A stretch of 64,000 nucleotides of DNA from the NCBI GenBank assembly GCA_973895155.1, contig OZ316898.1, positions 14,724,330-14,788,329 of the forward strand, in the 5' to 3' direction. Position numbers and translations under genes: made by a program. Below, piece by piece: positions 1-64,000 of this stretch. The notes under the pieces were generated by a model. The model was not told the DNA's origin, did no database searches, and saw nothing but the letters and a program-made list of their open reading frames with translations. The DNA comes from Marsupella aquatica (taxonomy: Eukaryota > Plantae > Marchantiophyta). Position 1 is the first letter of the stretch. Each line of letters begins with the position of its first letter.

Positions 1-456
1 GTGGGATTAGTCACCCAACTGGCCACCACTGTCAACGTGAGCTCTCTCCTTATGTTCCGAGGTGTGAATGAGAATTGTTGGTTCTCCAGAAACAGAAGCT
101 TAGCTAACTCCACATGGGCCACTACCCGTTGGAGACATTCAAAGTAGATTCCTTCCGTACGTAACTCCATCCCGGCCTCAATGTTCCAACTCTTCCCCGA
201 AGGGATTGTAATCTCCACCTTCGTGAGCCCGGTGGCTTGAAAATATTCCTACAATCCTCCATCACCTTGGCGGAGGTTTTGGGATAAATTCGACGAAAAC
301 CTTCCTACTCACCGGTGCGGAACTTGCCGCCAGTCCAGTACTCATCGTAGCTTCTCTCTCTTCTCTCTCTCTTGCAATCAATGTCTCAATGTAGTCACGG
401 TAAGCAGCCTTGTATCTCCGAATGCGTGCCGCACTAAACTCTGGTTGATCCAGCAT
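1..456 (-). pseudogene. Frameshifted 5' part of the LTR-internal accessory ORF of element A
   Basis: MLDQPEFSAARIRRYKAAYRDY... is nearly identical to the N-terminus of the 618-aa ORF of C. The frame breaks near 295, and nucleotide homology continues to position 1. Confidence 0.88.
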
Positions 457-884
457 CCATGCATCCAGAAATCAAATCCTCAATCACCAAATCCCGTCAC
501 CCGTAGCAATGTCAATTCCCTGGCCCGAAACGGCCCCCGTATCCTGATCAATCAATTACCCTCAATTCCCTCAGAAGCCACTCCGTGCTGCTGCCGCTAA
601 TGCCCGGAGAAATCATGCCAACAAGCCCCAACAATTGACCATGAGAAAGGGCTTCTAGAATAATTGCAAAATGTGGAGAGAGCTTTCGGCAAGAGTTGAG
701 AGAGAGCCCAAGTTTTTGCTTTCGGCAATGAGTTGGTCTTGCAAAAGAGAGGAAGTGAGAAAATAGGAAGCAAAAAAAGGAACCCTCGTGGCTCCTCTGC
801 TAATTTTCCCTCACGGCTGTGCCTTGCTTACGCCCTTAACTCACAACTGCGCCTTGCACCCCGACACCCTTTACTCCTCCTCGC

Positions 885-1204
885 GGCTGCCCCTCGCTTA
901 CGCCCCGGCAGCCCCTTTTGGGGCTCCGCCTACTCGCGGGGCAGCCCTCCATCTCGCGCCTGCTGCCTCCCAACTTGCGGGCACGCAGCCTTACGCTGGG
1001 CCCTCCACCTGGCGCCCCACGGCTCGTGGGCTCCTCCTCCCCGACTGCCCCTTGCTTATGCCCCGGCAGCCCCTTTTGGGGCTCCGCCTACTTGCGGGGC
1101 GGCCCTCCGTCTTGTGCCTGCTGCCTCCCAACTTGCGGGCACGCAGCCTTACGCTGGGCCCTCCACCTGGCGCCCCACGGCTCGCGGGCTCCTCCTCCCC
1201 GGCT
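885..1204. repeat. GC-rich 158-bp direct duplication (2 copies) in the LTR of A
   Basis: gccccggcagccccttttggggctccgcctac... occurs at 902 and 1060. Confidence 0.9.
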
Positions 1205-1487
1205 GACTCCGCCATATTACACCGGGGCCAAGAAAAACTGCCAGGGTCTCCAAATATTAATGGGTGGTATCCCCTTAAGATGCCTAATTTTCTTCTCCCA
1301 CAATGACAAGACCCAAAAGAGCAAAGGGTCAATTAAAAAAATAGTTCCTCCCGGGTTCAAATAGCTCCGGCCCTCCAGAGCAACATGAACACACACCGGG
1401 ATGATTAACTTTTAAGAAATTAAAACAAAATTGAAAAACTCTTGTGTATATTGGCTTATTTATTTACATGCATCTTGCCAATAACAC

Positions 1488-4400
1488 CTAATGGTGACTT
1501 TTCGAGACGGGGACCCCGTCACATAGCTCCTCTCTTAATTGCGAAGCGCCCCCGTGAGCACCATACTCCTCCGTGTAGTACTTCTTCAGGCGTTCTTGAT
1601 TAATCCATGTGTTGAGTAGTTGCCCTTCCAGCGTCTTGAGCTGAACTGACCCATTGGAGTAGACTGCATCGACCATGTAGGGCCCCATCCAATGTGTATG
1701 TAGCTTCCCCGGGAAATGCATGAAATGACTGTCGTAGAGGAGCACCAAATCTCCCTCCTCAATGGACACACGGCGGAGATGGGAATTGTAGTGTAACTTC
1801 CGTTTGCCTTGCTGTTGCTCCGTGCGCGTCAAAGCCTCCTCTCGTACCTCCGTAAGTTGCTCCAACTGTTGGATCCATGCAGCTACACTACTTTCTTCCC
1901 CTTCCCTTTCTCGTATTAAGATTCAAATGGTGGGAACCTCAAATTCCACCGGCACAAGAGAGTGTTGACCAAACACAAGGAAGTAGGGGTTGTGGCCAGT
2001 GGTGGTCTTGTGAGCCAGGTTGTAGGCGTACGTAGCAGGCAGCAACTTCAAATCCAATCCGTCTTGTGAGCTGATACCGTCTTATTAAGGATCTTGCCCA
2101 TGATCCCATTTGCTCTCTCCGTGAGCCCATTGGCTCGTGGATGGTACGGAGTGGTTTTCCTATGTGAGATCAAGTAGTTCCGTCAAACGCTCAATCGTAT
2201 GATTGAGAAAGTGAGTACCCCTGTCACTCACAAGCTCCAAGGGTGGCCCAAACTGTATGAAAATCTGATCGTACAAGAACCGTGCAGTGGTGTTGGCATC
2301 ATCCTTTGCTGTTGCCCTGGCCTCCACCCACTTGGTGGCATAGTCCGTGGCCAATATGATATAGCGTTTCCTCCCCCTCCGTGTAATGGGAGTAAAGGGA
2401 CCAATGAAATCAACCCCCACTTCTCAAATGGTGCAAGGGGAAGTATGGGCACCAATGGGTGTCGGGAGGAGGGCCCTGGTTTGCCTTGGTGTTGGCAGGG
2501 GTCACATCTTTGGATGTAACGGTGTACATCTCGACAAAGAGTTGGCCACCAATATCCAGCATCTAGTATCTTCCTTGTTGTGGTCTCCCGTGCGAAGTGG
2601 CCACCAGCTTCCTCCTCATGTAGTGCCGCCATGACTGTACGTATCTCAGCCTCCTCCAAACAACGACGAAGGCGTCCATCCATCCCATACTTGTGAAGTA
2701 CTCCCTTCACAAGCAAGTAGGGCCCCATTTTATGTAAGAACACTGCAGCACGTTCTGGACCCAACCGCAATGGAACCTTGGCCATACAGAGAAATTCAAG
2801 AATTTCTCCATACCAAGTAGTGGACTCCGTAGTCACCTTGAAGACTTCCTCATCGGGAAAACGATCATCAATCTCATGGGAGTCAGATGCTCCCTCAATA
2901 CGGGAGAAGAAGTCCGCATTGTTGTGACTCTTCCCAGATCTCACCCTCACCTCATAGTTGAATTGCTGCAATAATAGAACCCAACGTGCAATTCTCCCCG
3001 ACAAGTCTGGCTTGTTGACCATGTACTTCAAACTATTGTGATCCGTGTGGAACACAACCTTGTAACCCAGCAAATAATGACGATACTTCTTACAAGCGTA
3101 AATGATACCAAGAGCCTCCCTATCGGTGGGTGAGTAGTTCTTCTGTGCCGGGGCCAACTGCCTACTGGCAAAGTAGATGGGATGATCCCTCCCATCATCA
3201 TCCAATTGACTCAAGATGGCACCGATGCAAAATCCTGATACGTCTACGTAAACATGGAACTCCTTATTCCAATTGGGCGTAATGAGTACGGGAGCCTCTA
3301 GCAAACGTTTCTTCAATTCATCAAAAGCAGCCTATCGGGATGGAGTAGGTTCAAATTCACTTCCTTTCTTCAACATGGAGGTGAGTGGCATGGCTACCTT
3401 GGCAAAGTCTTTGATGAAGCGTCGATAGTAGCCCACACACCCCAAGAACCCTCTCACTTCCTTCACGTTCTTGGGAAACGAGACTACTACCCACACGGCC
3501 ACCTTCTCACGATCAACTTCAATCCCACGAGCAGACACCTTGTGGCCCAATAGGATCCCCTCCTTAATTCCAAAGAAAAATTTCTCAGGATGCAGCTTCA
3601 AGCAAGTCTCCCGACCCCCCGAAAAGTCAACCGTAAGTGTTCAGGGTGCTTGATTCGTTTGTCGTAGACAGCAAAGTCATCAATAAAGATCTCCAAGAAC
3701 CTCCATAAAAAGTCATGAAATATATTCATCATGAGTCGCTGGAACATGCCAGGGGCATTGCACAACCCAAAAGGCATTCTACGGAATGCAAAAATCCCCC
3801 ACTCCGTAGTGAAAGCCGTCTTGAGTTGATCCTCCTCCCGTATCCAGATCTGATTGTATCCGGAGTAGCCATCTAGGAAGCTGTAAATCTCCCAACCCGC
3901 TACCATATCTAACATGATATCAGTAAACGGCAGCGGGTAGTGATCCTTCTTGGTTGCGTCATTCAGCTTCCGAAAGTCTTGGCATACCCGTATCTTCACC
4001 TTGCCGTCTGGCCCCTTCGTCTTGGGCACAATCACGATGGGTGATACCCACTCACTATGCATGACCGGATAAATGAATCCTGCATCCAACAGCCGGTCAA
4101 TCTCTTCCTTCACCATGAGTGAGTACTTGGGATTGAGGCGGTATTGGCGTTGCCTCACCGGCCGTGCTCCTGACATCAAGTCAATGCTGTGCTCACCAAA
4201 TTCGGGTGGCACTCCCTTTAAATCTTGGTGGCTCCACGCAAATACATCTTGGTACTCCTTTAACAATTCTTGAATCGTACGTTGCTCCGTAGTATCCAAC
4301 TTGCTACCAATGTTGAGTGTCTTGCCCTCACCCACTTCCACCTTTGTGTATTGCTCCGGCCTGATCACGTCCAGCTTGTTGCGTGTCTCCTCATCAAAGG

Positions 4401-4746
4401 TCTCCTCCAGCCGTGCAAGCCTCATCCCTCCATACACAGGTGCATCACTCTCCTCTTGGTCTGGCCGGGTTGGGGATGGATCTTTTGTCACATGGGCCAT
4501 CATTTCTTCAACGTCAGATTCTTTGTAATGTGACAGTAGCTCCTCTCTAAATTCTTCATCCAAGAGGTCATTCAACCACTCCTCCCTGCGATCATCGTCA
4601 AATAGGATGGCTTGAGCTTCCTGCCTCTCCTCTTCAGTTCGATCCTCCTCCTGAGTTTCAACAAGCTGGGCCACTGGTGGTGTAGGTGGCTCTTCTCTGG
4701 TTTCCTTCTGCACAACACAACCTTGGTCAAGTGGTACTTCCGTAAG
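1488..4746 (-). pseudogene. pol: pol pseudogene of A (reverse transcriptase, RNase H, integrase)
   Basis: RT motifs MPFGLCNAP and FIDDF; RNase H VYVDVSGFCIGAIL; integrase GGHF...CDPC, WGVDFIGP, SDRGTHF, WMGPY. Split over several frames, with nonsense changes such as CAG>TAG at ~3332. Confidence 0.95.
1527..1536 (-). promoter_or_regulatory. Polypurine tract of element A
   Basis: AAGAGAGGAG on the minus strand, 3 nt before the LTR start TGTGAC. Confidence 0.8.
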
Positions 4747-4780
4747 ATCACAGTATTCATTAAAACTGGAAATTTAAAAG
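4747..4780 (+). repeat. Left TIR of element S
   Basis: 22 of the first 25 nt match the reverse complement of the right end. Confidence 0.85.
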
Positions 4781-5201
4781 TCCAGATTGTGATCCTCAAA
4801 TTTACATTCTTGTCTCTAAAAAGTCCATTAATTTTGCTCCAAATAAACAATTTTTCAAGACTAAATATACACTCTTTTTGGTTTAAAATTACACTTTTGC
4901 ACTCCAAATTTGATTTTAATCAATTAATCATAATACAGAAATTATTAATATTAATTGTATTTGAAATTAAATAGATAAGTGACAAACATGTATCATTTGG
5001 TCAAAAACTCATGATTAAATTCAAAGTGAGATTAATCATCTCATTTATCATAACATATATTCAAGGTTGGCTAGCCATAATGTCGATCCTACTCCAATGG
5101 TCAAGCTAGTGTAAAGTCCAAAGTAGTTCTATGACCTGTGAAATAGAAAAATGATTGCATGACTCCAATCTTGTGTCCTACAATGTACAGAAACATAATG
5201 A

Positions 5202-6274
5202 TTAATCATCTAAATTTTCAAATTCTATGCCTCCATGAATATGTCTACATGACTGATTTGAACAAGTGAGTCGCTCTCCATTTGGGTCATATAGTCTGTC
5301 ACGAGTGCAAGTGTCTTTGGGATAACGGTTTTTAAACTTAGAGGTGAGATCCCTAGTCTTTAGAACTTCCCAGACAAATCGGCGAGGATTTTCTCTGAAG
5401 GGACCTGCATAAGACTCGCCCAAACAGTTGTTGACCACATCTTTCATATCATCTTCGGTCAGGTTCTCAAATGTAGGGTAGGATTGTACCATATCCCTCA
5501 CTTCCCAACATATCTCATCTCCAGTGACATCCAAGATGGTATACTCAATCTTGGAACGCCAAATCTTACTTCCCCACTTATGGGAAAGTAAATCATAGAT
5601 TGCAGCATTACTTTCACGGTCATCATTTATATTAACAAATGACCAAAGTGGATTGTTGACAGATATATATTGTCGGATGTCATAAGCCTTCCACAATTTT
5701 CTAAGGAATGGCCAAAGTATCTCTGGTAGAAAAGTGTCACTCTCGGCAATGTGTGAGAAGGGAGTTGGGAACAAACCACTATACTGTGGATTTGCAAAAG
5801 CCTTCACTGGAGAGTCATCAATAAGTAGAGTGTTTGTATCATCATACTTGTCTCCAAAATGACTCCACACCACACGCAAATCCTTCAACATAATATTTGC
5901 TTTCCCATCTGCTACGTCCGGTCTTTTTATGCCAGTATCAAAAGCATCTTCTTGTGTGAAAACAAATTTAAATTGCCTCCGCTCCTCTTCTTTGAAAATC
6001 AAATTCATCATTTCATTAGTTCTTGGCCTCCCCGCACAAGTCCACAATGCGACATCAAAACCTTTGAAAGCCACCTCCAAAAATTGGTGCAACCCTGGCC
6101 TTTCCACGTACATGAAATTGAATCCACCCCGTCTCCCCCAATGCACACCCCGCACAGTTGTTGTAGATCTTAACGGTCCCGAGCTTTTTGTTTTGATGCA
6201 ATCCCAACAAATTTTGTTCAGGTCCAAAATCAAGAGTTTTCTTCTTATATCAGAGTGCAATTTAGGAGTGAAAT
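5202..6274 (-). CDS. FCP1/NIF-family HAD phosphatase-like domain (probable last exon of the S cargo gene)
   Basis: KLLILDLNK, ERPGLHQFLE, FDVALWT, KDLRVVW and NTLLIDDSPVKAFANP are NIF/FCP1-homology motifs. The ORF lacks an ATG and follows a ttgcag acceptor. Confidence 0.85.
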
Positions 6275-7121
6275 CTGCAAAGATCCAAATGAATCAAAAT
6301 TATATCTAAAAGATATAAAAGAAGAACTTAGGGTCGAACCTGGATCGACCCAACCTAATGGGGAAAACAAACATATCATTTTTGAATGTCAAAGCATTTT
6401 GATATATCAATGTAGAAGTACCTTGCTCAAATGCTTTGTCTTGGACCAGGGTACCGCTTGCTGAAGGTAGACCAATAATATCCTTCGATGGAAGAGATGC
6501 TATGACAAAACTTTGGTCTGTCCATATATGATTTCCAAACATAATATTTTAGATTATTGTGAAAAATAGAATAACGAAACCATAATATTAACCTCCACTA
6601 CTAAATGACCCATATTCATCTATCATTTTATCACCTAGATCACTTTGGATATCAGAATTGACGCCAACAGGAAGCTGCTCCACCAACGTTGGCGGCGCAA
6701 ACACTGGACTCAATCTCAATTTGTCTATTATGTAATCAGGTTTGACCATTAACTTAGGCGCATCCTCCAACGTTTCTTTCAATCCAACTTTAGGTTCATT
6801 TCTCCAAATGAAATGACTTGCATGACGGACTGTCTTCATATATCCTGTTCTACCTATCTCAGATCCAGACTTTTGAGACAAGCGTAATATTATGGGGCTT
6901 CCGCTTGACATCCTTGTGAAGACCAATTTATTCCCTGATGAACAAAATTGAGGAGACTCGGAACAAGTTGAAGCACCTGCCTCTTCAGCTTCAACATTTG
7001 TTGTCTCTCCAAGTGGAAGGTTGTCTTCAATCGCTTCTGCAATACCAACTTGTAGGTCCGTGGTGGGTGTAGTGGCCCCAATATTCTGCCAACCTGCATC
7101 CAATGTGCACGATACCTGCGG

Positions 7122-8876
7122 TCACTCGGGATGCAATTTTGATACTTCAGGGTTGAGAGGATTTGAGGGAGGGTCGCTCTCAGGGTGACCCGACATCACT
7201 ATGTCGAGTTGAGGTAGCCCTTCAACACCGTAGGTAGTAATGCCAACCATTTCTGTTGCTCGAGCATCCCAATTTCTGCCAAAATCCTCCTCTACCATAG
7301 GACTTGAACCTCCATCATCATGCTGCAACTCACCATCCTCAAGGTCAACTCGCTGAGGGCCCGGTTGGGGGTTGTCCATAGGCCCGCAAAGAACACTTAG
7401 ATGAGCTCTCCTAGGACCATGTACTCCCATCCGCTCTTTCATAAGGGAGGGAATGCTGTTGCACAAAACCCTTGCATATGCTTGGGTGAAATGGTGTTCT
7501 TGCAAAGTGTCTGAATAGACAAAACAATCTCGGTATGCCAACAAGGCCACCTTCAAAACCTGCCCTCCTGAAAAAAAATCGAGGACAGTCTCCCCCTCAC
7601 CGGAAAAACATTCAATAATATTTTTGAGCATGTGTCGGGGCTTGGCATGTGGATTGACAAATCCTCCTCAACTTCCGACCATCTCAAACATTGGAGCTTG
7701 CCGCAATAAATCTGCCATATCAAATGCGGGAGACTGCTCCTCTGTCTCATTCTCTTTTCCCTTGCTTTTCTCTTGCTTGTCAGCCTTCACTTCAATATTG
7801 AAATCACAGTCAACATCGGGGTGAAAACTAAATTTTGAATTGAACTCTGGCTTAAACAATTGATTCCAATCAAAATTGTCTTCACCTGTAATTCCAGCAA
7901 AAATGACCTGCTCAATCGCTCCTGTAAAAATTAAGCCCTGCGGATTTGGGCGATCTTCCCGATCATAACTCCCGTATTCAACATGGATGGCCAAATGCTT
8001 TTCATGTCCTAATTTCCTTAGGGCACTTAAGATGTTGGCTGGAAGTGGCCCTGGATGAGTAGTCATGACAACTACAATGGTTGTATTCCTTGGCAACTCC
8101 ACAATATATTGGAGCAATACAAAAATTTCCGAATCTGTCCATTCATGTTGTCGTGCCCTACTAAAATCAACAATTGCAAGTGGACACATTGGCGTCGCCT
8201 CTTCCAATAACTCTGGCGTGGTTGTCTTCATTAGATTCTCACTGAAGAACGTCAAGAAAGGCTCTGTTCGTGTGCGCCCAACTCCACCAAATTGTTTGCA
8301 GTACAACCCGTCTAATCTCACCATTAGACTTTGAGGGAAAGCCTCCTTCACAATGTTCTTCCTTAATAAACTGCTAAGGTAGACCTCCCCAGCTGCTCTT
8401 CGCAATTTTGTCAGCTCAAGTTGAGATCCCAAGGCCGGCATGATGTTGACCACCGAAGCCCACGATGTCCCCCCAGGAAACTTCTCCTTGTGCTTCTCAA
8501 CAAAGTACTCAACAATGACTTGCTTCAATTTAGTCATTACCTTGATGGTATGAGCCATATCTGGCATTGACACCAGATCCATCTTGTTGGAGGCATCTTT
8601 CTTGAGAAGTGCTTTCTTCTCATAAACTACGGTCAATATATCAATGATATCCTTAGAACTGATCTCCCCTTCAAAACATCTAAAAAGAGTTGGCGTGACC
8701 AGCTTTAGTGGCCGCGGCCCACCATACTCTCCTGCCCCGCCAGGGAGCTTCCCTGCCAACCAATCCCAACAAACAGTTTGCCATAAATGGAAAAGCTTAT
8801 CCTCAGCAAAGAGCAACCAAAAAATGGCTTTCAAGCTCGACTTTCCCATTGTTATCTTTGCGAGGGCAAACCAATC
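7122..8876 (-). CDS. Exon with an N6-adenine/N4-cytosine (beta-class) methyltransferase-like domain, catalytic motif degenerate
   Basis: Reading through the TGA at 7668 gives VNPHAKPRHMLKNIIECFSGEGETVLDFFSGG..VALLAYR, matching motifs X and I (HPxxKP...GDxVLDxFxGSG). The expected DPPY position appears as LAIVDFSR. Confidence 0.7.
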
Positions 8877-9088
8877 CTGCATTTACATTCATCCACCAAA
8901 AAACATGTTAGATGTTTAAACTTAGAAACTTCAACTTCTCTGCCTCGCTCCTAGAGCGAGGCGAAGAAAATGACAAAGCCATATGAAAATGGTTGGGGCA
9001 ATCATTGTATTCATCATTCAATTTCATTTGGGTCGCTCTAAGAGCGAGGCAAAATTAAACTACAGTTCCAACTAATGAAAATGTTTAC

Positions 9089-10105
9089 CTGGTATTTCTG
9101 GTTGTCTGTACTTTGGTTTGTTCCAATTCCTGGACGCGGTGGTTTCCCACATTCATCAAATTGCCTTCTCGCATGAACAACTGTCTCTAGAAAACAAGAC
9201 TTAAACTGCATGGTCTGATTTACTGCATTTGAAAGGCTCGAGTGCTCGACCAAAATTGCCCTTGGAGTGAGGTCTGATAAGATCCTCGCTTTCCGATATT
9301 GGAGTTTGCTAGCAAGATCAGTTAGCTTGGCATCCTTGTCTGCCCACCCTTGAATCCATTGTGCCGCCTTTGCGGAATGTTGCCCACTGATTGCAAGAAA
9401 TTGTATCTCTTGCTTCTTAACACCAAACAAAAATTGCTTCCGATCGCGTGCGGTATTGTCAAAATGTAACAACTGCTTAGTGCGCTCTAGAAATGGAATC
9501 AAATCTGCAACATGTGGTTCCTGGCCAGGGTTTTTCATCATTGATTTTTCTATCTCTAAGGCATGAGCCTGGTTGAACATCCGATACACAAAAACTGCAG
9601 TAGGCGGAAGAATACTTTTAACCGGGATTTCAAAAACCTCCCTGATTCCAAAAGTGTAGTATTGCTCGATGTTCCGCAAAGCTTTCTGCCCCTCCAATAC
9701 ATCTCGTTCCTCTGGTGCATCTGTTGGGCATGTATCATCCTCCGGATCCAAGACCAACCTTGCTTTTGACGCTGACACGGGCTTTGATTTTCCAATCTTG
9801 GCCTTCTTCTTGGGCTTCTTGTCGGAGTCCTTATCTTTCTTCTTCAACGCCGCCTTTTTTCCTCTAGTACTTCCTTCACTCCTTGGCTCTCTTTGTTTTC
9901 TCTTCTTTTGTGTTTCAGCCGACGTCATTTCTTTGGCCTTCATCTTCATCTTCCCCTTACCTCGATGCTTTTCTTCCTTCTTCTTTTGAGTTGAAATCCA
10001 CTTCATGCAAGCATCTTCGTCAAACTCATCAGAGAAAATAAAACTCTTATCAATTGCTTTCTCATATGAAAAGCGTGTTGTTTCAATCATCCTCTGGACA
10101 ACCAT
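9089..10105 (-). CDS. Exon with a lysine-rich (NLS-like) region and a ParB/Sulfiredoxin-like domain
   Basis: FEIPVKSI...RMFNQAHALEIEKSMMKN...FLAISGQHSAKA fits the ParB-N pattern (I.G.HR..A, here with R replaced by S). Confidence 0.6.
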
Positions 10106-10710
10106 GTGTTAGGAAGATCTATAAGGTCCGGATGATCATGCATGTACCGCTTCACAGAGAGGAATCCAAAGACAACATCAACCCCACTCAATTTGAATCT
10201 TCCATGCCTCTCAAGAACATCCTCTGCAGTGAACCCATCTGGAAGAAATCCCATTGAACAAATACTAGCCTCCGAGCGTGCTATCCACTCCACGTTGATA
10301 ATTGACGAGTACATCTTGATTGGCAAGTAAAGTCTCATCCACTGAGATCTTTCTCTGGATTCAATAATGATTGTAACATTGCGGTTATCACTGCAATTTA
10401 CAAGGACCACAGGGCCCAACGCAACTATCTTCTTGTCATTCATTGTCTCAGCAGTGATTGCCTTGATACAAATCATCGACAAGTCATTCTCCATGATCCC
10501 TACTTCAAGTGCCCACGAAAATCCTGCCTTATCTTGTCCAGGGAAGATAAAGTCCTTGACATCCTCGGCCATAATATTTAACTCTGGGGATCCAAGTTGT
10601 TCTCCTGGAAAAACAAATTGAAACGACAAACATTAAAGCAAGAGATCTTCTGTGTTGCCTCGCCCCTAGAGCGAGCTGGAGACAAGGTCTGCATCAACAA
10701 ACATGTGGGT

Positions 10711-11970
10711 TGGGTCACTCCTGGAGCGACCCTAGGAAAACTTAAATCAAGGTCCAACCAACAACAAATTTGGATCGCTCCTGGAGCGACCCTAGGAAAA
10801 CTTAAATCAAGGTCCAACCGACAACAAAGTTGGGTCGCTCCTGGAGCGACCCTAGGAAAACTTAAATCAAGGTCCAACCAACAACAAATTTGGGTCGCTC
10901 CTGGAGCGACCCTAGGAAAACTTAAATCAAGGTCCAACCGACAACAAAGTTGGGTCGCTCCTGGAGCGACCCTTGGAAAACTTAAATCAAGGTCCAACCA
11001 ACAACAAATTTGTGTTGTTCCTGGAGCGACCCTAGGAAAACTTAAATCAAGGTCCAACCGACAACAAAGTTGGGTCGCTCCTGGAGCGACCCTAGGAAAA
11101 CTTAAATCAAGGTCCAACCAACAACAAATTTGGATCGCTCCTGGAGCGACCCTAGGAAAACTTAAATCAAGGTCCAACCGACAACAAAGTTGGGTCGCTC
11201 CTGGAGCAACCCTAGGAAAACTTAAATCAAGGTCCAACCAACAACAAATTTGGGTCGCTCCTGGAGCGACCCTAGGAAAACTTAAATCAAGGTCCAACCG
11301 ACAACAAAGTTGGGTCACTCCTGGAGCGACCCTTGGAAAACTTAAATCAAGGTCCAACCAACAACAAATTTGTGTCGCTCCTGGAGCGACCCTAGGAAAA
11401 CTTAAATCAAGGTCCAACCGACAACAAAGTTGGGTCGCTCCTGGAGCGACCCTTGGAAAACTTAAATCAAGGTCCAACCAACAACAAATTTGTGTCGCTC
11501 CTGGAGCGACCCTAGGAAAACTTAAATCAAGGTCCAACCGACAACAAAGTTGGGTCGCTCCTGGAGCGACCCTAGGAAAACTTAAATCAAGGTCCAACCA
11601 ACAACAAATTTGGGTCGCTCCTGGAGCGACCCTAGGAAAACTTAAATCAAGGTCCAACCGACAACAAAGTTGGGTCGCTCCTGGAGCGACCCTTGGAAAA
11701 CTTAAATCAAGGTCCAACCAACAACAAATTTGTGTCGCTCCTGGAGCGACCCTAGGAAAACTTAAATCAAGGTCCAACCGACAACAAAGTTGGGTCGCTC
11801 CTGGAGCGACCCTAGGAAAACTTAAATCAAGGTCCAACCAACAACAAAGTTGGGTCGCTCCTGGAGCGACCCTAGGAAAACTTAAATCAACGTCCAACCA
11901 ACAACAAAGTTGGGTCGCTCCTGGAGCGACCCTAGGAAAACTTAAATCAATGTCCAACCAATAACAACGA
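10711..11970. repeat. 60-bp tandem array, 21 units, with alternating A/B variants (120-bp higher order); each unit holds the palindrome GGGTCGCTC-CTG-GAGCGACCC
   Basis: Exact 60-nt periodicity is visible line by line. CCAACCAACAACAAATT alternates with CCAACCGACAACAAAGT. The array lies in predicted intron 1 (10605-12022). Confidence 0.97.
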
Positions 11971-13276
11971 CAAATCTTAGGCAAGATAGGGTCGCTCTTA
12001 GAGCGACCCTTCAAAGACTAACTTGCATCAATTGTTGAATCATACTTACGTGGAACTGTGATATGAAATCCCCTTGAGGCGGCCAAAGCGGATTCCACCG
12101 ACATCTTTAGTAAAGTGTCTTGAGAATCATACTCAAAGATTTTACTAGAATCAAAGTTCAGGGACTGCCCAGAACTAGAAGTGCTAGTAGAATCATCAGA
12201 ACTAGAGGAAGTGGCCATTGAAAAATGCCTCACAAACGTTTAGATGACACGTGGCAGCCTAGTATACAATAACGCCTATAGCTAGACCACACCACGGAGC
12301 GAGGCTACAGAGCAAGGAAAAAAATCTACTATGAGCAAGGAAAAAAATCTACTATGAGCAAGGCAAAATCAACAGAGCGAGGCAAGAAAATCTACTATGA
12401 GCGAGGCAAGAGGGAGGAGGGAAACCAGGGCAGCCGGGCAAGAAGACAATGAAGGAGGAGATGGATGCAAGAAGACAATGAGGCAAATGAGGTAATGTCT
12501 TTGCCTTTTGCCTTCCTATACCCTCACTGCCACGGCCGATCCTACGCCACGGCCGATCGTACGCGACCTTACGCAACCAAGCCACTTGCTCCCTTCCACG
12601 TGCCTGTGAACTCGCAACCCTCATAATGACCTAGCTGTACGGGTATCCATAGATTTTGAAAAATGATGCACGGTCGTACGGGTGTCCACAGAATGCCGAT
12701 CAGAGTAATCAGACTTTCGGCCTCTCGATGTTGTGAACCCCTTCAGGACAAACTTGGCTAAAGCTTGCTCACAAATGGTATAAAGCTCTACAGTTCCAAT
12801 CATTTCTCTCTTTTGTATGGCGCGTGCGTTTCTGGTCATTGCTCACTCTCGGTCTCGCCCTTCGGCCCTTGTCTATCTTGCTTCTGTTCGGTGACTGATT
12901 CGACTGACTTGGACATTTATGGTTACAAGAGTTCGTGCAAGGAAAGTCTTGTTTCAAGTATATTGCATTAGTTTTGGTGTCCTTGGTTGGCGACACGTCT
13001 TCTATAGTCCTTAAGAGAGGTATTACTTCATCTACCATTCTCTTAATTTCTTCTCTATGATATCCACCAAATATTTGGCCCTAGCTTTATCTTAATATAT
13101 GGACCTAACTAAGCCCTAGATAATGTAGGGTTCCTAACGACACACTCGTCTACCCACACGTCTACACACTTCAATGGTCTAATTCAGCTTAATCATTCCC
13201 CTGATTTATTCATTTCCATATTTTCTCTTTTCCTTCACAATTCTTGCTTCTCCAGGATTGTGCTCGTCTTTTCTTG

Positions 13277-13715
13277 CTCTCCCCTTGCCTCGCTCCAAGA
13301 GCGTCATGCCCTTGCCTCGCTCCAAGAGCGTCATACACTTACCTTTCATCAGGAGCATCCTGCCCTTTCTTTTCTCCAAGGGCATCCGCTCTCCATTGCC
13401 TCGCCATCAGAGCGTCCCTCAACCGCCTCACCCCTAGAGCGACCCTCCATCGCCTAGCCCCTAGAGCGACCCTCATTCACCTTGCCCCTAGAGCGTCTCT
13501 CCATCGCCTCGCCCCTAGAGCGACCCTCATTCACCTCGCCCCTAGAGCGTCCCTCCATCACCTCGCCTCTAGAGCGACCCTCCATTGCCTCGCCCCTAGA
13601 GCGACCCTCCATCGCCTCGCCCCTAGAGCGACCCTCCATCGCCTCGCCCCTAGAGCATCCCTCAATCGCCTCGCCCCTAGAGCGTCGCAACCTTGCCTCG
13701 CTCCAAGAGCATCCC
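13277..13715. repeat. 27-bp minisatellite (~16 degenerate units) carrying TCGCCCCTAGAGCGA, upstream of the transposase
   Basis: Unit ccatcgcctcgcccctagagcgaccct; it translates as repeated LHRLAPRAT / PSIASPLER. Confidence 0.92.
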
Positions 13716-13893
13716 TGACCTTAGAATCCTGTTGTGTAAAGCCAATACACATAAACTACCAAATTTTTTTTTCCTATAAATAGAATTCAAATGTTTAGAT
13801 CTAATATTGTAATATCTAGAGTAGTGCTTATCAGTATGCACATCAGCTGAACAATTTTTAAATGTTTTTGGATGCAGAGATCCTTTCGCTACC

Positions 13894-16800
13894 ATGAGTA
13901 AATTTATGCGAGGGGATGAAGTTTCATTGATAATTGATGGTTTTGAAGTGGCAATTGGGACCATCCAAAAGGTTGATCCCAAAGACACTATACACAATAT
14001 TTGTCTTGGGAAAAATCGAATTGGGGTCCTTATCGAGAGGTGTCTTGAAACATCTTGTCCACTACCATTTCCATCCAAAACATCATCGAGCCTAGGTGAT
14101 GCAGTTGACTCGTGTGTGATCTGGGATTCTTCCTTGGCATATTTGAGGTCTTCAACATTGCCGAAAAGAACCGCTGTGGATGGTGTTCCTACTCCAGTGG
14201 ACGGGGATGAAGGATGTTCCGAAATGGATGTTGGTGGTAAAGGAGGCAACCTTGCTGAAGGAGAGGAGGTTGAGATGTTCATTTTAGATGAACTTGTATC
14301 AAAAGGAGTTGTCTTCAATACCAATCCAATGGACACTTGTCATAGTGAACGACTCGGTGTTGGCCGTGTCAGTATACAAATATCAGAGGTTGTTCAGGGA
14401 AATAGAAAATTACCGTATCCGCATCCTGGAGCTGACACAGTGCAAGAGGCAATGCAGACTTGGGTAATGTGGGATGTTGCTGATGTTTCAAGAAAAGGCT
14501 CTATTCGAGGTTCTGGCATGTTTGTTGGTGCAAACCCGGGTGCAAACCTGTTTAAGGATCTTCCATTGAAAGATTTTACAATGCGTTCCAACTGGATGGC
14601 AGAGGAAGTTGACTTGTATGATGTTTCTCATTGTCGTAAGGTTGCGACAGGGGTTATCACAGTTCCTTTTGAAGCAGGTGCTGTTGATGATGAACTTCTT
14701 GGTCCAGAGCATGTGGGTGTAGCTGTTGTGAATATCAACGATCCCGCATTATTTCCAAATATCCGTGCTGGTACTCCAGGTTTGGTGAGGTGGGAAATCA
14801 AATCTTTGTTGTTGATTTCATCTCAAATGTTTCTCGGGGATATCCTTGAGAAAGGTTCACATGTGTGGATAGAATCGGGTCGAAATGAGAGCGACCCGGA
14901 TTTGGATGGTGATGGGAAACCTCCAAAAAGACCTTATAATTTCATTAGAAGGACCAAAGTGGATCTGGAGGAGAAAAAAAAAACATTTGCAATCAAGGGC
15001 GCTTTTGAAAATCACCGATGAGTCCATTGATTCCATCCAAAGAGAAGGTTGTTGCAGGTTAAAGTGTTGCTTGAACATGCCAAGAGAGGACTTGGAGGCA
15101 ATGAGGAGGGAATTTCATGGAATGTCAAGTGACAACAAAACAAGTCATATCTTCAATCTTTTTGGGTGTAGAGAAGACCAAGTCAAGAGAAAAGGATTTT
15201 TTGTTCTAAAGGGACGTGTGGTTTGTAAGGATGCGTTCATAAAAATGCATGGGTTTAGTACGGCAAAGTATTATGATTACAAAAATCAGTACGAAGCTGG
15301 GTGCACAATTGGTTTCCATGGAAATCAAGGGCAACATAAGACACGATCAAGCACCTTGCATGCTCGTGCATTGTTGGAGTCCATTTTAATCCAAAATGGA
15401 GAACCAATGCCACATCTTCCCTATGGTGGGTCCAACGGCACCGATACTGTTGAATATCGACTCCCATCATGTTTCACTAAGAAGGAGATTTTTCAAGAGG
15501 TATTTGCAAAGATGGAATTGGACGGCTATGCTAAGGTTACTGAAGTTACCATGTACAACATCTGGAAAAATTCTTTTGATAATTTTGACTTTCACAAGGG
15601 CAGTGCATTTGCCAAGTGCACATTTTGCACTGAGTTCAAAGATCAATTGATGCGAGAGAAGAGAAAAAAAGAGCGTGCACAGATTGAAGAGAAAAGAGCA
15701 CGACATCTTCGTGAACAAATGTCAAGGAGATATGTTTACTATGCTCATAGGGTTCTTGCAAAGAAGGATCCTCAAAACTATCTTTGCATTATTCATGATA
15801 AGATGGACCAAGCCAAGACTTGGATCCCCAGATTGGTCCCCACTCCAAAATCTCTCTCTGGTAGTGGTCAACCTCTGCCCATTGCCCTTACTGGGATGTT
15901 AACCCATGGAAGGGATCCAGGAGTGTATGCACACTTTAGTTTGACTGGCCTTTGGCCTGGAGATGCAGACTTCACTGTGACATCTTTGGCCAAATGCCTT
16001 CGAGATTTGGAGGATTACACTGGAGACAAAACGGGAGACATGCTTGAAGCTTTCAATTGGAACGCAACTAGGCCAATATTTCAGTCTCTTTTGGACTTTG
16101 AAGCATTTCAAGCGGGTTACTTGGAACCCAAAAATGTTTCAATTCTCAAGTTTCAAGGCCTTGATGACGGTCAGGAGAGCCAAAAAACCAGCACAACAGA
16201 TGCTGGTTCTAGAGTTGATCCTGAGACTACGAGCTCTTTCAAGCCCTTACCAAGGCACCTAACATTGCAGATGGACAATTCAGGAAAAGATAATAAAAAT
16301 CAATATGTGATGGCATTTTGCAGCGAGCTTGTTAGCAGGGGGTGTTTGAAACTATGCAAATGTGATTCCTCATGGTTGGCCACACCCATGAGGATGTGGA
16401 TGCACTATTTTCTCAAGTATCCAAACAGGTCAGGTACAAAGAGGTTGCTACCCTCCTTGCGTTGATGGCTGAGGTTTGGGAGTGTGAAAGCATCCATCCC
16501 GTACCACGATTGATTCAGGAGGTTGCATCTTACAAGCACTACTTGAAGGCTTTCCAAGTGAAAGAGATTGAAGGTCACTCAAAACCAGTGGCATTTCTAT
16601 TCTCCATGAGGGATAATGTGCCAGTGTATCAATATAAAGCACATGTCAAACAACCTTGGCTTCCAGCAACAGGGAGGTCAATTTGGAGAACTGATCTCAT
16701 CACAAACACGCTCATTTTACCGGAGGGCCAACCATTTGCAAAACCTATATCGGGGGAGGTACAAAAGAAAGCCGAGGAAATCATCCCATTCCTTAATCGT

Positions 16801-17627
16801 TACATTGATTTCTTGAGGAAAAGTTGCAAGGATGAGACCTCTGCAACATACCGCGAGAGATTTCCTTTGGTGAAATATTGGGAGAGGCTTGTTATGGCAC
16901 TCTCTGAGGCACTTACAATAGAAGGGGAGGGAGAAAGACAATTGTCATTGACAACTGATTTCTGGCCAAAGACTAACCATGGCACAGGTTACAAGGTGAT
17001 TTTGGGGACCTCTCAACCTTCAAGTGAACCTACTCAAAATTCAGAGATGATGGACCTTCAAAATGAGTACATGGAAGAGATGGAAGGTCAAGCTGCACCC
17101 TTCATTGGTGCACGAGAAGAGCGAGAACTTGCACGTTGGATTCCCCTACAAGATATTCAAGAGGGTCACTTTGTGTTTTTACGTCCAGAGGATGAATGGG
17201 AGCAAAAAATGGCAAAGGGCGTTTCTGGTTAGTTCGAGCTTTGGGTGGTGTGGATCCAAACCATGAGGTTTCTTCACTAGATTTGCAATTTAGTGAAGGG
17301 TCTTCTTCAAGGTTTTCTAAGAGCATTCACCTAAGTAGCATTCCTAAGCGGTATGCTTCTATGTTCCAAGTGCAATGGTGGAGGCCTAAACATGGTAAGC
17401 ATGATGCAAAGGATGATGTTCGATACGAACGTTGCTTTCAGACCACTAAGACTTGGGAGCTAGATCCTGGGTTTAACACTATCACTCAAAGTTGGCAGTT
17501 TGCAAATTCTGCAATGTATGGGTTTAAGTCAGGTGCCAAAGAACAAAATATTATGGATAGAGGTTTGACAATTCCCAAGAATGTTTTGAAAACTCTCAAA
17601 ACTTACATGGAAGGTATTGATGAGTAG
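13894..17627 (+). pseudogene. Transposase of S (Sola-like DDE) with three N-terminal repeated domains; frameshifts at ~14980, ~16345 and ~17215
   Basis: Cys motifs (CCRLKCC, VCKDAF, KCTFC), IIHDKMDQ, LQMDNSGKDNKNQ and FLMVGHTHEDVDALFS. Four overlapping ORFs in different frames; the first shift falls in an A-run. Confidence 0.8.
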
Positions 17628-18180
17628 AGTGATAGAGTGGTCACAAGTGTCCACTATGTAATGACTTGTAGGTAGGAGGGTCAAGTTAATTTCCATGCAT
17701 TTGTCTAAAGTAAGTGAGAGAACAAGGCTTGCAATCAAATACTCTATGATCTTTCTTAGTTATTGAATGGACTTTTTGATAATTATTGTTATTTTTGTCT
17801 TAGTACATATATTTCTAGAAAATGATGGCAGTTCTAAGTTACTTGGATGTCATCCTAGTTTGAATATAAGATATTTAACTTGTCTAGCATTTCATTGTTG
17901 CTTAGATAATGATCCTATCCAAGCTAGATGTTTTGAGTATAGATGCTATCCAAGCTTATGTGTTATTACACACGTTCTATCTATTTTCAACCAAATGAAC
18001 ACTTTTTATCACCCAAATGTTTTTTTAATATTATCCAAATTAATATTTTCTTTGCCCAAATGTCTATTTTTTTGCCCCAAATTTATAATTCATGATGCTT
18101 AAATTTTCATTTTTCATCCTTCAAATTTACAATTCTTATGCCTAAAAGTGTGTTTTTAAATGCGCAAATTTCCAAATCTT

Positions 18181-18213
18181 CTTTATAATTCCACTTTTAA
18201 TGAATATAGTGAT
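18181..18213 (-). repeat. Right TIR of element S
   Basis: ctttataattccacttttaatgaatatagtgat, followed by the TSD TAAG. Confidence 0.85.
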
Positions 18214-18217
18214 TAAG

Positions 18218-19284
18218 TCTCTCCTCATGGGTAGCAGCTTGTGGGCCAAAGACATCTTCCTCCGTCAGATGGGAAATCACTTCACCATGTATACTTCATC
18301 CTCGTCCTCATCTGAGGTGACTTCTGAATCATATTGCTCCTCCATAGAGGTGGTCTCCCCTTGAGGTGACTCCGCTGACCAGGGTATGGTAATAGTGGGG
18401 GTACCAAACCGAAACTGCCATTTGCCCCAATCGCTGGTCACCTTGGCCACATACAACCATGGCCTGCAGGCCAATTAAGATGGGAAAACCGTACGGCCGA
18501 ACGGGTCGCATCACCAAATAGTTGAGGGGAAAAGATTTTCCCCCAATCATTGTTGGAATCTTGGTGAGACACCCCAACGGCACCACTCGTGCCCCATCAG
18601 CCAGCCTCATGGCACGTGCCGGTGGCTCTAACTCCGTATACCCCAACCGGTTTGCTGTCTCCTCAATCATAATGTTGACTCCCGAGCCCCCATCAACCGG
18701 TACAAACCGTATCGCACATCCGTTGATATCCACCGTGAGTTCTGGGGCACCCAAATCCTTCGTGACCCAGTTGACTTGTATGGGGTCAGCCCCAACTTTG
18801 GGTAACCTTCTTCTACGTCTCCTCCTCATAAGAATCTCCTTGACTTGGCGGCGGTAGAGGGAGCTATCACGTAGCAGTTGCCCAATCGTGGCACTGACTG
18901 GACAATCCAGAATATCTTGAGCAATGTTGTACGCAGTTGCAGGAGGTATGGGTGGGATGACCTCCTCTCCTGGTTTCCAACGAACAACCTTCTCCTCTGC
19001 TTTCTTTCTGGCCTTTGCCTCCTCCAGGTCTTTGTCAATGGCCGCTTGCATGGCTTGTGCTTCTAGCTCCTCCAGCTGCTTGCGTACCTCTTCTCCCACC
19101 TTTGGGTAGAACAACTTGGGATTGTCCCGATCAAAGTCGCTATCCTCCATAGGTGGCACCTCTGGTTCGTGTGAGGTACCCGATGTGGAAGCTTGATGCA
19201 CCTCCTTGTACTTCTGCTTGAGTTCAGACTTGCCCTTCTTCTTCTCGGATCAAGTGGAGACCCGGTAACAAGAGTAATGCCTTC
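18218..19284 (-). pseudogene. gag C-terminal linker and aspartic protease of element A
   Basis: Near identical to C nt ~28205-29260; contains VPVDGGSGVNIM; frameshift near 18465. Confidence 0.93.
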
Positions 19285-21695
19285 TGTGATGCCTAGCCAG
19301 GAATCACTAGGCCAGTTAAGTGGGGAAAATGGAGGTTTACCCTATAAACACATTAGTATAGTAACAAAAACAAGGAAAATATAAACAATTAAGGGTGACT
19401 ATGGAACCCGAGCCGAGGCCAGAGGTAAGGATGCCGGGGGAGAGAACACGATCCCGAACACGATTAGGGTTAGGGCACGCTAAGCATCGGCGGCTAGGGG
19501 TAACCAACGGGAGGAAAGACCAGAGGAGGAGAGGGGTAAGGACCGCTCGCGAGGAATGGTGGCTCATTTGCAAGCACGAACTGGGCAGACGACTACGGAA
19601 GGCCAACTACTGTCAACTACTTAGGCAAGCACTCTGGGCGGGAGTAGATACCAACGATCGAAGTCCTCAAGGAGGGTATGAGCAACGTCAATCAAGCGAC
19701 ACATTTTTGGGGATGCCTGTTCGAACGGGCAACTGAGTACATTAGGACTTACGAGGACGAAGAATCCGATAGAGCAGCTCGAGAATGGCAGGAGCTTGCT
19801 CGACTGTGGGAGCTGCATAACTCTGCCTTCTTAGGAGGAGAAATCATCAAGGCTGAGTTCTTGTGGACTCCTACTGCCAATCAGCTCGATGACCTTCTGT
19901 TTTGCGAAGACAGAATCGTCGGCATTCGGGAAGCCATCAACCGCTGCAATGATGCGCACTGGGAGTTGAAGGGTAGCACGGAGGGGTGGACGAAGGCAAC
20001 TGTGCTAGGAGAAACATCCATGACAGCCGAGATGAAGAGGAAAGGAAACAACAACGAAGAGGCCACCCCGGCAAAAAGAACAAGGTCGGCGGCACCAAGG
20101 AAGCCAGTAGAGCAGCAGAACAGGAGGCAGGGAGAAGCCGAAGAGGAGGTTGATCCCATCAATGCCATTCCAACAAAGGATGACACCTGGAAAGGCTGGG
20201 CGGCGATCCTACCAAAGGAAGTGCAATTACATTTTGCACGGGAGGAGGATGCATGCTTTACGGCCATGCAGACCAAGAAGTACCAGGGCTTCATGGCCGG
20301 ATCCGGCTTGGAAGCCTTTGTAAGATTACCATGGCTGAAGCCGGAGGTGCCGGACTCAGACTTATTAGAATTCATGGGATCATGGGAACCTGAGACCAAC
20401 TCCACGAGGGTGTATGGGAAGGATTTCTATCTCACTCCCCGAGTGATTGCCGAGGTGTTTGGCTTGCCGATGGGTAATAAGACCAAGGTTGATACCAGGA
20501 AGACCTTACCTGACAAGGAGTTCCGGTCGTTCCTAGGACCATCAATGAAGAATGGCTTCTTCCGGAACACCTGCACCAACCCGCAAATCGGAGAGATGAT
20601 CGATTTCTTGCGGGTGACCATGCATTGTAACTTGCCGAGGGCAGAGATCGGCAAGGCTTAGGTCTACCTGGCAGAAAGGCCAGACCCAAGCTGGGATTAC
20701 AACGGGTACCTCCTCAACCAACTGAAGAAGATCTTGAAGGAGGAATAGCAGGTGATCGGTGTGGGAAGCGTGTCCCGACTTGGCTATCACATGCCGCTGT
20801 TGTGCCGGTATGCCAGAAGTCAAATCTTTGCCCCAGTACTTCCCCTATCGGCAAGGGCACCGGAGGAGGTTCCGGAGCAGAGGCCGGCAACAAAAGAGCC
20901 CAACCAGCCTGCCAGTCCTACGATCGAGCAGGTGTTTCGGCCAAGGAAAGAAGACTTGCCGATGCAGCAATCAGGCATGCAGAATCTGCTGAAATTGCTG
21001 GAGAAAGAGAGAACGGCACCGGCAACGGCAACGGCACCGGTATAGGACACTGCCCCAGAGGCCGGCCTAAGCCGACTCAGGAGGGAAAACCCCTTTACCA
21101 AAGCCAAGGAGAGAAGGAGGCCGGAACACAAGCCGGGAGTTCAAATGTATGTGGGAGCCTCAAGCCCCAAATCGGAGGCAGAGCAGCCTAAGGCTCCTTC
21201 CCGCGGAAAACAGGGGGAGAGGACAGCCTGGAAACCTGAGGAGGAACCAGAGCCCGTGATCTATGAGGCCGTTTTCACGGCAGGACCAGGGGAACAGAGG
21301 GGGAAGCCGGGAGTCCAAGCAGTGGAGGAGGCGGTGGAGGACTACAGCAATGATAACTCCAGCTATGGATCGGATCATCATGTTCCAGGAATAAGGACCT
21401 GTGGCCGGTTTATCCCCACGCTTCCACGAGTAGTTCGATGGGACCCCACCCAGCAGAGTAGCCCCGAGTCTCCCCCACCAGAGGTTGCTCCCCCAAGCTT
21501 TGACGACATAAAGCAGACGGCACAAGAGTTTCAGGAGCGACTTAGGGAGGAAGAGAAAGCAGCCCTGGCTAGGGAGAAAGATTTACCAGGAGGAGATTGG
21601 CCGGAGGACATCAGGCGGCTTGGGAACAGAGGCCGTGGTGGTTGATGCCGATGACTTCTACTTACTCCACCTATGCTAAAGATAGAGCCATGGAG
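19285..21695. mobile_element. Terminal segment of another LTR retrotransposon (begins TGTGAT) inserted in gag of A; orientation uncertain
   Basis: Homology to A/C gag stops at 19284-19285 where TGTGATGCC starts. The segment carries a retrotransposon accessory ORF. No matching other end was found in the window. Confidence 0.6.
19431..21645 (+). pseudogene. Retrotransposon accessory ORF (Athila ORF / Transposase_32 / plant-mobile-domain-like), disrupted
   Basis: GLEAFVRLPW...LLEFMGSW....TRVYGKDFYLTPRVIAEVFGLP motif. In-frame TAG stops at 20659, 20746 and 21043. The start position is uncertain. Confidence 0.6.
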
Positions 21696-21699
21696 TACG

Positions 21700-21764
21700 T
21701 GGAGATTCTCGCTCCTTTAGGCTTTCCTCCTCTAAGGTTCTCTCCTCAATTGTAACTTGAAATG
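21700..21764 (-). pseudogene. Continuation of the element B integrase on the left flank of C
   Basis: Joining across the AAATG TSD reads QLEIPTF-QVTIEERTLEEESLKER, collinear with C integrase EFEVPTIRILTREREGAEESVASR. Confidence 0.8.
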
Positions 21765-22126
21765 TGTGACGGGTACCCCGTCACGGGAAGTCACACATAA
21801 CTGGTTGCAAAGGCCGATACCTTGTTAATAGTCAATGTAAATAAGCCATTTTTTAATTTTTAGTTAATTCCGTCATTATAGGTTGATGATGCCCCAGGTG
21901 ACTTTATATTCTTTCTCTCATAATAGTTCTAAGATTTGCGGCGACCTAAGTGGGCAAATATTTTGGGACCTTGAAACTAGCCAGGACCAGCCCCATAGGA
22001 CTTACCGTTTTGCTTCAAGAGCTATTGTTGAGACCCCCATTGCAAAGTCAGGAGAGGGGGGGTTTTTTTTTAAATAAATCCCTCCTCAGGAGGGCGAGTC
22101 CCATTAGTGGCCGTCCGAGAGAAAGA

Positions 22127-22496
22127 GGGGCTGCCTCGCGAGCCCATAGGGCTGCGTGCCCGGGCGATTAATGGGGCTCCGCGAGCTGAAGGGGCTGCCT
22201 CGCGAGCCCATAGGGCTGCGTGCCCGGGCAATTAATGAGGCTCCGCGAGCTGAAGGAGCGCAAGCGAGCGGGGGGGGGGAGTTAAAGGGCCTCCCGCGAG
22301 CTGGGAGGATCACGCGAGCGGGGGGGAGTTAAAGGGCCTCCCGCGAGCTGGGAGGATCACGCGAGCGGGGGGGAGTTAAAGGGCCTCCCGCGAGCTGGGA
22401 GGATCACGCGAGCGGGGGGGAGTTAAAGGGCCTCCCGCGAGCTGGGAGGATCACGCGAGCGGGGGGGAGTTGAAGGGCCTCCCGCGAGCCGGGAGG
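22127..22496 (+). repeat. U3 GC-rich repeats: 65 bp x2 then 47 bp x5 (also in LTR2 and LTR3)
   Basis: 47-bp unit gcgagcgggggggagttaaagggcctcccgcgagctgggaggatcac, with an internal CCTCCC/GGGAGG stem. Confidence 0.93.
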
Positions 22497-22919
22497 AATG
22501 GCCGCGCGCCCTGCATAGGGCCGCGCGCAGGAGGACGCAAGGGTAAGGCCCGAGAAATGGGCCGGGGCGCATGGCGAAGGCGCCAGGAGTTTTTTCGGTT
22601 CTATTTTTTTTCCTTCCTTTTTCTTTCCCTCTTCCTTTTGCACGACCCTCTCATTGCCGAAAGCAAAAACGGGGTTCTTCTCTCTCTTGCCGGAAGCTCT
22701 CTCCAGATTCTAATTATTTTTGAAGCTCTCTCTTTCATGGTGGATTAGTGGGGCTTGCTGGCGTCATTCTTCCAGGCATTAGTGGCGGCCGCACGGAGTA
22801 GTGACGGGAAATTGAGAGAATTTAAGTGATCGGGCTACGGGGGCTGTTTCGGGCCAGGGAATTGACATTGCCACGGGTGACGGGATTGGTGATTGAGAAA
22901 TTGATTTCGGGATGCATGG

Positions 22920-24776
22920 ATGCTAGATCAACCAGAGTTTAGTGCGTCACGCATTCGGAGATACAAGGCTGCTTACCGTGACTACGTGGAGACTCGGATT
23001 ACACGGGAAAGGGAAGAGAGAGAAGTTATGATGAGCACGGGATTGGCAGCGGGTTCCTCACCGGTGGGTAGGAAAATTTTTCGTCGAATTTATCCCAAGA
23101 CCTCCACCAAGGTGATGGAGGATTGTCGGAACATTTTCCAAGCCACCGGGCTTACAGAATTCATGAAGGTGGAGATTACCATCCCTTCAGGGAAGAGCTG
23201 GGACATTGAGGCCGGGATGGAGTTCCGAACGGAGGGAATCTACTTTGAATGTCTCAAACGTGTAGTGCCCCATGTGGAGTTGGCTAAGCTATTGTTTCTT
23301 GAGAATCAGAAATTCTCATTCACACCTCGGAATATCAGGGGAGAACTCACGTTGAAAATGGTGGCCACTTGGGTGACCAATCCTACCTCCACCACCGCCA
23401 TCCCTCTTTCTGCTGTCAAGGATGTTGAGTATAAGGGCTTCCTGGCCAAGGTGCATCAACGGGTTCTTGGCAACGTGCAATCCGGAGTGCTGAATGAGGA
23501 GCATTTCGTGGTAGCTATGGACATCAAGAACTACCCAGCCCATGTGTACGGATGGTGGTGCTACGGATTGAAGAAGCTATTGGCCGCTGAGCCCGGGAGT
23601 GTGAAACCAGGTGGGGCTGTACATTTGATGGGGTCATTTGTATTGGCCAGGGCAGAAGGGTTGATTGGTTCTCCGGGGCATGAAGACACGGGATCATCTC
23701 TCACCACGGAGATCCGGAGTATTGCCACTACCGTTTTAGGGAAGCTCACGGAGGAATCATTGTCTGCTGGTGGGGAGGATAATAGAGAAGAAGAGAACCA
23801 GGAGGATGATTGCACATTGGAGTGGCTTGAATCACTCGTGGGAGATCCGAAACAGCCTCTGGAATACAACATTCCGGATGTTTACTTGGCAGAGCTACGG
23901 GATTTCAGAGAGGGAGTCCACGAGGGACTCAAGCTAGTCCACGCATTGAGGGAGTCTCTCAAGCACGCCACAGTCAAAGTAGAGACGTTAGAGCAGAGCA
24001 TCCTGTCACTGAAGGAGGTGATCAAGACCAAGGAGCAGACCATTCATGAGAAGGTCAAGCACATCAATGCAGCTCACGTAGAGATCACCAACTTGAAGGG
24101 AGCTTTGTCCACCAAGGCCAAGGAAGCAGAAGAAGTAGGAGCGTTGAGGCAAGCATTGGCCAAAGAGAAGCAAAATTCTGGAGAAGTGATGGAGTGGAGG
24201 AACCAGGTGGGAGCACTACGGAGTCAGGTGGCAGCCTTTGAGACACGAGCGAAGAGAAGTGAGGCCCTGAGTCTAGGGAAACGGAAGAGTCCCGGCACAC
24301 CTGGCTCCACACTTTCCCCGGATGTGATCTCCCAAGCTATCGAGATGGTGGTGAAGGAGGTTAGTGGGAAGTATGGACCCTTGTTGGATGGAGCCAAGAA
24401 GAGTCAGGAGAAGAGTAAGAGCTTGGAGAAGAAGCTCCGGGAGGTACGGAAATCGTTACGGGAGGCTCAGGTCAGTACGGGGATGCCACCCAGGTCTGTC
24501 ACCCCCGGGACTCCCATGGCCACGGGGCAAGTTCTACCGTTGGAGTTGCGGTCCGGAGAAGAGGCTACCCTCTGGAAGGACACAATTGGTGAGGGGTACA
24601 TCAAGGCGTGGCAGGCCTTGGCTGCTTTGAGGAAGCGCGGGAGCAGCAGCACTAAGAGTACTCCGTCGAAGAAGAAGAAAAGTACGGTGGCACTCACTCC
24701 CGTGAGTGATGAGGAGGAGGACCACTCACGGGGCACAAGTCCGGGCACCGAGAGCGAAGAAGAAGAGGAGGATTAG
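22920..24776 (+). CDS. 618-aa LTR-encoded accessory protein, copy 1 (globular N-terminus, coiled coil, basic/acidic tail)
   Basis: Intact ATG-to-stop ORF in all three LTRs and conserved in diverged element A. Heptad-like region at ~aa 330-520; KKKK NLS-like motif. Confidence 0.85.
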   Translation: MLDQPEFSASRIRRYKAAYRDYVETRITREREEREVMMSTGLAAGSSPVGRKIFRRIYPKTSTKVMEDCRNIFQATGLTEFMKVEITIPSGKSWDIEAGMEFRTEGIYFECLKRVVPHVELAKLLFLENQKFSFTPRNIRGELTLKMVATWVTNPTSTTAIPLSAVKDVEYKGFLAKVHQRVLGNVQSGVLNEEHFVVAMDIKNYPAHVYGWWCYGLKKLLAAEPGSVKPGGAVHLMGSFVLARAEGLIGSPGHEDTGSSLTTEIRSIATTVLGKLTEESLSAGGEDNREEENQEDDCTLEWLESLVGDPKQPLEYNIPDVYLAELRDFREGVHEGLKLVHALRESLKHATVKVETLEQSILSLKEVIKTKEQTIHEKVKHINAAHVEITNLKGALSTKAKEAEEVGALRQALAKEKQNSGEVMEWRNQVGALRSQVAAFETRAKRSEALSLGKRKSPGTPGSTLSPDVISQAIEMVVKEVSGKYGPLLDGAKKSQEKSKSLEKKLREVRKSLREAQVSTGMPPRSVTPGTPMATGQVLPLELRSGEEATLWKDTIGEGYIKAWQALAALRKRGSSSTKSTPSKKKKSTVALTPVSDEEEDHSRGTSPGTESEEEEED

Positions 24777-25907
24777 ATAGGCGTACGGACGTGGGTGTAC
24801 GGCCTCCAGATTTCCAACATTTTAGTGGGGGGTCACTCATGGGCTTGTTGGGATGAGCTCGCGGAGCTGATTCCAACAAGAGGCGGCGCTCCTCAAACGG
24901 AGCCAGGATGAGCAAGTTATGGCCTGGAGAACTTATGTTTTTGCGGTACGGAAACGGCCATAACTCAGGCGTCTGAAGTCCGTTGAGGGAGCGACTTAGT
25001 GATTCGGAAGCAGGAAAAGAAGAGCTATCCAGGGGTGAGCTCAGGTGTGCACTTGGAAGGGCACCTAGTTTCGGCCATTTTGGGGTGCCTCTCACTTTCA
25101 GGGTTCACGTGTACTGTTGGGGCGCCGTCGAAGGCACCGTCGGCCCCCTTGTTTTGGGTTTAGGGTTTTAGCAGCATGTGTGTGCCGCATGCTCCTCTTC
25201 AGTTTAAGGATTTCTCTTAGTGCAAGGTTTTAGCGGCGCCGCTAGGGTAGCCGCCACCGTTGTGACCCTGTGAGGGGTGCTTTGGTGTGATTTTTCAGTA
25301 TTTAGGGGGATAGCCCCGAAGTAGTTAGGGGGACTCAGTGTGAAGTTAGCAAGGAGGGATAGAGTGGAGCCTGAGGAGTTTGAAAGCGTGTTCAGAGTAG
25401 TGAGGGGGAGCCATACTCATTGTCCGGAGAGGCAGGAGTTGAGTAGACGGCAGGAGGCCGGGTTACTCATGCAATGTGTATCGTTTTTCCCAAGAGATAT
25501 GGATCTGTACATTTGACTTGATGGGCTTTTGTTGTGTGTTCCTTCTCCCTTTTTCGCTTTCCGAATTGTGTTCTCCCGTTCTATGATTTGAAGAAACTTG
25601 CTTGGTTTGAGTCGGCCTTGTGAGTAGGGGTGGTGACAGCACTCTTTGGGTGACTCCGAGTGAAGGTGTAGTGGGGTAGTCGGCAGGACTTGATCAAAAG
25701 CTGTGGGGTGAGGGTAGTCGGTAGACTTGATCAAAACCTACATTTCCGGGAGCGGAAACCAAAATACTCATCCTGGTGTGAAAAGAATCCAAATAGCGTC
25801 CCTCCACGACCCCGTAATACGATACCAACGGTTTAAGCGAAGAAAAGTGCGGTTTGCACGTATTAACCGTTGGAGAGGCAAGTGACATAAGTGTGGTCTT
25901 TTGTTTT

Positions 25908-25925
25908 TGGCGCCGCTGCCGGGGA
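25908..25925 (+). promoter_or_regulatory. Primer-binding site, tRNA-Asp type (second copy at 36651-36668)
   Basis: TGGCGCCGCTGCCGGGGA differs by one base from the Athila-type TGGCGCCGTTGCCGGGGA. Confidence 0.8.
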
Positions 25926-26142
25926 ATCCTTCTTCTTGTTTGACGACACGAAGGAGGGGAGCTACGTCTATTGGGAGTTCAAACCTATCAACCACAACGC
26001 AACTTGCGACGGTTGATACGTGAGAAGTTTGTTGGTTACTTTGTTATTGTACGTCAACCACAACGCATCGTGCGACGGTTGATGTTTACAAATATTGCTT
26101 TCTGAGACATTGGTGTAAGTTTGGAATGCAGGTCTCAATGGG

Positions 26143-29100
26143 ATGCCGAGAGGGAGAAGGGGAGGTAGAGGAAGTCCCCAACACACACGTACCCCAAGAT
26201 CAGAGCTAGAAGGGGGGCCCTCTTGGATTGGGACCAGACGACGAGTTGCTGCCGAAGAACGCTTACGGCTTGCAGAAGAGAGGAGGTTGCCACTGGTGCT
26301 GGAAGAACAAGTTGGTGTGCAACAGGAAGAGGCTCAACGTAATGAGGCCATATGCCCAGACGAAGAGCCAGACATAGATCACGAGCGAGAAGAAGGAGAG
26401 CCCTTTGTGTTGGTGCAGTCTGAGTTACAAAATCTGATCCCAGAGCTCACTGCATTGCCACAAATCATCTCACACCTATCATCGGTGCTGTTACCGGTGG
26501 CCCAACAAGCGCCATTACCACCTGTGTTGATACAGGCACCGGCTGCACCGATGGCAGCTGCACAACGTACCCGTGTTCAGTACGTACCCTTCAAGGGGAG
26601 ACCAAAGGATGATCCAGACGAATGGATTGAGGAGTTTGAAGGGATTGCCGAAGCTAATGGGGAGTCTGCACATAAGCTCACTATCATTCCTGGAATGATG
26701 AGAGGGGAGGCAGGTCCATGGTTCATTTCGTTGTTGGCCAACGTGAAAGCTGATTGGGCTCTGTTCAAGCAAGCCTTCTTGAAGGAGTTCAGATCCATAG
26801 GAGTGGAGGCCACCTCACTATTAAAGGTGGGCCAACTCAGGATGAAGAAGAAGGAGTCATTACGGAGGTTTTTGCAAAGGTTCCAAAAGCTGGTACGTCG
26901 GATCCAAGCCCGTACCGATGATGCTATGCGTCAAGCCTGGTTTGTGGCTGCCCTACCAAGCAAGATGGGGTTCTTTGTACGTCAAGCCAAGCCAACCACA
27001 TTGGCTGAAGCTATTGCAGCAGCGGAGTCATACACCGCAGCTGATGCCACAAGCAAGCGTTGCCGAAGAAAGAAGCTGAAGCCGGTTGACAGTTCCTCCA
27101 GTGAGGAGTCGAGTGGATCTGATTCAGATAGTAGTGATGAATCTGAGGATTCTGAGAGTACTACAGAGTCAGACACTACGGAGTCAGAAGCTGAAAGACG
27201 AAGGAGGAAGAAGAAGAAGTTGTCAAAGAAAGTCAAGAAGTCCTCTCACCGTGAAGTGATACTACCCACGGTGGCCGTTACACCATTGTCTACGGCAAGA
27301 CGCCTGAAGGAGCAAGAGGCCAGATATGATGAGCTGACGGAGCAAATGAAAGCGTTGAAAGTACATTTTGCCGGACTCAAACCTGAGAGGAGAAAAGTTC
27401 CGGTGGAGAGAGCCAATGTGTGGTGCACCAAGTGCATGAAGTTTGGTCATGCCCCGAAGGAGTGCCCAGCGGGAGAACCAGCCAAGGTTTTCCAAGTACG
27501 GGAGGAGGATGTTGAGGGGGCAAGCTACTCAAATCCTTCATATGCAGCGGAAGGGCCAATAGAGTACTTCATGGAGGAGCCACCAGAGGCCAACGTGTAT
27601 AGTGTACAACCTCTCAACCCGGGACCACGGAGCATTCATGGAGTTTCAACAAACGCCGGAGCACCCGCATACTCCAACTATCCCAACGCTAACCCAGGGA
27701 ATCGACCACCGTACCCTGGAGTGAGGAAGATCCCTATTTGTTACAATTGTAGAGTGGCGGGCCACTACGCTAATGTGTGCCCAGAGCCCACCCGTCAAGG
27801 CAATGGAGATTTTGCCCGGCTGTGTCAACTATGCAAGGGGGAGGGTCATCTTGCACCACACTGCCCAACCTTGGAGGCGTTCAAGGCTCAACCGATTGGG
27901 GCACAAGAGAAGAAGGGGCCGCCACCTCCTCTGAAAGAAGCTAGCGTCAACTTTCTCACCACGGAAGCAGTCGACACCCCTCTAATCACTAGAAGAGAAG
28001 AAACCGTAGTGAACATTCCCAAGCAAAGGATGACCACCATAACGGAGGAGGTGGTACCGCTAGTCGTTGTAGTATCTCCAGTTGTTGAGATACCGGTGGT
28101 TGTTGTTGCAACATCTACGGAAGTTGAAGTTGCTAACCCCTCACCCCCAAGTCATGAGTGGACTCATGCTGAGAATCTACCGGAGGAAGACAGCGACGAG
28201 GAGAGAAGGCATTACTCTTGTTACCGAGTCTCCACTCGATCCGGCAAAAAGAAGGGCAAGTCCGAGCTCAAGCAGAAGTACAAGGAGGTGCATCAAGCTT
28301 CCACATCGGGTACCTCACACGAACCGGAGGTGCCACCCATGGAGGATAGTGACTTTGATCGGGACAACCCCAAGTTGTTCTATCCGAAGGTGGGAGAAGA
28401 GGTACGTAAGCAGTTGGAGGAGCTAGAAGCACAAGCCATGCAAGCGGCCATTGACAAAGACATGGAGGAGGCAAAGGCCAGAAAGAAAGCGGAGGAGAGG
28501 GTTGTTCGTTGGAAACCGGGAGAAGAGGTCATCCCACCCATACCTCCTGCAACCGCGTACAACATTGCTCAAGACATTCTGGATTGCCCAGTCAGTGCCA
28601 CAATTGGTCAACTATTACGGGATAGCTCCCTATACCGTCGCCAAGTCAAGGAGATTCTCATGAGGAGGAGACGTAGAAGAAGGTTACCCAAAGTTGGGGC
28701 TGACCCCATACAAGTCAACTGGGTCACGGAGGATTTGGGTGCCCCAGAACTCACGGTGGACATCAATGGATGTGCAATACGGTTTGTACCGGTGGACGGG
28801 GGCTCGGGAGTCAACATCATGACTGAGGAGACGGCAAACCGGTTGGGGTATACAGAGTTAGAACCACCGGCACGTGCCATGAGGTTGGCTGATGGTGCAC
28901 GGGTGGTGCCGTTGGGGTGTCTCACCAAGATTCCAACAATGATTGGGGGAAAATCTTTCCCCCTCAACTATTTGGTGATGCGACCCGTTCGGCCGTACGG
29001 TTTTCCCATTTTAATTGGCAGGCCATGGTTGTATGTGGCCAAGGTCACAAGTGATTGGGGCAAACGGCAGTTTCGGTTTGGTATCCCCACTATCACTATT

Positions 29101-32100
29101 CCATGGTCAGCGGAGTCACCTCACGGGGAGACTACGACTATGGAGGAGGAATATGATTCAGAGGTCACCTCAGATGAAGACGAGGATGAAGTATACATGG
29201 TGAAACTGATTTCTCACCTCACGGAGGAAGATGTTTTTGGCCCCGGAGTTGCTACTCAAGAGCATGCAGTAGAGGAATCAGTTAGCCAAGTGCACGCTGT
29301 TCTAGAAGAGATGGAAGACGAGCGAAGCAAAATTGTGGAGGCTGAACCTCTAGAGATTCATGATAGGGAGGCAGAGGATCACCCCGAGGAGGTGGAAATG
29401 CAAGCCCACACGATCATGTTTGATGATGAGCAAAGAGAGCAGTTTTTGAATGACATCCTGGATGATGACTTTAGAGAGGAGCTATTGTCACATTACAAAG
29501 AATCTGACGTTGAAGAAATAATGGCCCATGTGACAAAGGATCCACCTCCATCCCGACCAGACCAGGAGGAGAGTGATGCACCGGTGTATGGAGGGATGAG
29601 GCTCGCACGGTTGGAAGAAACCTTTGATGAGGAGACACGCAACAAGTTGGACGTGATCAGGCCGGAGCAGTACACAAAGGTGGAAGTGGGTGAGGGCAAG
29701 ACACTCAACATTGGTAGTAAGTTGGATGCTACGGAGCAACGCACGATTCAGGAATTGTTGAAAGAGTACCAAGACGTATTTGCGTGGAGCCACCAAGATT
29801 TGAAAGGAGTGCCACCTGAGTTTGGTGAGCACAGCATTGACCTGATGTCAGGAGCACGACCTGTGAGGCAACGCCAATACCGCCTCAACCCCAAATACTC
29901 ACTCATGGTGAAGGAGGAGATTGACCGTTTGTTGGATGCAGGATTCATTTATCCGGTCATGCATAGTGAGTGGGTGTCACCCATCGTAATCGTGCCCAAG
30001 AAAAAGGGGCCAGACGGGAAGGTGAAAATACGGGTGTGCCAAGATTTTCGAAAGTTGAATGATGCGACCAAGAAGGATCACTACCCGCTACCGTTCACGG
30101 ATATCGTGTTGGACATGGTAGCAGGTTGGGAGATATACAGCTTCTTGGATGGCTACTCTGGGTACAACCAAATCTGGATACGGGAGGAGGACCAACTCAA
30201 GACGGCTTTCACAACAGAGTGGGGGATTTTTGCATTCCGGAGAATGCCTTTTGGGTTGTGCAATGCCCCTGGCATGTTCCAACGGCTCATGATGAATATA
30301 TTTCATGACTTTTTACGCAGGTTCTTGGAGATCTTTATTGATGACTTTGCTGTCTACGGCAAACGAGTCAAGCATCCGGAACACTTACGGTTGACTTTTC
30401 AGCGGTGCCGGGAGACTTGCCTGAAGCTGCATCCGGAGAAATGTTTCTTTGGAATTGAGGAGGGAATCCTATTGGGCCACAAAGTGTCTGCACGAGGGAT
30501 TGAAGTTGATCGTGAGAAGGTCGCCGTGTGGGTAGCAGTCTCATTTCCCAAGAATGTGAAGGAAGTGAGAGGGTTCTTGGGGTGTGTTGGCTACTACCGA
30601 CGCTTCATCAAAGACTTTGCCAAGGTAGCCATGCCACTCACTTCCATGTTGAAAAAAGGAAGTGAGTTTGAACCTACTCCTTCCCGTCAGGCTGCTTTTG
30701 ATGAATTGAAGAAACGATTGCTAGAGGCCCCCGTGCTCATTACGCCCAATTGGAATAAGGAATTCCATGTTTACGTAGACGTATCAGGATTTTGCATCGG
30801 TGCCGTTTTGAGTCAGTTAGATGATGATGGAAGAGACCATCCCATCTACTTTGCCAGTAGGCAGTTGGCCCCGGCAGAGAAAAACTACTCACCCACCGAT
30901 AGGGAGGCACTTGGTATCATCTACGCTTGTAAGAAGTATCGTCATTATTTGTTGGGGTACAAGGTTGTGTTCCACACGGATCACAACAGCTTGAAATACA
31001 TGGTCAACAAGCCAGATCTGTCCGGGAGAATTGCACGTTGGGTTTTGTTGCTACAAGAGTTCAACTATGAGGTGAGAGTAAGATCGGGGAAGAGTCATAG
31101 CAATGCAGACTTCTTCTCCCGTATTGAGGGAGCATCTGACTCCCAGGAGATTGATGATCGGTTCCCGGATGAGGAAGTGTTCAGCGTGAATACAGAGGCC
31201 ACTACTTGGTATGGAGAAATTTTGGAATTTCTCCGCACGGCTAGAGTTCCCTCACGTTTGGGCCCGGAGAGAGCAGCAGTGTTTTTGCGTAAGACAGGTC
31301 CCTACTTGCTTGTGAAGGGAGTACTTCACAAGTACGGCATGGATGGCCGACTTCGTCGTTGTTTGGAGGAAGCGGAGATACGTACAGTCATGGCAGCATT
31401 ACATGAGGAGGAAGCTGGTGGCCACTTTGCACGGGAGACCACCGCAAGGAAAATACTAGATGCTGGATATTGGTGGCCAACTCTCTTTCGGGATGTACAC
31501 CGGTACATCCAGCGATGTGATCCGTGCCAGCGTCAAGGCAAACCAGGGCCCTCCTCACGACACCCATTGGTGCCCATACTTCCTCTTGCACCCTTTGAGA
31601 AGTGGGGGGTGGACTTCATTGGCCCTTTCACTCCCATCACACGAAGAGGGAGGAAGCGCTACATCATTCTTGCAACGGACTATGCCACCAAGTGGGTGGA
31701 GGCCCGAGCTACTGCCAAGGATGATGCCAACACCACGGCACGTTTTTTGTATGAGCAGATTTTTACACGATTTGGTCCACCATTGGAGTTGGTAAGTGAC
31801 AGGGGTACTCACTTCCTCAATCATACGATTGAACGTTTGACGGAGAACTACTTGATCTCACATAGGAAGACCACTCCGTACCACCCTCGAGCCAACGGGC
31901 TCACTGAGAGAGCCAACGGGATCATGGGCAAGATCCTCAACAAAACGGTATCCGCTCACAAGACCGATTGGGATTTGAAGTTGTTGGCTGCCACTTACGC
32001 TTACAACCTGGCTCACAAGACTACCACGGGCCACAGCCCCTATTTCCTTGTGTTTGGACAACACTCTCTTGTGCCGGTGGAATTTGAGGTTCCAACCATT

Positions 32101-32541
32101 CGAATCCTAACACGGGAAAGGGAAGGGGCAGAAGAAAGTGTCGCTTCACGGATCCAACAGTTGGAGCAACTCACGGAGACACGAGAAGAGGCTTTGACAC
32201 ATACGGAGCAGGAGCAAGGCAAACGCAAGTCACATTACGATTCCCGTCTCCGTCGTGTGTCCATTGAGGAGGGAGATTTGGTGCTCCTCTACGATAGCCG
32301 CTTCATGCATTTCCCCGGGAAGTTGCATACACGGTGGATGGGACCCTACGTAGTGGATGCCGTCTACTCCAACGGCTCGGTTCAACTCAAGACATTGGAG
32401 GGGCAACTACTCAACACACGGATCAATCAAGAGCGCCTAAAGAAGTACTACACGGAGGAAGAGTATGGTGCTCGCGGGGGCGCTTCGCAATTAAGAGAGG
32501 AGCTATGTGACGGGTACCCCGTCACGGGAAGTCACACATAA
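26143..32541 (+). CDS. gag-pol: Gag-Pol polyprotein, 2132 aa (Gag, 3 CCHC knuckles, protease, RT, RNase H, integrase), copy 1
   Basis: Knuckles CTKCMKFGHAPKEC, CYNCRVAGHYANVC and CQLCKGEGHLAPHC; protease VDGGS; RT FIDD; RNase H DVS; HHCC, DDE and GPY integrase. PR-RT-RH-IN order; no chromodomain. Confidence 0.98.
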   Translation: MPRGRRGGRGSPQHTRTPRSELEGGPSWIGTRRRVAAEERLRLAEERRLPLVLEEQVGVQQEEAQRNEAICPDEEPDIDHEREEGEPFVLVQSELQNLIPELTALPQIISHLSSVLLPVAQQAPLPPVLIQAPAAPMAAAQRTRVQYVPFKGRPKDDPDEWIEEFEGIAEANGESAHKLTIIPGMMRGEAGPWFISLLANVKADWALFKQAFLKEFRSIGVEATSLLKVGQLRMKKKESLRRFLQRFQKLVRRIQARTDDAMRQAWFVAALPSKMGFFVRQAKPTTLAEAIAAAESYTAADATSKRCRRKKLKPVDSSSSEESSGSDSDSSDESEDSESTTESDTTESEAERRRRKKKKLSKKVKKSSHREVILPTVAVTPLSTARRLKEQEARYDELTEQMKALKVHFAGLKPERRKVPVERANVWCTKCMKFGHAPKECPAGEPAKVFQVREEDVEGASYSNPSYAAEGPIEYFMEEPPEANVYSVQPLNPGPRSIHGVSTNAGAPAYSNYPNANPGNRPPYPGVRKIPICYNCRVAGHYANVCPEPTRQGNGDFARLCQLCKGEGHLAPHCPTLEAFKAQPIGAQEKKGPPPPLKEASVNFLTTEAVDTPLITRREETVVNIPKQRMTTITEEVVPLVVVVSPVVEIPVVVVATSTEVEVANPSPPSHEWTHAENLPEEDSDEERRHYSCYRVSTRSGKKKGKSELKQKYKEVHQASTSGTSHEPEVPPMEDSDFDRDNPKLFYPKVGEEVRKQLEELEAQAMQAAIDKDMEEAKARKKAEERVVRWKPGEEVIPPIPPATAYNIAQDILDCPVSATIGQLLRDSSLYRRQVKEILMRRRRRRRLPKVGADPIQVNWVTEDLGAPELTVDINGCAIRFVPVDGGSGVNIMTEETANRLGYTELEPPARAMRLADGARVVPLGCLTKIPTMIGGKSFPLNYLVMRPVRPYGFPILIGRPWLYVAKVTSDWGKRQFRFGIPTITIPWSAESPHGETTTMEEEYDSEVTSDEDEDEVYMVKLISHLTEEDVFGPGVATQEHAVEESVSQVHAVLEEMEDERSKIVEAEPLEIHDREAEDHPEEVEMQAHTIMFDDEQREQFLNDILDDDFREELLSHYKESDVEEIMAHVTKDPPPSRPDQEESDAPVYGGMRLARLEETFDEETRNKLDVIRPEQYTKVEVGEGKTLNIGSKLDATEQRTIQELLKEYQDVFAWSHQDLKGVPPEFGEHSIDLMSGARPVRQRQYRLNPKYSLMVKEEIDRLLDAGFIYPVMHSEWVSPIVIVPKKKGPDGKVKIRVCQDFRKLNDATKKDHYPLPFTDIVLDMVAGWEIYSFLDGYSGYNQIWIREEDQLKTAFTTEWGIFAFRRMPFGLCNAPGMFQRLMMNIFHDFLRRFLEIFIDDFAVYGKRVKHPEHLRLTFQRCRETCLKLHPEKCFFGIEEGILLGHKVSARGIEVDREKVAVWVAVSFPKNVKEVRGFLGCVGYYRRFIKDFAKVAMPLTSMLKKGSEFEPTPSRQAAFDELKKRLLEAPVLITPNWNKEFHVYVDVSGFCIGAVLSQLDDDGRDHPIYFASRQLAPAEKNYSPTDREALGIIYACKKYRHYLLGYKVVFHTDHNSLKYMVNKPDLSGRIARWVLLLQEFNYEVRVRSGKSHSNADFFSRIEGASDSQEIDDRFPDEEVFSVNTEATTWYGEILEFLRTARVPSRLGPERAAVFLRKTGPYLLVKGVLHKYGMDGRLRRCLEEAEIRTVMAALHEEEAGGHFARETTARKILDAGYWWPTLFRDVHRYIQRCDPCQRQGKPGPSSRHPLVPILPLAPFEKWGVDFIGPFTPITRRGRKRYIILATDYATKWVEARATAKDDANTTARFLYEQIFTRFGPPLELVSDRGTHFLNHTIERLTENYLISHRKTTPYHPRANGLTERANGIMGKILNKTVSAHKTDWDLKLLAATYAYNLAHKTTTGHSPYFLVFGQHSLVPVEFEVPTIRILTREREGAEESVASRIQQLEQLTETREEALTHTEQEQGKRKSHYDSRLRRVSIEEGDLVLLYDSRFMHFPGKLHTRWMGPYVVDAVYSNGSVQLKTLEGQLLNTRINQERLKKYYTEEEYGARGGASQLREELCDGYPVTGSHT
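32493..32502 (+). promoter_or_regulatory. Polypurine tract (second copy at 43236-43245), inside the pol reading frame
   Basis: AAGAGAGGAG, then CTA, then the LTR start TGTGAC. Confidence 0.85.
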
Positions 32542-35500
32542 CTGGTTGCAAAGGCCGATACCTTGTTAATAGTCAATGTAAATAAGCCATTTTTTAATTT
32601 TTAGTTAATTCCGTCATTATAGGTTGATGATGCCCCAGGTGACTTTATATTCTTTCTCTCATAATAGTTCTAAGATTTGCGGCGACCTAAGTGGGCAAAT
32701 ATTTTGGGACCTTGAAACTAGCCAGGACCAGCCCCATAGGACTTACCGTTTTGCTTCAAGAGCTATTGTTGAGACCCCCATTGCAAAGTCAGGAGAGGGG
32801 GGGGTTTTTTTTTAAATAAATCCCTCCTCAGGAGGGCGAGTCCCATTAGTGGCCGTCCGAGAGAAAGAGGGGCTGCCTCGCGAGCCCATAGGGCTGCGTG
32901 CCCGGGCGATTAATGGGGCTCCGCGAGCTGAAGGGGCTGCCTCGCGAGCCCATAGGGCTGCGTGCCCGGGCAATTAATGAGGCTCCGCGAGCTGAAGGAG
33001 CGCAAGCGAGCGGGGGGGGGGGAGTTAAAGGGCCTCCCGCGAGCTGGGAGGATCACGCGAGCGGGGGGGAGTTAAAGGGCCTCCCGCGAGCTGGGAGGAT
33101 CACGCGAGCGGGGGGGAGTTAAAGGGCCTCCCGCGAGCTGGGAGGATCACGCGAGCGGGGGGGAGTTAAAGGGCCTCCCGCGAGCTGGGAGGATCACGCG
33201 AGCGGGGGGGAGTTGAAGGGCCTCCCGCGAGCCGGGAGGAATGGCCGCGCGCCCTGCATAGGGCCGCGCGCAGGAGGACGCAAGGGTAAGGCCCGAGAAA
33301 TGGGCCGGGGCGCATGGCGAAGGCGCCAGGAGTTTTTTCGGTTCTATTTTTTTTCCTTCCTTTTTCTTTCCCTCTTCCTTTTGCACGACCCTCTCATTGC
33401 CGAAAGCAAAAACGGGGTTCTTCTCTCTCTTGCCGGAAGCTCTCTCCAGATTCTAATTATTTTTGAAGCTCTCTCTTTCATGGTGGATTAGTGGGGCTTG
33501 CTGGCGTCATTCTTCCAGGCATTAGTGGCGGCCGCACGGAGTAGTGACGGGAAATTGAGAGAATTTAAGTGATCGGGCTACGGGGGCTGTTTCGGGCCAG
33601 GGAATTGACATTGCCACGGGTGACGGGATTGGTGATTGAGAAATTGATTTCGGGATGCATGGATGCTAGATCAACCAGAGTTTAGTGCGTCACGCATTCG
33701 GAGATACAAGGCTGCTTACCGTGACTACGTGGAGACTCGGATTACACGGGAAAGGGAAGAGAGAGAAGTTATGATGAGCACAGGATTGGCAGCGGGTTCC
33801 TCACCGGTGGGTAGGAAGATTTTTCGTCGAATTTATCCCAAGACCTCCACCAAGGTGATGGAGGATTGTCGGAACATTTTCCAAGCCACCGGGCTTACAG
33901 AATTCATGAAGGTGGAGATTACCATCCCTTCAGGGAAGAGCTGGGACATTGAGGCCGGGATGGAGTTCCGAACGGAGGGAATCTACTTTGAATGTCTCAA
34001 ACGTGTAGTGCCCCATGTGGAGTTGGCTAAGCTATTGTTTCTTGAGAATCAGAAATTCTCATTCACACCTCGGAATATCAGGGGAGAACTCACGTTGAAA
34101 ATGGTGGCCACTTGGGTGACCAATCCTACCTCCACCACCGCCATCCCTCTTTCTGCTGTCAAGGATGTTGAGTATAAGGGCTTCCTGGCCAAGGTGCATC
34201 AACGGGTTCTTGGCAACGTGCAATCCGGAGTGCTGAATGAGGAGCATTTCGTGGTAGCTATGGACATCAAGAACTACCCAGCCCATGTGTACGGATGGTG
34301 GTGCTACGGATTGAAGAAGCTATTGGCCGCTGAGCCCGGGAGTGTGAAACCAGGTGGGGCTGTACATTTGATGGGGTCATTTGTATTGGCCAGGGCAGAA
34401 GGGTTGATTGGTTCTCCGGGGCATGAAGACACGGGATCATCTCTCACCACGGAGATCCGGAGTATTGCCACTACCGTTTTAGGGAAGCTCACGGAGGAAT
34501 CATTGTCTGCTGGTGGGGAGGATAATAGAGAAGAAGAGAACCAGGAGGATGATTGCACATTGGAGTGGCTTGAATCACTCGTGGGAGATCCGAAACAGCC
34601 TCTGGAATACAACATTCCGGATGTTTACTTGGCAGAGCTACGGGATTTCAGAGAGGGAGTCCACGAGGGACTCAAGCTAGTCCACGCATTGAGGGAGTCT
34701 CTCAAGCACGCCACAGTCAAAGTAGAGACGTTAGAGCAGAGCATCCTGTCACTGAAGGAGGTGATCAAGACCAAGGAGCAGACCATTCATGAGAAGGTCA
34801 GGCACATCAATGCAGCTCACGTAGAGATCACCAACTTGAAGGGAGCTTTGTCCACCAAGGCCAAGGAAGCAGAAGAAGTAGGAGCGTTGAGGCAAGCATT
34901 GGCCAAAGAGAAGCAAAATTCTGGAGAAGTGATGGAGTGGAGGAACCAGGTGGGAGCACTACGGAGTCAGGTGGCAGCCTTTGAGACACGAGCGAAGAGA
35001 AGTGAGGCCCTGAGTCTAGGGAAACGGAAGAGTCCCGACACACCTGGCTCCACACTTTCCCCGGATGTGATCTCCCAAGCTATCGAGATGGTGGTGAAGG
35101 AGGTTAGTGGGAAGTATGGACCCTTGTTGGATGGAGCCAAGAAGAGTCAGGAGAAGAGTAAGAGCTTGGAGAAGAAGCTCCGGGAGGTACGGAAATCGTT
35201 ACGGGAGGCTCAGGTCAGTACGGGGATGCCACCCAGGTCTGTCACCCCCGGGACTCCCATGGCCACGGGGCAAGTTCTACCGTTGGAGTTGCGGTCCGGA
35301 GAAGAGGCTACCCTCTGGAAGGACACAATTGGTGAGGGGTACATCAAGGCGTGGCAGGCCTTGGCTGCTTTGAGGAAGCGCGGGAGCAGCAGCACTAAGA
35401 GTACTCCGTCGAAGAAGAAGAAAAGTACGGTGGCACTCACTCCCGTGAGTGATGAGGAGGAGGACCACTCACGGGGCACAAGTCCGGGCACCGAGAGCGA

Positions 35501-36630
35501 AGAAGAAGAGGAGGATTAGATAGGCGTACGGACGTGGGTGTACGGCCTCCAGATTTCCAACATTTTATTGGGGGGTCACTCATGGGCTTGTTGGGATGAG
35601 CTCGCGGAGCTGATTCCAACAAGAGGCGGCGCTCCTCAAACGGAGCCAGGATGAGCAAGTTATGGCCTGGAGAACTTATGTTTTTGCGATACGGAAACGG
35701 CCATAACTCAGGCGTCTGAAGTCCGTTGAGGGAGCGACTTAGTGATTCGGAAGCAGGAAAAGAAGAGCTATCCAGGGGTGAGCTCAGGTGTGCACTTGGA
35801 AGGGCACCTAGTTTCGGCCATTTTGGGGTGCCTCTCACTTTCAGGGTTCACGTGTACTGTTGGGGCGCCGTCGAAGGCACCGTCGGCCCCCTTGTTTTGG
35901 GTTTAGGGTTTTAGCAGCATGTGTGTGCCGCATGCTCCTCTTCAGTTTAAGGATTTCTCTTAGTGCAAGGTTTTAGCGGCGCCGCTAGGGTAGCCGCCAC
36001 CGTTGTGACCCTGTGAGGGGTGCTTTGGTGTGATTTTTCAGTATTTAGGGGGATAGCCCCGAAGTAGTTAGGGGGACTCAGTGTGAAGTTAGCAAGGAGG
36101 GATAGAGTGGAGCCTGAGGAGTTTGAAAGCGTGTTCAGAGTAGTGAGGGGGAGCCATACTCATTGTCCGGAGAGGCAGGAGTTGAGTAGACGGCAGGAGG
36201 CCGGGTTACTCATGCAATGTGTATCGTTTTTCCCAAGAGATATGGATCTGTACATTTGACTTGATGGGCTTTTGTTGTGTGTTCCTTCTCCCTTTTTCGC
36301 TTTCCGAATTGTGTTCTCCCGTTCTATGATTTGAAGAAACTTGCTTGGTTTGAGTCGGCCTTGTGAGTAGGGGTGGTGACAGCACTCTTTGGGTGACTCC
36401 GAGTGAAGGTGTAGTGGGGTAGTCGGCAGGACTTGATCAAAAGCTGTGGGGTGAGGGTAGTCGGTAGACTTGATCAAAACCTACATTTCCGGGAGCGGAA
36501 ACCAAAATACTCATCCTGGTGTGAAAAGAATCCAAATAGCGTCCCTCCACGACCCCGTAATACGATACCAACGGTTTAAGCGAAGAAAAGTGCGGTTTGC
36601 ACGTATTAACCGTTGGAGAGGCAAGTGACA
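32506..36630 (+). repeat. LTR2 of C (shared middle LTR, 4125 bp)
   Basis: Preceded by the PPT and followed by the PBS region. Confidence 0.95.
33663..35519 (+). CDS. 618-aa LTR-encoded accessory protein, copy 2
   Basis: As copy 1, with K>R and G>D differences. Confidence 0.85.
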   Translation: MLDQPEFSASRIRRYKAAYRDYVETRITREREEREVMMSTGLAAGSSPVGRKIFRRIYPKTSTKVMEDCRNIFQATGLTEFMKVEITIPSGKSWDIEAGMEFRTEGIYFECLKRVVPHVELAKLLFLENQKFSFTPRNIRGELTLKMVATWVTNPTSTTAIPLSAVKDVEYKGFLAKVHQRVLGNVQSGVLNEEHFVVAMDIKNYPAHVYGWWCYGLKKLLAAEPGSVKPGGAVHLMGSFVLARAEGLIGSPGHEDTGSSLTTEIRSIATTVLGKLTEESLSAGGEDNREEENQEDDCTLEWLESLVGDPKQPLEYNIPDVYLAELRDFREGVHEGLKLVHALRESLKHATVKVETLEQSILSLKEVIKTKEQTIHEKVRHINAAHVEITNLKGALSTKAKEAEEVGALRQALAKEKQNSGEVMEWRNQVGALRSQVAAFETRAKRSEALSLGKRKSPDTPGSTLSPDVISQAIEMVVKEVSGKYGPLLDGAKKSQEKSKSLEKKLREVRKSLREAQVSTGMPPRSVTPGTPMATGQVLPLELRSGEEATLWKDTIGEGYIKAWQALAALRKRGSSSTKSTPSKKKKSTVALTPVSDEEEDHSRGTSPGTESEEEEED

Positions 36631-36885
36631 TAAGTGTGGTCTTTTGTTTTTGGCGCCGCTGCCGGGGAATCCTTCTTCTTGTTTGACGACACGAAGGAGG
36701 GGAGCTACGTCTATTGGGAGTTCAAACCTATCAACCACAACGCAACTTGCGACGGTTGATACGTGAGAAGTTTGTTGGTTACTTTGTTATTGTACGTCAA
36801 CCACAACGCATCGTGCGACGGTTGATGTTTACAAATATTGCTTTCTGAGACATTGGTGTAAGTTTGGAATGCAGGTCTCAATGGG

Positions 36886-39800
36886 ATGCCGAGAGGGAGA
36901 AGGGGAGGTAGAGGAAGTCCCCAACACACACGTACCCCAAGATCAGAGCTAGAAGGGGGGCCCTCTTGGATTGGGACCAGACGACGAGTTGCTGCCGAAG
37001 AACGCTTACGGCTTGCAGAAGAGAGGAGGTTGCCACTGGTGCTGGAAGAACAAGTTGGTGTGCAACAGGAAGAGGCTCAACGTAATGAGGCCATATGCCC
37101 AGACGAAGAGCCAGACATAGATCACGAGCGAGAAGAAGGAGAGCCCTTTGTGTTGGTGCAGTCTGAGTTACAAAATCTGATCCCAGAGCTCACTGCATTG
37201 CCACAAATCATCTCACACCTATCATCGGTGCTGTTACCGGTGGCCCAACAAGCGCCATTACCACCTGTGTTGATACAGGCACCGGCTGCACCGATGGCAG
37301 CTGCACAACGTACCCGTGTTCAGTACGTACCCTTCAAGGGGAGACCAAAGGATGATCCAGACGAATGGATTGAGGAGTTTGAAGGGATTGCCGAAGCTAA
37401 TGGGGAGTCTGCACATAAGCTCACTATCATTCCTGGAATGATGAGAGGGGAGGCAGGTCCATGGTTCATTTCGTTGTTGGCCAACGTGAAAGCTGATTGG
37501 GCTCTGTTCAAGCAAGCCTTCTTGAAGGAGTTCAGATCCATAGGAGTGGAGGCCACCTCACTATTAAAGGTGGGCCAACTCAGGATGAAGAAGAAGGAGT
37601 CATTACGGAGGTTTTTGCAAAGGTTCCAAAAGCTGGTACGTCGGATCCAAGCCCGTACCGATGATGCTATGCGTCAAGCCTGGTTTGTGGCTGCCCTACC
37701 AAGCAAGATGGGGTTCTTTGTACGTCAAGCCAAGCCAACCACATTGGCTGAAGCTATTGCAGCAGCGGAGTCATACACCGCAGCTGATGCCACAAGCAAG
37801 CGTTGCCGAAGAAAGAAGCTGAAGCCGGTTGACAGTTCCTCCAGTGAGGAGTCGAGTGGATCTGATTCAGATAGTAGTGATGAATCTGAGGATTCTGAGA
37901 GTACTACAGAGTCAGACACTACGGAGTCAGAAGCTGAAAGACGAAGGAGGAAGAAGAAGAAGTTGTCAAAGAAAGTCAAGAAGTCCTCTCACCGTGAAGT
38001 GATACTACCCACGGTGGCCGTTACACCATTGTCTACGGCAAGACGCCTGAAGGAGCAAGAGGCCAGATATGATGAGCTGACGGAGCAAATGAAAGCGTTG
38101 AAAGTACATTTTGCCGGACTCAAACCTGAGAGGAGAAAAGTTCCGGTGGAGAGAGCCAATGTGTGGTGCACCAAGTGCATGAAGTTTGGTCATGCCCCGA
38201 AGGAGTGCCCAGCGGGAGAACCAGCCAAGGTTTTCCAAGTACGGGAGGAGGATGTTGAGGGGGCAAGCTACTCAAATCCTTCATATGCAGCGGAAGGGCC
38301 AATAGAGTACTTCATGGAGGAGCCACCAGAGGCCAACGTGTATAGTGTACAACCTCTCAACCCGGGACCACGGAGCATTCATGGAGTTTCAACAAACGCC
38401 GGAGCACCCGCATACTCCAACTATCCCAACGCTAACCCAGGGAATCGACCACCGTACCCTGGAGTGAGGAAGATCCCTATTTGTTACAATTGTAGAGTGG
38501 CGGGCCACTACGCTAATGTGTGCCCAGAGCCCACCCGTCAAGGCAATGGAGATTTTGCCCGGCTGTGTCAACTATGCAAGGGGGAGGGTCATCTTGCACC
38601 ACACTGCCCAACCTTGGAGGCGTTCAAGGCTCAACCGATTGGGGCACAAGAGAAGAAGGGGCCGCCACCTCCTCTGAAAGAAGCTAGCGTCAACTTTCTC
38701 ACCACGGAAGCAGTCGACACCCCTCTAATCACTAGAAGAGAAGAAACCGTAGTGAACATTCCCAAGCAAAGGATGACCACCATAACGGAGGAGGTGGTAC
38801 CGCTAGTCGTTGTAGTATCTCCAGTTGTTGAGATACCGGTGGTTGTTGTTGCAACATCTACGGAAGTTGAAGTTGCTAACCCCTCACCCCCAAGTCATGA
38901 GTGGACTCATGCTGAGAATCTACCGGAGGAAGACAGCGACGAGGAGAGAAGGCATTACTCTTGTTACCGAGTCTCCACTCGATCCGGCAAAAAGAAGGGC
39001 AAGTCCGAGCTCAAGCAGAAGTACAAGGAGGTGCATCAAGCTTCCACATCGGGTACCTCACACGAACCGGAGGTGCCACCCATGGAGGATAGTGACTTTG
39101 ATCGGGACAACCCCAAGTTGTTCTATCCGAAGGTGGGAGAAGAGGTACGTAAGCAGTTGGAGGAGCTAGAAGCACAAGCCATGCAAGCGGCCATTGACAA
39201 AGACATGGAGGAGGCAAAGGCCAGAAAGAAAGCGGAGGAGAGGGTTGTTCGTTGGAAACCGGGAGAAGAGGTCATCCCACCCATACCTCCTGCAACCGCG
39301 TACAACATTGCTCAAGACATTCTGGATTGCCCAGTCAGTGCCACAATTGGTCAACTATTACGGGATAGCTCCCTATACCGTCGCCAAGTCAAGGAGATTC
39401 TCATGAGGAGGAGACGTAGAAGAAGGTTACCCAAAGTTGGGGCTGACCCCATACAAGTCAACTGGGTCACGGAGGATTTGGGTGCCCCAGAACTCACGGT
39501 GGACATCAATGGATGTGCAATACGGTTTGTACCGGTGGACGGGGGCTCGGGAGTCAACATCATGACTGAGGAGACGGCAAACCGGTTGGGGTATACAGAG
39601 TTAGAACCACCGGCACGTGCCATGAGGTTGGCTGATGGTGCACGGGTGGTGCCGTTGGGGTGTCTCACCAAGATTCCAACAATGATTGGGGGAAAATCTT
39701 TCCCCCTCAACTATTTGGTGATGCGACCCGTTCGGCCGTACGGTTTTCCCATTTTAATTGGCAGGCCATGGTTGTATGTGGCCAAGGTCACAAGTGATTG

Positions 39801-42800
39801 GGGCAAACGGCAGTTTCGGTTTGGTATCCCCACTATCACTATTCCATGGTCAGCGGAGTCACCTCACGGGGAGACTACGACTATGGAGGAGGAATATGAT
39901 TCAGAGGTCACCTCAGATGAAGACGAGGATGAAGTATACATGGTGAAACTGATTTCTCACCTCACGGAGGAAGATGTTTTTGGCCCCGGAGTTGCTACTC
40001 AAGAGCATGCAGTAGAGGAATCAGTTAGCCAAGTGCACGCTGTTCTAGAAGAGATGGAAGACGAGCGAAGCAAAATTGTGGAGGCTGAACCTCTAGAGAT
40101 TCATGATAGGGAGGCAGAGGATCACCCCGAGGAGGTGGAAATGCAAGCCCACACGATCATGTTTGATGATGAGCAAAGAGAGCAGTTTTTGAATGACATC
40201 CTGGATGATGACTTTAGAGAGGAGCTATTGTCACATTACAAAGAATCTGACGTTGAAGAAATAATGGCCCATGTGACAAAGGATCCACCTCCATCCCGAC
40301 CAGACCAGGAGGAGAGTGATGCACCGGTGTATGGAGGGATGAGGCTCGCACGGTTGGAAGAAACCTTTGATGAGGAGACACGCAACAAGTTGGACGTGAT
40401 CAGGCCGGAGCAGTACACAAAGGTGGAAGTGGGTGAGGGCAAGACACTCAACATTGGTAGTAAGTTGGATGCTACGGAGCAACGCACGATTCAGGAATTG
40501 TTGAAAGAGTACCAAGACGTATTTGCGTGGAGCCACCAAGATTTGAAAGGAGTGCCACCTGAGTTTGGTGAGCACAGCATTGACCTGATGTCAGGAGCAC
40601 GACCTGTGAGGCAACGCCAATACCGCCTCAACCCCAAATACTCACTCATGGTGAAGGAGGAGATTGACCGTTTGTTGGATGCAGGATTCATTTATCCGGT
40701 CATGCATAGTGAGTGGGTGTCACCCATCGTAATCGTGCCCAAGAAAAAGGGGCCAGACGGGAAGGTGAAAATACGGGTGTGCCAAGATTTTCGAAAGTTG
40801 AATGATGCGACCAAGAAGGATCACTACCCGCTACCGTTCACGGATATCGTGTTGGACATGGTAGCAGGTTGGGAGATATACAGCTTCTTGGATGGCTACT
40901 CTGGGTACAACCAAATCTGGATACGGGAGGAGGACCAACTCAAGACGGCTTTCACAACAGAGTGGGGGATTTTTGCATTCCGGAGAATGCCTTTTGGGTT
41001 GTGCAATGCCCCTGGCATGTTCCAACGGCTCATGATGAATATATTTCATGACTTTTTACGCAGGTTCTTGGAGATCTTTATTGATGACTTTGCTGTCTAC
41101 GGCAAACGAGTCAAGCATCCGGAACACTTACGGTTGACTTTTCAGCGGTGCCGGGAGACTTGCCTGAAGCTGCATCCGGAGAAATGTTTCTTTGGAATTG
41201 AGGAGGGAATCCTATTGGGCCACAAAGTGTCTGCACGAGGGATTGAAGTTGATCGTGAGAAGGTCGCCGTGTGGGTAGCAGTCTCATTTCCCAAGAATGT
41301 GAAGGAAGTGAGAGGGTTCTTGGGGTGTGTTGGCTACTACCGACGCTTCATCAAAGACTTTGCCAAGGTAGCCATGCCACTCACTTCCATGTTGAAAAAA
41401 GGAAGTGAGTTTGAACCTACTCCTTCCCGTCAGGCTGCTTTTGATGAATTGAAGAAACGATTGCTAGAGGCCCCCGTGCTCATTACGCCCAATTGGAATA
41501 AGGAATTCCATGTTTACGTAGACGTATCAGGATTTTGCATCGGTGCCGTTTTGAGTCAGTTAGATGATGATGGAAGAGACCATCCCATCTACTTTGCCAG
41601 TAGGCAGTTGGCCCCGGCAGAGAAAAACTACTCACCCACCGATAGGGAGGCACTTGGTATCATCTACGCTTGTAAGAAGTATCGTCATTATTTGTTGGGG
41701 TACAAGGTTGTGTTCCACACGGATCACAACAGCTTGAAATACATGGTCAACAAGCCAGATCTGTCCGGGAGAATTGCACGTTGGGTTTTGTTGCTACAAG
41801 AGTTCAACTATGAGGTGAGAGTAAGATCGGGGAAGAGTCATAGCAATGCAGACTTCTTCTCCCGTATTGAGGGAGCATCTGACTCCCAGGAGATTGATGA
41901 TCGGTTCCCGGATGAGGAAGTGTTCAGCGTGAATACAGAGGCCACTACTTGGTATGGAGAAATTTTGGAATTTCTCCGCACGGCTAGAGTTCCCTCACGT
42001 TTGGGCCCGGAGAGAGCAGCAGTGTTTTTGCGTAAGACAGGTCCCTACTTGCTTGTGAAGGGAGTACTTCACAAGTACGGCATGGATGGCCGACTTCGTC
42101 GTTGTTTGGAGGAAGCGGAGATACGTACAGTCATGGCAGCATTACATGAGGAGGAAGCTGGTGGCCACTTTGCACGGGAGACCACCGCAAGGAAAATACT
42201 AGATGCTGGATATTGGTGGCCAACTCTCTTTCGGGATGTACACCGGTACATCCAGCGATGTGATCCGTGCCAGCGTCAAGGCAAACCAGGGCCCTCCTCA
42301 CGACACCCATTGGTGCCCATACTTCCTCTTGCACCCTTTGAGAAGTGGGGGGTGGACTTCATTGGCCCTTTCACTCCCATCACACGAAGAGGGAGGAAGC
42401 GCTACATCATTCTTGCAACGGACTATGCCACCAAGTGGGTGGAGGCCCGAGCTACTGCCAAGGATGATGCCAACACCACGGCACGTTTTTTGTATGAGCA
42501 GATTTTTACACGATTTGGTCCACCATTGGAGTTGGTAAGTGACAGGGGTACTCACTTCCTCAATCATACGATTGAACGTTTGACGGAGAACTACTTGATC
42601 TCACATAGGAAGACCACTCCGTACCACCCTCGAGCCAACGGGCTCACTGAGAGAGCCAACGGGATCATGGGCAAGATCCTCAACAAAACGGTATCCGCTC
42701 ACAAGACCGATTGGGATTTGAAGTTGTTGGCTGCCACTTACGCTTACAACCTGGCTCACAAGACTACCACGGGCCACAGCCCCTATTTCCTTGTGTTTGG

Positions 42801-43284
42801 ACAACACTCTCTTGTGCCGGTGGAATTTGAGGTTCCAACCATTCGAATCCTAACACGGGAAAGGGAAGGGGCAGAAGAAAGTGTCGCTTCACGGATCCAA
42901 CAGTTGGAGCAACTCACGGAGACACGAGAAGAGGCTTTGACACATACGGAGCAGGAGCAAGGCAAACGCAAGTCACATTACGATTCCCGTCTCCGTCGTG
43001 TGTCCATTGAGGAGGGAGATTTGGTGCTCCTCTACGATAGCCGCTTCATGCATTTCCCCGGGAAGTTGCATACACGGTGGATGGGACCCTACGTAGTGGA
43101 TGCCGTCTACTCCAACGGCTCGGTTCAACTCAAGACATTGGAGGGGCAACTACTCAACACACGGATCAATCAAGAGCGCCTAAAGAAGTACTACACGGAG
43201 GAAGAGTATGGTGCTCGCGGGGGCGCTTCGCAATTAAGAGAGGAGCTATGTGACGGGTACCCCGTCACGGGAAGTCACACATAA
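36886..43284 (+). CDS. gag-pol: Gag-Pol polyprotein, 2132 aa, copy 2
   Basis: Translation appears identical to copy 1. Confidence 0.98.
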   Translation: MPRGRRGGRGSPQHTRTPRSELEGGPSWIGTRRRVAAEERLRLAEERRLPLVLEEQVGVQQEEAQRNEAICPDEEPDIDHEREEGEPFVLVQSELQNLIPELTALPQIISHLSSVLLPVAQQAPLPPVLIQAPAAPMAAAQRTRVQYVPFKGRPKDDPDEWIEEFEGIAEANGESAHKLTIIPGMMRGEAGPWFISLLANVKADWALFKQAFLKEFRSIGVEATSLLKVGQLRMKKKESLRRFLQRFQKLVRRIQARTDDAMRQAWFVAALPSKMGFFVRQAKPTTLAEAIAAAESYTAADATSKRCRRKKLKPVDSSSSEESSGSDSDSSDESEDSESTTESDTTESEAERRRRKKKKLSKKVKKSSHREVILPTVAVTPLSTARRLKEQEARYDELTEQMKALKVHFAGLKPERRKVPVERANVWCTKCMKFGHAPKECPAGEPAKVFQVREEDVEGASYSNPSYAAEGPIEYFMEEPPEANVYSVQPLNPGPRSIHGVSTNAGAPAYSNYPNANPGNRPPYPGVRKIPICYNCRVAGHYANVCPEPTRQGNGDFARLCQLCKGEGHLAPHCPTLEAFKAQPIGAQEKKGPPPPLKEASVNFLTTEAVDTPLITRREETVVNIPKQRMTTITEEVVPLVVVVSPVVEIPVVVVATSTEVEVANPSPPSHEWTHAENLPEEDSDEERRHYSCYRVSTRSGKKKGKSELKQKYKEVHQASTSGTSHEPEVPPMEDSDFDRDNPKLFYPKVGEEVRKQLEELEAQAMQAAIDKDMEEAKARKKAEERVVRWKPGEEVIPPIPPATAYNIAQDILDCPVSATIGQLLRDSSLYRRQVKEILMRRRRRRRLPKVGADPIQVNWVTEDLGAPELTVDINGCAIRFVPVDGGSGVNIMTEETANRLGYTELEPPARAMRLADGARVVPLGCLTKIPTMIGGKSFPLNYLVMRPVRPYGFPILIGRPWLYVAKVTSDWGKRQFRFGIPTITIPWSAESPHGETTTMEEEYDSEVTSDEDEDEVYMVKLISHLTEEDVFGPGVATQEHAVEESVSQVHAVLEEMEDERSKIVEAEPLEIHDREAEDHPEEVEMQAHTIMFDDEQREQFLNDILDDDFREELLSHYKESDVEEIMAHVTKDPPPSRPDQEESDAPVYGGMRLARLEETFDEETRNKLDVIRPEQYTKVEVGEGKTLNIGSKLDATEQRTIQELLKEYQDVFAWSHQDLKGVPPEFGEHSIDLMSGARPVRQRQYRLNPKYSLMVKEEIDRLLDAGFIYPVMHSEWVSPIVIVPKKKGPDGKVKIRVCQDFRKLNDATKKDHYPLPFTDIVLDMVAGWEIYSFLDGYSGYNQIWIREEDQLKTAFTTEWGIFAFRRMPFGLCNAPGMFQRLMMNIFHDFLRRFLEIFIDDFAVYGKRVKHPEHLRLTFQRCRETCLKLHPEKCFFGIEEGILLGHKVSARGIEVDREKVAVWVAVSFPKNVKEVRGFLGCVGYYRRFIKDFAKVAMPLTSMLKKGSEFEPTPSRQAAFDELKKRLLEAPVLITPNWNKEFHVYVDVSGFCIGAVLSQLDDDGRDHPIYFASRQLAPAEKNYSPTDREALGIIYACKKYRHYLLGYKVVFHTDHNSLKYMVNKPDLSGRIARWVLLLQEFNYEVRVRSGKSHSNADFFSRIEGASDSQEIDDRFPDEEVFSVNTEATTWYGEILEFLRTARVPSRLGPERAAVFLRKTGPYLLVKGVLHKYGMDGRLRRCLEEAEIRTVMAALHEEEAGGHFARETTARKILDAGYWWPTLFRDVHRYIQRCDPCQRQGKPGPSSRHPLVPILPLAPFEKWGVDFIGPFTPITRRGRKRYIILATDYATKWVEARATAKDDANTTARFLYEQIFTRFGPPLELVSDRGTHFLNHTIERLTENYLISHRKTTPYHPRANGLTERANGIMGKILNKTVSAHKTDWDLKLLAATYAYNLAHKTTTGHSPYFLVFGQHSLVPVEFEVPTIRILTREREGAEESVASRIQQLEQLTETREEALTHTEQEQGKRKSHYDSRLRRVSIEEGDLVLLYDSRFMHFPGKLHTRWMGPYVVDAVYSNGSVQLKTLEGQLLNTRINQERLKKYYTEEEYGARGGASQLREELCDGYPVTGSHT

Positions 43285-46200
43285 CTGGTTGCAAAGGCCG
43301 ATACCTTGTTAATAGTCAATGTAAATAAGCCATTTTTTAATTTTTAGTTAATTCCGTCATTATAGGTTGATGATGCCCCAGGTGACTTTATATTCTTTCT
43401 CTCATAATAGTTCTAAGATTTGCGGCGACCTAAGTGGGCAAATATTTTGGGACCTTGAAACTAGCCAGGACCAGCCCCATAGGACTTACCGTTTTGCTTC
43501 AAGAGCTATTGTTGAGACCCCCATTGCAAAGTCAGGAGAGGGGGGGGTTTTTTTTTAAATAAATCCCTCCTCAGGAGGGCGAGTCCCATTAGTGGCCGTC
43601 CGAGAGAAAGAGGGGCTGCCTCGCGAGCCCATAGGGCTGCGTGCCCGGGCGATTAATGGGGCTCCGCGAGCTGAAGGGGCTGCCTCGCGAGCCCATAGGG
43701 TTGCGTGCCCGGGCAATTAATGAGGCTCCGCGAGCTGAAGGAGCGCAAGCGAGCGGGGGGGGGGGAGTTAAAGGGCCTCCCGCGAGCTGGGAGGATCACG
43801 CGAGCGGGGGGGAGTTAAAGGGCCTCCCGCGAGCTGGGAGGATCACGCGAGCGGGGGGGAGTTAAAGGGCCTCCCGCGAGCTGGGAGGATCACGCGAGCG
43901 GGGGGGAGTTAAAGGGCCTCCCGCGAGCTGGGAGGATCACGCGAGCGGGGGGGAGTTGAAGGGCCTCCCGCGAGCCGGGAGGAATGGCCGCGCGCCCTGC
44001 ATAGGGCCGCGCGCAGGAGGACGCAAGGGTAAGGCCCGAGAAATGGGCCGGGGCGCATGGCGAAGGCGCCAGGAGTTTTTTCGGTTCTATTTTTTTTCCT
44101 TCCTTTTTCTTTCCCTCTTCCTTTTGCACGACCCTCTCATTGCCGAAAGCAAAAACGGGGTTCTTCTCTCTCTTGCCGGAAGCTCTCTCCAGATTCTAAT
44201 TATTTTTGAAGCTCTCTCTTTCATGGTGGATTAGTGGGGCTTGCTGGCGTCATTCTTCCAGGCATTAGTGGCGGCCGCACGGAGTAGTGACGGGAAATTG
44301 AGAGAATTTAAGTGATCGGGCTACGGGGGCTGTTTCGGGCCAGGGAATTGACATTGCCACGGGTGACGGGATTGGTGATTGAGAAATTGATTTCGGGATG
44401 CATGGATGCTAGATCAACCAGAGTTTAGTGCGTCACGCATTCGGAGATACAAGGCTGCTTACCGTGACTACGTGGAGACTCGGATTACACGGGAAAGGGA
44501 AGAGAGAGAAGTTATGATGAGCACGGGATTGGCAGCGGGTTCCTCACCGGTGGGTAGGAAGATTTTTCGTCGAATTTATCCCAAGACCTCCACCAAGGTG
44601 ATGGAGGATTGTCGGAACATTTTCCAAGCCACCGGGCTTACAGAATTCATGAAGGTGGAGATTACCATCCCTTCAGGGAAGAGCTGGGACATTGAGGCCG
44701 GGATGGAGTTCCGAACGGAGGGAATCTACTTTGAATGTCTCAAACGTGTAGTGCCCCATGTGGAGTTGGCTAAGCTATTGTTTCTTGAGAATCAGAAATT
44801 CTCATTCACACCTCGGAATATCAGGGGAGAACTCACGTTGAAAATGGTGGCCACTTGGGTGACCAATCCTACCTCCACCACCGCCATCCCTCTTTCTGCT
44901 GTCAAGGATGTTGAGTATAAGGGCTTCCTGGCCAAGGTGCATCAACGGGTTCTTGGCAACGTGCAATCCGGAGTGCTGAATGAGGAGCATTTCGTGGTAG
45001 CTATGGACATCAAGAACTACCCAGCCCATGTGTACGGATGGTGGTGCTACGGATTGAAGAAGCTATTGGCCGCTGAGCCCGGGAGTGTGAAACCAGGTGG
45101 GGCTGTACATTTGATGGGGTCATTTGTATTGGCCAGGGCAGAAGGGTTGATTGGTTCTCCGGGGCATGAAGACACGGGATCATCTCTCACCACGGAGATC
45201 CGGAGTATTGCCACTACCGTTTTAGGGAAGCTCACGGAGGAATCATTGTCTGCTGGTGGGGAGGATAATAGAGAAGAAGAGAACCAGGAGGATGATTGCA
45301 CATTGGAGTGGCTTGAATCACTCGTGGGAGATCCGAAACAGCCTCTGGAATACAACATTCCGGATGTTTACTTGGCAGAGCTACGGGATTTCAGAGAGGG
45401 AGTCCACGAGGGACTCAAGCTAGTCCACGCATTGAGGGAGTCTCTCAAGCACGCCACAGTCAAAGTAGAGACGTTAGAGCAGAGCATCCTGTCACTGAAG
45501 GAGGTGATCAAGACCAAGGAGCAGACCATTCATGAGAAGGTCAGGCACATCAATGCAGCTCACGTAGAGATCACCAACTTGAAGGGAGCTTTGTCCACCA
45601 AGGCCAAGGAAGCAGAAGAAGTAGGAGCGTTGAGGCAAGCATTGGCCAAAGAGAAGCAAAATTCTGGAGAAGTGATGGAGTGGAGGAACCAGGTGGGAGC
45701 ACTACGGAGTCAGGTGGCAGCCTTTGAGACACGAGCGAAGAGAAGTGAGGCCCTGAGTCTAGGGAAACGGAAGAGTCCCGGCACACCTGGCTCCACACTT
45801 TCCCCGGATGTGATCTCCCAAGCTATCGAGATGGTGGTGAAGGAGGTTAGTGGGAAGTATGGACCCTTGTTGGATGGAGCCAAGAAGAGTCAGGAGAAGA
45901 GTAAGAGCTTGGAGAAGAAGCTCCGGGAGGTACGGAAATCGTTACGGGAGGCTCAGGTCAGTACGGGGATGCCACCCAGGTCTGTCACCCCCGGGACTCC
46001 CATGGCCACGGGGCAAGTTCTACCGTTGGAGTTGCGGTCCGGAGAAGAGGCTACCCTCTGGAAGGACACAATTGGTGAGGGGTACATCAAGGCGTGGCAG
46101 GCCTTGGCTGCTTTGAGGAAGCGCGGGAGCAGCAGCACTAAGAGTACTCCGTCGAAGAAGAAGAAAAGTACGGTGGCACTCACTCCCGTGAGTGATGAGG

Positions 46201-47373
46201 AGGAGGACCACTCACGGGGCACAAGTCCGGGCACCGAGAGCGAAGAAGAAGAGGAGGATTAGATAGGCGTACGGACGTGGGTGTACGGCCTCCAGATTTC
46301 CAACATTTTAGTGGGGGGTCACTCATGGGCTTGTTGGGATGAGCTCGCGGAGCTGATTCCAACAAGAGGCGGCGCTCCTCAAACGGAGCCAGGATGAGCA
46401 AGTTATGGCCTGGAGAACTTATGTTTTTGCGGTACGGAAACGGCCATAACTCAGGCGTCTGAAGTCCGTTGAGGGAGCGACTTAGTGATTCGGAAGCAGG
46501 AAAAGAAGAGCTATCCAGGGGTGAGCTCAGGTGTGCACTTGGAAGGGCACCTAGTTTCGGCCATTTTGGGGTGCCTCTCACTTTCAGGGTTCACGTGTAC
46601 TGTTGGGGCGCCGTCGAAGGCACCGTCGGCCCCCTTGTTTTGGGTTTAGGGTTTTAGCAGCATGTGTGTGCCGCATGCTCCTCTTCAGTTTAAGGATTTC
46701 TCTTAGTGCAAGGTTTTAGCGGCGCCGCTAGGGTAGCCGCCACCGTTGTGACCCTGTGAGGGGTGCTTTGGTGTGATTTTTCAGTATTTAGGGGGATAGC
46801 CCCGAAGTAGTTAGGGGGACTCAGTGTGAAGTTAGCAAGGAGGGATAGAGTGGAGCCTGAGGAGTTTGAAAGCGTGTTCAGAGTAGTGAGGGGGAGCCAT
46901 ACTCATTGTCCGGAGAGGCAGGAGTTGAGTAGACGGCAGGAGGCCGGGTTACTCATGCAATGTGTATCGTTTTTCCCAAGAGATATGGATCTGTACATTT
47001 GACTTGATGGGCTTTTGTTGTGTGTTCCTTCTCCCTTTTTCGCTTTCCGAATTGTGTTCTCCCGTTCTATGATTTGAAGAAACTTGCTTGGTTTGAGTCG
47101 GCCTTGTGAGTAGGGGTGGTGACAGCACTCTTTGGGTGACTCCGAGTGAAGGTGTAGTGGGGTAGTCGGCAGGACTTGATCAAAAGCTGTGGGGTGAGGG
47201 TAGTCGGTAGACTTGATCAAAACCTACATTTCCGGGAGCGGAAACCAAAATACTCATCCTGGTGTGAAAAGAATCCAAATAGCGTCCCTCCACGACCCCG
47301 TAATACGATACCAACGGTTTAAGCGAAGAAAAGTGCGGTTTGCACGTATTAACCGTTGGAGAGGCAAGTGACA
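43249..47373 (+). repeat. LTR3 of C (4125 bp)
   Basis: Preceded by the PPT and followed by the TSD AAATG. Confidence 0.95.
44406..46262 (+). CDS. 618-aa LTR-encoded accessory protein, copy 3
   Basis: As copy 1, with one K>R difference. Confidence 0.85.
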   Translation: MLDQPEFSASRIRRYKAAYRDYVETRITREREEREVMMSTGLAAGSSPVGRKIFRRIYPKTSTKVMEDCRNIFQATGLTEFMKVEITIPSGKSWDIEAGMEFRTEGIYFECLKRVVPHVELAKLLFLENQKFSFTPRNIRGELTLKMVATWVTNPTSTTAIPLSAVKDVEYKGFLAKVHQRVLGNVQSGVLNEEHFVVAMDIKNYPAHVYGWWCYGLKKLLAAEPGSVKPGGAVHLMGSFVLARAEGLIGSPGHEDTGSSLTTEIRSIATTVLGKLTEESLSAGGEDNREEENQEDDCTLEWLESLVGDPKQPLEYNIPDVYLAELRDFREGVHEGLKLVHALRESLKHATVKVETLEQSILSLKEVIKTKEQTIHEKVRHINAAHVEITNLKGALSTKAKEAEEVGALRQALAKEKQNSGEVMEWRNQVGALRSQVAAFETRAKRSEALSLGKRKSPGTPGSTLSPDVISQAIEMVVKEVSGKYGPLLDGAKKSQEKSKSLEKKLREVRKSLREAQVSTGMPPRSVTPGTPMATGQVLPLELRSGEEATLWKDTIGEGYIKAWQALAALRKRGSSSTKSTPSKKKKSTVALTPVSDEEEDHSRGTSPGTESEEEEED

Positions 47374-48268
47374 AAATGTAGGAATCTCAAGTTGCATGGG
47401 TACCAGGGCTTCCTGTCCAAAGGTTAAGAAAAAGGGTGTATGACCGGTAGTGGATTTATAGGCTAAATTGTAAGCAAAAACAACAGCAAACAATTTATCA
47501 TCCCAATTGAGTTTGTTCTGAGCTACGGTTTTGTTCAATATCTTTCCTATAATTCCATTTGCTCATTCTGTCAACCCATTTGCCTTTGGGTGGTAGGGAG
47601 TAGTAGGCCTATGTCTAACTAAATACTGCTCATTTAAACGACTAATTATATCATTCAGAAAATGGGTTCCTCTATCACTAACTAATTCTAGGGGTGCGCC
47701 ATACCTGGTGAAGATCTGCTCATACATGAATCGAGCCGTAGTAATTGCATCATCCTTCGTTGTCGGCCTGGCCTCTACCCACTTAGTTGCATAATCCGTG
47801 GCCAAGATTATGTACTTGTTTCTTCGAGGATGGGTCAATGGTTTCAGAGGTCCCATGTAGTCAATACCCCATTTCTCAAATGGTGCCAGAGGTAGAATAG
47901 GGTGCAGTGGATGTCTTGTGGACGCCCTTGGTCCTCCCACTCGTTGACAAGGGTCGCATTGTTTGATAAACTGATAGACATCCTTGTGCAAGGTGGGCCA
48001 CCAGTAACCGGCATTTAATATCTTTTTAGACGTGGTTGCTAGAGCAAAATGTCCTCCGGCTTCCTCCCCATGCATAGCCCGTAGGACTCGTTTTACCTCT
48101 CCTCTTTCCAAACACCTTTGAATCGTGCCGCTGATTCCATACGTACCTGTGTAGGATGCCCTTAATGCACTGATACTGTCTGACCTTCCGTAGAAAGACT
48201 GCAGCTTGCTCTCTATTTAGCCCTGGCTATAATCTGGAGGTGCTGAGAAATTGTAAAATCTCAGGGTA

Positions 48269-50641
48269 TGTGACGCCAATGACATGGTCCTTATTTTGTA
48301 ATCTGATTAAGTAGGTTGCTGTATGCAAGGAGTAGCTATTGATATTGCATAACAATTAGCAAGATGGCAAGAATAAGGGCAATCATGGCGTTAAGAGTAG
48401 GGAAATAAAAGCTATGTCGCAGGTGGTCGGCGACCATATCTCTTTCAATATGTCACCAAATCCGGATCTGTAAAGAGCATTGGAAAGATCTGGTCAAGGC
48501 GAGTAAAATCGATATAAAACACTCGGGAAACGGAGGTGTATTAAGAAAGATACGGCCTGATTAGTGTGACGGGTTAACTTGTGGCCGGAATTAGCGGATT
48601 CGGCTTCAGTTTCGGGTTAACCCAAGCTCGACCACGGCTTAGCTTATGTGAGCACGGCTTCAGCTTAGCTCAGGTCAGCACGGCTTCAGCTTAGCTTAGG
48701 TAAGCACGGCTTCAGCTTATCTCAGGTAAGAACGGCTTCAGCTTAGCTCAGGTCAGCACGGCTTCAGCTTAGCTCAGGTCAACACGGCTTCAGCTTAGCT
48801 CAGGTCAGCGCGGCCTCAGGTTAGCATAGGTAAGCTCGGATTCGGGCTCAGCTTAGGCTAGGTTAGCGGATAGCGGATAGCGGGTAGCGGCCTAACCCGA
48901 GACCACGGGTTAGCTCTACTCGGGTTAGATAGGATAGCTAGGTTAGCCAAACTCGGGTTAGCTATGTAACTCGGGTTAGCGCAGCAGTGAGTACCCCCTC
49001 TCGGTTGCGGGGGCATAACTCTCTATGTATTTGACCAAATCGGCTATAATTGACCTCGTTGGAAAGAGGAGCTCAAGCCGCTTCCAACGCTGCTATCCAC
49101 GCAGAAAATGGTTAAATAGAGAAATCGGGAGAGGAGGCGCAAGCTCGCGAAAACCAGGGAGGAGGGCCGAATCCGAAGTACATAGCCAATTCGAGATAGA
49201 AATAAAGTTGCGAGTTAGGGTTCAGTAGTTAGAGATAGTGGCGGCTCTGTTAGGGCTGGGATGGGGCTCCAGCAGCGTAGTATCCACCCATTTGGGCTCA
49301 GTATGAGAGAGTATATAGAGCATCCCTCCGGTAGAGGCAGGGGGGACTTCAGTTGTGTGATCTCACTTAGACTGAGTAGCGGGGAGGAGCTCTGTGCAAG
49401 CAAGGCTGGACTTGGACGCTGCGTGTTGGGGAGAGCTTGGTTGTGCTATTACTCAGGGAGTAATCAGCCAAGCTTCACAGCAACGGGTTGCTAGGTTTGC
49501 GAGCTGGATTGTGGCTCTTTCTAGTGGGCAGCACAACTGGGTTCTTTTCCCCCGATACAGAGCCTTGGTGATAGGTGATGTATTGGTGATTGTAAACTGT
49601 GGGGAGGATTTCAATTCGATTTGCGGTGGGCACATTAGGGAGGCTGAGGTACTGATTAAGGGGCAGCAGGAGGAGCATTTACAGTTCAGTCTGGCAAGGC
49701 TACGTGATCCATGGGGAGTCCCGGCCTTTGTCTGGTGGAGAGCACTAAGGGATCTATGGCCAGAGCTGAGCTTGCAGGGCAAGCGTGAGGCCGGGCCTCA
49801 TTGCAGTCTGGGATAGATCGCCGTTAGGCCTGGTACCAGCTTTGAAGTCGAGTCAACTATGCATGCGTAACTTGACGTTCTGAATTGGAGGTGTGAGATC
49901 TGTATGTGCCCCCAAGAATGAAGTGCAGTGAAGGAGGTTGAGTTCAGGATTGAGCTTGCATGGCAAGCACGGGGCTTGCAGGGCAAGCACGTCACAATCT
50001 GGAGGAGACAGCCTTCGGCCCTAGTGTTCGGATCAAGTGTTCTCAGTGAACTATTGTGCACATCTTTGAATCTAATTGAGTTTTCCTCTCAGGCCTCATT
50101 TCTCTCATGGATGTGTGTGTGTGTGAGGCAATCTGAGTGTATGATGGAACTAGTAGCGCCACTGAGAGGTGTACCGGGTGCATTGAAGCGGGCTGGGTGA
50201 GGACTGTCATAGCTCTGATTGTTGAGAGTGGAATGGCAGAGTGGTGGGGCAATGGCTTAGAAGTCCCTAAGCCGGGAATCAGTCAGGAGTCACTGGTTTA
50301 TGGGTACATTCCGGCGGCGGAATAGAAACATACCTATGACAGTAAGCATATGTATAGACCTATGCGCACCGTAGCGCTAGGCCCTATGTGTACGGGCCCG
50401 ATATGAAGACCCCTTCTCACCAGAACTATCATGAGCGCAGATCTGATCCCCAACCTTGGTTCCTTGGGATTGAGCTTGGGTGATGTGTGATAGAGTCTTG
50501 CTATGATAGTCTGGTGTTAAGGGCATAAACTGGTGTTTACCGGCATTCACAACATCCCTTCGTGATCCTCAGGTACAAGGAGATGGTTTTGGCACCCATA
50601 GTGACGTTTTTGGTGTTAAGACCCATGTCAATCGCGTGACT
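48269..50641. mobile_element. Element D: 2373-bp solo LTR
   Basis: Starts TGTGAC and ends GTGACT; 5-bp TSD GGGTA at 48264-48268 and 50642-50646. Excision restores B pol DTWYP-EILQFL. No credible coding domain. Confidence 0.85.
48630..48840. repeat. 26-bp minisatellite (~7-8 units) in solo LTR D
   Basis: Unit agcacggcttcagcttagctcaggtc. Confidence 0.9.
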
Positions 50642-53522
50642 GGGTACCATGTATCAGCTATTTCCACAACAAATAGCTCCTCGTCGGGAAATCGATCATT
50701 GATGCAATCTGTGGCAGGTTCACCTGTGATCCTTGAAAAGAAGTCGGCATTGGCGTGTAGCTTTCTTGGCTTGATTTTTAGCTCGTAGTCAAACTCCTGT
50801 AATAGCAAAATCCATCTTGCTACCCTGCCTGTAAGGTCCGGCTTATTTACTAGGTACTTCAAACTTTCATGATCGGTATGAAAGATTACTTTGTACCCTA
50901 GTAAATAATGCCTAAACTTTTTACAGGAATAAATGACTCCTAATGCTTCTCTTTCTGTGGTGGAGTAATTGCGTTCGGCATCGGCAAGTTGGCAGCTTGC
51001 AAAGTATATGGGATGGTCCCTTCCTTTCTCATCCAACTGACTTAGTACTAAGCCGATACAGAAGCCTGAGACATCTACAAAGACATGAAAATCCTTGTTC
51101 CAGTCTGGTGCTATCATGATTGGGGCCTCTACTAACATTTGCTTCAATTCTACTACTGCTGTTACTCATTCTGGTGTGGGTTCAAAGTCTGCACCTGCTT
51201 TGAGCATGTTGGTTAATGGTAAAGCTAGTTTGGCAAAGTCCTTGATGAACCGACGATAATAGCCAATGCACCCCAAGAAGGATCTCACATCCTTTATGTT
51301 CTTAGGTTGCATGATATCTAGCCATACTGCTAGCTTATCCTTATCAATCTCAATGCCCTTCTTTGATACCTTGTGACCTAGTAGCACACCCTCTGTTACT
51401 CCAAAGAAACATTTATCGGGGTGTAACTTGAGACCTACCTCTCTGCATCTCATGAAGGTTTTCCTGAGGTATTTAGCATGTTTTGATGCCTTCCCAAACA
51501 CTGCAAAGTCATCAATGAAGATTTCCATGAACTTTCTCAAGTAGTCGTGGAAAATGTTCACCATTAATCATTGGAACATTGCTGGTGCGTTACAGAGTCC
51601 AAACGGCATACGATTGAAGACATAGATCCCCCATTCCGTGATGAAGGCCATCTTGATTTGGTCCTCCTGCCTAATCCTGATTTGGTTATAACCAGAGTAT
51701 CCATCCATGAATGAGTATAGTTCATGACTGGCTACCATGTCTAGTACCATATCAGTAAAGGGTAAAGGAAAATGGTCTTTTAACGTAGCCTCATTCAACT
51801 TCCTGTAATCTTGACAAACCCGGATCTTTGGTTTACCATCGGGTCCAGCTTTCTTGGGAACTATCACAATTGGAGACACCCAGTCTGAGTGTAGGACTGG
51901 AGTGATGAATCCGGCTTCTCCTAGCTTGTCAATTTCAGTTTTTACCATCAGGGAATACTTAGGGTTCATCCTTCGAATCGGTTGTCGAAATGATTTGGCC
52001 CCTAACATGAGATCGATTCGGTGTTCTCCTAGTTTTGGGTCTACTCCCTTCATATCTTGGTGACTCCATGCGAACACATCCTGAAATTCAATTAGTAATT
52101 CACTGATCTCCTTCTCGAGCTCAGGTGTCAGGTCCCTCCCTAAGTTCAGTTCCCTTCCTTCTCCTAAGTCGAGCTTCCGGTATTGCCGTGCTTGGATCAT
52201 ATTAATCTGCTTCTTCAAATTCGGGTCCAGCTCGGCTTCCAGCCTTTCCAGTCTCATACCTCCATAGACTGGAATCTTGGCAGTACTAGCTGAGTAATTG
52301 GTTGACTTAATTTCTCCCTAGTTCTCAACAGACTGTTCCCTTGCCGTTCTGCTCGGTTTTGATTTAGTTGTCGGCTTCCCTTCCTGACTCGGTTTTGGAT
52401 TCTTCCAGTGCATGTCATCTATTATTGCTTCTTGAGGGTCAGCCGTCGTGCTCTTCCGGCTTCTAGTAGGGCCTCAATTTGCTATGTCCTTGAGATCGGC
52501 TTGTAAGACGATCCCCTTGTATTTAATTTGTTGCCGGGGATAGATGGCGTTGTGGATCCTGTCGGCTCTGCCACAACGCCTGAGGAAAATCCACGGTCCC
52601 TGCTGTAGCTCCCCACTTAACTATTTCACCCAACTGGTCCACCTTTGGTGCTTCCTCCGGGATTGAAGCTAAAAAGGTGGATTCTATGGTAAAGCAATCC
52701 TCGACCTCTTCTTCACCTTCCTCCAAGTCACTTTCCATAGGTTCTTGCCATAATCCGCTGGGGGGTACCTCTGTGTTGCCGGCGCCTTTCCTTCCCCTTC
52801 TGTTGACGTGGGTATGATAGCCATGACAGAAAACAGAAAATAGAAAACCTGTTACCAGGGGTTTATTTTCTGTTAACAGGGAAATTGTACCTGTTACCAG
52901 TAAGCTTGTCCCTGTTACCAGTTTTGCCTGAACCATAACGTGCATATCCACCACTCTAAGGTGCATATCCACCACTCTAATGGCATAATTTTTCGGGGGG
53001 CAATAAAATTTAAAACAAACAATTATTTTGTGCCATCCGATGGATGAAGTGTACTATCAATCCTCCATTGACACAACAATTTATTGTAGAAGATAAAAAA
53101 CATGGTATTAGGAGTGTGCCTAAAGAAACATTCATGCAAATCAATCTATTTTCATCGCCAAATAGTGACCCTTAGAGTGGGACCCACCATAGCACATGTC
53201 AATCATGGAGTCCAAATCAACCCAATCTAAAGGAGTTGATTAAATGGACCTTGTAACGTCACAAACAAATGACAAATCACATCCTCGAGGCTTTGAAGAC
53301 AGTAGACAATTTAATCAACTTACACATTTTAAATAAAACAAGAGGTCATTCTTCCACAATGCACGTACATAATGAAGCAATGAATATCCGGTTTCCTAGA
53401 ACCAGCGCCCGACGCTAACCAACAAAGTCTCAATAAAACAACTAAAATATCCGTTGGAAAAAGACAAAATAGGGAATAACCGTTATATTGAACGACGACC
53501 TATTGGGCAGTTTCGATCTCTC

Positions 53523-56500
53523 TCATAAGCCATTCAAGTTCTGCCTCTCCAGCACAAGCCTGACTTCGCCTAAAGTCAAAATAGGTTGGCTACAAAGAGT
53601 CAACTCCTCAATCTCAAGTTTGAAAACATTTATGTACACCCAGTATAGATGTTTGCAAGGCATGTACGACTTGCCACGCGAATGTTGGAGGAAGAAGTCT
53701 TCACAAGAGCAAGCGGGGAAGATATAGATTTGGACGAAGTATGTGCTTGGTGATCGATGGTTCTCATGGGTTTGAATTCGAAATTGCTTTCCAAAAGCAT
53801 TTCCGGTCTGAACATTCCATTCCCCATCCAAACTCATCACTTCTTGTCGTGCAGACCCCATTCACTTCGTGTGACCCACAGTGAGATTAGACCGAGGCCT
53901 TGAGTTCCTCCCATTCCGACTACCAAGTCGGAGATTCGGCTCCAAAAACCTTATTGTTTCTGGGAACACGTTAACATTTATCCTGAGGTCAAAAGCAGAT
54001 GGCGTAGATCGACTCAATCCTGTTGTTCGCTCTAAGACAAGTCCTTGCTCTTCCAGGAATGTAATTTCAAAAGGAGATAGGCTCGTACCCTTCTTAACAG
54101 GCAAAATGTCAGGAAAAGGAGGAAGCTTCTGAACACCACGACGCGGATGACTCTTGTAACACGCTTGGTTCGGGCAAAACCAAATCATTTCGGAGATGGG
54201 TTCGCCCTTGAAGAGACGATGGCCCTTCACGACAATTCCGACAACACCTTGAGACGAATGGAAGCCAACCTTCTTGATACGATTTCGACACTCATCGCGA
54301 TCCGAACTCCCATTCAGTGTACCATTGCATCGCGGACCTGCTCCATACTTTGATGTCCGTCGCAACTGCCACTGCCCCGGAGGGACATCCTTCTCTAGCA
54401 CAATGGTGCGTGGAAGTTGATTCTGAAGTGCTGCTGGGGCACTGAGCGGAGGTTTTGAGGATCTTGTTGTTCGGGTTGTTTGAGGAGTATAGTCCAGTGA
54501 ATCAGTATCACTCTCTGATGTGACCATACCTGAGAGATTCACCGCCTTTGTGATAGGATGATCAGAACTTGAGGGAATAGAAGAAAAGTCAGTTCTGTTC
54601 AGGTTCTTCCTTTTCAAACCACGAGTATTTGGTGTGGTTATTAGAACGGTGTCATGCCGATGGGAATCTTGTGGAGAGACAGTCCCAGTTGCATGTCCCT
54701 TCCTCTTCATTGACTTTGTCATTATATCTCCATTCAGGGGAGTACTTCTTTCCAAATCGAATTCTGCTGCGTTAGATAGAAGCATATTAGTCGCTTCTTC
54801 AAACAATCTTGGCGAACCTGCTTGATTGGCGGAACGGAACGCCAATTCCCATATAGTTGGCCCCTTCCCCCGGTTCAAGCCTTTACGGTATGCACTGTAT
54901 CCGGCAACTTGAGACAGAGCACGGTTTTGGTCAACTTCGCAAGCTTCATAAAGACCGACCTTTTTCTTTGTAGCCGAGGCTTTCATGGATGCATGCCTTG
55001 ATTCTGACCCTGTACAGTTGGGGATCAAGGCACCTTCCTCAGTGCTTTTGCTCTGCCATACGAAAATGTCAACCGTAAGTAGTATTCTATTACCAGCGCC
55101 CGGCGCTGGCAACATAAATATGTAGAACAGGCCTGAAATACAATTTCAATGTTTAATACTGAATTCTAACTACATATTGGCTTCAATTTCTTGTACTACT
55201 TGTTTTGACGTGTATGGAGAAAATAACCAGCGCCTAGCGCTAATATGAAGTTGATGAACATTACAGTCTAGATAGATGGATGCCTTACCACTCGAATAAA
55301 ATTGCCCCACTGGCGCCAGCGAACAACCCACCAAGATATCCAGCTTTGCAGCATCTTCAACTTTCCGGGGACACAGTTTCCTGATTGCCACCACACAACA
55401 ATCTCTCGGGACACCCGGTATGCTGCCACAAATGATGGAGCATTTCTCAGTTTCTCCCAAAGTCTCTGATGCTCCGATTGACATTCTTCCAGTACTCCTT
55501 CCTTGGAATGACGATGAAAAGATTGATAAAAGTGAAATGCATCAGAGCGCTCCCTCTCCGGGTCCGGGTGTCCACCAAAAAAAACATTTCGCACTGCATT
55601 CCATCCAGCTTGTGCATTGTCGGCCATAAATCCTTGGATGACAACCTCCTGAAGTTCATGTTCTTTGCAAACCTCAATCATCACTCTCCATGCCTTTTCA
55701 AAAGACTCAGTGTCTTCACCTTTCAACTCGCATGTGAAAATTGTACACAGTGCACGGAAATTGTGGTCGTAGACGTGTGCGCTGAAAGTAAACCAATCCG
55801 TGGTGACACGCTGCATCACATCGAAACTTACCCAGGCTCCTTCGAGTCTTCCACCCGGTTGCATCTGCCTCAAAAGATCCACACCAGAACCGTGACCTTT
55901 CACGGTCATTTTAAAGATGTGAGGCCTATCGTTCTGACATCCCTGACTTGGAAGCAAATACCTCTGGAGAAATGACACATCAATCCTCCTCTGCATTTTC
56001 GAGAGAAAATCTAATTCACCCCAACCTGTTTGGTCTATCCTAACGCTCCGACAAAGAGATGCAAACTTCTGCGGAGTGGAAAGGACCATCAGAGACTTCC
56101 ATATTTCAGTTTCTTCGATATCGACCATGTCATCAACATGTTCGCAGAGAGATTTCACTAAGGACCCTGTAGCAGAATTCAAGATCCCTGCCGGTTTTGA
56201 CAGAGAATTGGCTTCATGTTTTTTTTAATTAGATCCTCAGCTATCTTCTCCGCACTCCTACAGAAGGTTTTTCTACCTGGATGGTTGTGCTCACCTATAT
56301 GAATTGCCAGGCGGGACATATGACTACATATTTCCGCATCAAGTAATACTTGGGGGTACATGTAAAACAAACGGGCAGGGCAGTACTTCACACAAAAAGG
56401 AATCTGTTCGCAGTAATGACAAACAACACCTCCCTCTTCGATGAAAGATCCCACAGCATACTGACCATTGAGCTTTGGAGTACCCTGCCATGCCTTAGCA

Positions 56501-57321
56501 TTTGCCTTCTTCTTCCTTTGGAAATAGTCGCAGGACTTGTTCCTGCATTCAATGAATCCCGTACAGGTAACCTTCCCAAACTGCCAAAGGTTTTTAGGAT
56601 GAACAGTTGCAGTTGTTGGAAATATGCGTGTCCAAATGTAATAATCTTTGGCACGATCCATGTCCCTAAGCCTAGAGCCTTTAGAGAGTATCTTATCAAT
56701 GGGCGGCAACTCAAACACGACGTTACCATTGTACTTAGTTGGCAGACAGGACACTTGTTCATGCCTGAAATCACCCGCTGATATGAACCGTGACAACTCA
56801 CTATGACCAGTTGATTTGAGTAACGTATCCATCGCACTGCGCCGGTACACGACCTCCAACTGCTTAGAGCTTCCCGGAGTCTCAACTTTCACGACAGCAG
56901 GGAGCGGGATTTTCTTCTTCGACGGTGGACTTAGAGTATGATCCTCACTTGAAGAAATCTCAACCACATCACATGGAACCGGCGGGAAACTGGACAGTCT
57001 TGCATGCTGTCTTAAACGAACCGAGTACGAGATCCCTGCGTAGAGATGCCAAAACCGTTCACCGTCATCGACATTGAACGTTGTAGCATCCTCGATATCA
57101 TCAATGGATTTGAGCTCTCGAACAATGGCCTCAATGTCATTCATCTTCAAATCAAATCTCTTGCAAAGATACCTCTCCCGGACCTGCTTGTACATATCTT
57201 CCATGGGGACGGGGATAGTCACAATATCTTCAGAACCGAATCGAGAAAGAACGATAGACCGAGACATGGTGAAAAAAAACAAAAACCGAGGGCTATAGCG
57301 TTTGAAAGAAGAAAAGTTCAT
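53523..57321 (-). pseudogene. MULE-like transposase: Zn-binding GCM/WRKY-like N-terminal domain, DDE core, C-terminal SWIM finger; one intron (55053-55288), a frameshift at ~56200 and a stop at 53862
   Basis: CTGFIECRNKSC...CHYC...CPAR...HIGEHNHP; WVSFD..., GFMADNAQAGWNAVRNVF...FHFYQS; PACSCEDF...PCKHLYWV. The intron is phase 0 and preserves the frame. Confidence 0.75.
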
Positions 57322-58231
57322 GGTATTGTTCAGCTTATATATGTCGAACCTGGGAATTTGACGTTAACCAATCCGTTTGTATACGACATAAAACATAGAC
57401 GATGGAGGATCCGTTGGCACCATAAATGATTTTTGTCGTTTTTTCCCCGATAAGTCCGGATGTCAGACACAAACATATTGCTAAAAAGATCACCAACCTT
57501 ACTTAAACAGACCATAAGATATGACAAGGTATTGTCAAATTTTAGTAGCGCCTGGCGCTAACTAAAATACGCCACTAAAAATGTGTGTGAAATCTCGACA
57601 TTCCAAACTAGCGCCCGGCGCTAGTATAGAATAAATTCCCTGAAAATGAACATTATGACCACATACCAGGTGGTAATTGGGAATAAATGGTGCCTTCAAA
57701 GGATGGTTTTGATGGATTATGGATGATAAATGAACATTTATACTAGCGCCGGGCGCTAGTATTACATTTGAGAAATATTTCTCCGTAAACGATGTATTGA
57801 AGGACACTTTAATAAAATATGGGGGTGGAAAGGCCAAAATTTATATCATAGCTCCTTCAAAAAAGACCTCTAAATTTCTTCCAGTTTATACTAGCGCCGG
57901 GCGCTATTATAAGCATACTCTAAATTGTTCACCTTGATGGTCATCATTAATGCTAGCGCCCGGCGCTAGTATTGATATGATGTTAGGAAATGTCTTTAAC
58001 GGTAACATTCAACGGTAACTTATGACTTTCGTGTGTGTTACGCATCTTCTACCGTTTGATTTTGGTAATTAAACCTTCCGTATACAGACGTTGGAAACCG
58101 CCAAACATCAGAGCTAATGGCTTTCCTCTAGGTTATGTCATCCTCCCGCTAGAATATATTACACGTTCAGAGATGATTATAGTTCCATAATTTCATTGTA
58201 CGATAGTTCGTACGCTTCTAGAAGGAAGACG

Positions 58232-61200
58232 ATGGAGGTATTCCCCTCTTCTTCCAGAGGGTATAGTGCGGTTCCTGACCAGGAGTGAGCTTATTCTGAA
58301 TCTTCGCAGTCTTCGTTTACTGGTTCAGTCTATACACGTCGTGTAACTCGTTCCTCAAAGTTGTTCCCGCTCACTTCTGTCAGCGGTGTTTTGGGTCCAA
58401 ATCCTTTGCAAAGAAAGATGGACAACGTAGACACAATTGCGATCCAGGATGTTGCGGATTGCGCGCTTGCTGAGACTGATCTCATTTCGAAACATGTCAT
58501 GTCTTTTGGAAAGGATTCTCGTGGATTGGACAAGGAGCCGCCTCGAATCCCTCTGTGTCGATTGGTTCACATGGAGGTGGTTCATACTCTGCAGAAAGAC
58601 AGCTCTTCCATCGAGAAGCTGAAAGACTCTTTTCATAGTATGGGTTACAACTCTTCGATAGGGATGCGTTTCTATCTGCAGCCAACGGATGAGAACAGAA
58701 TTGTTCTGACCTGTACCCAGGACATTCGTGATTCATGGGATCCAATATGGCAATTGGAGAACGAGAAGTTTGAGGCTGAATGCGAGGCTGACCCGGATTT
58801 TCTCGTCTTGAAGGATAAGATGTTCGCTGTATTCGATGGAAATCACAGGCTGTACTCCTGGACGCTTGTAACAGAGGAGAACCCGGACAATCCAAAATAT
58901 CATCCTCGTGTGCTCTATACAATATTTAAAGGAGACAAGGGATCTCTCATTGAAATTGAGGCAGCTATGCACACCGTGAATCAGTAAATTCTCATGATTT
59001 CTAGTTCTTTCCTTAAATCTTGCGAGTGTTGTATTTACTAGCGCTCGGCACTACTTATACATGAATTGTTTTTCATTGACTCTTACTCTCAACGTTTGTT
59101 CGTGTAGGCTTGGCCAAGCAGTTGTAGAGCCTTCCTGGATCCTGGATGCGGACAGAATCAAACGAATTCTGGCGCATGACCTTGAATATTACAGTAAACT
59201 GATTGACCCGGGTAATTTCAAGAAGTTTGAAAGCATTCGGCTGAAAACTCAGAAGGGGTCATGGTATACGAAGAAGATGCCACAAGAAGCACTTGTTTAT
59301 ATTCTTTGTGAGAATAAGATAAAGTCGTACTCGCATCAATTCAAACTCGACATGGAGGCAGCGGAGGCTCAAGGGAGTCCATGGTCGGCGGACGAGATTT
59401 CAAAACGGCATGCGGCCATGATGAAAGATGCAACCAAAGATTGGGCAGTGAAGTCTTCAAAAATTACGCCCTTATTAAGTCCTGAATTTGAAGATTTCCT
59501 CAGTACATGTGCAGAAATGTATGTTGTCACAGAGAGAAACAAGAGAGAGAAGAAGCCTGACACCGTTGTATGTACGATGGACCGCGCATGATTGTTCACC
59601 GCTGTTTCCGCTCTAGACCCAAAGTTACGAAGCACTTTACTTGTGGCACATTGCAATCCTGAGCTGCGGAGACAGTTTTTTCACCCAGCAAGTGTTAACG
59701 ATGATCCAGTCAAACAGTGGTGCCACACTTGGATCACTTGGAATAGTGTGGAGGGAATTGTTGCTGGCATGTTACATTCATGTCTACGTGAAGTTGAGCA
59801 AACCATGCCCGCGAATAGATTGGAAGAGTGGAATTGTAGTTCGTTTGATGATCTAGTTCAGTTTGTTACAAATGAATTCAAGAGATTTGGTGATTCCGTG
59901 AAGAATAAGTTCTTTCACACTATGTGGCCTTCAAAGTACCCTGACAAAGAAGATTACACCCAGAGAAACCAGAAGCGAGCGAAGAGGTTTGTGTATAGGT
60001 TCTACATGCACATGGAGGTAACCAAACCTGATTACTTCTGGGCATATCCTGCAGCTTTTATGAAGTGGATTTCAATAAGTGAAGATGATGCCTTGGCTGA
60101 TTTGTACTCTATGTACCCCACGGAGGGCATATTTCCTCCGAGACCAATGACAGAATGGGAGAGAACTCACTGCCCCTGGTAGATACAGATAGATGGGATT
60201 CTCCTTTTGATCAAAGGGAAAAAGATGCCTTCCATAAGCTTTCAAAGTCTCAGATGCCAGCAAAACTTGTGTCCGACATGAAGCAGGGTCTACTTGACGA
60301 TGTAGACAAGTCTGCCACAAACTTGCAAACTATCTGTGAAACAACTGTTGTGCATGTGGACCGGAGTCGCAAACCTCGCGCGAAAGCCAAAGCGGAGCTA
60401 GCAGCACCGAGCGAGTCTACTAAGAAGAGTAAGTATTGCTATCCATGATTTTTCCAGCGCCAGGCGCTGGCAAGAAATATTTTGTTGAGGGTATTCTCTT
60501 TCTTGGTTATTAGGCTTCGGTTGCGACTTAAGTGAATTGCATTTGGTTAGCGCCAGGCGCTAGCTTCTTTCAATACTTTAAAAGTACTTATTCTAACTAC
60601 GACCTGGTTATATTTTAGGAGGGAGGAAGTCTAATACGGTGGGAACAGGAGATATGAAAAAGGATGCTACACCTGAAGTTTCCGAGGCAAACACGGGAGC
60701 TCGATCGGACCCCATTACTCCAGTCGACAAAGGGAAGGTTATAGTTCCTATCGACGCCACGAGTACCAGGAAGAAACGAAAGAGAGTTGTCGAAGGTGGA
60801 CAATCTTTAAGGGAGAGTGTTATAGCTTCTGGTTTCCAACGTGAAGTTGGAAACTTCAAAACAACTGTGTCTCGCCATTGCATGGTTGAGACAAGCCTTT
60901 CTGAATTTTTTGACTCGACGTTCAACAAGGAGGAGAAGCCCGAGTGGGTTAGTGATGTGGCAAAATGGGGAAAAGACCTCGTTAAGTTGGGATTTAAAGA
61001 GAAGGGAGTTGTTCGGGGGGGAAAAGTAAGATCGTTTGGAGTGGATGCCGGCTTCATTTACCTACCGACCGGGTTCAAACCATCTATCATTGATAAGAAG
61101 GTTCCTAAATGGAACATTCCGGATCACTCAATGGCTAGATCTTTTTTCAAATCCATGGATCCATTGATGGGTTCCTTGTAATTCTACACAATGGGGAGTA

Positions 61201-61885
61201 TGATCCCATGTCGCAAGTCATTGCTGCCTGTCAGGAGTCAAGGAAATTTCAGTGTATATGCTCGCATAATGTTGTGATGTCTGACCCGATGTATGTGGCA
61301 AAGACAGACCGAGAGATGTTTACCCTCAAGCTCGACATATTTGGCCGAATTAATGGGAAATGTAAAATTCCCAAAGACCCAAAATTTTGGCCGCTGTCCA
61401 TCAGTGAGGACCCTTCGGTTACCAATTTGATCGGACTCTCTTCGCTCAAATCAGATCCATTCCCGCAAATGGAGTTTGCTGGAAATGCTCGTCTGTCTGT
61501 GGGTTTTATGCAATCTATTATAGAGCTTGTCACATGGCCTCGTGATATTTTTATGGATTGGACTGCTGGGGCTGGAAGCTCTTACATTGCTGGTGACTTC
61601 TCTGGACGATTTGTACTCGGGATAGAACACCGGAAAGAATTTATTGAAACCGCTTCAAAGGTTTTCATGGATTTGTTGTCTCCCAAAGAGATTGTAGTGT
61701 TACCTCCACCTGTTCCTACTGCCGACAGAAAAAAGAGAGATAAGCTTCGGTCGGTTCTCAATTTTGATTCTGATGATGAATCGAGTGAAGGTGGAGAGGA
61801 ACAAGGTACAAGAAACTCCGAGGAGGAAAAGGGAGAGCGTCGTGCAGCTGCAGATGAAACCGATAGTGATGACTCTTCCGAGTAA
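58232..61885 (+). pseudogene. Spliced cargo gene of M: ParB-like + beta-class DNA methyltransferase-like, disrupted
   Basis: ParB: RIPLCRL...IEKLKDSF...GY...FAVFDGNHRLYSW. MTase-like: GFMQSIIELVTWPRDIFMDWTAGAGSSYIAGDFSGRFVLGIE. Frame-preserving introns 58984-59107 and 60429-60618; lesions near 59590, 60180 and 61180. The start is uncertain. Confidence 0.72.
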
Positions 61886-62579
61886 TGTTCATAAACTCGT
61901 AAGCTTCTTTCTCCATTCCCGTCAATTCATAACATTTCTTTTGTTGTTTTGGGGAAAGGCGCCTTACAAAATGGACTTTGTTATATCAGGTCAGAGTGGA
62001 ATGCAAGGAGACGATTCAAACTGCGGAGGAAGATCGCGAGACACAACTTAGAAACACCGGAAAAACCGTTTGTTCTTCCCTCCTATGCAGAGAAAGCCGC
62101 AAGGAAAGCAGAAAGTGCAAGGACACTTTGCTGGGAAAACAAAGGTCTTCGGTTACGAAGGGGTGTTGACCGAAAGTTCATTAAACATCCTTATGTTGAT
62201 GACTTCTCCCGCAGCCAGTACGTAGATGATGAGGCTGTGTCCACGGACAGATCCCAGAGTACAGATTCTGGTTCCGACTCACAATCTTCGGAACCGTGAG
62301 AAGTAGTGGGTAGTTGAGGCTAAATCTTTTAGCAGCGCCCGGCGCTTGTAACATCTATATTATTTCCCTCTGCTGAGGGTCCTTTTAAATTGTTGATTTC
62401 TCTCTACTTGTTGATTACTTTTGACTTCTGTTCTTTACAAGCGCCTGGCGCTCGCCAAATGGAATCTCTAAATGGCCGTTTAGTCTTTGTTGTTTCCTGT
62501 CAACGGTCATCGTCATTGGATACCAACTGCCATTTGGATTGTGTTCTTTAGTCAGTCTTCGGAAAGCCGTTGGGGACCA

Positions 62580-62940
62580 TAGTTTTGGGACGATGATTCC
62601 ATAGTTTAGGGACCGGGCGGAAGGGACGACTATAGTTTCAGTTTAGGTTTGTTCGGGACGACGAGAGTTGGGGACGTCGATAGTTGAGGCCGATGATAGT
62701 TTCGGGAGGACGATAGAACGGGACGATAGAACGGGACGATAGAACGGGAGGGGAGACTTTGTTTCGGGAGGATGATAGAACGTGACGATAGAACAGGACG
62801 ATAGTTCGTTTGGGAAGACTTTGTTTCGGGAAGACGATAGAACGGGACGTTAGAGTAGGGCGATAGAACGGGACGATACCTGTTACCAAGGCGAAGATAG
62901 TTTTGGGAGGCAATAGAACGGGGTGATGATAGTTTGATGG
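62580..62940 (+). repeat. Degenerate GGGACGATAGAAC (13-bp) repeat tract
   Basis: Repeated gacgatagaacgg / gacgatagttt units. Confidence 0.8.
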
Positions 62941-63084
62941 TCATTTCGGAACGGTAGTGTACGCGGACCTTTATCTGGCGTCTTAGTCTTCGCAGACCTT
63001 TCTTTGACCTTTGTCGGCTATAGCACTCGCGGACGACGTTCTTACGGGAGGAGAGGTTATATATTAGATCGGGATCTTTGAAAC

Positions 63085-63546
63085 ATGGCGAGTCAGTATG
63101 AGCCAATGGATTGGGAGGCAGCTTTTCGTCCTTCTCGTGTGCGTCTGGAAGAGAGCCATTTCAGCTCTTTTGAATCGCGGATGGAGACTGAAGAAACTGA
63201 AACTTCCACTTTTCGGAACTGTCATGCTCTCCCGTATGATGAGGCTATTAGTCCTGGAGAGAACAACATCCCTTGGATTGTCGATTCCCCTGCGCCTCCG
63301 TTCTCTAGTCGGTTTTTGTCTCACCCGGGAGTTCTTGTTGATGGGGTACTCCCAATCGATCGAAGAGGACAAGAAATGTTTGGGCGAGTTGATTTTAAGG
63401 ACAGTAATATTCCTAATGAACATTTTACGAGGGCTGTTCGTCGAGGACCTTCAGAGGGATACGTTCGTTTGCGTGGTCTCGGCTTCAAGAAAGATCGGTG
63501 GAGAGAAGCAGCAGGAGTGGATGATGATTGCAACTCGGAAAGCTAG
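63085..63546 (+). CDS. Possible 153-aa hypothetical protein within M
   Basis: ATG-initiated ORF with ordinary composition, lying between palindrome-bearing non-coding tracts; no recognised motif. Confidence 0.3.
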   Translation: MASQYEPMDWEAAFRPSRVRLEESHFSSFESRMETEETETSTFRNCHALPYDEAISPGENNIPWIVDSPAPPFSSRFLSHPGVLVDGVLPIDRRGQEMFGRVDFKDSNIPNEHFTRAVRRGPSEGYVRLRGLGFKKDRWREAAGVDDDCNSES

Positions 63547-64000
63547 ATGGAAATTTTGTTTTGCTGATCGCTTTAAGCTAGCGCCAGGCGCTGCTAAAGT
63601 TTTCCGGATTTTGTGGCATTGAAGTCGACCTCAGCTCTGGCGTTAGGGTTTTCCTGGTTGTCTACTATTTAGGTTTTGGCTAGCGCCGGGCGCTATTGAA
63701 ACGACAACGGATTTTGTGGGAGGGAATGGATCTTGACTATGTTGTCTGGGTTTGGACGCATCTTGTCTCCAAGAAACGACTAGTTTTCTAGTTAGTTTTT
63801 GGCTAGCGCCAAGCGCTGTTCATGTATTAGTCGAAAACCTCCGACGGTGTCGACCGTGACTTCATGGATGGGATTTTTAGGCCAGATTGTTGATGTTGAT
63901 AACTGCATTTTGTATCACTTAAGCCGAGCGTGTTTTCTATTTTGCGATAATATATGCGAATATTTTTTCCGGCCTTTCTTTTCTACTTGTATTTGTCTTG

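Follow-up and report, generated by a model that had tools for sequence, protein, structure and literature searches.

Divergent ParB-like/methylase-derived accessory genes and lineage-specific palindromes in two liverwort DNA transposons

Two DNA transposons, here S and M, lie within the same 64,000-nucleotide stretch of the Marsupella aquatica genome (the window, meaning all of the DNA analysed), and each carries a large accessory, or cargo, gene together with many copies of a short palindrome. The locus raises the question of what joins these components and what they do. Our preferred answer, in which as a whole we have even confidence, is that S and M are unrelated cut-and-paste liverwort transposons, each encoding, in divergent orientation to its transposase, a large accessory protein of a class known from algal transposons, which would bind the palindromes of its own element. 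Seven related elements were compared: L001 and L010 (both from Calypogeia fissa) and L014 belong to the S family, and L003 and L011 (Riccia), L012 and L013 to the M family.

S is a complete DNA transposon (4747..18213) with 32-nt TIRs (4747-4778 and 18182-18213, complementary at 84%) and a TAAG TSD (4743-4746 and 18214-18217), inserted in a Ty3 copy that is cleanly split, with Ty3 homology continuous across the insertion. Its transposase (13894..17627, plus strand) is read as several overlapping ORFs with matches to Pfam DUF7869 (E 2.4e-15 and 8.4e-17) and is colinear with those of L001 and L010; L001 also has the same TIR, with a 4-bp TSD of CATA. Element M (52282..64000) sits in a second Ty3 family, its left end being approximate (Ty3 homology ends at ~52281) and its right end lying beyond the window. 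The M transposase (53526..57363, minus strand) is of DDE type with a C-terminal CxC...CxH SWIM-like finger at 53526-53861; the Pfam search gave a weak SWIM match (E 0.035) and no MULE match, MULE being a putative label for M, and the transposases of L003, L011 and L013 are homologous to it. Since a tblastx comparison of S with M returned nothing at E<=0.01, the two transposases look non-homologous.

In both elements the cargo gene is divergent from the transposase and contains introns. The S gene (10617-5205, minus strand) begins with a coding block (9086..10617) that holds an N-terminal conserved domain, a basic linker and a predicted ParB/sulfiredoxin (Srx)-fold domain with the motif FLAISGQHS; 15 homologues of this block were found. 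A middle region and a methyltransferase-like domain follow at 7125..8882, identified from Pfam, an M.RsrI alignment, hhalign and the family alignment, and then a C-terminal domain at 7121-6591. In the M gene (58343-61882, plus strand), exon 1 (58343..58982; 213 representative homologues) encodes the predicted ParB/Srx-fold domain, with the motif FAVFDGNHR, exon 2 (59109..60179) the helical middle region, which aligns to residues 326-658 of Riccia P0172, and two blocks (60597..61882) the methyltransferase-like domain. That the genes contain introns is supported by the M intron at 58983-59108 (GTAAAT...TGTAG) and by the ORFs of the relatives, which stop at identical exon borders. The copies within the window are decayed pseudogenes: the S gene is frameshifted near 10100 by comparison with P0006 and has an in-frame TGA at 7668-7670, and the M gene an in-frame TGA at 59589-59591. 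The head-to-head arrangement recurs in all five relatives whose transposase lay in the fetched DNA (L001, L010, L003, L011 and L013). Gene coordinates, introns and the empty tblastx comparison thus bear out the original observation of an intron-containing cargo gene placed head-to-head with each of two non-homologous-looking transposases.

Structural modelling and profile comparisons show that both cargo proteins combine a predicted ParB/Srx-fold domain, a helical region and, lastly, a domain derived from beta-class N6/N4 DNA methyltransferases. For the ParB-like models (AF2, pLDDT 76 for S and 83 for M), the top Foldseek hits consisted almost entirely of ParB, Noc, KorB and sulfiredoxin structures, at probabilities of 0.99-1.0 and with every E-value >1e-3. 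Noc 7ol9 ranked first for S (E 1.6e-3, probability 1.0), followed by ParB and sulfiredoxin, and ParB 6sdk for M (E 0.048, probability 0.99), followed by Noc, KorB and Srx. BFVD structure matches included phage ParB/Srx proteins for the M model, and a mycobacteriophage 'DNA methylase' was among the structural matches. Pfam ParBc matched neither cargo protein, and ParB was not found when the S and M family profiles were compared with PDB sequences. For the second domain, Pfam N6_N4_Mtase was the best or sole informative match in seven proteins across both families (18-26 bits), reaching 24.8 bits in S, just below the 26.7 cut-off. Against seven phage beta-class methylases, hhalign gave probabilities of 96-98% for both families: 96.2% (E 2e-9) for the S domain, which is also alignable with M.RsrI, and 96.6% locally and 97.9% globally (E 2e-12, 219 columns) for the M family, whose domain also matched DpnA 5hek in the PDB (E 6e-4). 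The predicted ParB-like and methyltransferase-like domains were hence recovered by structure models and profile alignment, while at the level of Pfam ParBc failed to match and N6_N4_Mtase fell just short of threshold.

The two cargo proteins proved far apart from each other. Similarity between them was undetected by tblastx, blastp and profile-profile comparison, and each methyltransferase half is nearer to phage methylases than to its counterpart in the other element. A recent exchange of the module between S and M, and with it the earlier proposal that it moved between superfamilies, is therefore unsupported.

As for the palindromes, TCGCTCNNNGAGCGA in S gave 29 matches at <=1 mismatch against 0.10 expected, all inside 8945-13631, and AGCGCCNGGCGCT in M gave 15 against 0.06, all inside 53404-63817; the window scan found neither outside its own element, in agreement with the claim that the palindromes are element-specific and amplified in non-coding DNA. 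In S they occupy a 60-bp tandem array (10589..12088) directly upstream of the cargo gene, with GGGTCGCTCCTGGAGCGACCC in every unit, a 27-bp array (13260..13768) directly upstream of the transposase, with degenerate copies, and the intron after the ParB exon (8945-8959 and 9033-9047). In M, five copies lie between the divergent genes (57547..57967), two in a cargo intron (60456..60561), five downstream of the cargo gene (62334..63817) and three on the transposase side (53404, 55095 and 55229).

Every element lineage has its own palindrome of 13-17 bp, with half-sites of 6-7 bp set 0-5 bp apart and a CpG in each. In the S family these are GTCGCTC-N3-GAGCGAC (S), CTCGAGA-N3-TCTCGAG (common to L001 and L010) and CTCGAG-N-CTCGAG (L014); in the M family, TAGCGCC-N-GGCGCTA (M), TAGCGCC-GGCGCTA (L013), TGGTCGG-N2-CCGACCA (L012) and, in the Riccia elements L003 and L011, CCGGCGA-N3-TCGCCGG, CCAGCGG-N3-CCGCTGG and CCGGCGG-N3-CCGCCGG. 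Sequence or spacing thus varies by lineage. The places are equivalent across elements: the central intergenic region with its shared promoter, introns, among them the one after the ParB exon, and downstream or subterminal regions, the M family having amplified copies in both subterminal regions. Such fixed positions with lineage-variable sequence and spacing fit a putative sequence-specific binder encoded by the element.

Could these repeats simply be functionless satellites produced by slippage, next to the cargo gene by accident? Most S copies are units of the 60-bp and 27-bp arrays and therefore not independent events, so that one expansion event accounts for most of the count. However, the copies in M and its relatives are dispersed and non-tandem, a high-copy palindrome is present in 9/9 elements examined (S, M and the seven relatives), and in four S-family elements the same intron bears palindromes despite the lineage-variable sequence (in S, and at 9726 in L001, 11665 in L010 and 2604-2873 in L014). 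We consider the satellite explanation very improbable.

A possible, though unlikely, alternative is that the palindromes are ordinary subterminal or promoter repeats bound by the transposase or a host factor, with an unrelated function for the cargo. Sites for transposases and accessory proteins of cut-and-paste elements are usually subterminal, and the M family palindromes cluster subterminally at both ends as well as centrally. Because palindrome, transposase and cargo are co-inherited, covariation cannot separate the two proteins. The elements examined are all cargo-bearing, so the palindromes may instead be a property of the transposon families and not of the cargo. Against this, palindromes of the S family lie mainly in the central promoter region and in a single conserved intron, not at the ends, and M bears, apart from its palindromes, direct subterminal repeats CCTGTTACCAG (52848-52921 and 62879) and GACGATAGAACGG that could serve its transposase. 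Moreover, two unrelated transposases would each need a preference for CpG-containing palindromes of ~13-17 bp, whereas the common part is the ParB-like cargo.

Under the preferred reading, the accessory protein would bind the palindromes as a dimer, like ParB at parS or KorB at its operators, and thereby mark the element as self. Once bound, it would control the expression or chromatin of its own element or, alternatively, help to join the element ends for transposition.

The methylase-like domain bears on whether the protein would also modify DNA. The canonical motif IV signature of such enzymes, (D/N/S)PP(Y/F/W), is missing from every member seen in both families. Its equivalent is AIVDFSR in S ([VA]DF[SG][RQ] in six members of the family) and FIYLPTG in M (block 60597-61130), where family variants DLPT, DMPS, ALPT and YLPT follow the pattern [LM]P[TS]G. 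The replacements are conserved inside each family, which points to a domain that is constrained yet non-canonical. Motif X/I is recognisable in both elements (NPHAKP...VLDFFSGG in S; IFMDWTAGAGS in M, in block 61139-61882 together with beta5-7), and the comparison shows a domain whose predicted SAM-binding half is kept and whose catalytic loop is non-canonical.

It is against this background that we weigh an active N6-adenine/N4-cytosine methyltransferase, brought to the palindromes through its ParB domain and laying down a mark that blocks host 5mC silencing, as also advanced for algae (PMC12477816; bioRxiv 10.1101/2025.02.11.637652). The conserved SAM-binding half, homologous to phage DNA methylases, and the global alignment of the M family to beta-class enzymes speak for it, as does the use of 4mC at CG sites by liverworts (bioRxiv 10.1101/2021.02.12.428880), a CG being present in every palindrome half-site. 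However, hhalign did not align the S-family catalytic half confidently with real methylases, and the prokaryote-like Marchantia 4mC methyltransferases MpDN4MT1a/b, which act at CG sites, retain TSPPY (bioRxiv 10.1101/2021.02.12.428880). With motif IV non-canonical family-wide, canonical 6mA/4mC activity, and hence the methylation by the cargo that had been envisaged, is doubtful; we regard this alternative as improbable, and the domain would more likely serve in binding or as a scaffold than in direct methylation. MpDN4MT1a/b resemble the cargo in being prokaryote-type N4/N6-class methylases in a liverwort, but they are host genes with no ParB domain reported.

The S and M proteins resemble the bacterial, phage and plasmid ParB family in predicted fold and in the short palindromic sites nearby. 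ParB-parS, Noc and KorB-OB sites are 13-16-bp palindromes, frequently present several times in a replicon and situated in promoters. Unlike that family, S and M give no sequence-level ParBc match, and the GERR CTP-binding box is changed to SGQHS (S) and DGNHR (M). Phage ParB-methylase fusions have the same domain order, but S and M differ from them in the non-canonical catalytic loop, eukaryotic introns and transposon location. By description, the module is also like VANC of Arabidopsis VANDAL elements, an accessory protein encoded by a transposon with short element-specific motifs amplified in non-coding DNA; VANC motifs, in contrast, are not known to be palindromic, nor is VANC known to contain a ParB or methylase domain.

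The closest published descriptions, which make 'candidate new system' an overstatement, date from 2025: in algal transposons, Sola1 among them, ParB-like and methylase accessory genes are accompanied by neighbouring tandem inverted repeats, are reported to move between families of transposons and are likened to VANC (PMC12477816; bioRxiv 10.1101/2025.02.11.637652). In red algal Plavaka elements, PAG2 has a PF01555 methylase domain and PAG3 a ParB-like domain, inverted-repeat tandem arrays adjoin the ParB-like gene, and PAG-type genes also occur in Mutator, Zisupton and Fanzor elements (Petroll et al. 2025, bioRxiv 10.1101/2025.02.11.637652). S and M share these domains and the nearby inverted repeats, but in red algae the domains belong to two distinct proteins, where they are joined to 2OG-oxygenase and SET domains, whereas S and M have one protein without those partners. 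Sola1-1_Ec32 of the brown alga Ectocarpus, a giant Sola1 element, encodes on the strand opposite its transposase an 1104 aa protein with ParB-like and N4C/N6A-type methylase domains, proposed to bind and modify its own transposon (Dinatale et al. 2025, PMC12477816). Element S is similar in layout, domain description and 4-bp TSD; it differs in its land-plant host, its non-canonical catalytic motif, its palindromes, of which that paper reports none, and an added phosphatase domain. This NIF/FCP-like domain (6293-5205, minus strand; Pfam NIF E 4e-16) is without a start codon of its own and so probably spliced to the cargo; it has LDLNK where DxDxT is expected, and L001 and L010 show the same arrangement with the same LDLNK.

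Element S occupies positions 4747-18213 of the window, flanked by 32-nt terminal inverted repeats (TIRs) and a perfect 4-bp target-site duplication (TSD, TAAG), and carries its transposase on the plus strand (13894-17627) with a long, multi-exon cargo gene on the minus strand (10617-5205). The sole Pfam match of the transposase is DUF7869. Sola elements generate 4-bp TSDs, and TSDs of this length are found both in S and in its Calypogeia fissa relative L001 (CATA), which has the TIR ATCAnAGTATTCATTAAAA in common with S; the putative Sola label rests on this TSD and on the published Sola1 precedent.

Element M starts at about 52282 and runs past the window end (64000), with its right end outside the window. 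Its minus strand encodes a transposase (57363-53526) carrying a SWIM-like finger at the C-terminus, and its plus strand a cargo gene of several exons (58343-61882). The original prediction of a MULE/SWIM element survives in its second half, owing to the SWIM-like finger, though the Pfam SWIM match in the M-family transposase pieces is weak (E 0.035, below the cut-off). The MULE label remains putative: the Pfam MULE transposase domain gave no match at E≤1 in the transposase pieces of M and of the related elements L011 and L013, and KDZ-type Pfam domains were likewise not found in M-family transposases. MULE and MuDR elements are characterized by a 9-11-bp TSD and long TIRs; the Riccia sorocarpa M-like elements (L011, 1100-16020; left end of L003 near 2362) measure about 15 kb, and their TIRs, of about 60 bp, begin with GGGGG; the TSD in L011, CTTGATCC, is 8 bp long, or possibly 9. 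The left terminus of M was not locatable by means of the Riccia TIRs.

For the S and M genes, the nearest relatives were found in two liverworts, Calypogeia fissa and Riccia sorocarpa, and in a fern, so that the window most probably derives from a liverwort or another early-diverging land plant; none of it appears human. L001 and L010 (Calypogeia) are complete S-like elements, colinear with S; each holds the transposase, the ParB/methyltransferase (MTase) cargo and a phosphatase domain that is NIF-like and has LDLNK. In the M-like elements L003 and L011 (Riccia), the transposase lies head-to-head to a cargo of 1191-1207 aa. Taken together with S, M and L013, all of these DNA transposons carry the cargo as a gene separate from the transposase and head-to-head with it.

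Both window copies of the cargo gene are damaged. The S copy presents a frameshift near 10100 and an in-frame TGA at 7668-7670, while the M copy has a TGA at 59589-59591 and a tyrosine in the motif IV aspartate position. There is one in-frame stop per cargo gene, the frame being otherwise open, and relatives have sense codons at both sites (GDSGG in P0004, an S-family protein, versus GS*GG in S), so that the TGAs look like nonsense mutations in decaying copies.

As claimed for the window, the element-specific palindromes are real, private to each element and far above expectation. The S palindrome, TCGCTCNNNGAGCGA, has 29 matches at up to one mismatch (0.10 expected), found only within 8945-13631, and the M palindrome, AGCGCCNGGCGCT, has 15 (0.06 expected), only within 53404-63817. 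Most copies in S are units of a 60-bp array (10589-12088) or a 27-bp array (13260-13768), both between the divergent genes, and hence do not count as independent. The M copies are scattered through the element, with five in the intergenic region, several inside introns, five past the downstream end of the cargo and three on the side of the transposase.

The related elements carry palindromes of their own. In L001 and L010 the palindrome differs from that of S: CTCGAGANNNTCTCGAG has 14 matches in L001 versus 0.58 expected; some of its copies form an array with 35-bp spacing in the intergenic region, and another lies in the intron that in S houses the copies at 8945 and 9033. In contig L014, whose ORFs of 572 and 771 aa are intact, three copies of CTCGAG-N-CTCGAG lie in the equivalent intron. 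The Riccia element L003 holds 11 copies of CCGGCGANNNTCGCCGG and 18 of CCAGCGGNNNCCGCTGG, and L011 holds 27 of CCGGCG-N5-CGCCGG (expected about zero in each case); these palindromes cluster in left subterminal, central and right subterminal positions, with one copy in an intron. L013, which is closer to M, has M's half-site without the spacer (AGCGCCGGCGCT, 11-12 copies), and L012 has TGGTCGG-N2-CCGACCA (9-10 copies). All nine elements have a high-copy palindrome in equivalent positions, with sequence or spacing varying between lineages, and CpG is present in every half-site. The arrays of S are what a reading of the palindromes as functionless satellites has in its favour; in view of the dispersed copies in M and of a palindrome family in nine of nine elements, we consider that reading very improbable.

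Element M also contains repeats other than its palindrome: a 13-bp tandem unit, GACGATAGAACGG, with nine matches in its right part (62709-62921), and CCTGTTACCAG, present on both sides of the element (52848-52921 and 62879). Both are possible candidates for transposase sites.

The cargo gene models were searched exon by exon rather than as joined proteins. For the ParB-like domain, sequence methods failed: Pfam ParBc gave no match at E≤5 in the S or M cargo, and no ParB was found among PDB chains with single sequences (phmmer) or family profiles. The assignment was obtained through the structural route alone, using AlphaFold on alignments of natural homologues (16 sequences for S, 40 for M). 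The resulting ParB-like models reached a pLDDT of 76 for S and 83 for M, with residues 60-232 of the latter above 90. Foldseek returned structural matches for both, the top of the PDB lists consisting almost entirely of ParB, Noc, KorB, PadC and sulfiredoxin (probabilities 0.99-1.0); the best match of S was Noc (7ol9, E 1.6e-3, probability 1.0) and that of M was ParB (6sdk, E 0.048, probability 0.99). Against viral models, the M domain matched phage 'ParB/Sulfiredoxin' proteins and a mycobacteriophage 'DNA methylase'. In the nucleotide-binding box (GxxR/GERR), the M family has a nearly invariant WDGNHR that retains the arginine, and the S family an invariant GQHS without it. The predicted ParB-like domain is thus upheld at the level of the fold and not at that of a ParBc profile or PDB sequence match, and we accept a modelled ParB/Srx fold for both cargos, with modest E-values and an altered nucleotide-binding box.

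The tie between this domain and the palindromes is circumstantial, one of association. We infer that the cargo protein would bind the palindromes as a dimer, in the manner of ParB at parS or of KorB at its operators; once bound, it would regulate the shared promoter or local chromatin, or bridge the subterminal clusters in transposition. Binding of the palindromes by the transposase or by a host factor is an alternative that we regard as rather unlikely.

The methylase half of the cargo can be followed by sequence. Pfam N6_N4_Mtase (PF01555) is the only informative match in seven proteins from both families, covers only profile positions ~163-220 and always falls below the gathering threshold of 26.7 bits (S exon 24.8, M exon 18.1, P0004 24.7; Riccia M-family proteins P0172 23.7, P0170 26.2 and P0173 24.8; L014 25.9). 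Matches in the PDB were DpnA (5hek, E 6e-4) and M.RsrI, and in both families the SAM-binding motif I (FxGxG) follows an HPTQKP-type motif X. For the M MTase exon, a word-based search of proteins gave no matches. Compared by hhalign with seven phage beta-class methylases, the S family scored 96.2% (E 2e-9) and the M family 96.6% locally (E 5e-10) and 97.9% globally over 219 columns. With tblastn, Riccia and S-family proteins matched almost exclusively annotated DNA methylases in phage genomes, the matches being confined to the ~60-aa motif X/I stretch (E 0.03-1). On these results, both families share homology with beta-class enzymes in the SAM-binding half, and the M family does so over the whole domain. 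As for the permuted motif order (IV-VIII before X-I), global hhalign sets DLPT of the M family on D[PIL]PY; in the S family DFSR...W was placed on DPPY...WD by eye, the N-terminal half of the global alignment being unreliable. UniRef names the three Riccia proteins 'Trimethylguanosine synthase', probably an automatic mislabel from the SAM-binding motif, since Pfam sees only the sub-threshold N6_N4_Mtase stretch.

The canonical motif IV, (D/N/S)PP(Y/F/W), is absent from all members seen. Its equivalent is [VA]DF[SG][RQ] in six members of the S family (S, P0001-P0004 and L014) and DLPT, DMPS or ALPT in the M family, with YLPT in the window copy; Marchantia 4mC enzymes, which are host genes, have retained TSPPY (bioRxiv 10.1101/2021.02.12.428880). 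For M, the candidate SDPMY (within 61139-61882) was rejected as motif IV: alignment with the Riccia homologues puts it after beta5 and identifies FIYLPTG, in an upstream block, as the true equivalent. Conservation of the replacements inside each family speaks for a domain under constraint, though not a standard amino-methyltransferase. The beta-class N6/N4 MTase-like domain of the original prediction holds as homology, and falls short at the Pfam threshold and in motif IV. Judging from these motifs, the domain probably does not act as a canonical DNA amino-methyltransferase; it would be a SAM-binding or DNA-binding module and not a writer. A genuinely active methylase, which the homology to phage enzymes would favour and the replaced motif IV would not, seems to us distinctly unlikely. 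This probable non-canonical character changes which experiment is informative.

S-family cargo has further parts. Its N-terminus (window 10102-10617; relatives P0005-P0016) is a conserved domain of ~170 aa (GFxYV...PxTW) unmatched in Pfam; the lysine-rich linker behind it resembles a nuclear-localisation region. Downstream of the cargo lies a NIF/FCP-type phosphatase domain (window 5205-6293; L001 13129-13713; L010 15653-16303), without a start codon, whose catalytic DxDxT is replaced by LDLNK in all three elements. Splicing probably joins it to the cargo as a C-terminal domain, and it may represent a second pseudo-enzyme.

The transposases of S and M look non-homologous, as anticipated, with no tblastx similarity at all between the whole elements. 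Cargo similarity was also not found by tblastx, blastp or hhalign profile-profile comparison (0.2% for the ParB part, family alignments A1 vs A2, and 0.25-0.6% for the MTase part), and the methylase half of either family lies far nearer to the phage enzymes than to its counterpart. The proposed movement of the module between superfamilies is accordingly unsupported here as a recent S-M exchange. The two cargos appear to share architecture alone, which fits either an old shared origin or separate captures of the widespread prokaryotic ParB-methylase fusion.

VANC shows a route by which mobile DNA escapes epigenetic control; to our knowledge, transposon-encoded factors recognising their own element are rare, and VANC, from Arabidopsis, is the only one characterised experimentally. 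Like the VANC system, the S and M families carry element-specific motifs amplified in non-coding DNA, and like the algal accessory proteins (Sola1, Plavaka), their cargo is transposon-encoded and separate from the transposase. In Ectocarpus, Sola1-1_Ec32 carries, opposite in strand to its transposase, a 1104-aa gene that joins ParB-like and N4C/N6A-methylase domains (PMC12477816). In the Bostrychia genome, PAG2 combines a PF01555 methylase with SET and PAG3 a ParB-like domain with a 2OG oxygenase, tandem inverted-repeat arrays adjoin PAG3, PAG genes have moved among Plavaka, Mutator, Zisupton and Fanzor elements, and VANC is named as the only known analogue (bioRxiv 10.1101/2025.02.11.637652). 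With ParB-like/methylase accessory genes and inverted-repeat arrays already published for algal transposons, the module is not the new system that had been suggested, and the earlier hypothesis is, for algae, essentially in print in these two papers. A literature search for such transposon modules in land plants found no paper within the library covered.

The present analysis brings liverworts into the range of the algal accessory class, together with a fern on the basis of protein homology, and shows the class in a second, SWIM-type transposon family; it also gives comparative evidence of palindromes that keep their positions while their sequence or spacing changes between lineages. Our overall scheme, a cargo dimer on the palindromes that regulates or bridges, with a methylase-like domain that would not be a writer, we judge evenly balanced between right and wrong. 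A bolder version is doubtful: in land plants, two unrelated superfamilies might have independently fixed a ParB-type clamp fused to a catalytically dead methyltransferase, probably joined in the S family by an altered CTD-phosphatase-like domain, that would read a fast-evolving, element-private CpG palindrome and protect the element against silencing by the host, or license it, with no DNA mark being written. Binding is directly testable, since chromosome-scale Riccia and Calypogeia assemblies and intact ORFs (e.g. L014) are available.

The window also holds Ty3 retrotransposons. A minus-strand copy (1-4746 and 18214-19285) is split by the 13.5-kb insertion of S. A tandem array follows at 21765-47376 (LTR-internal-LTR-internal-LTR), with a period of 10.7 kb and copies 99.8-99.9% identical; its internal part is a single gag-pol ORF of 2132 aa, and its 'LTR' of about 4.1 kb contains a 618-aa ORF (22920-24776, 33663-35519 and 44406-46262) with no convincing Pfam match. 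A second, minus-strand Ty3 family (47378-52281) is interrupted near 52282 by M. Within it, at 48268-50644, pol matches that are contiguous in the protein (residue 1690) lie 2.4 kb apart in the DNA, which suggests a further nested insertion.
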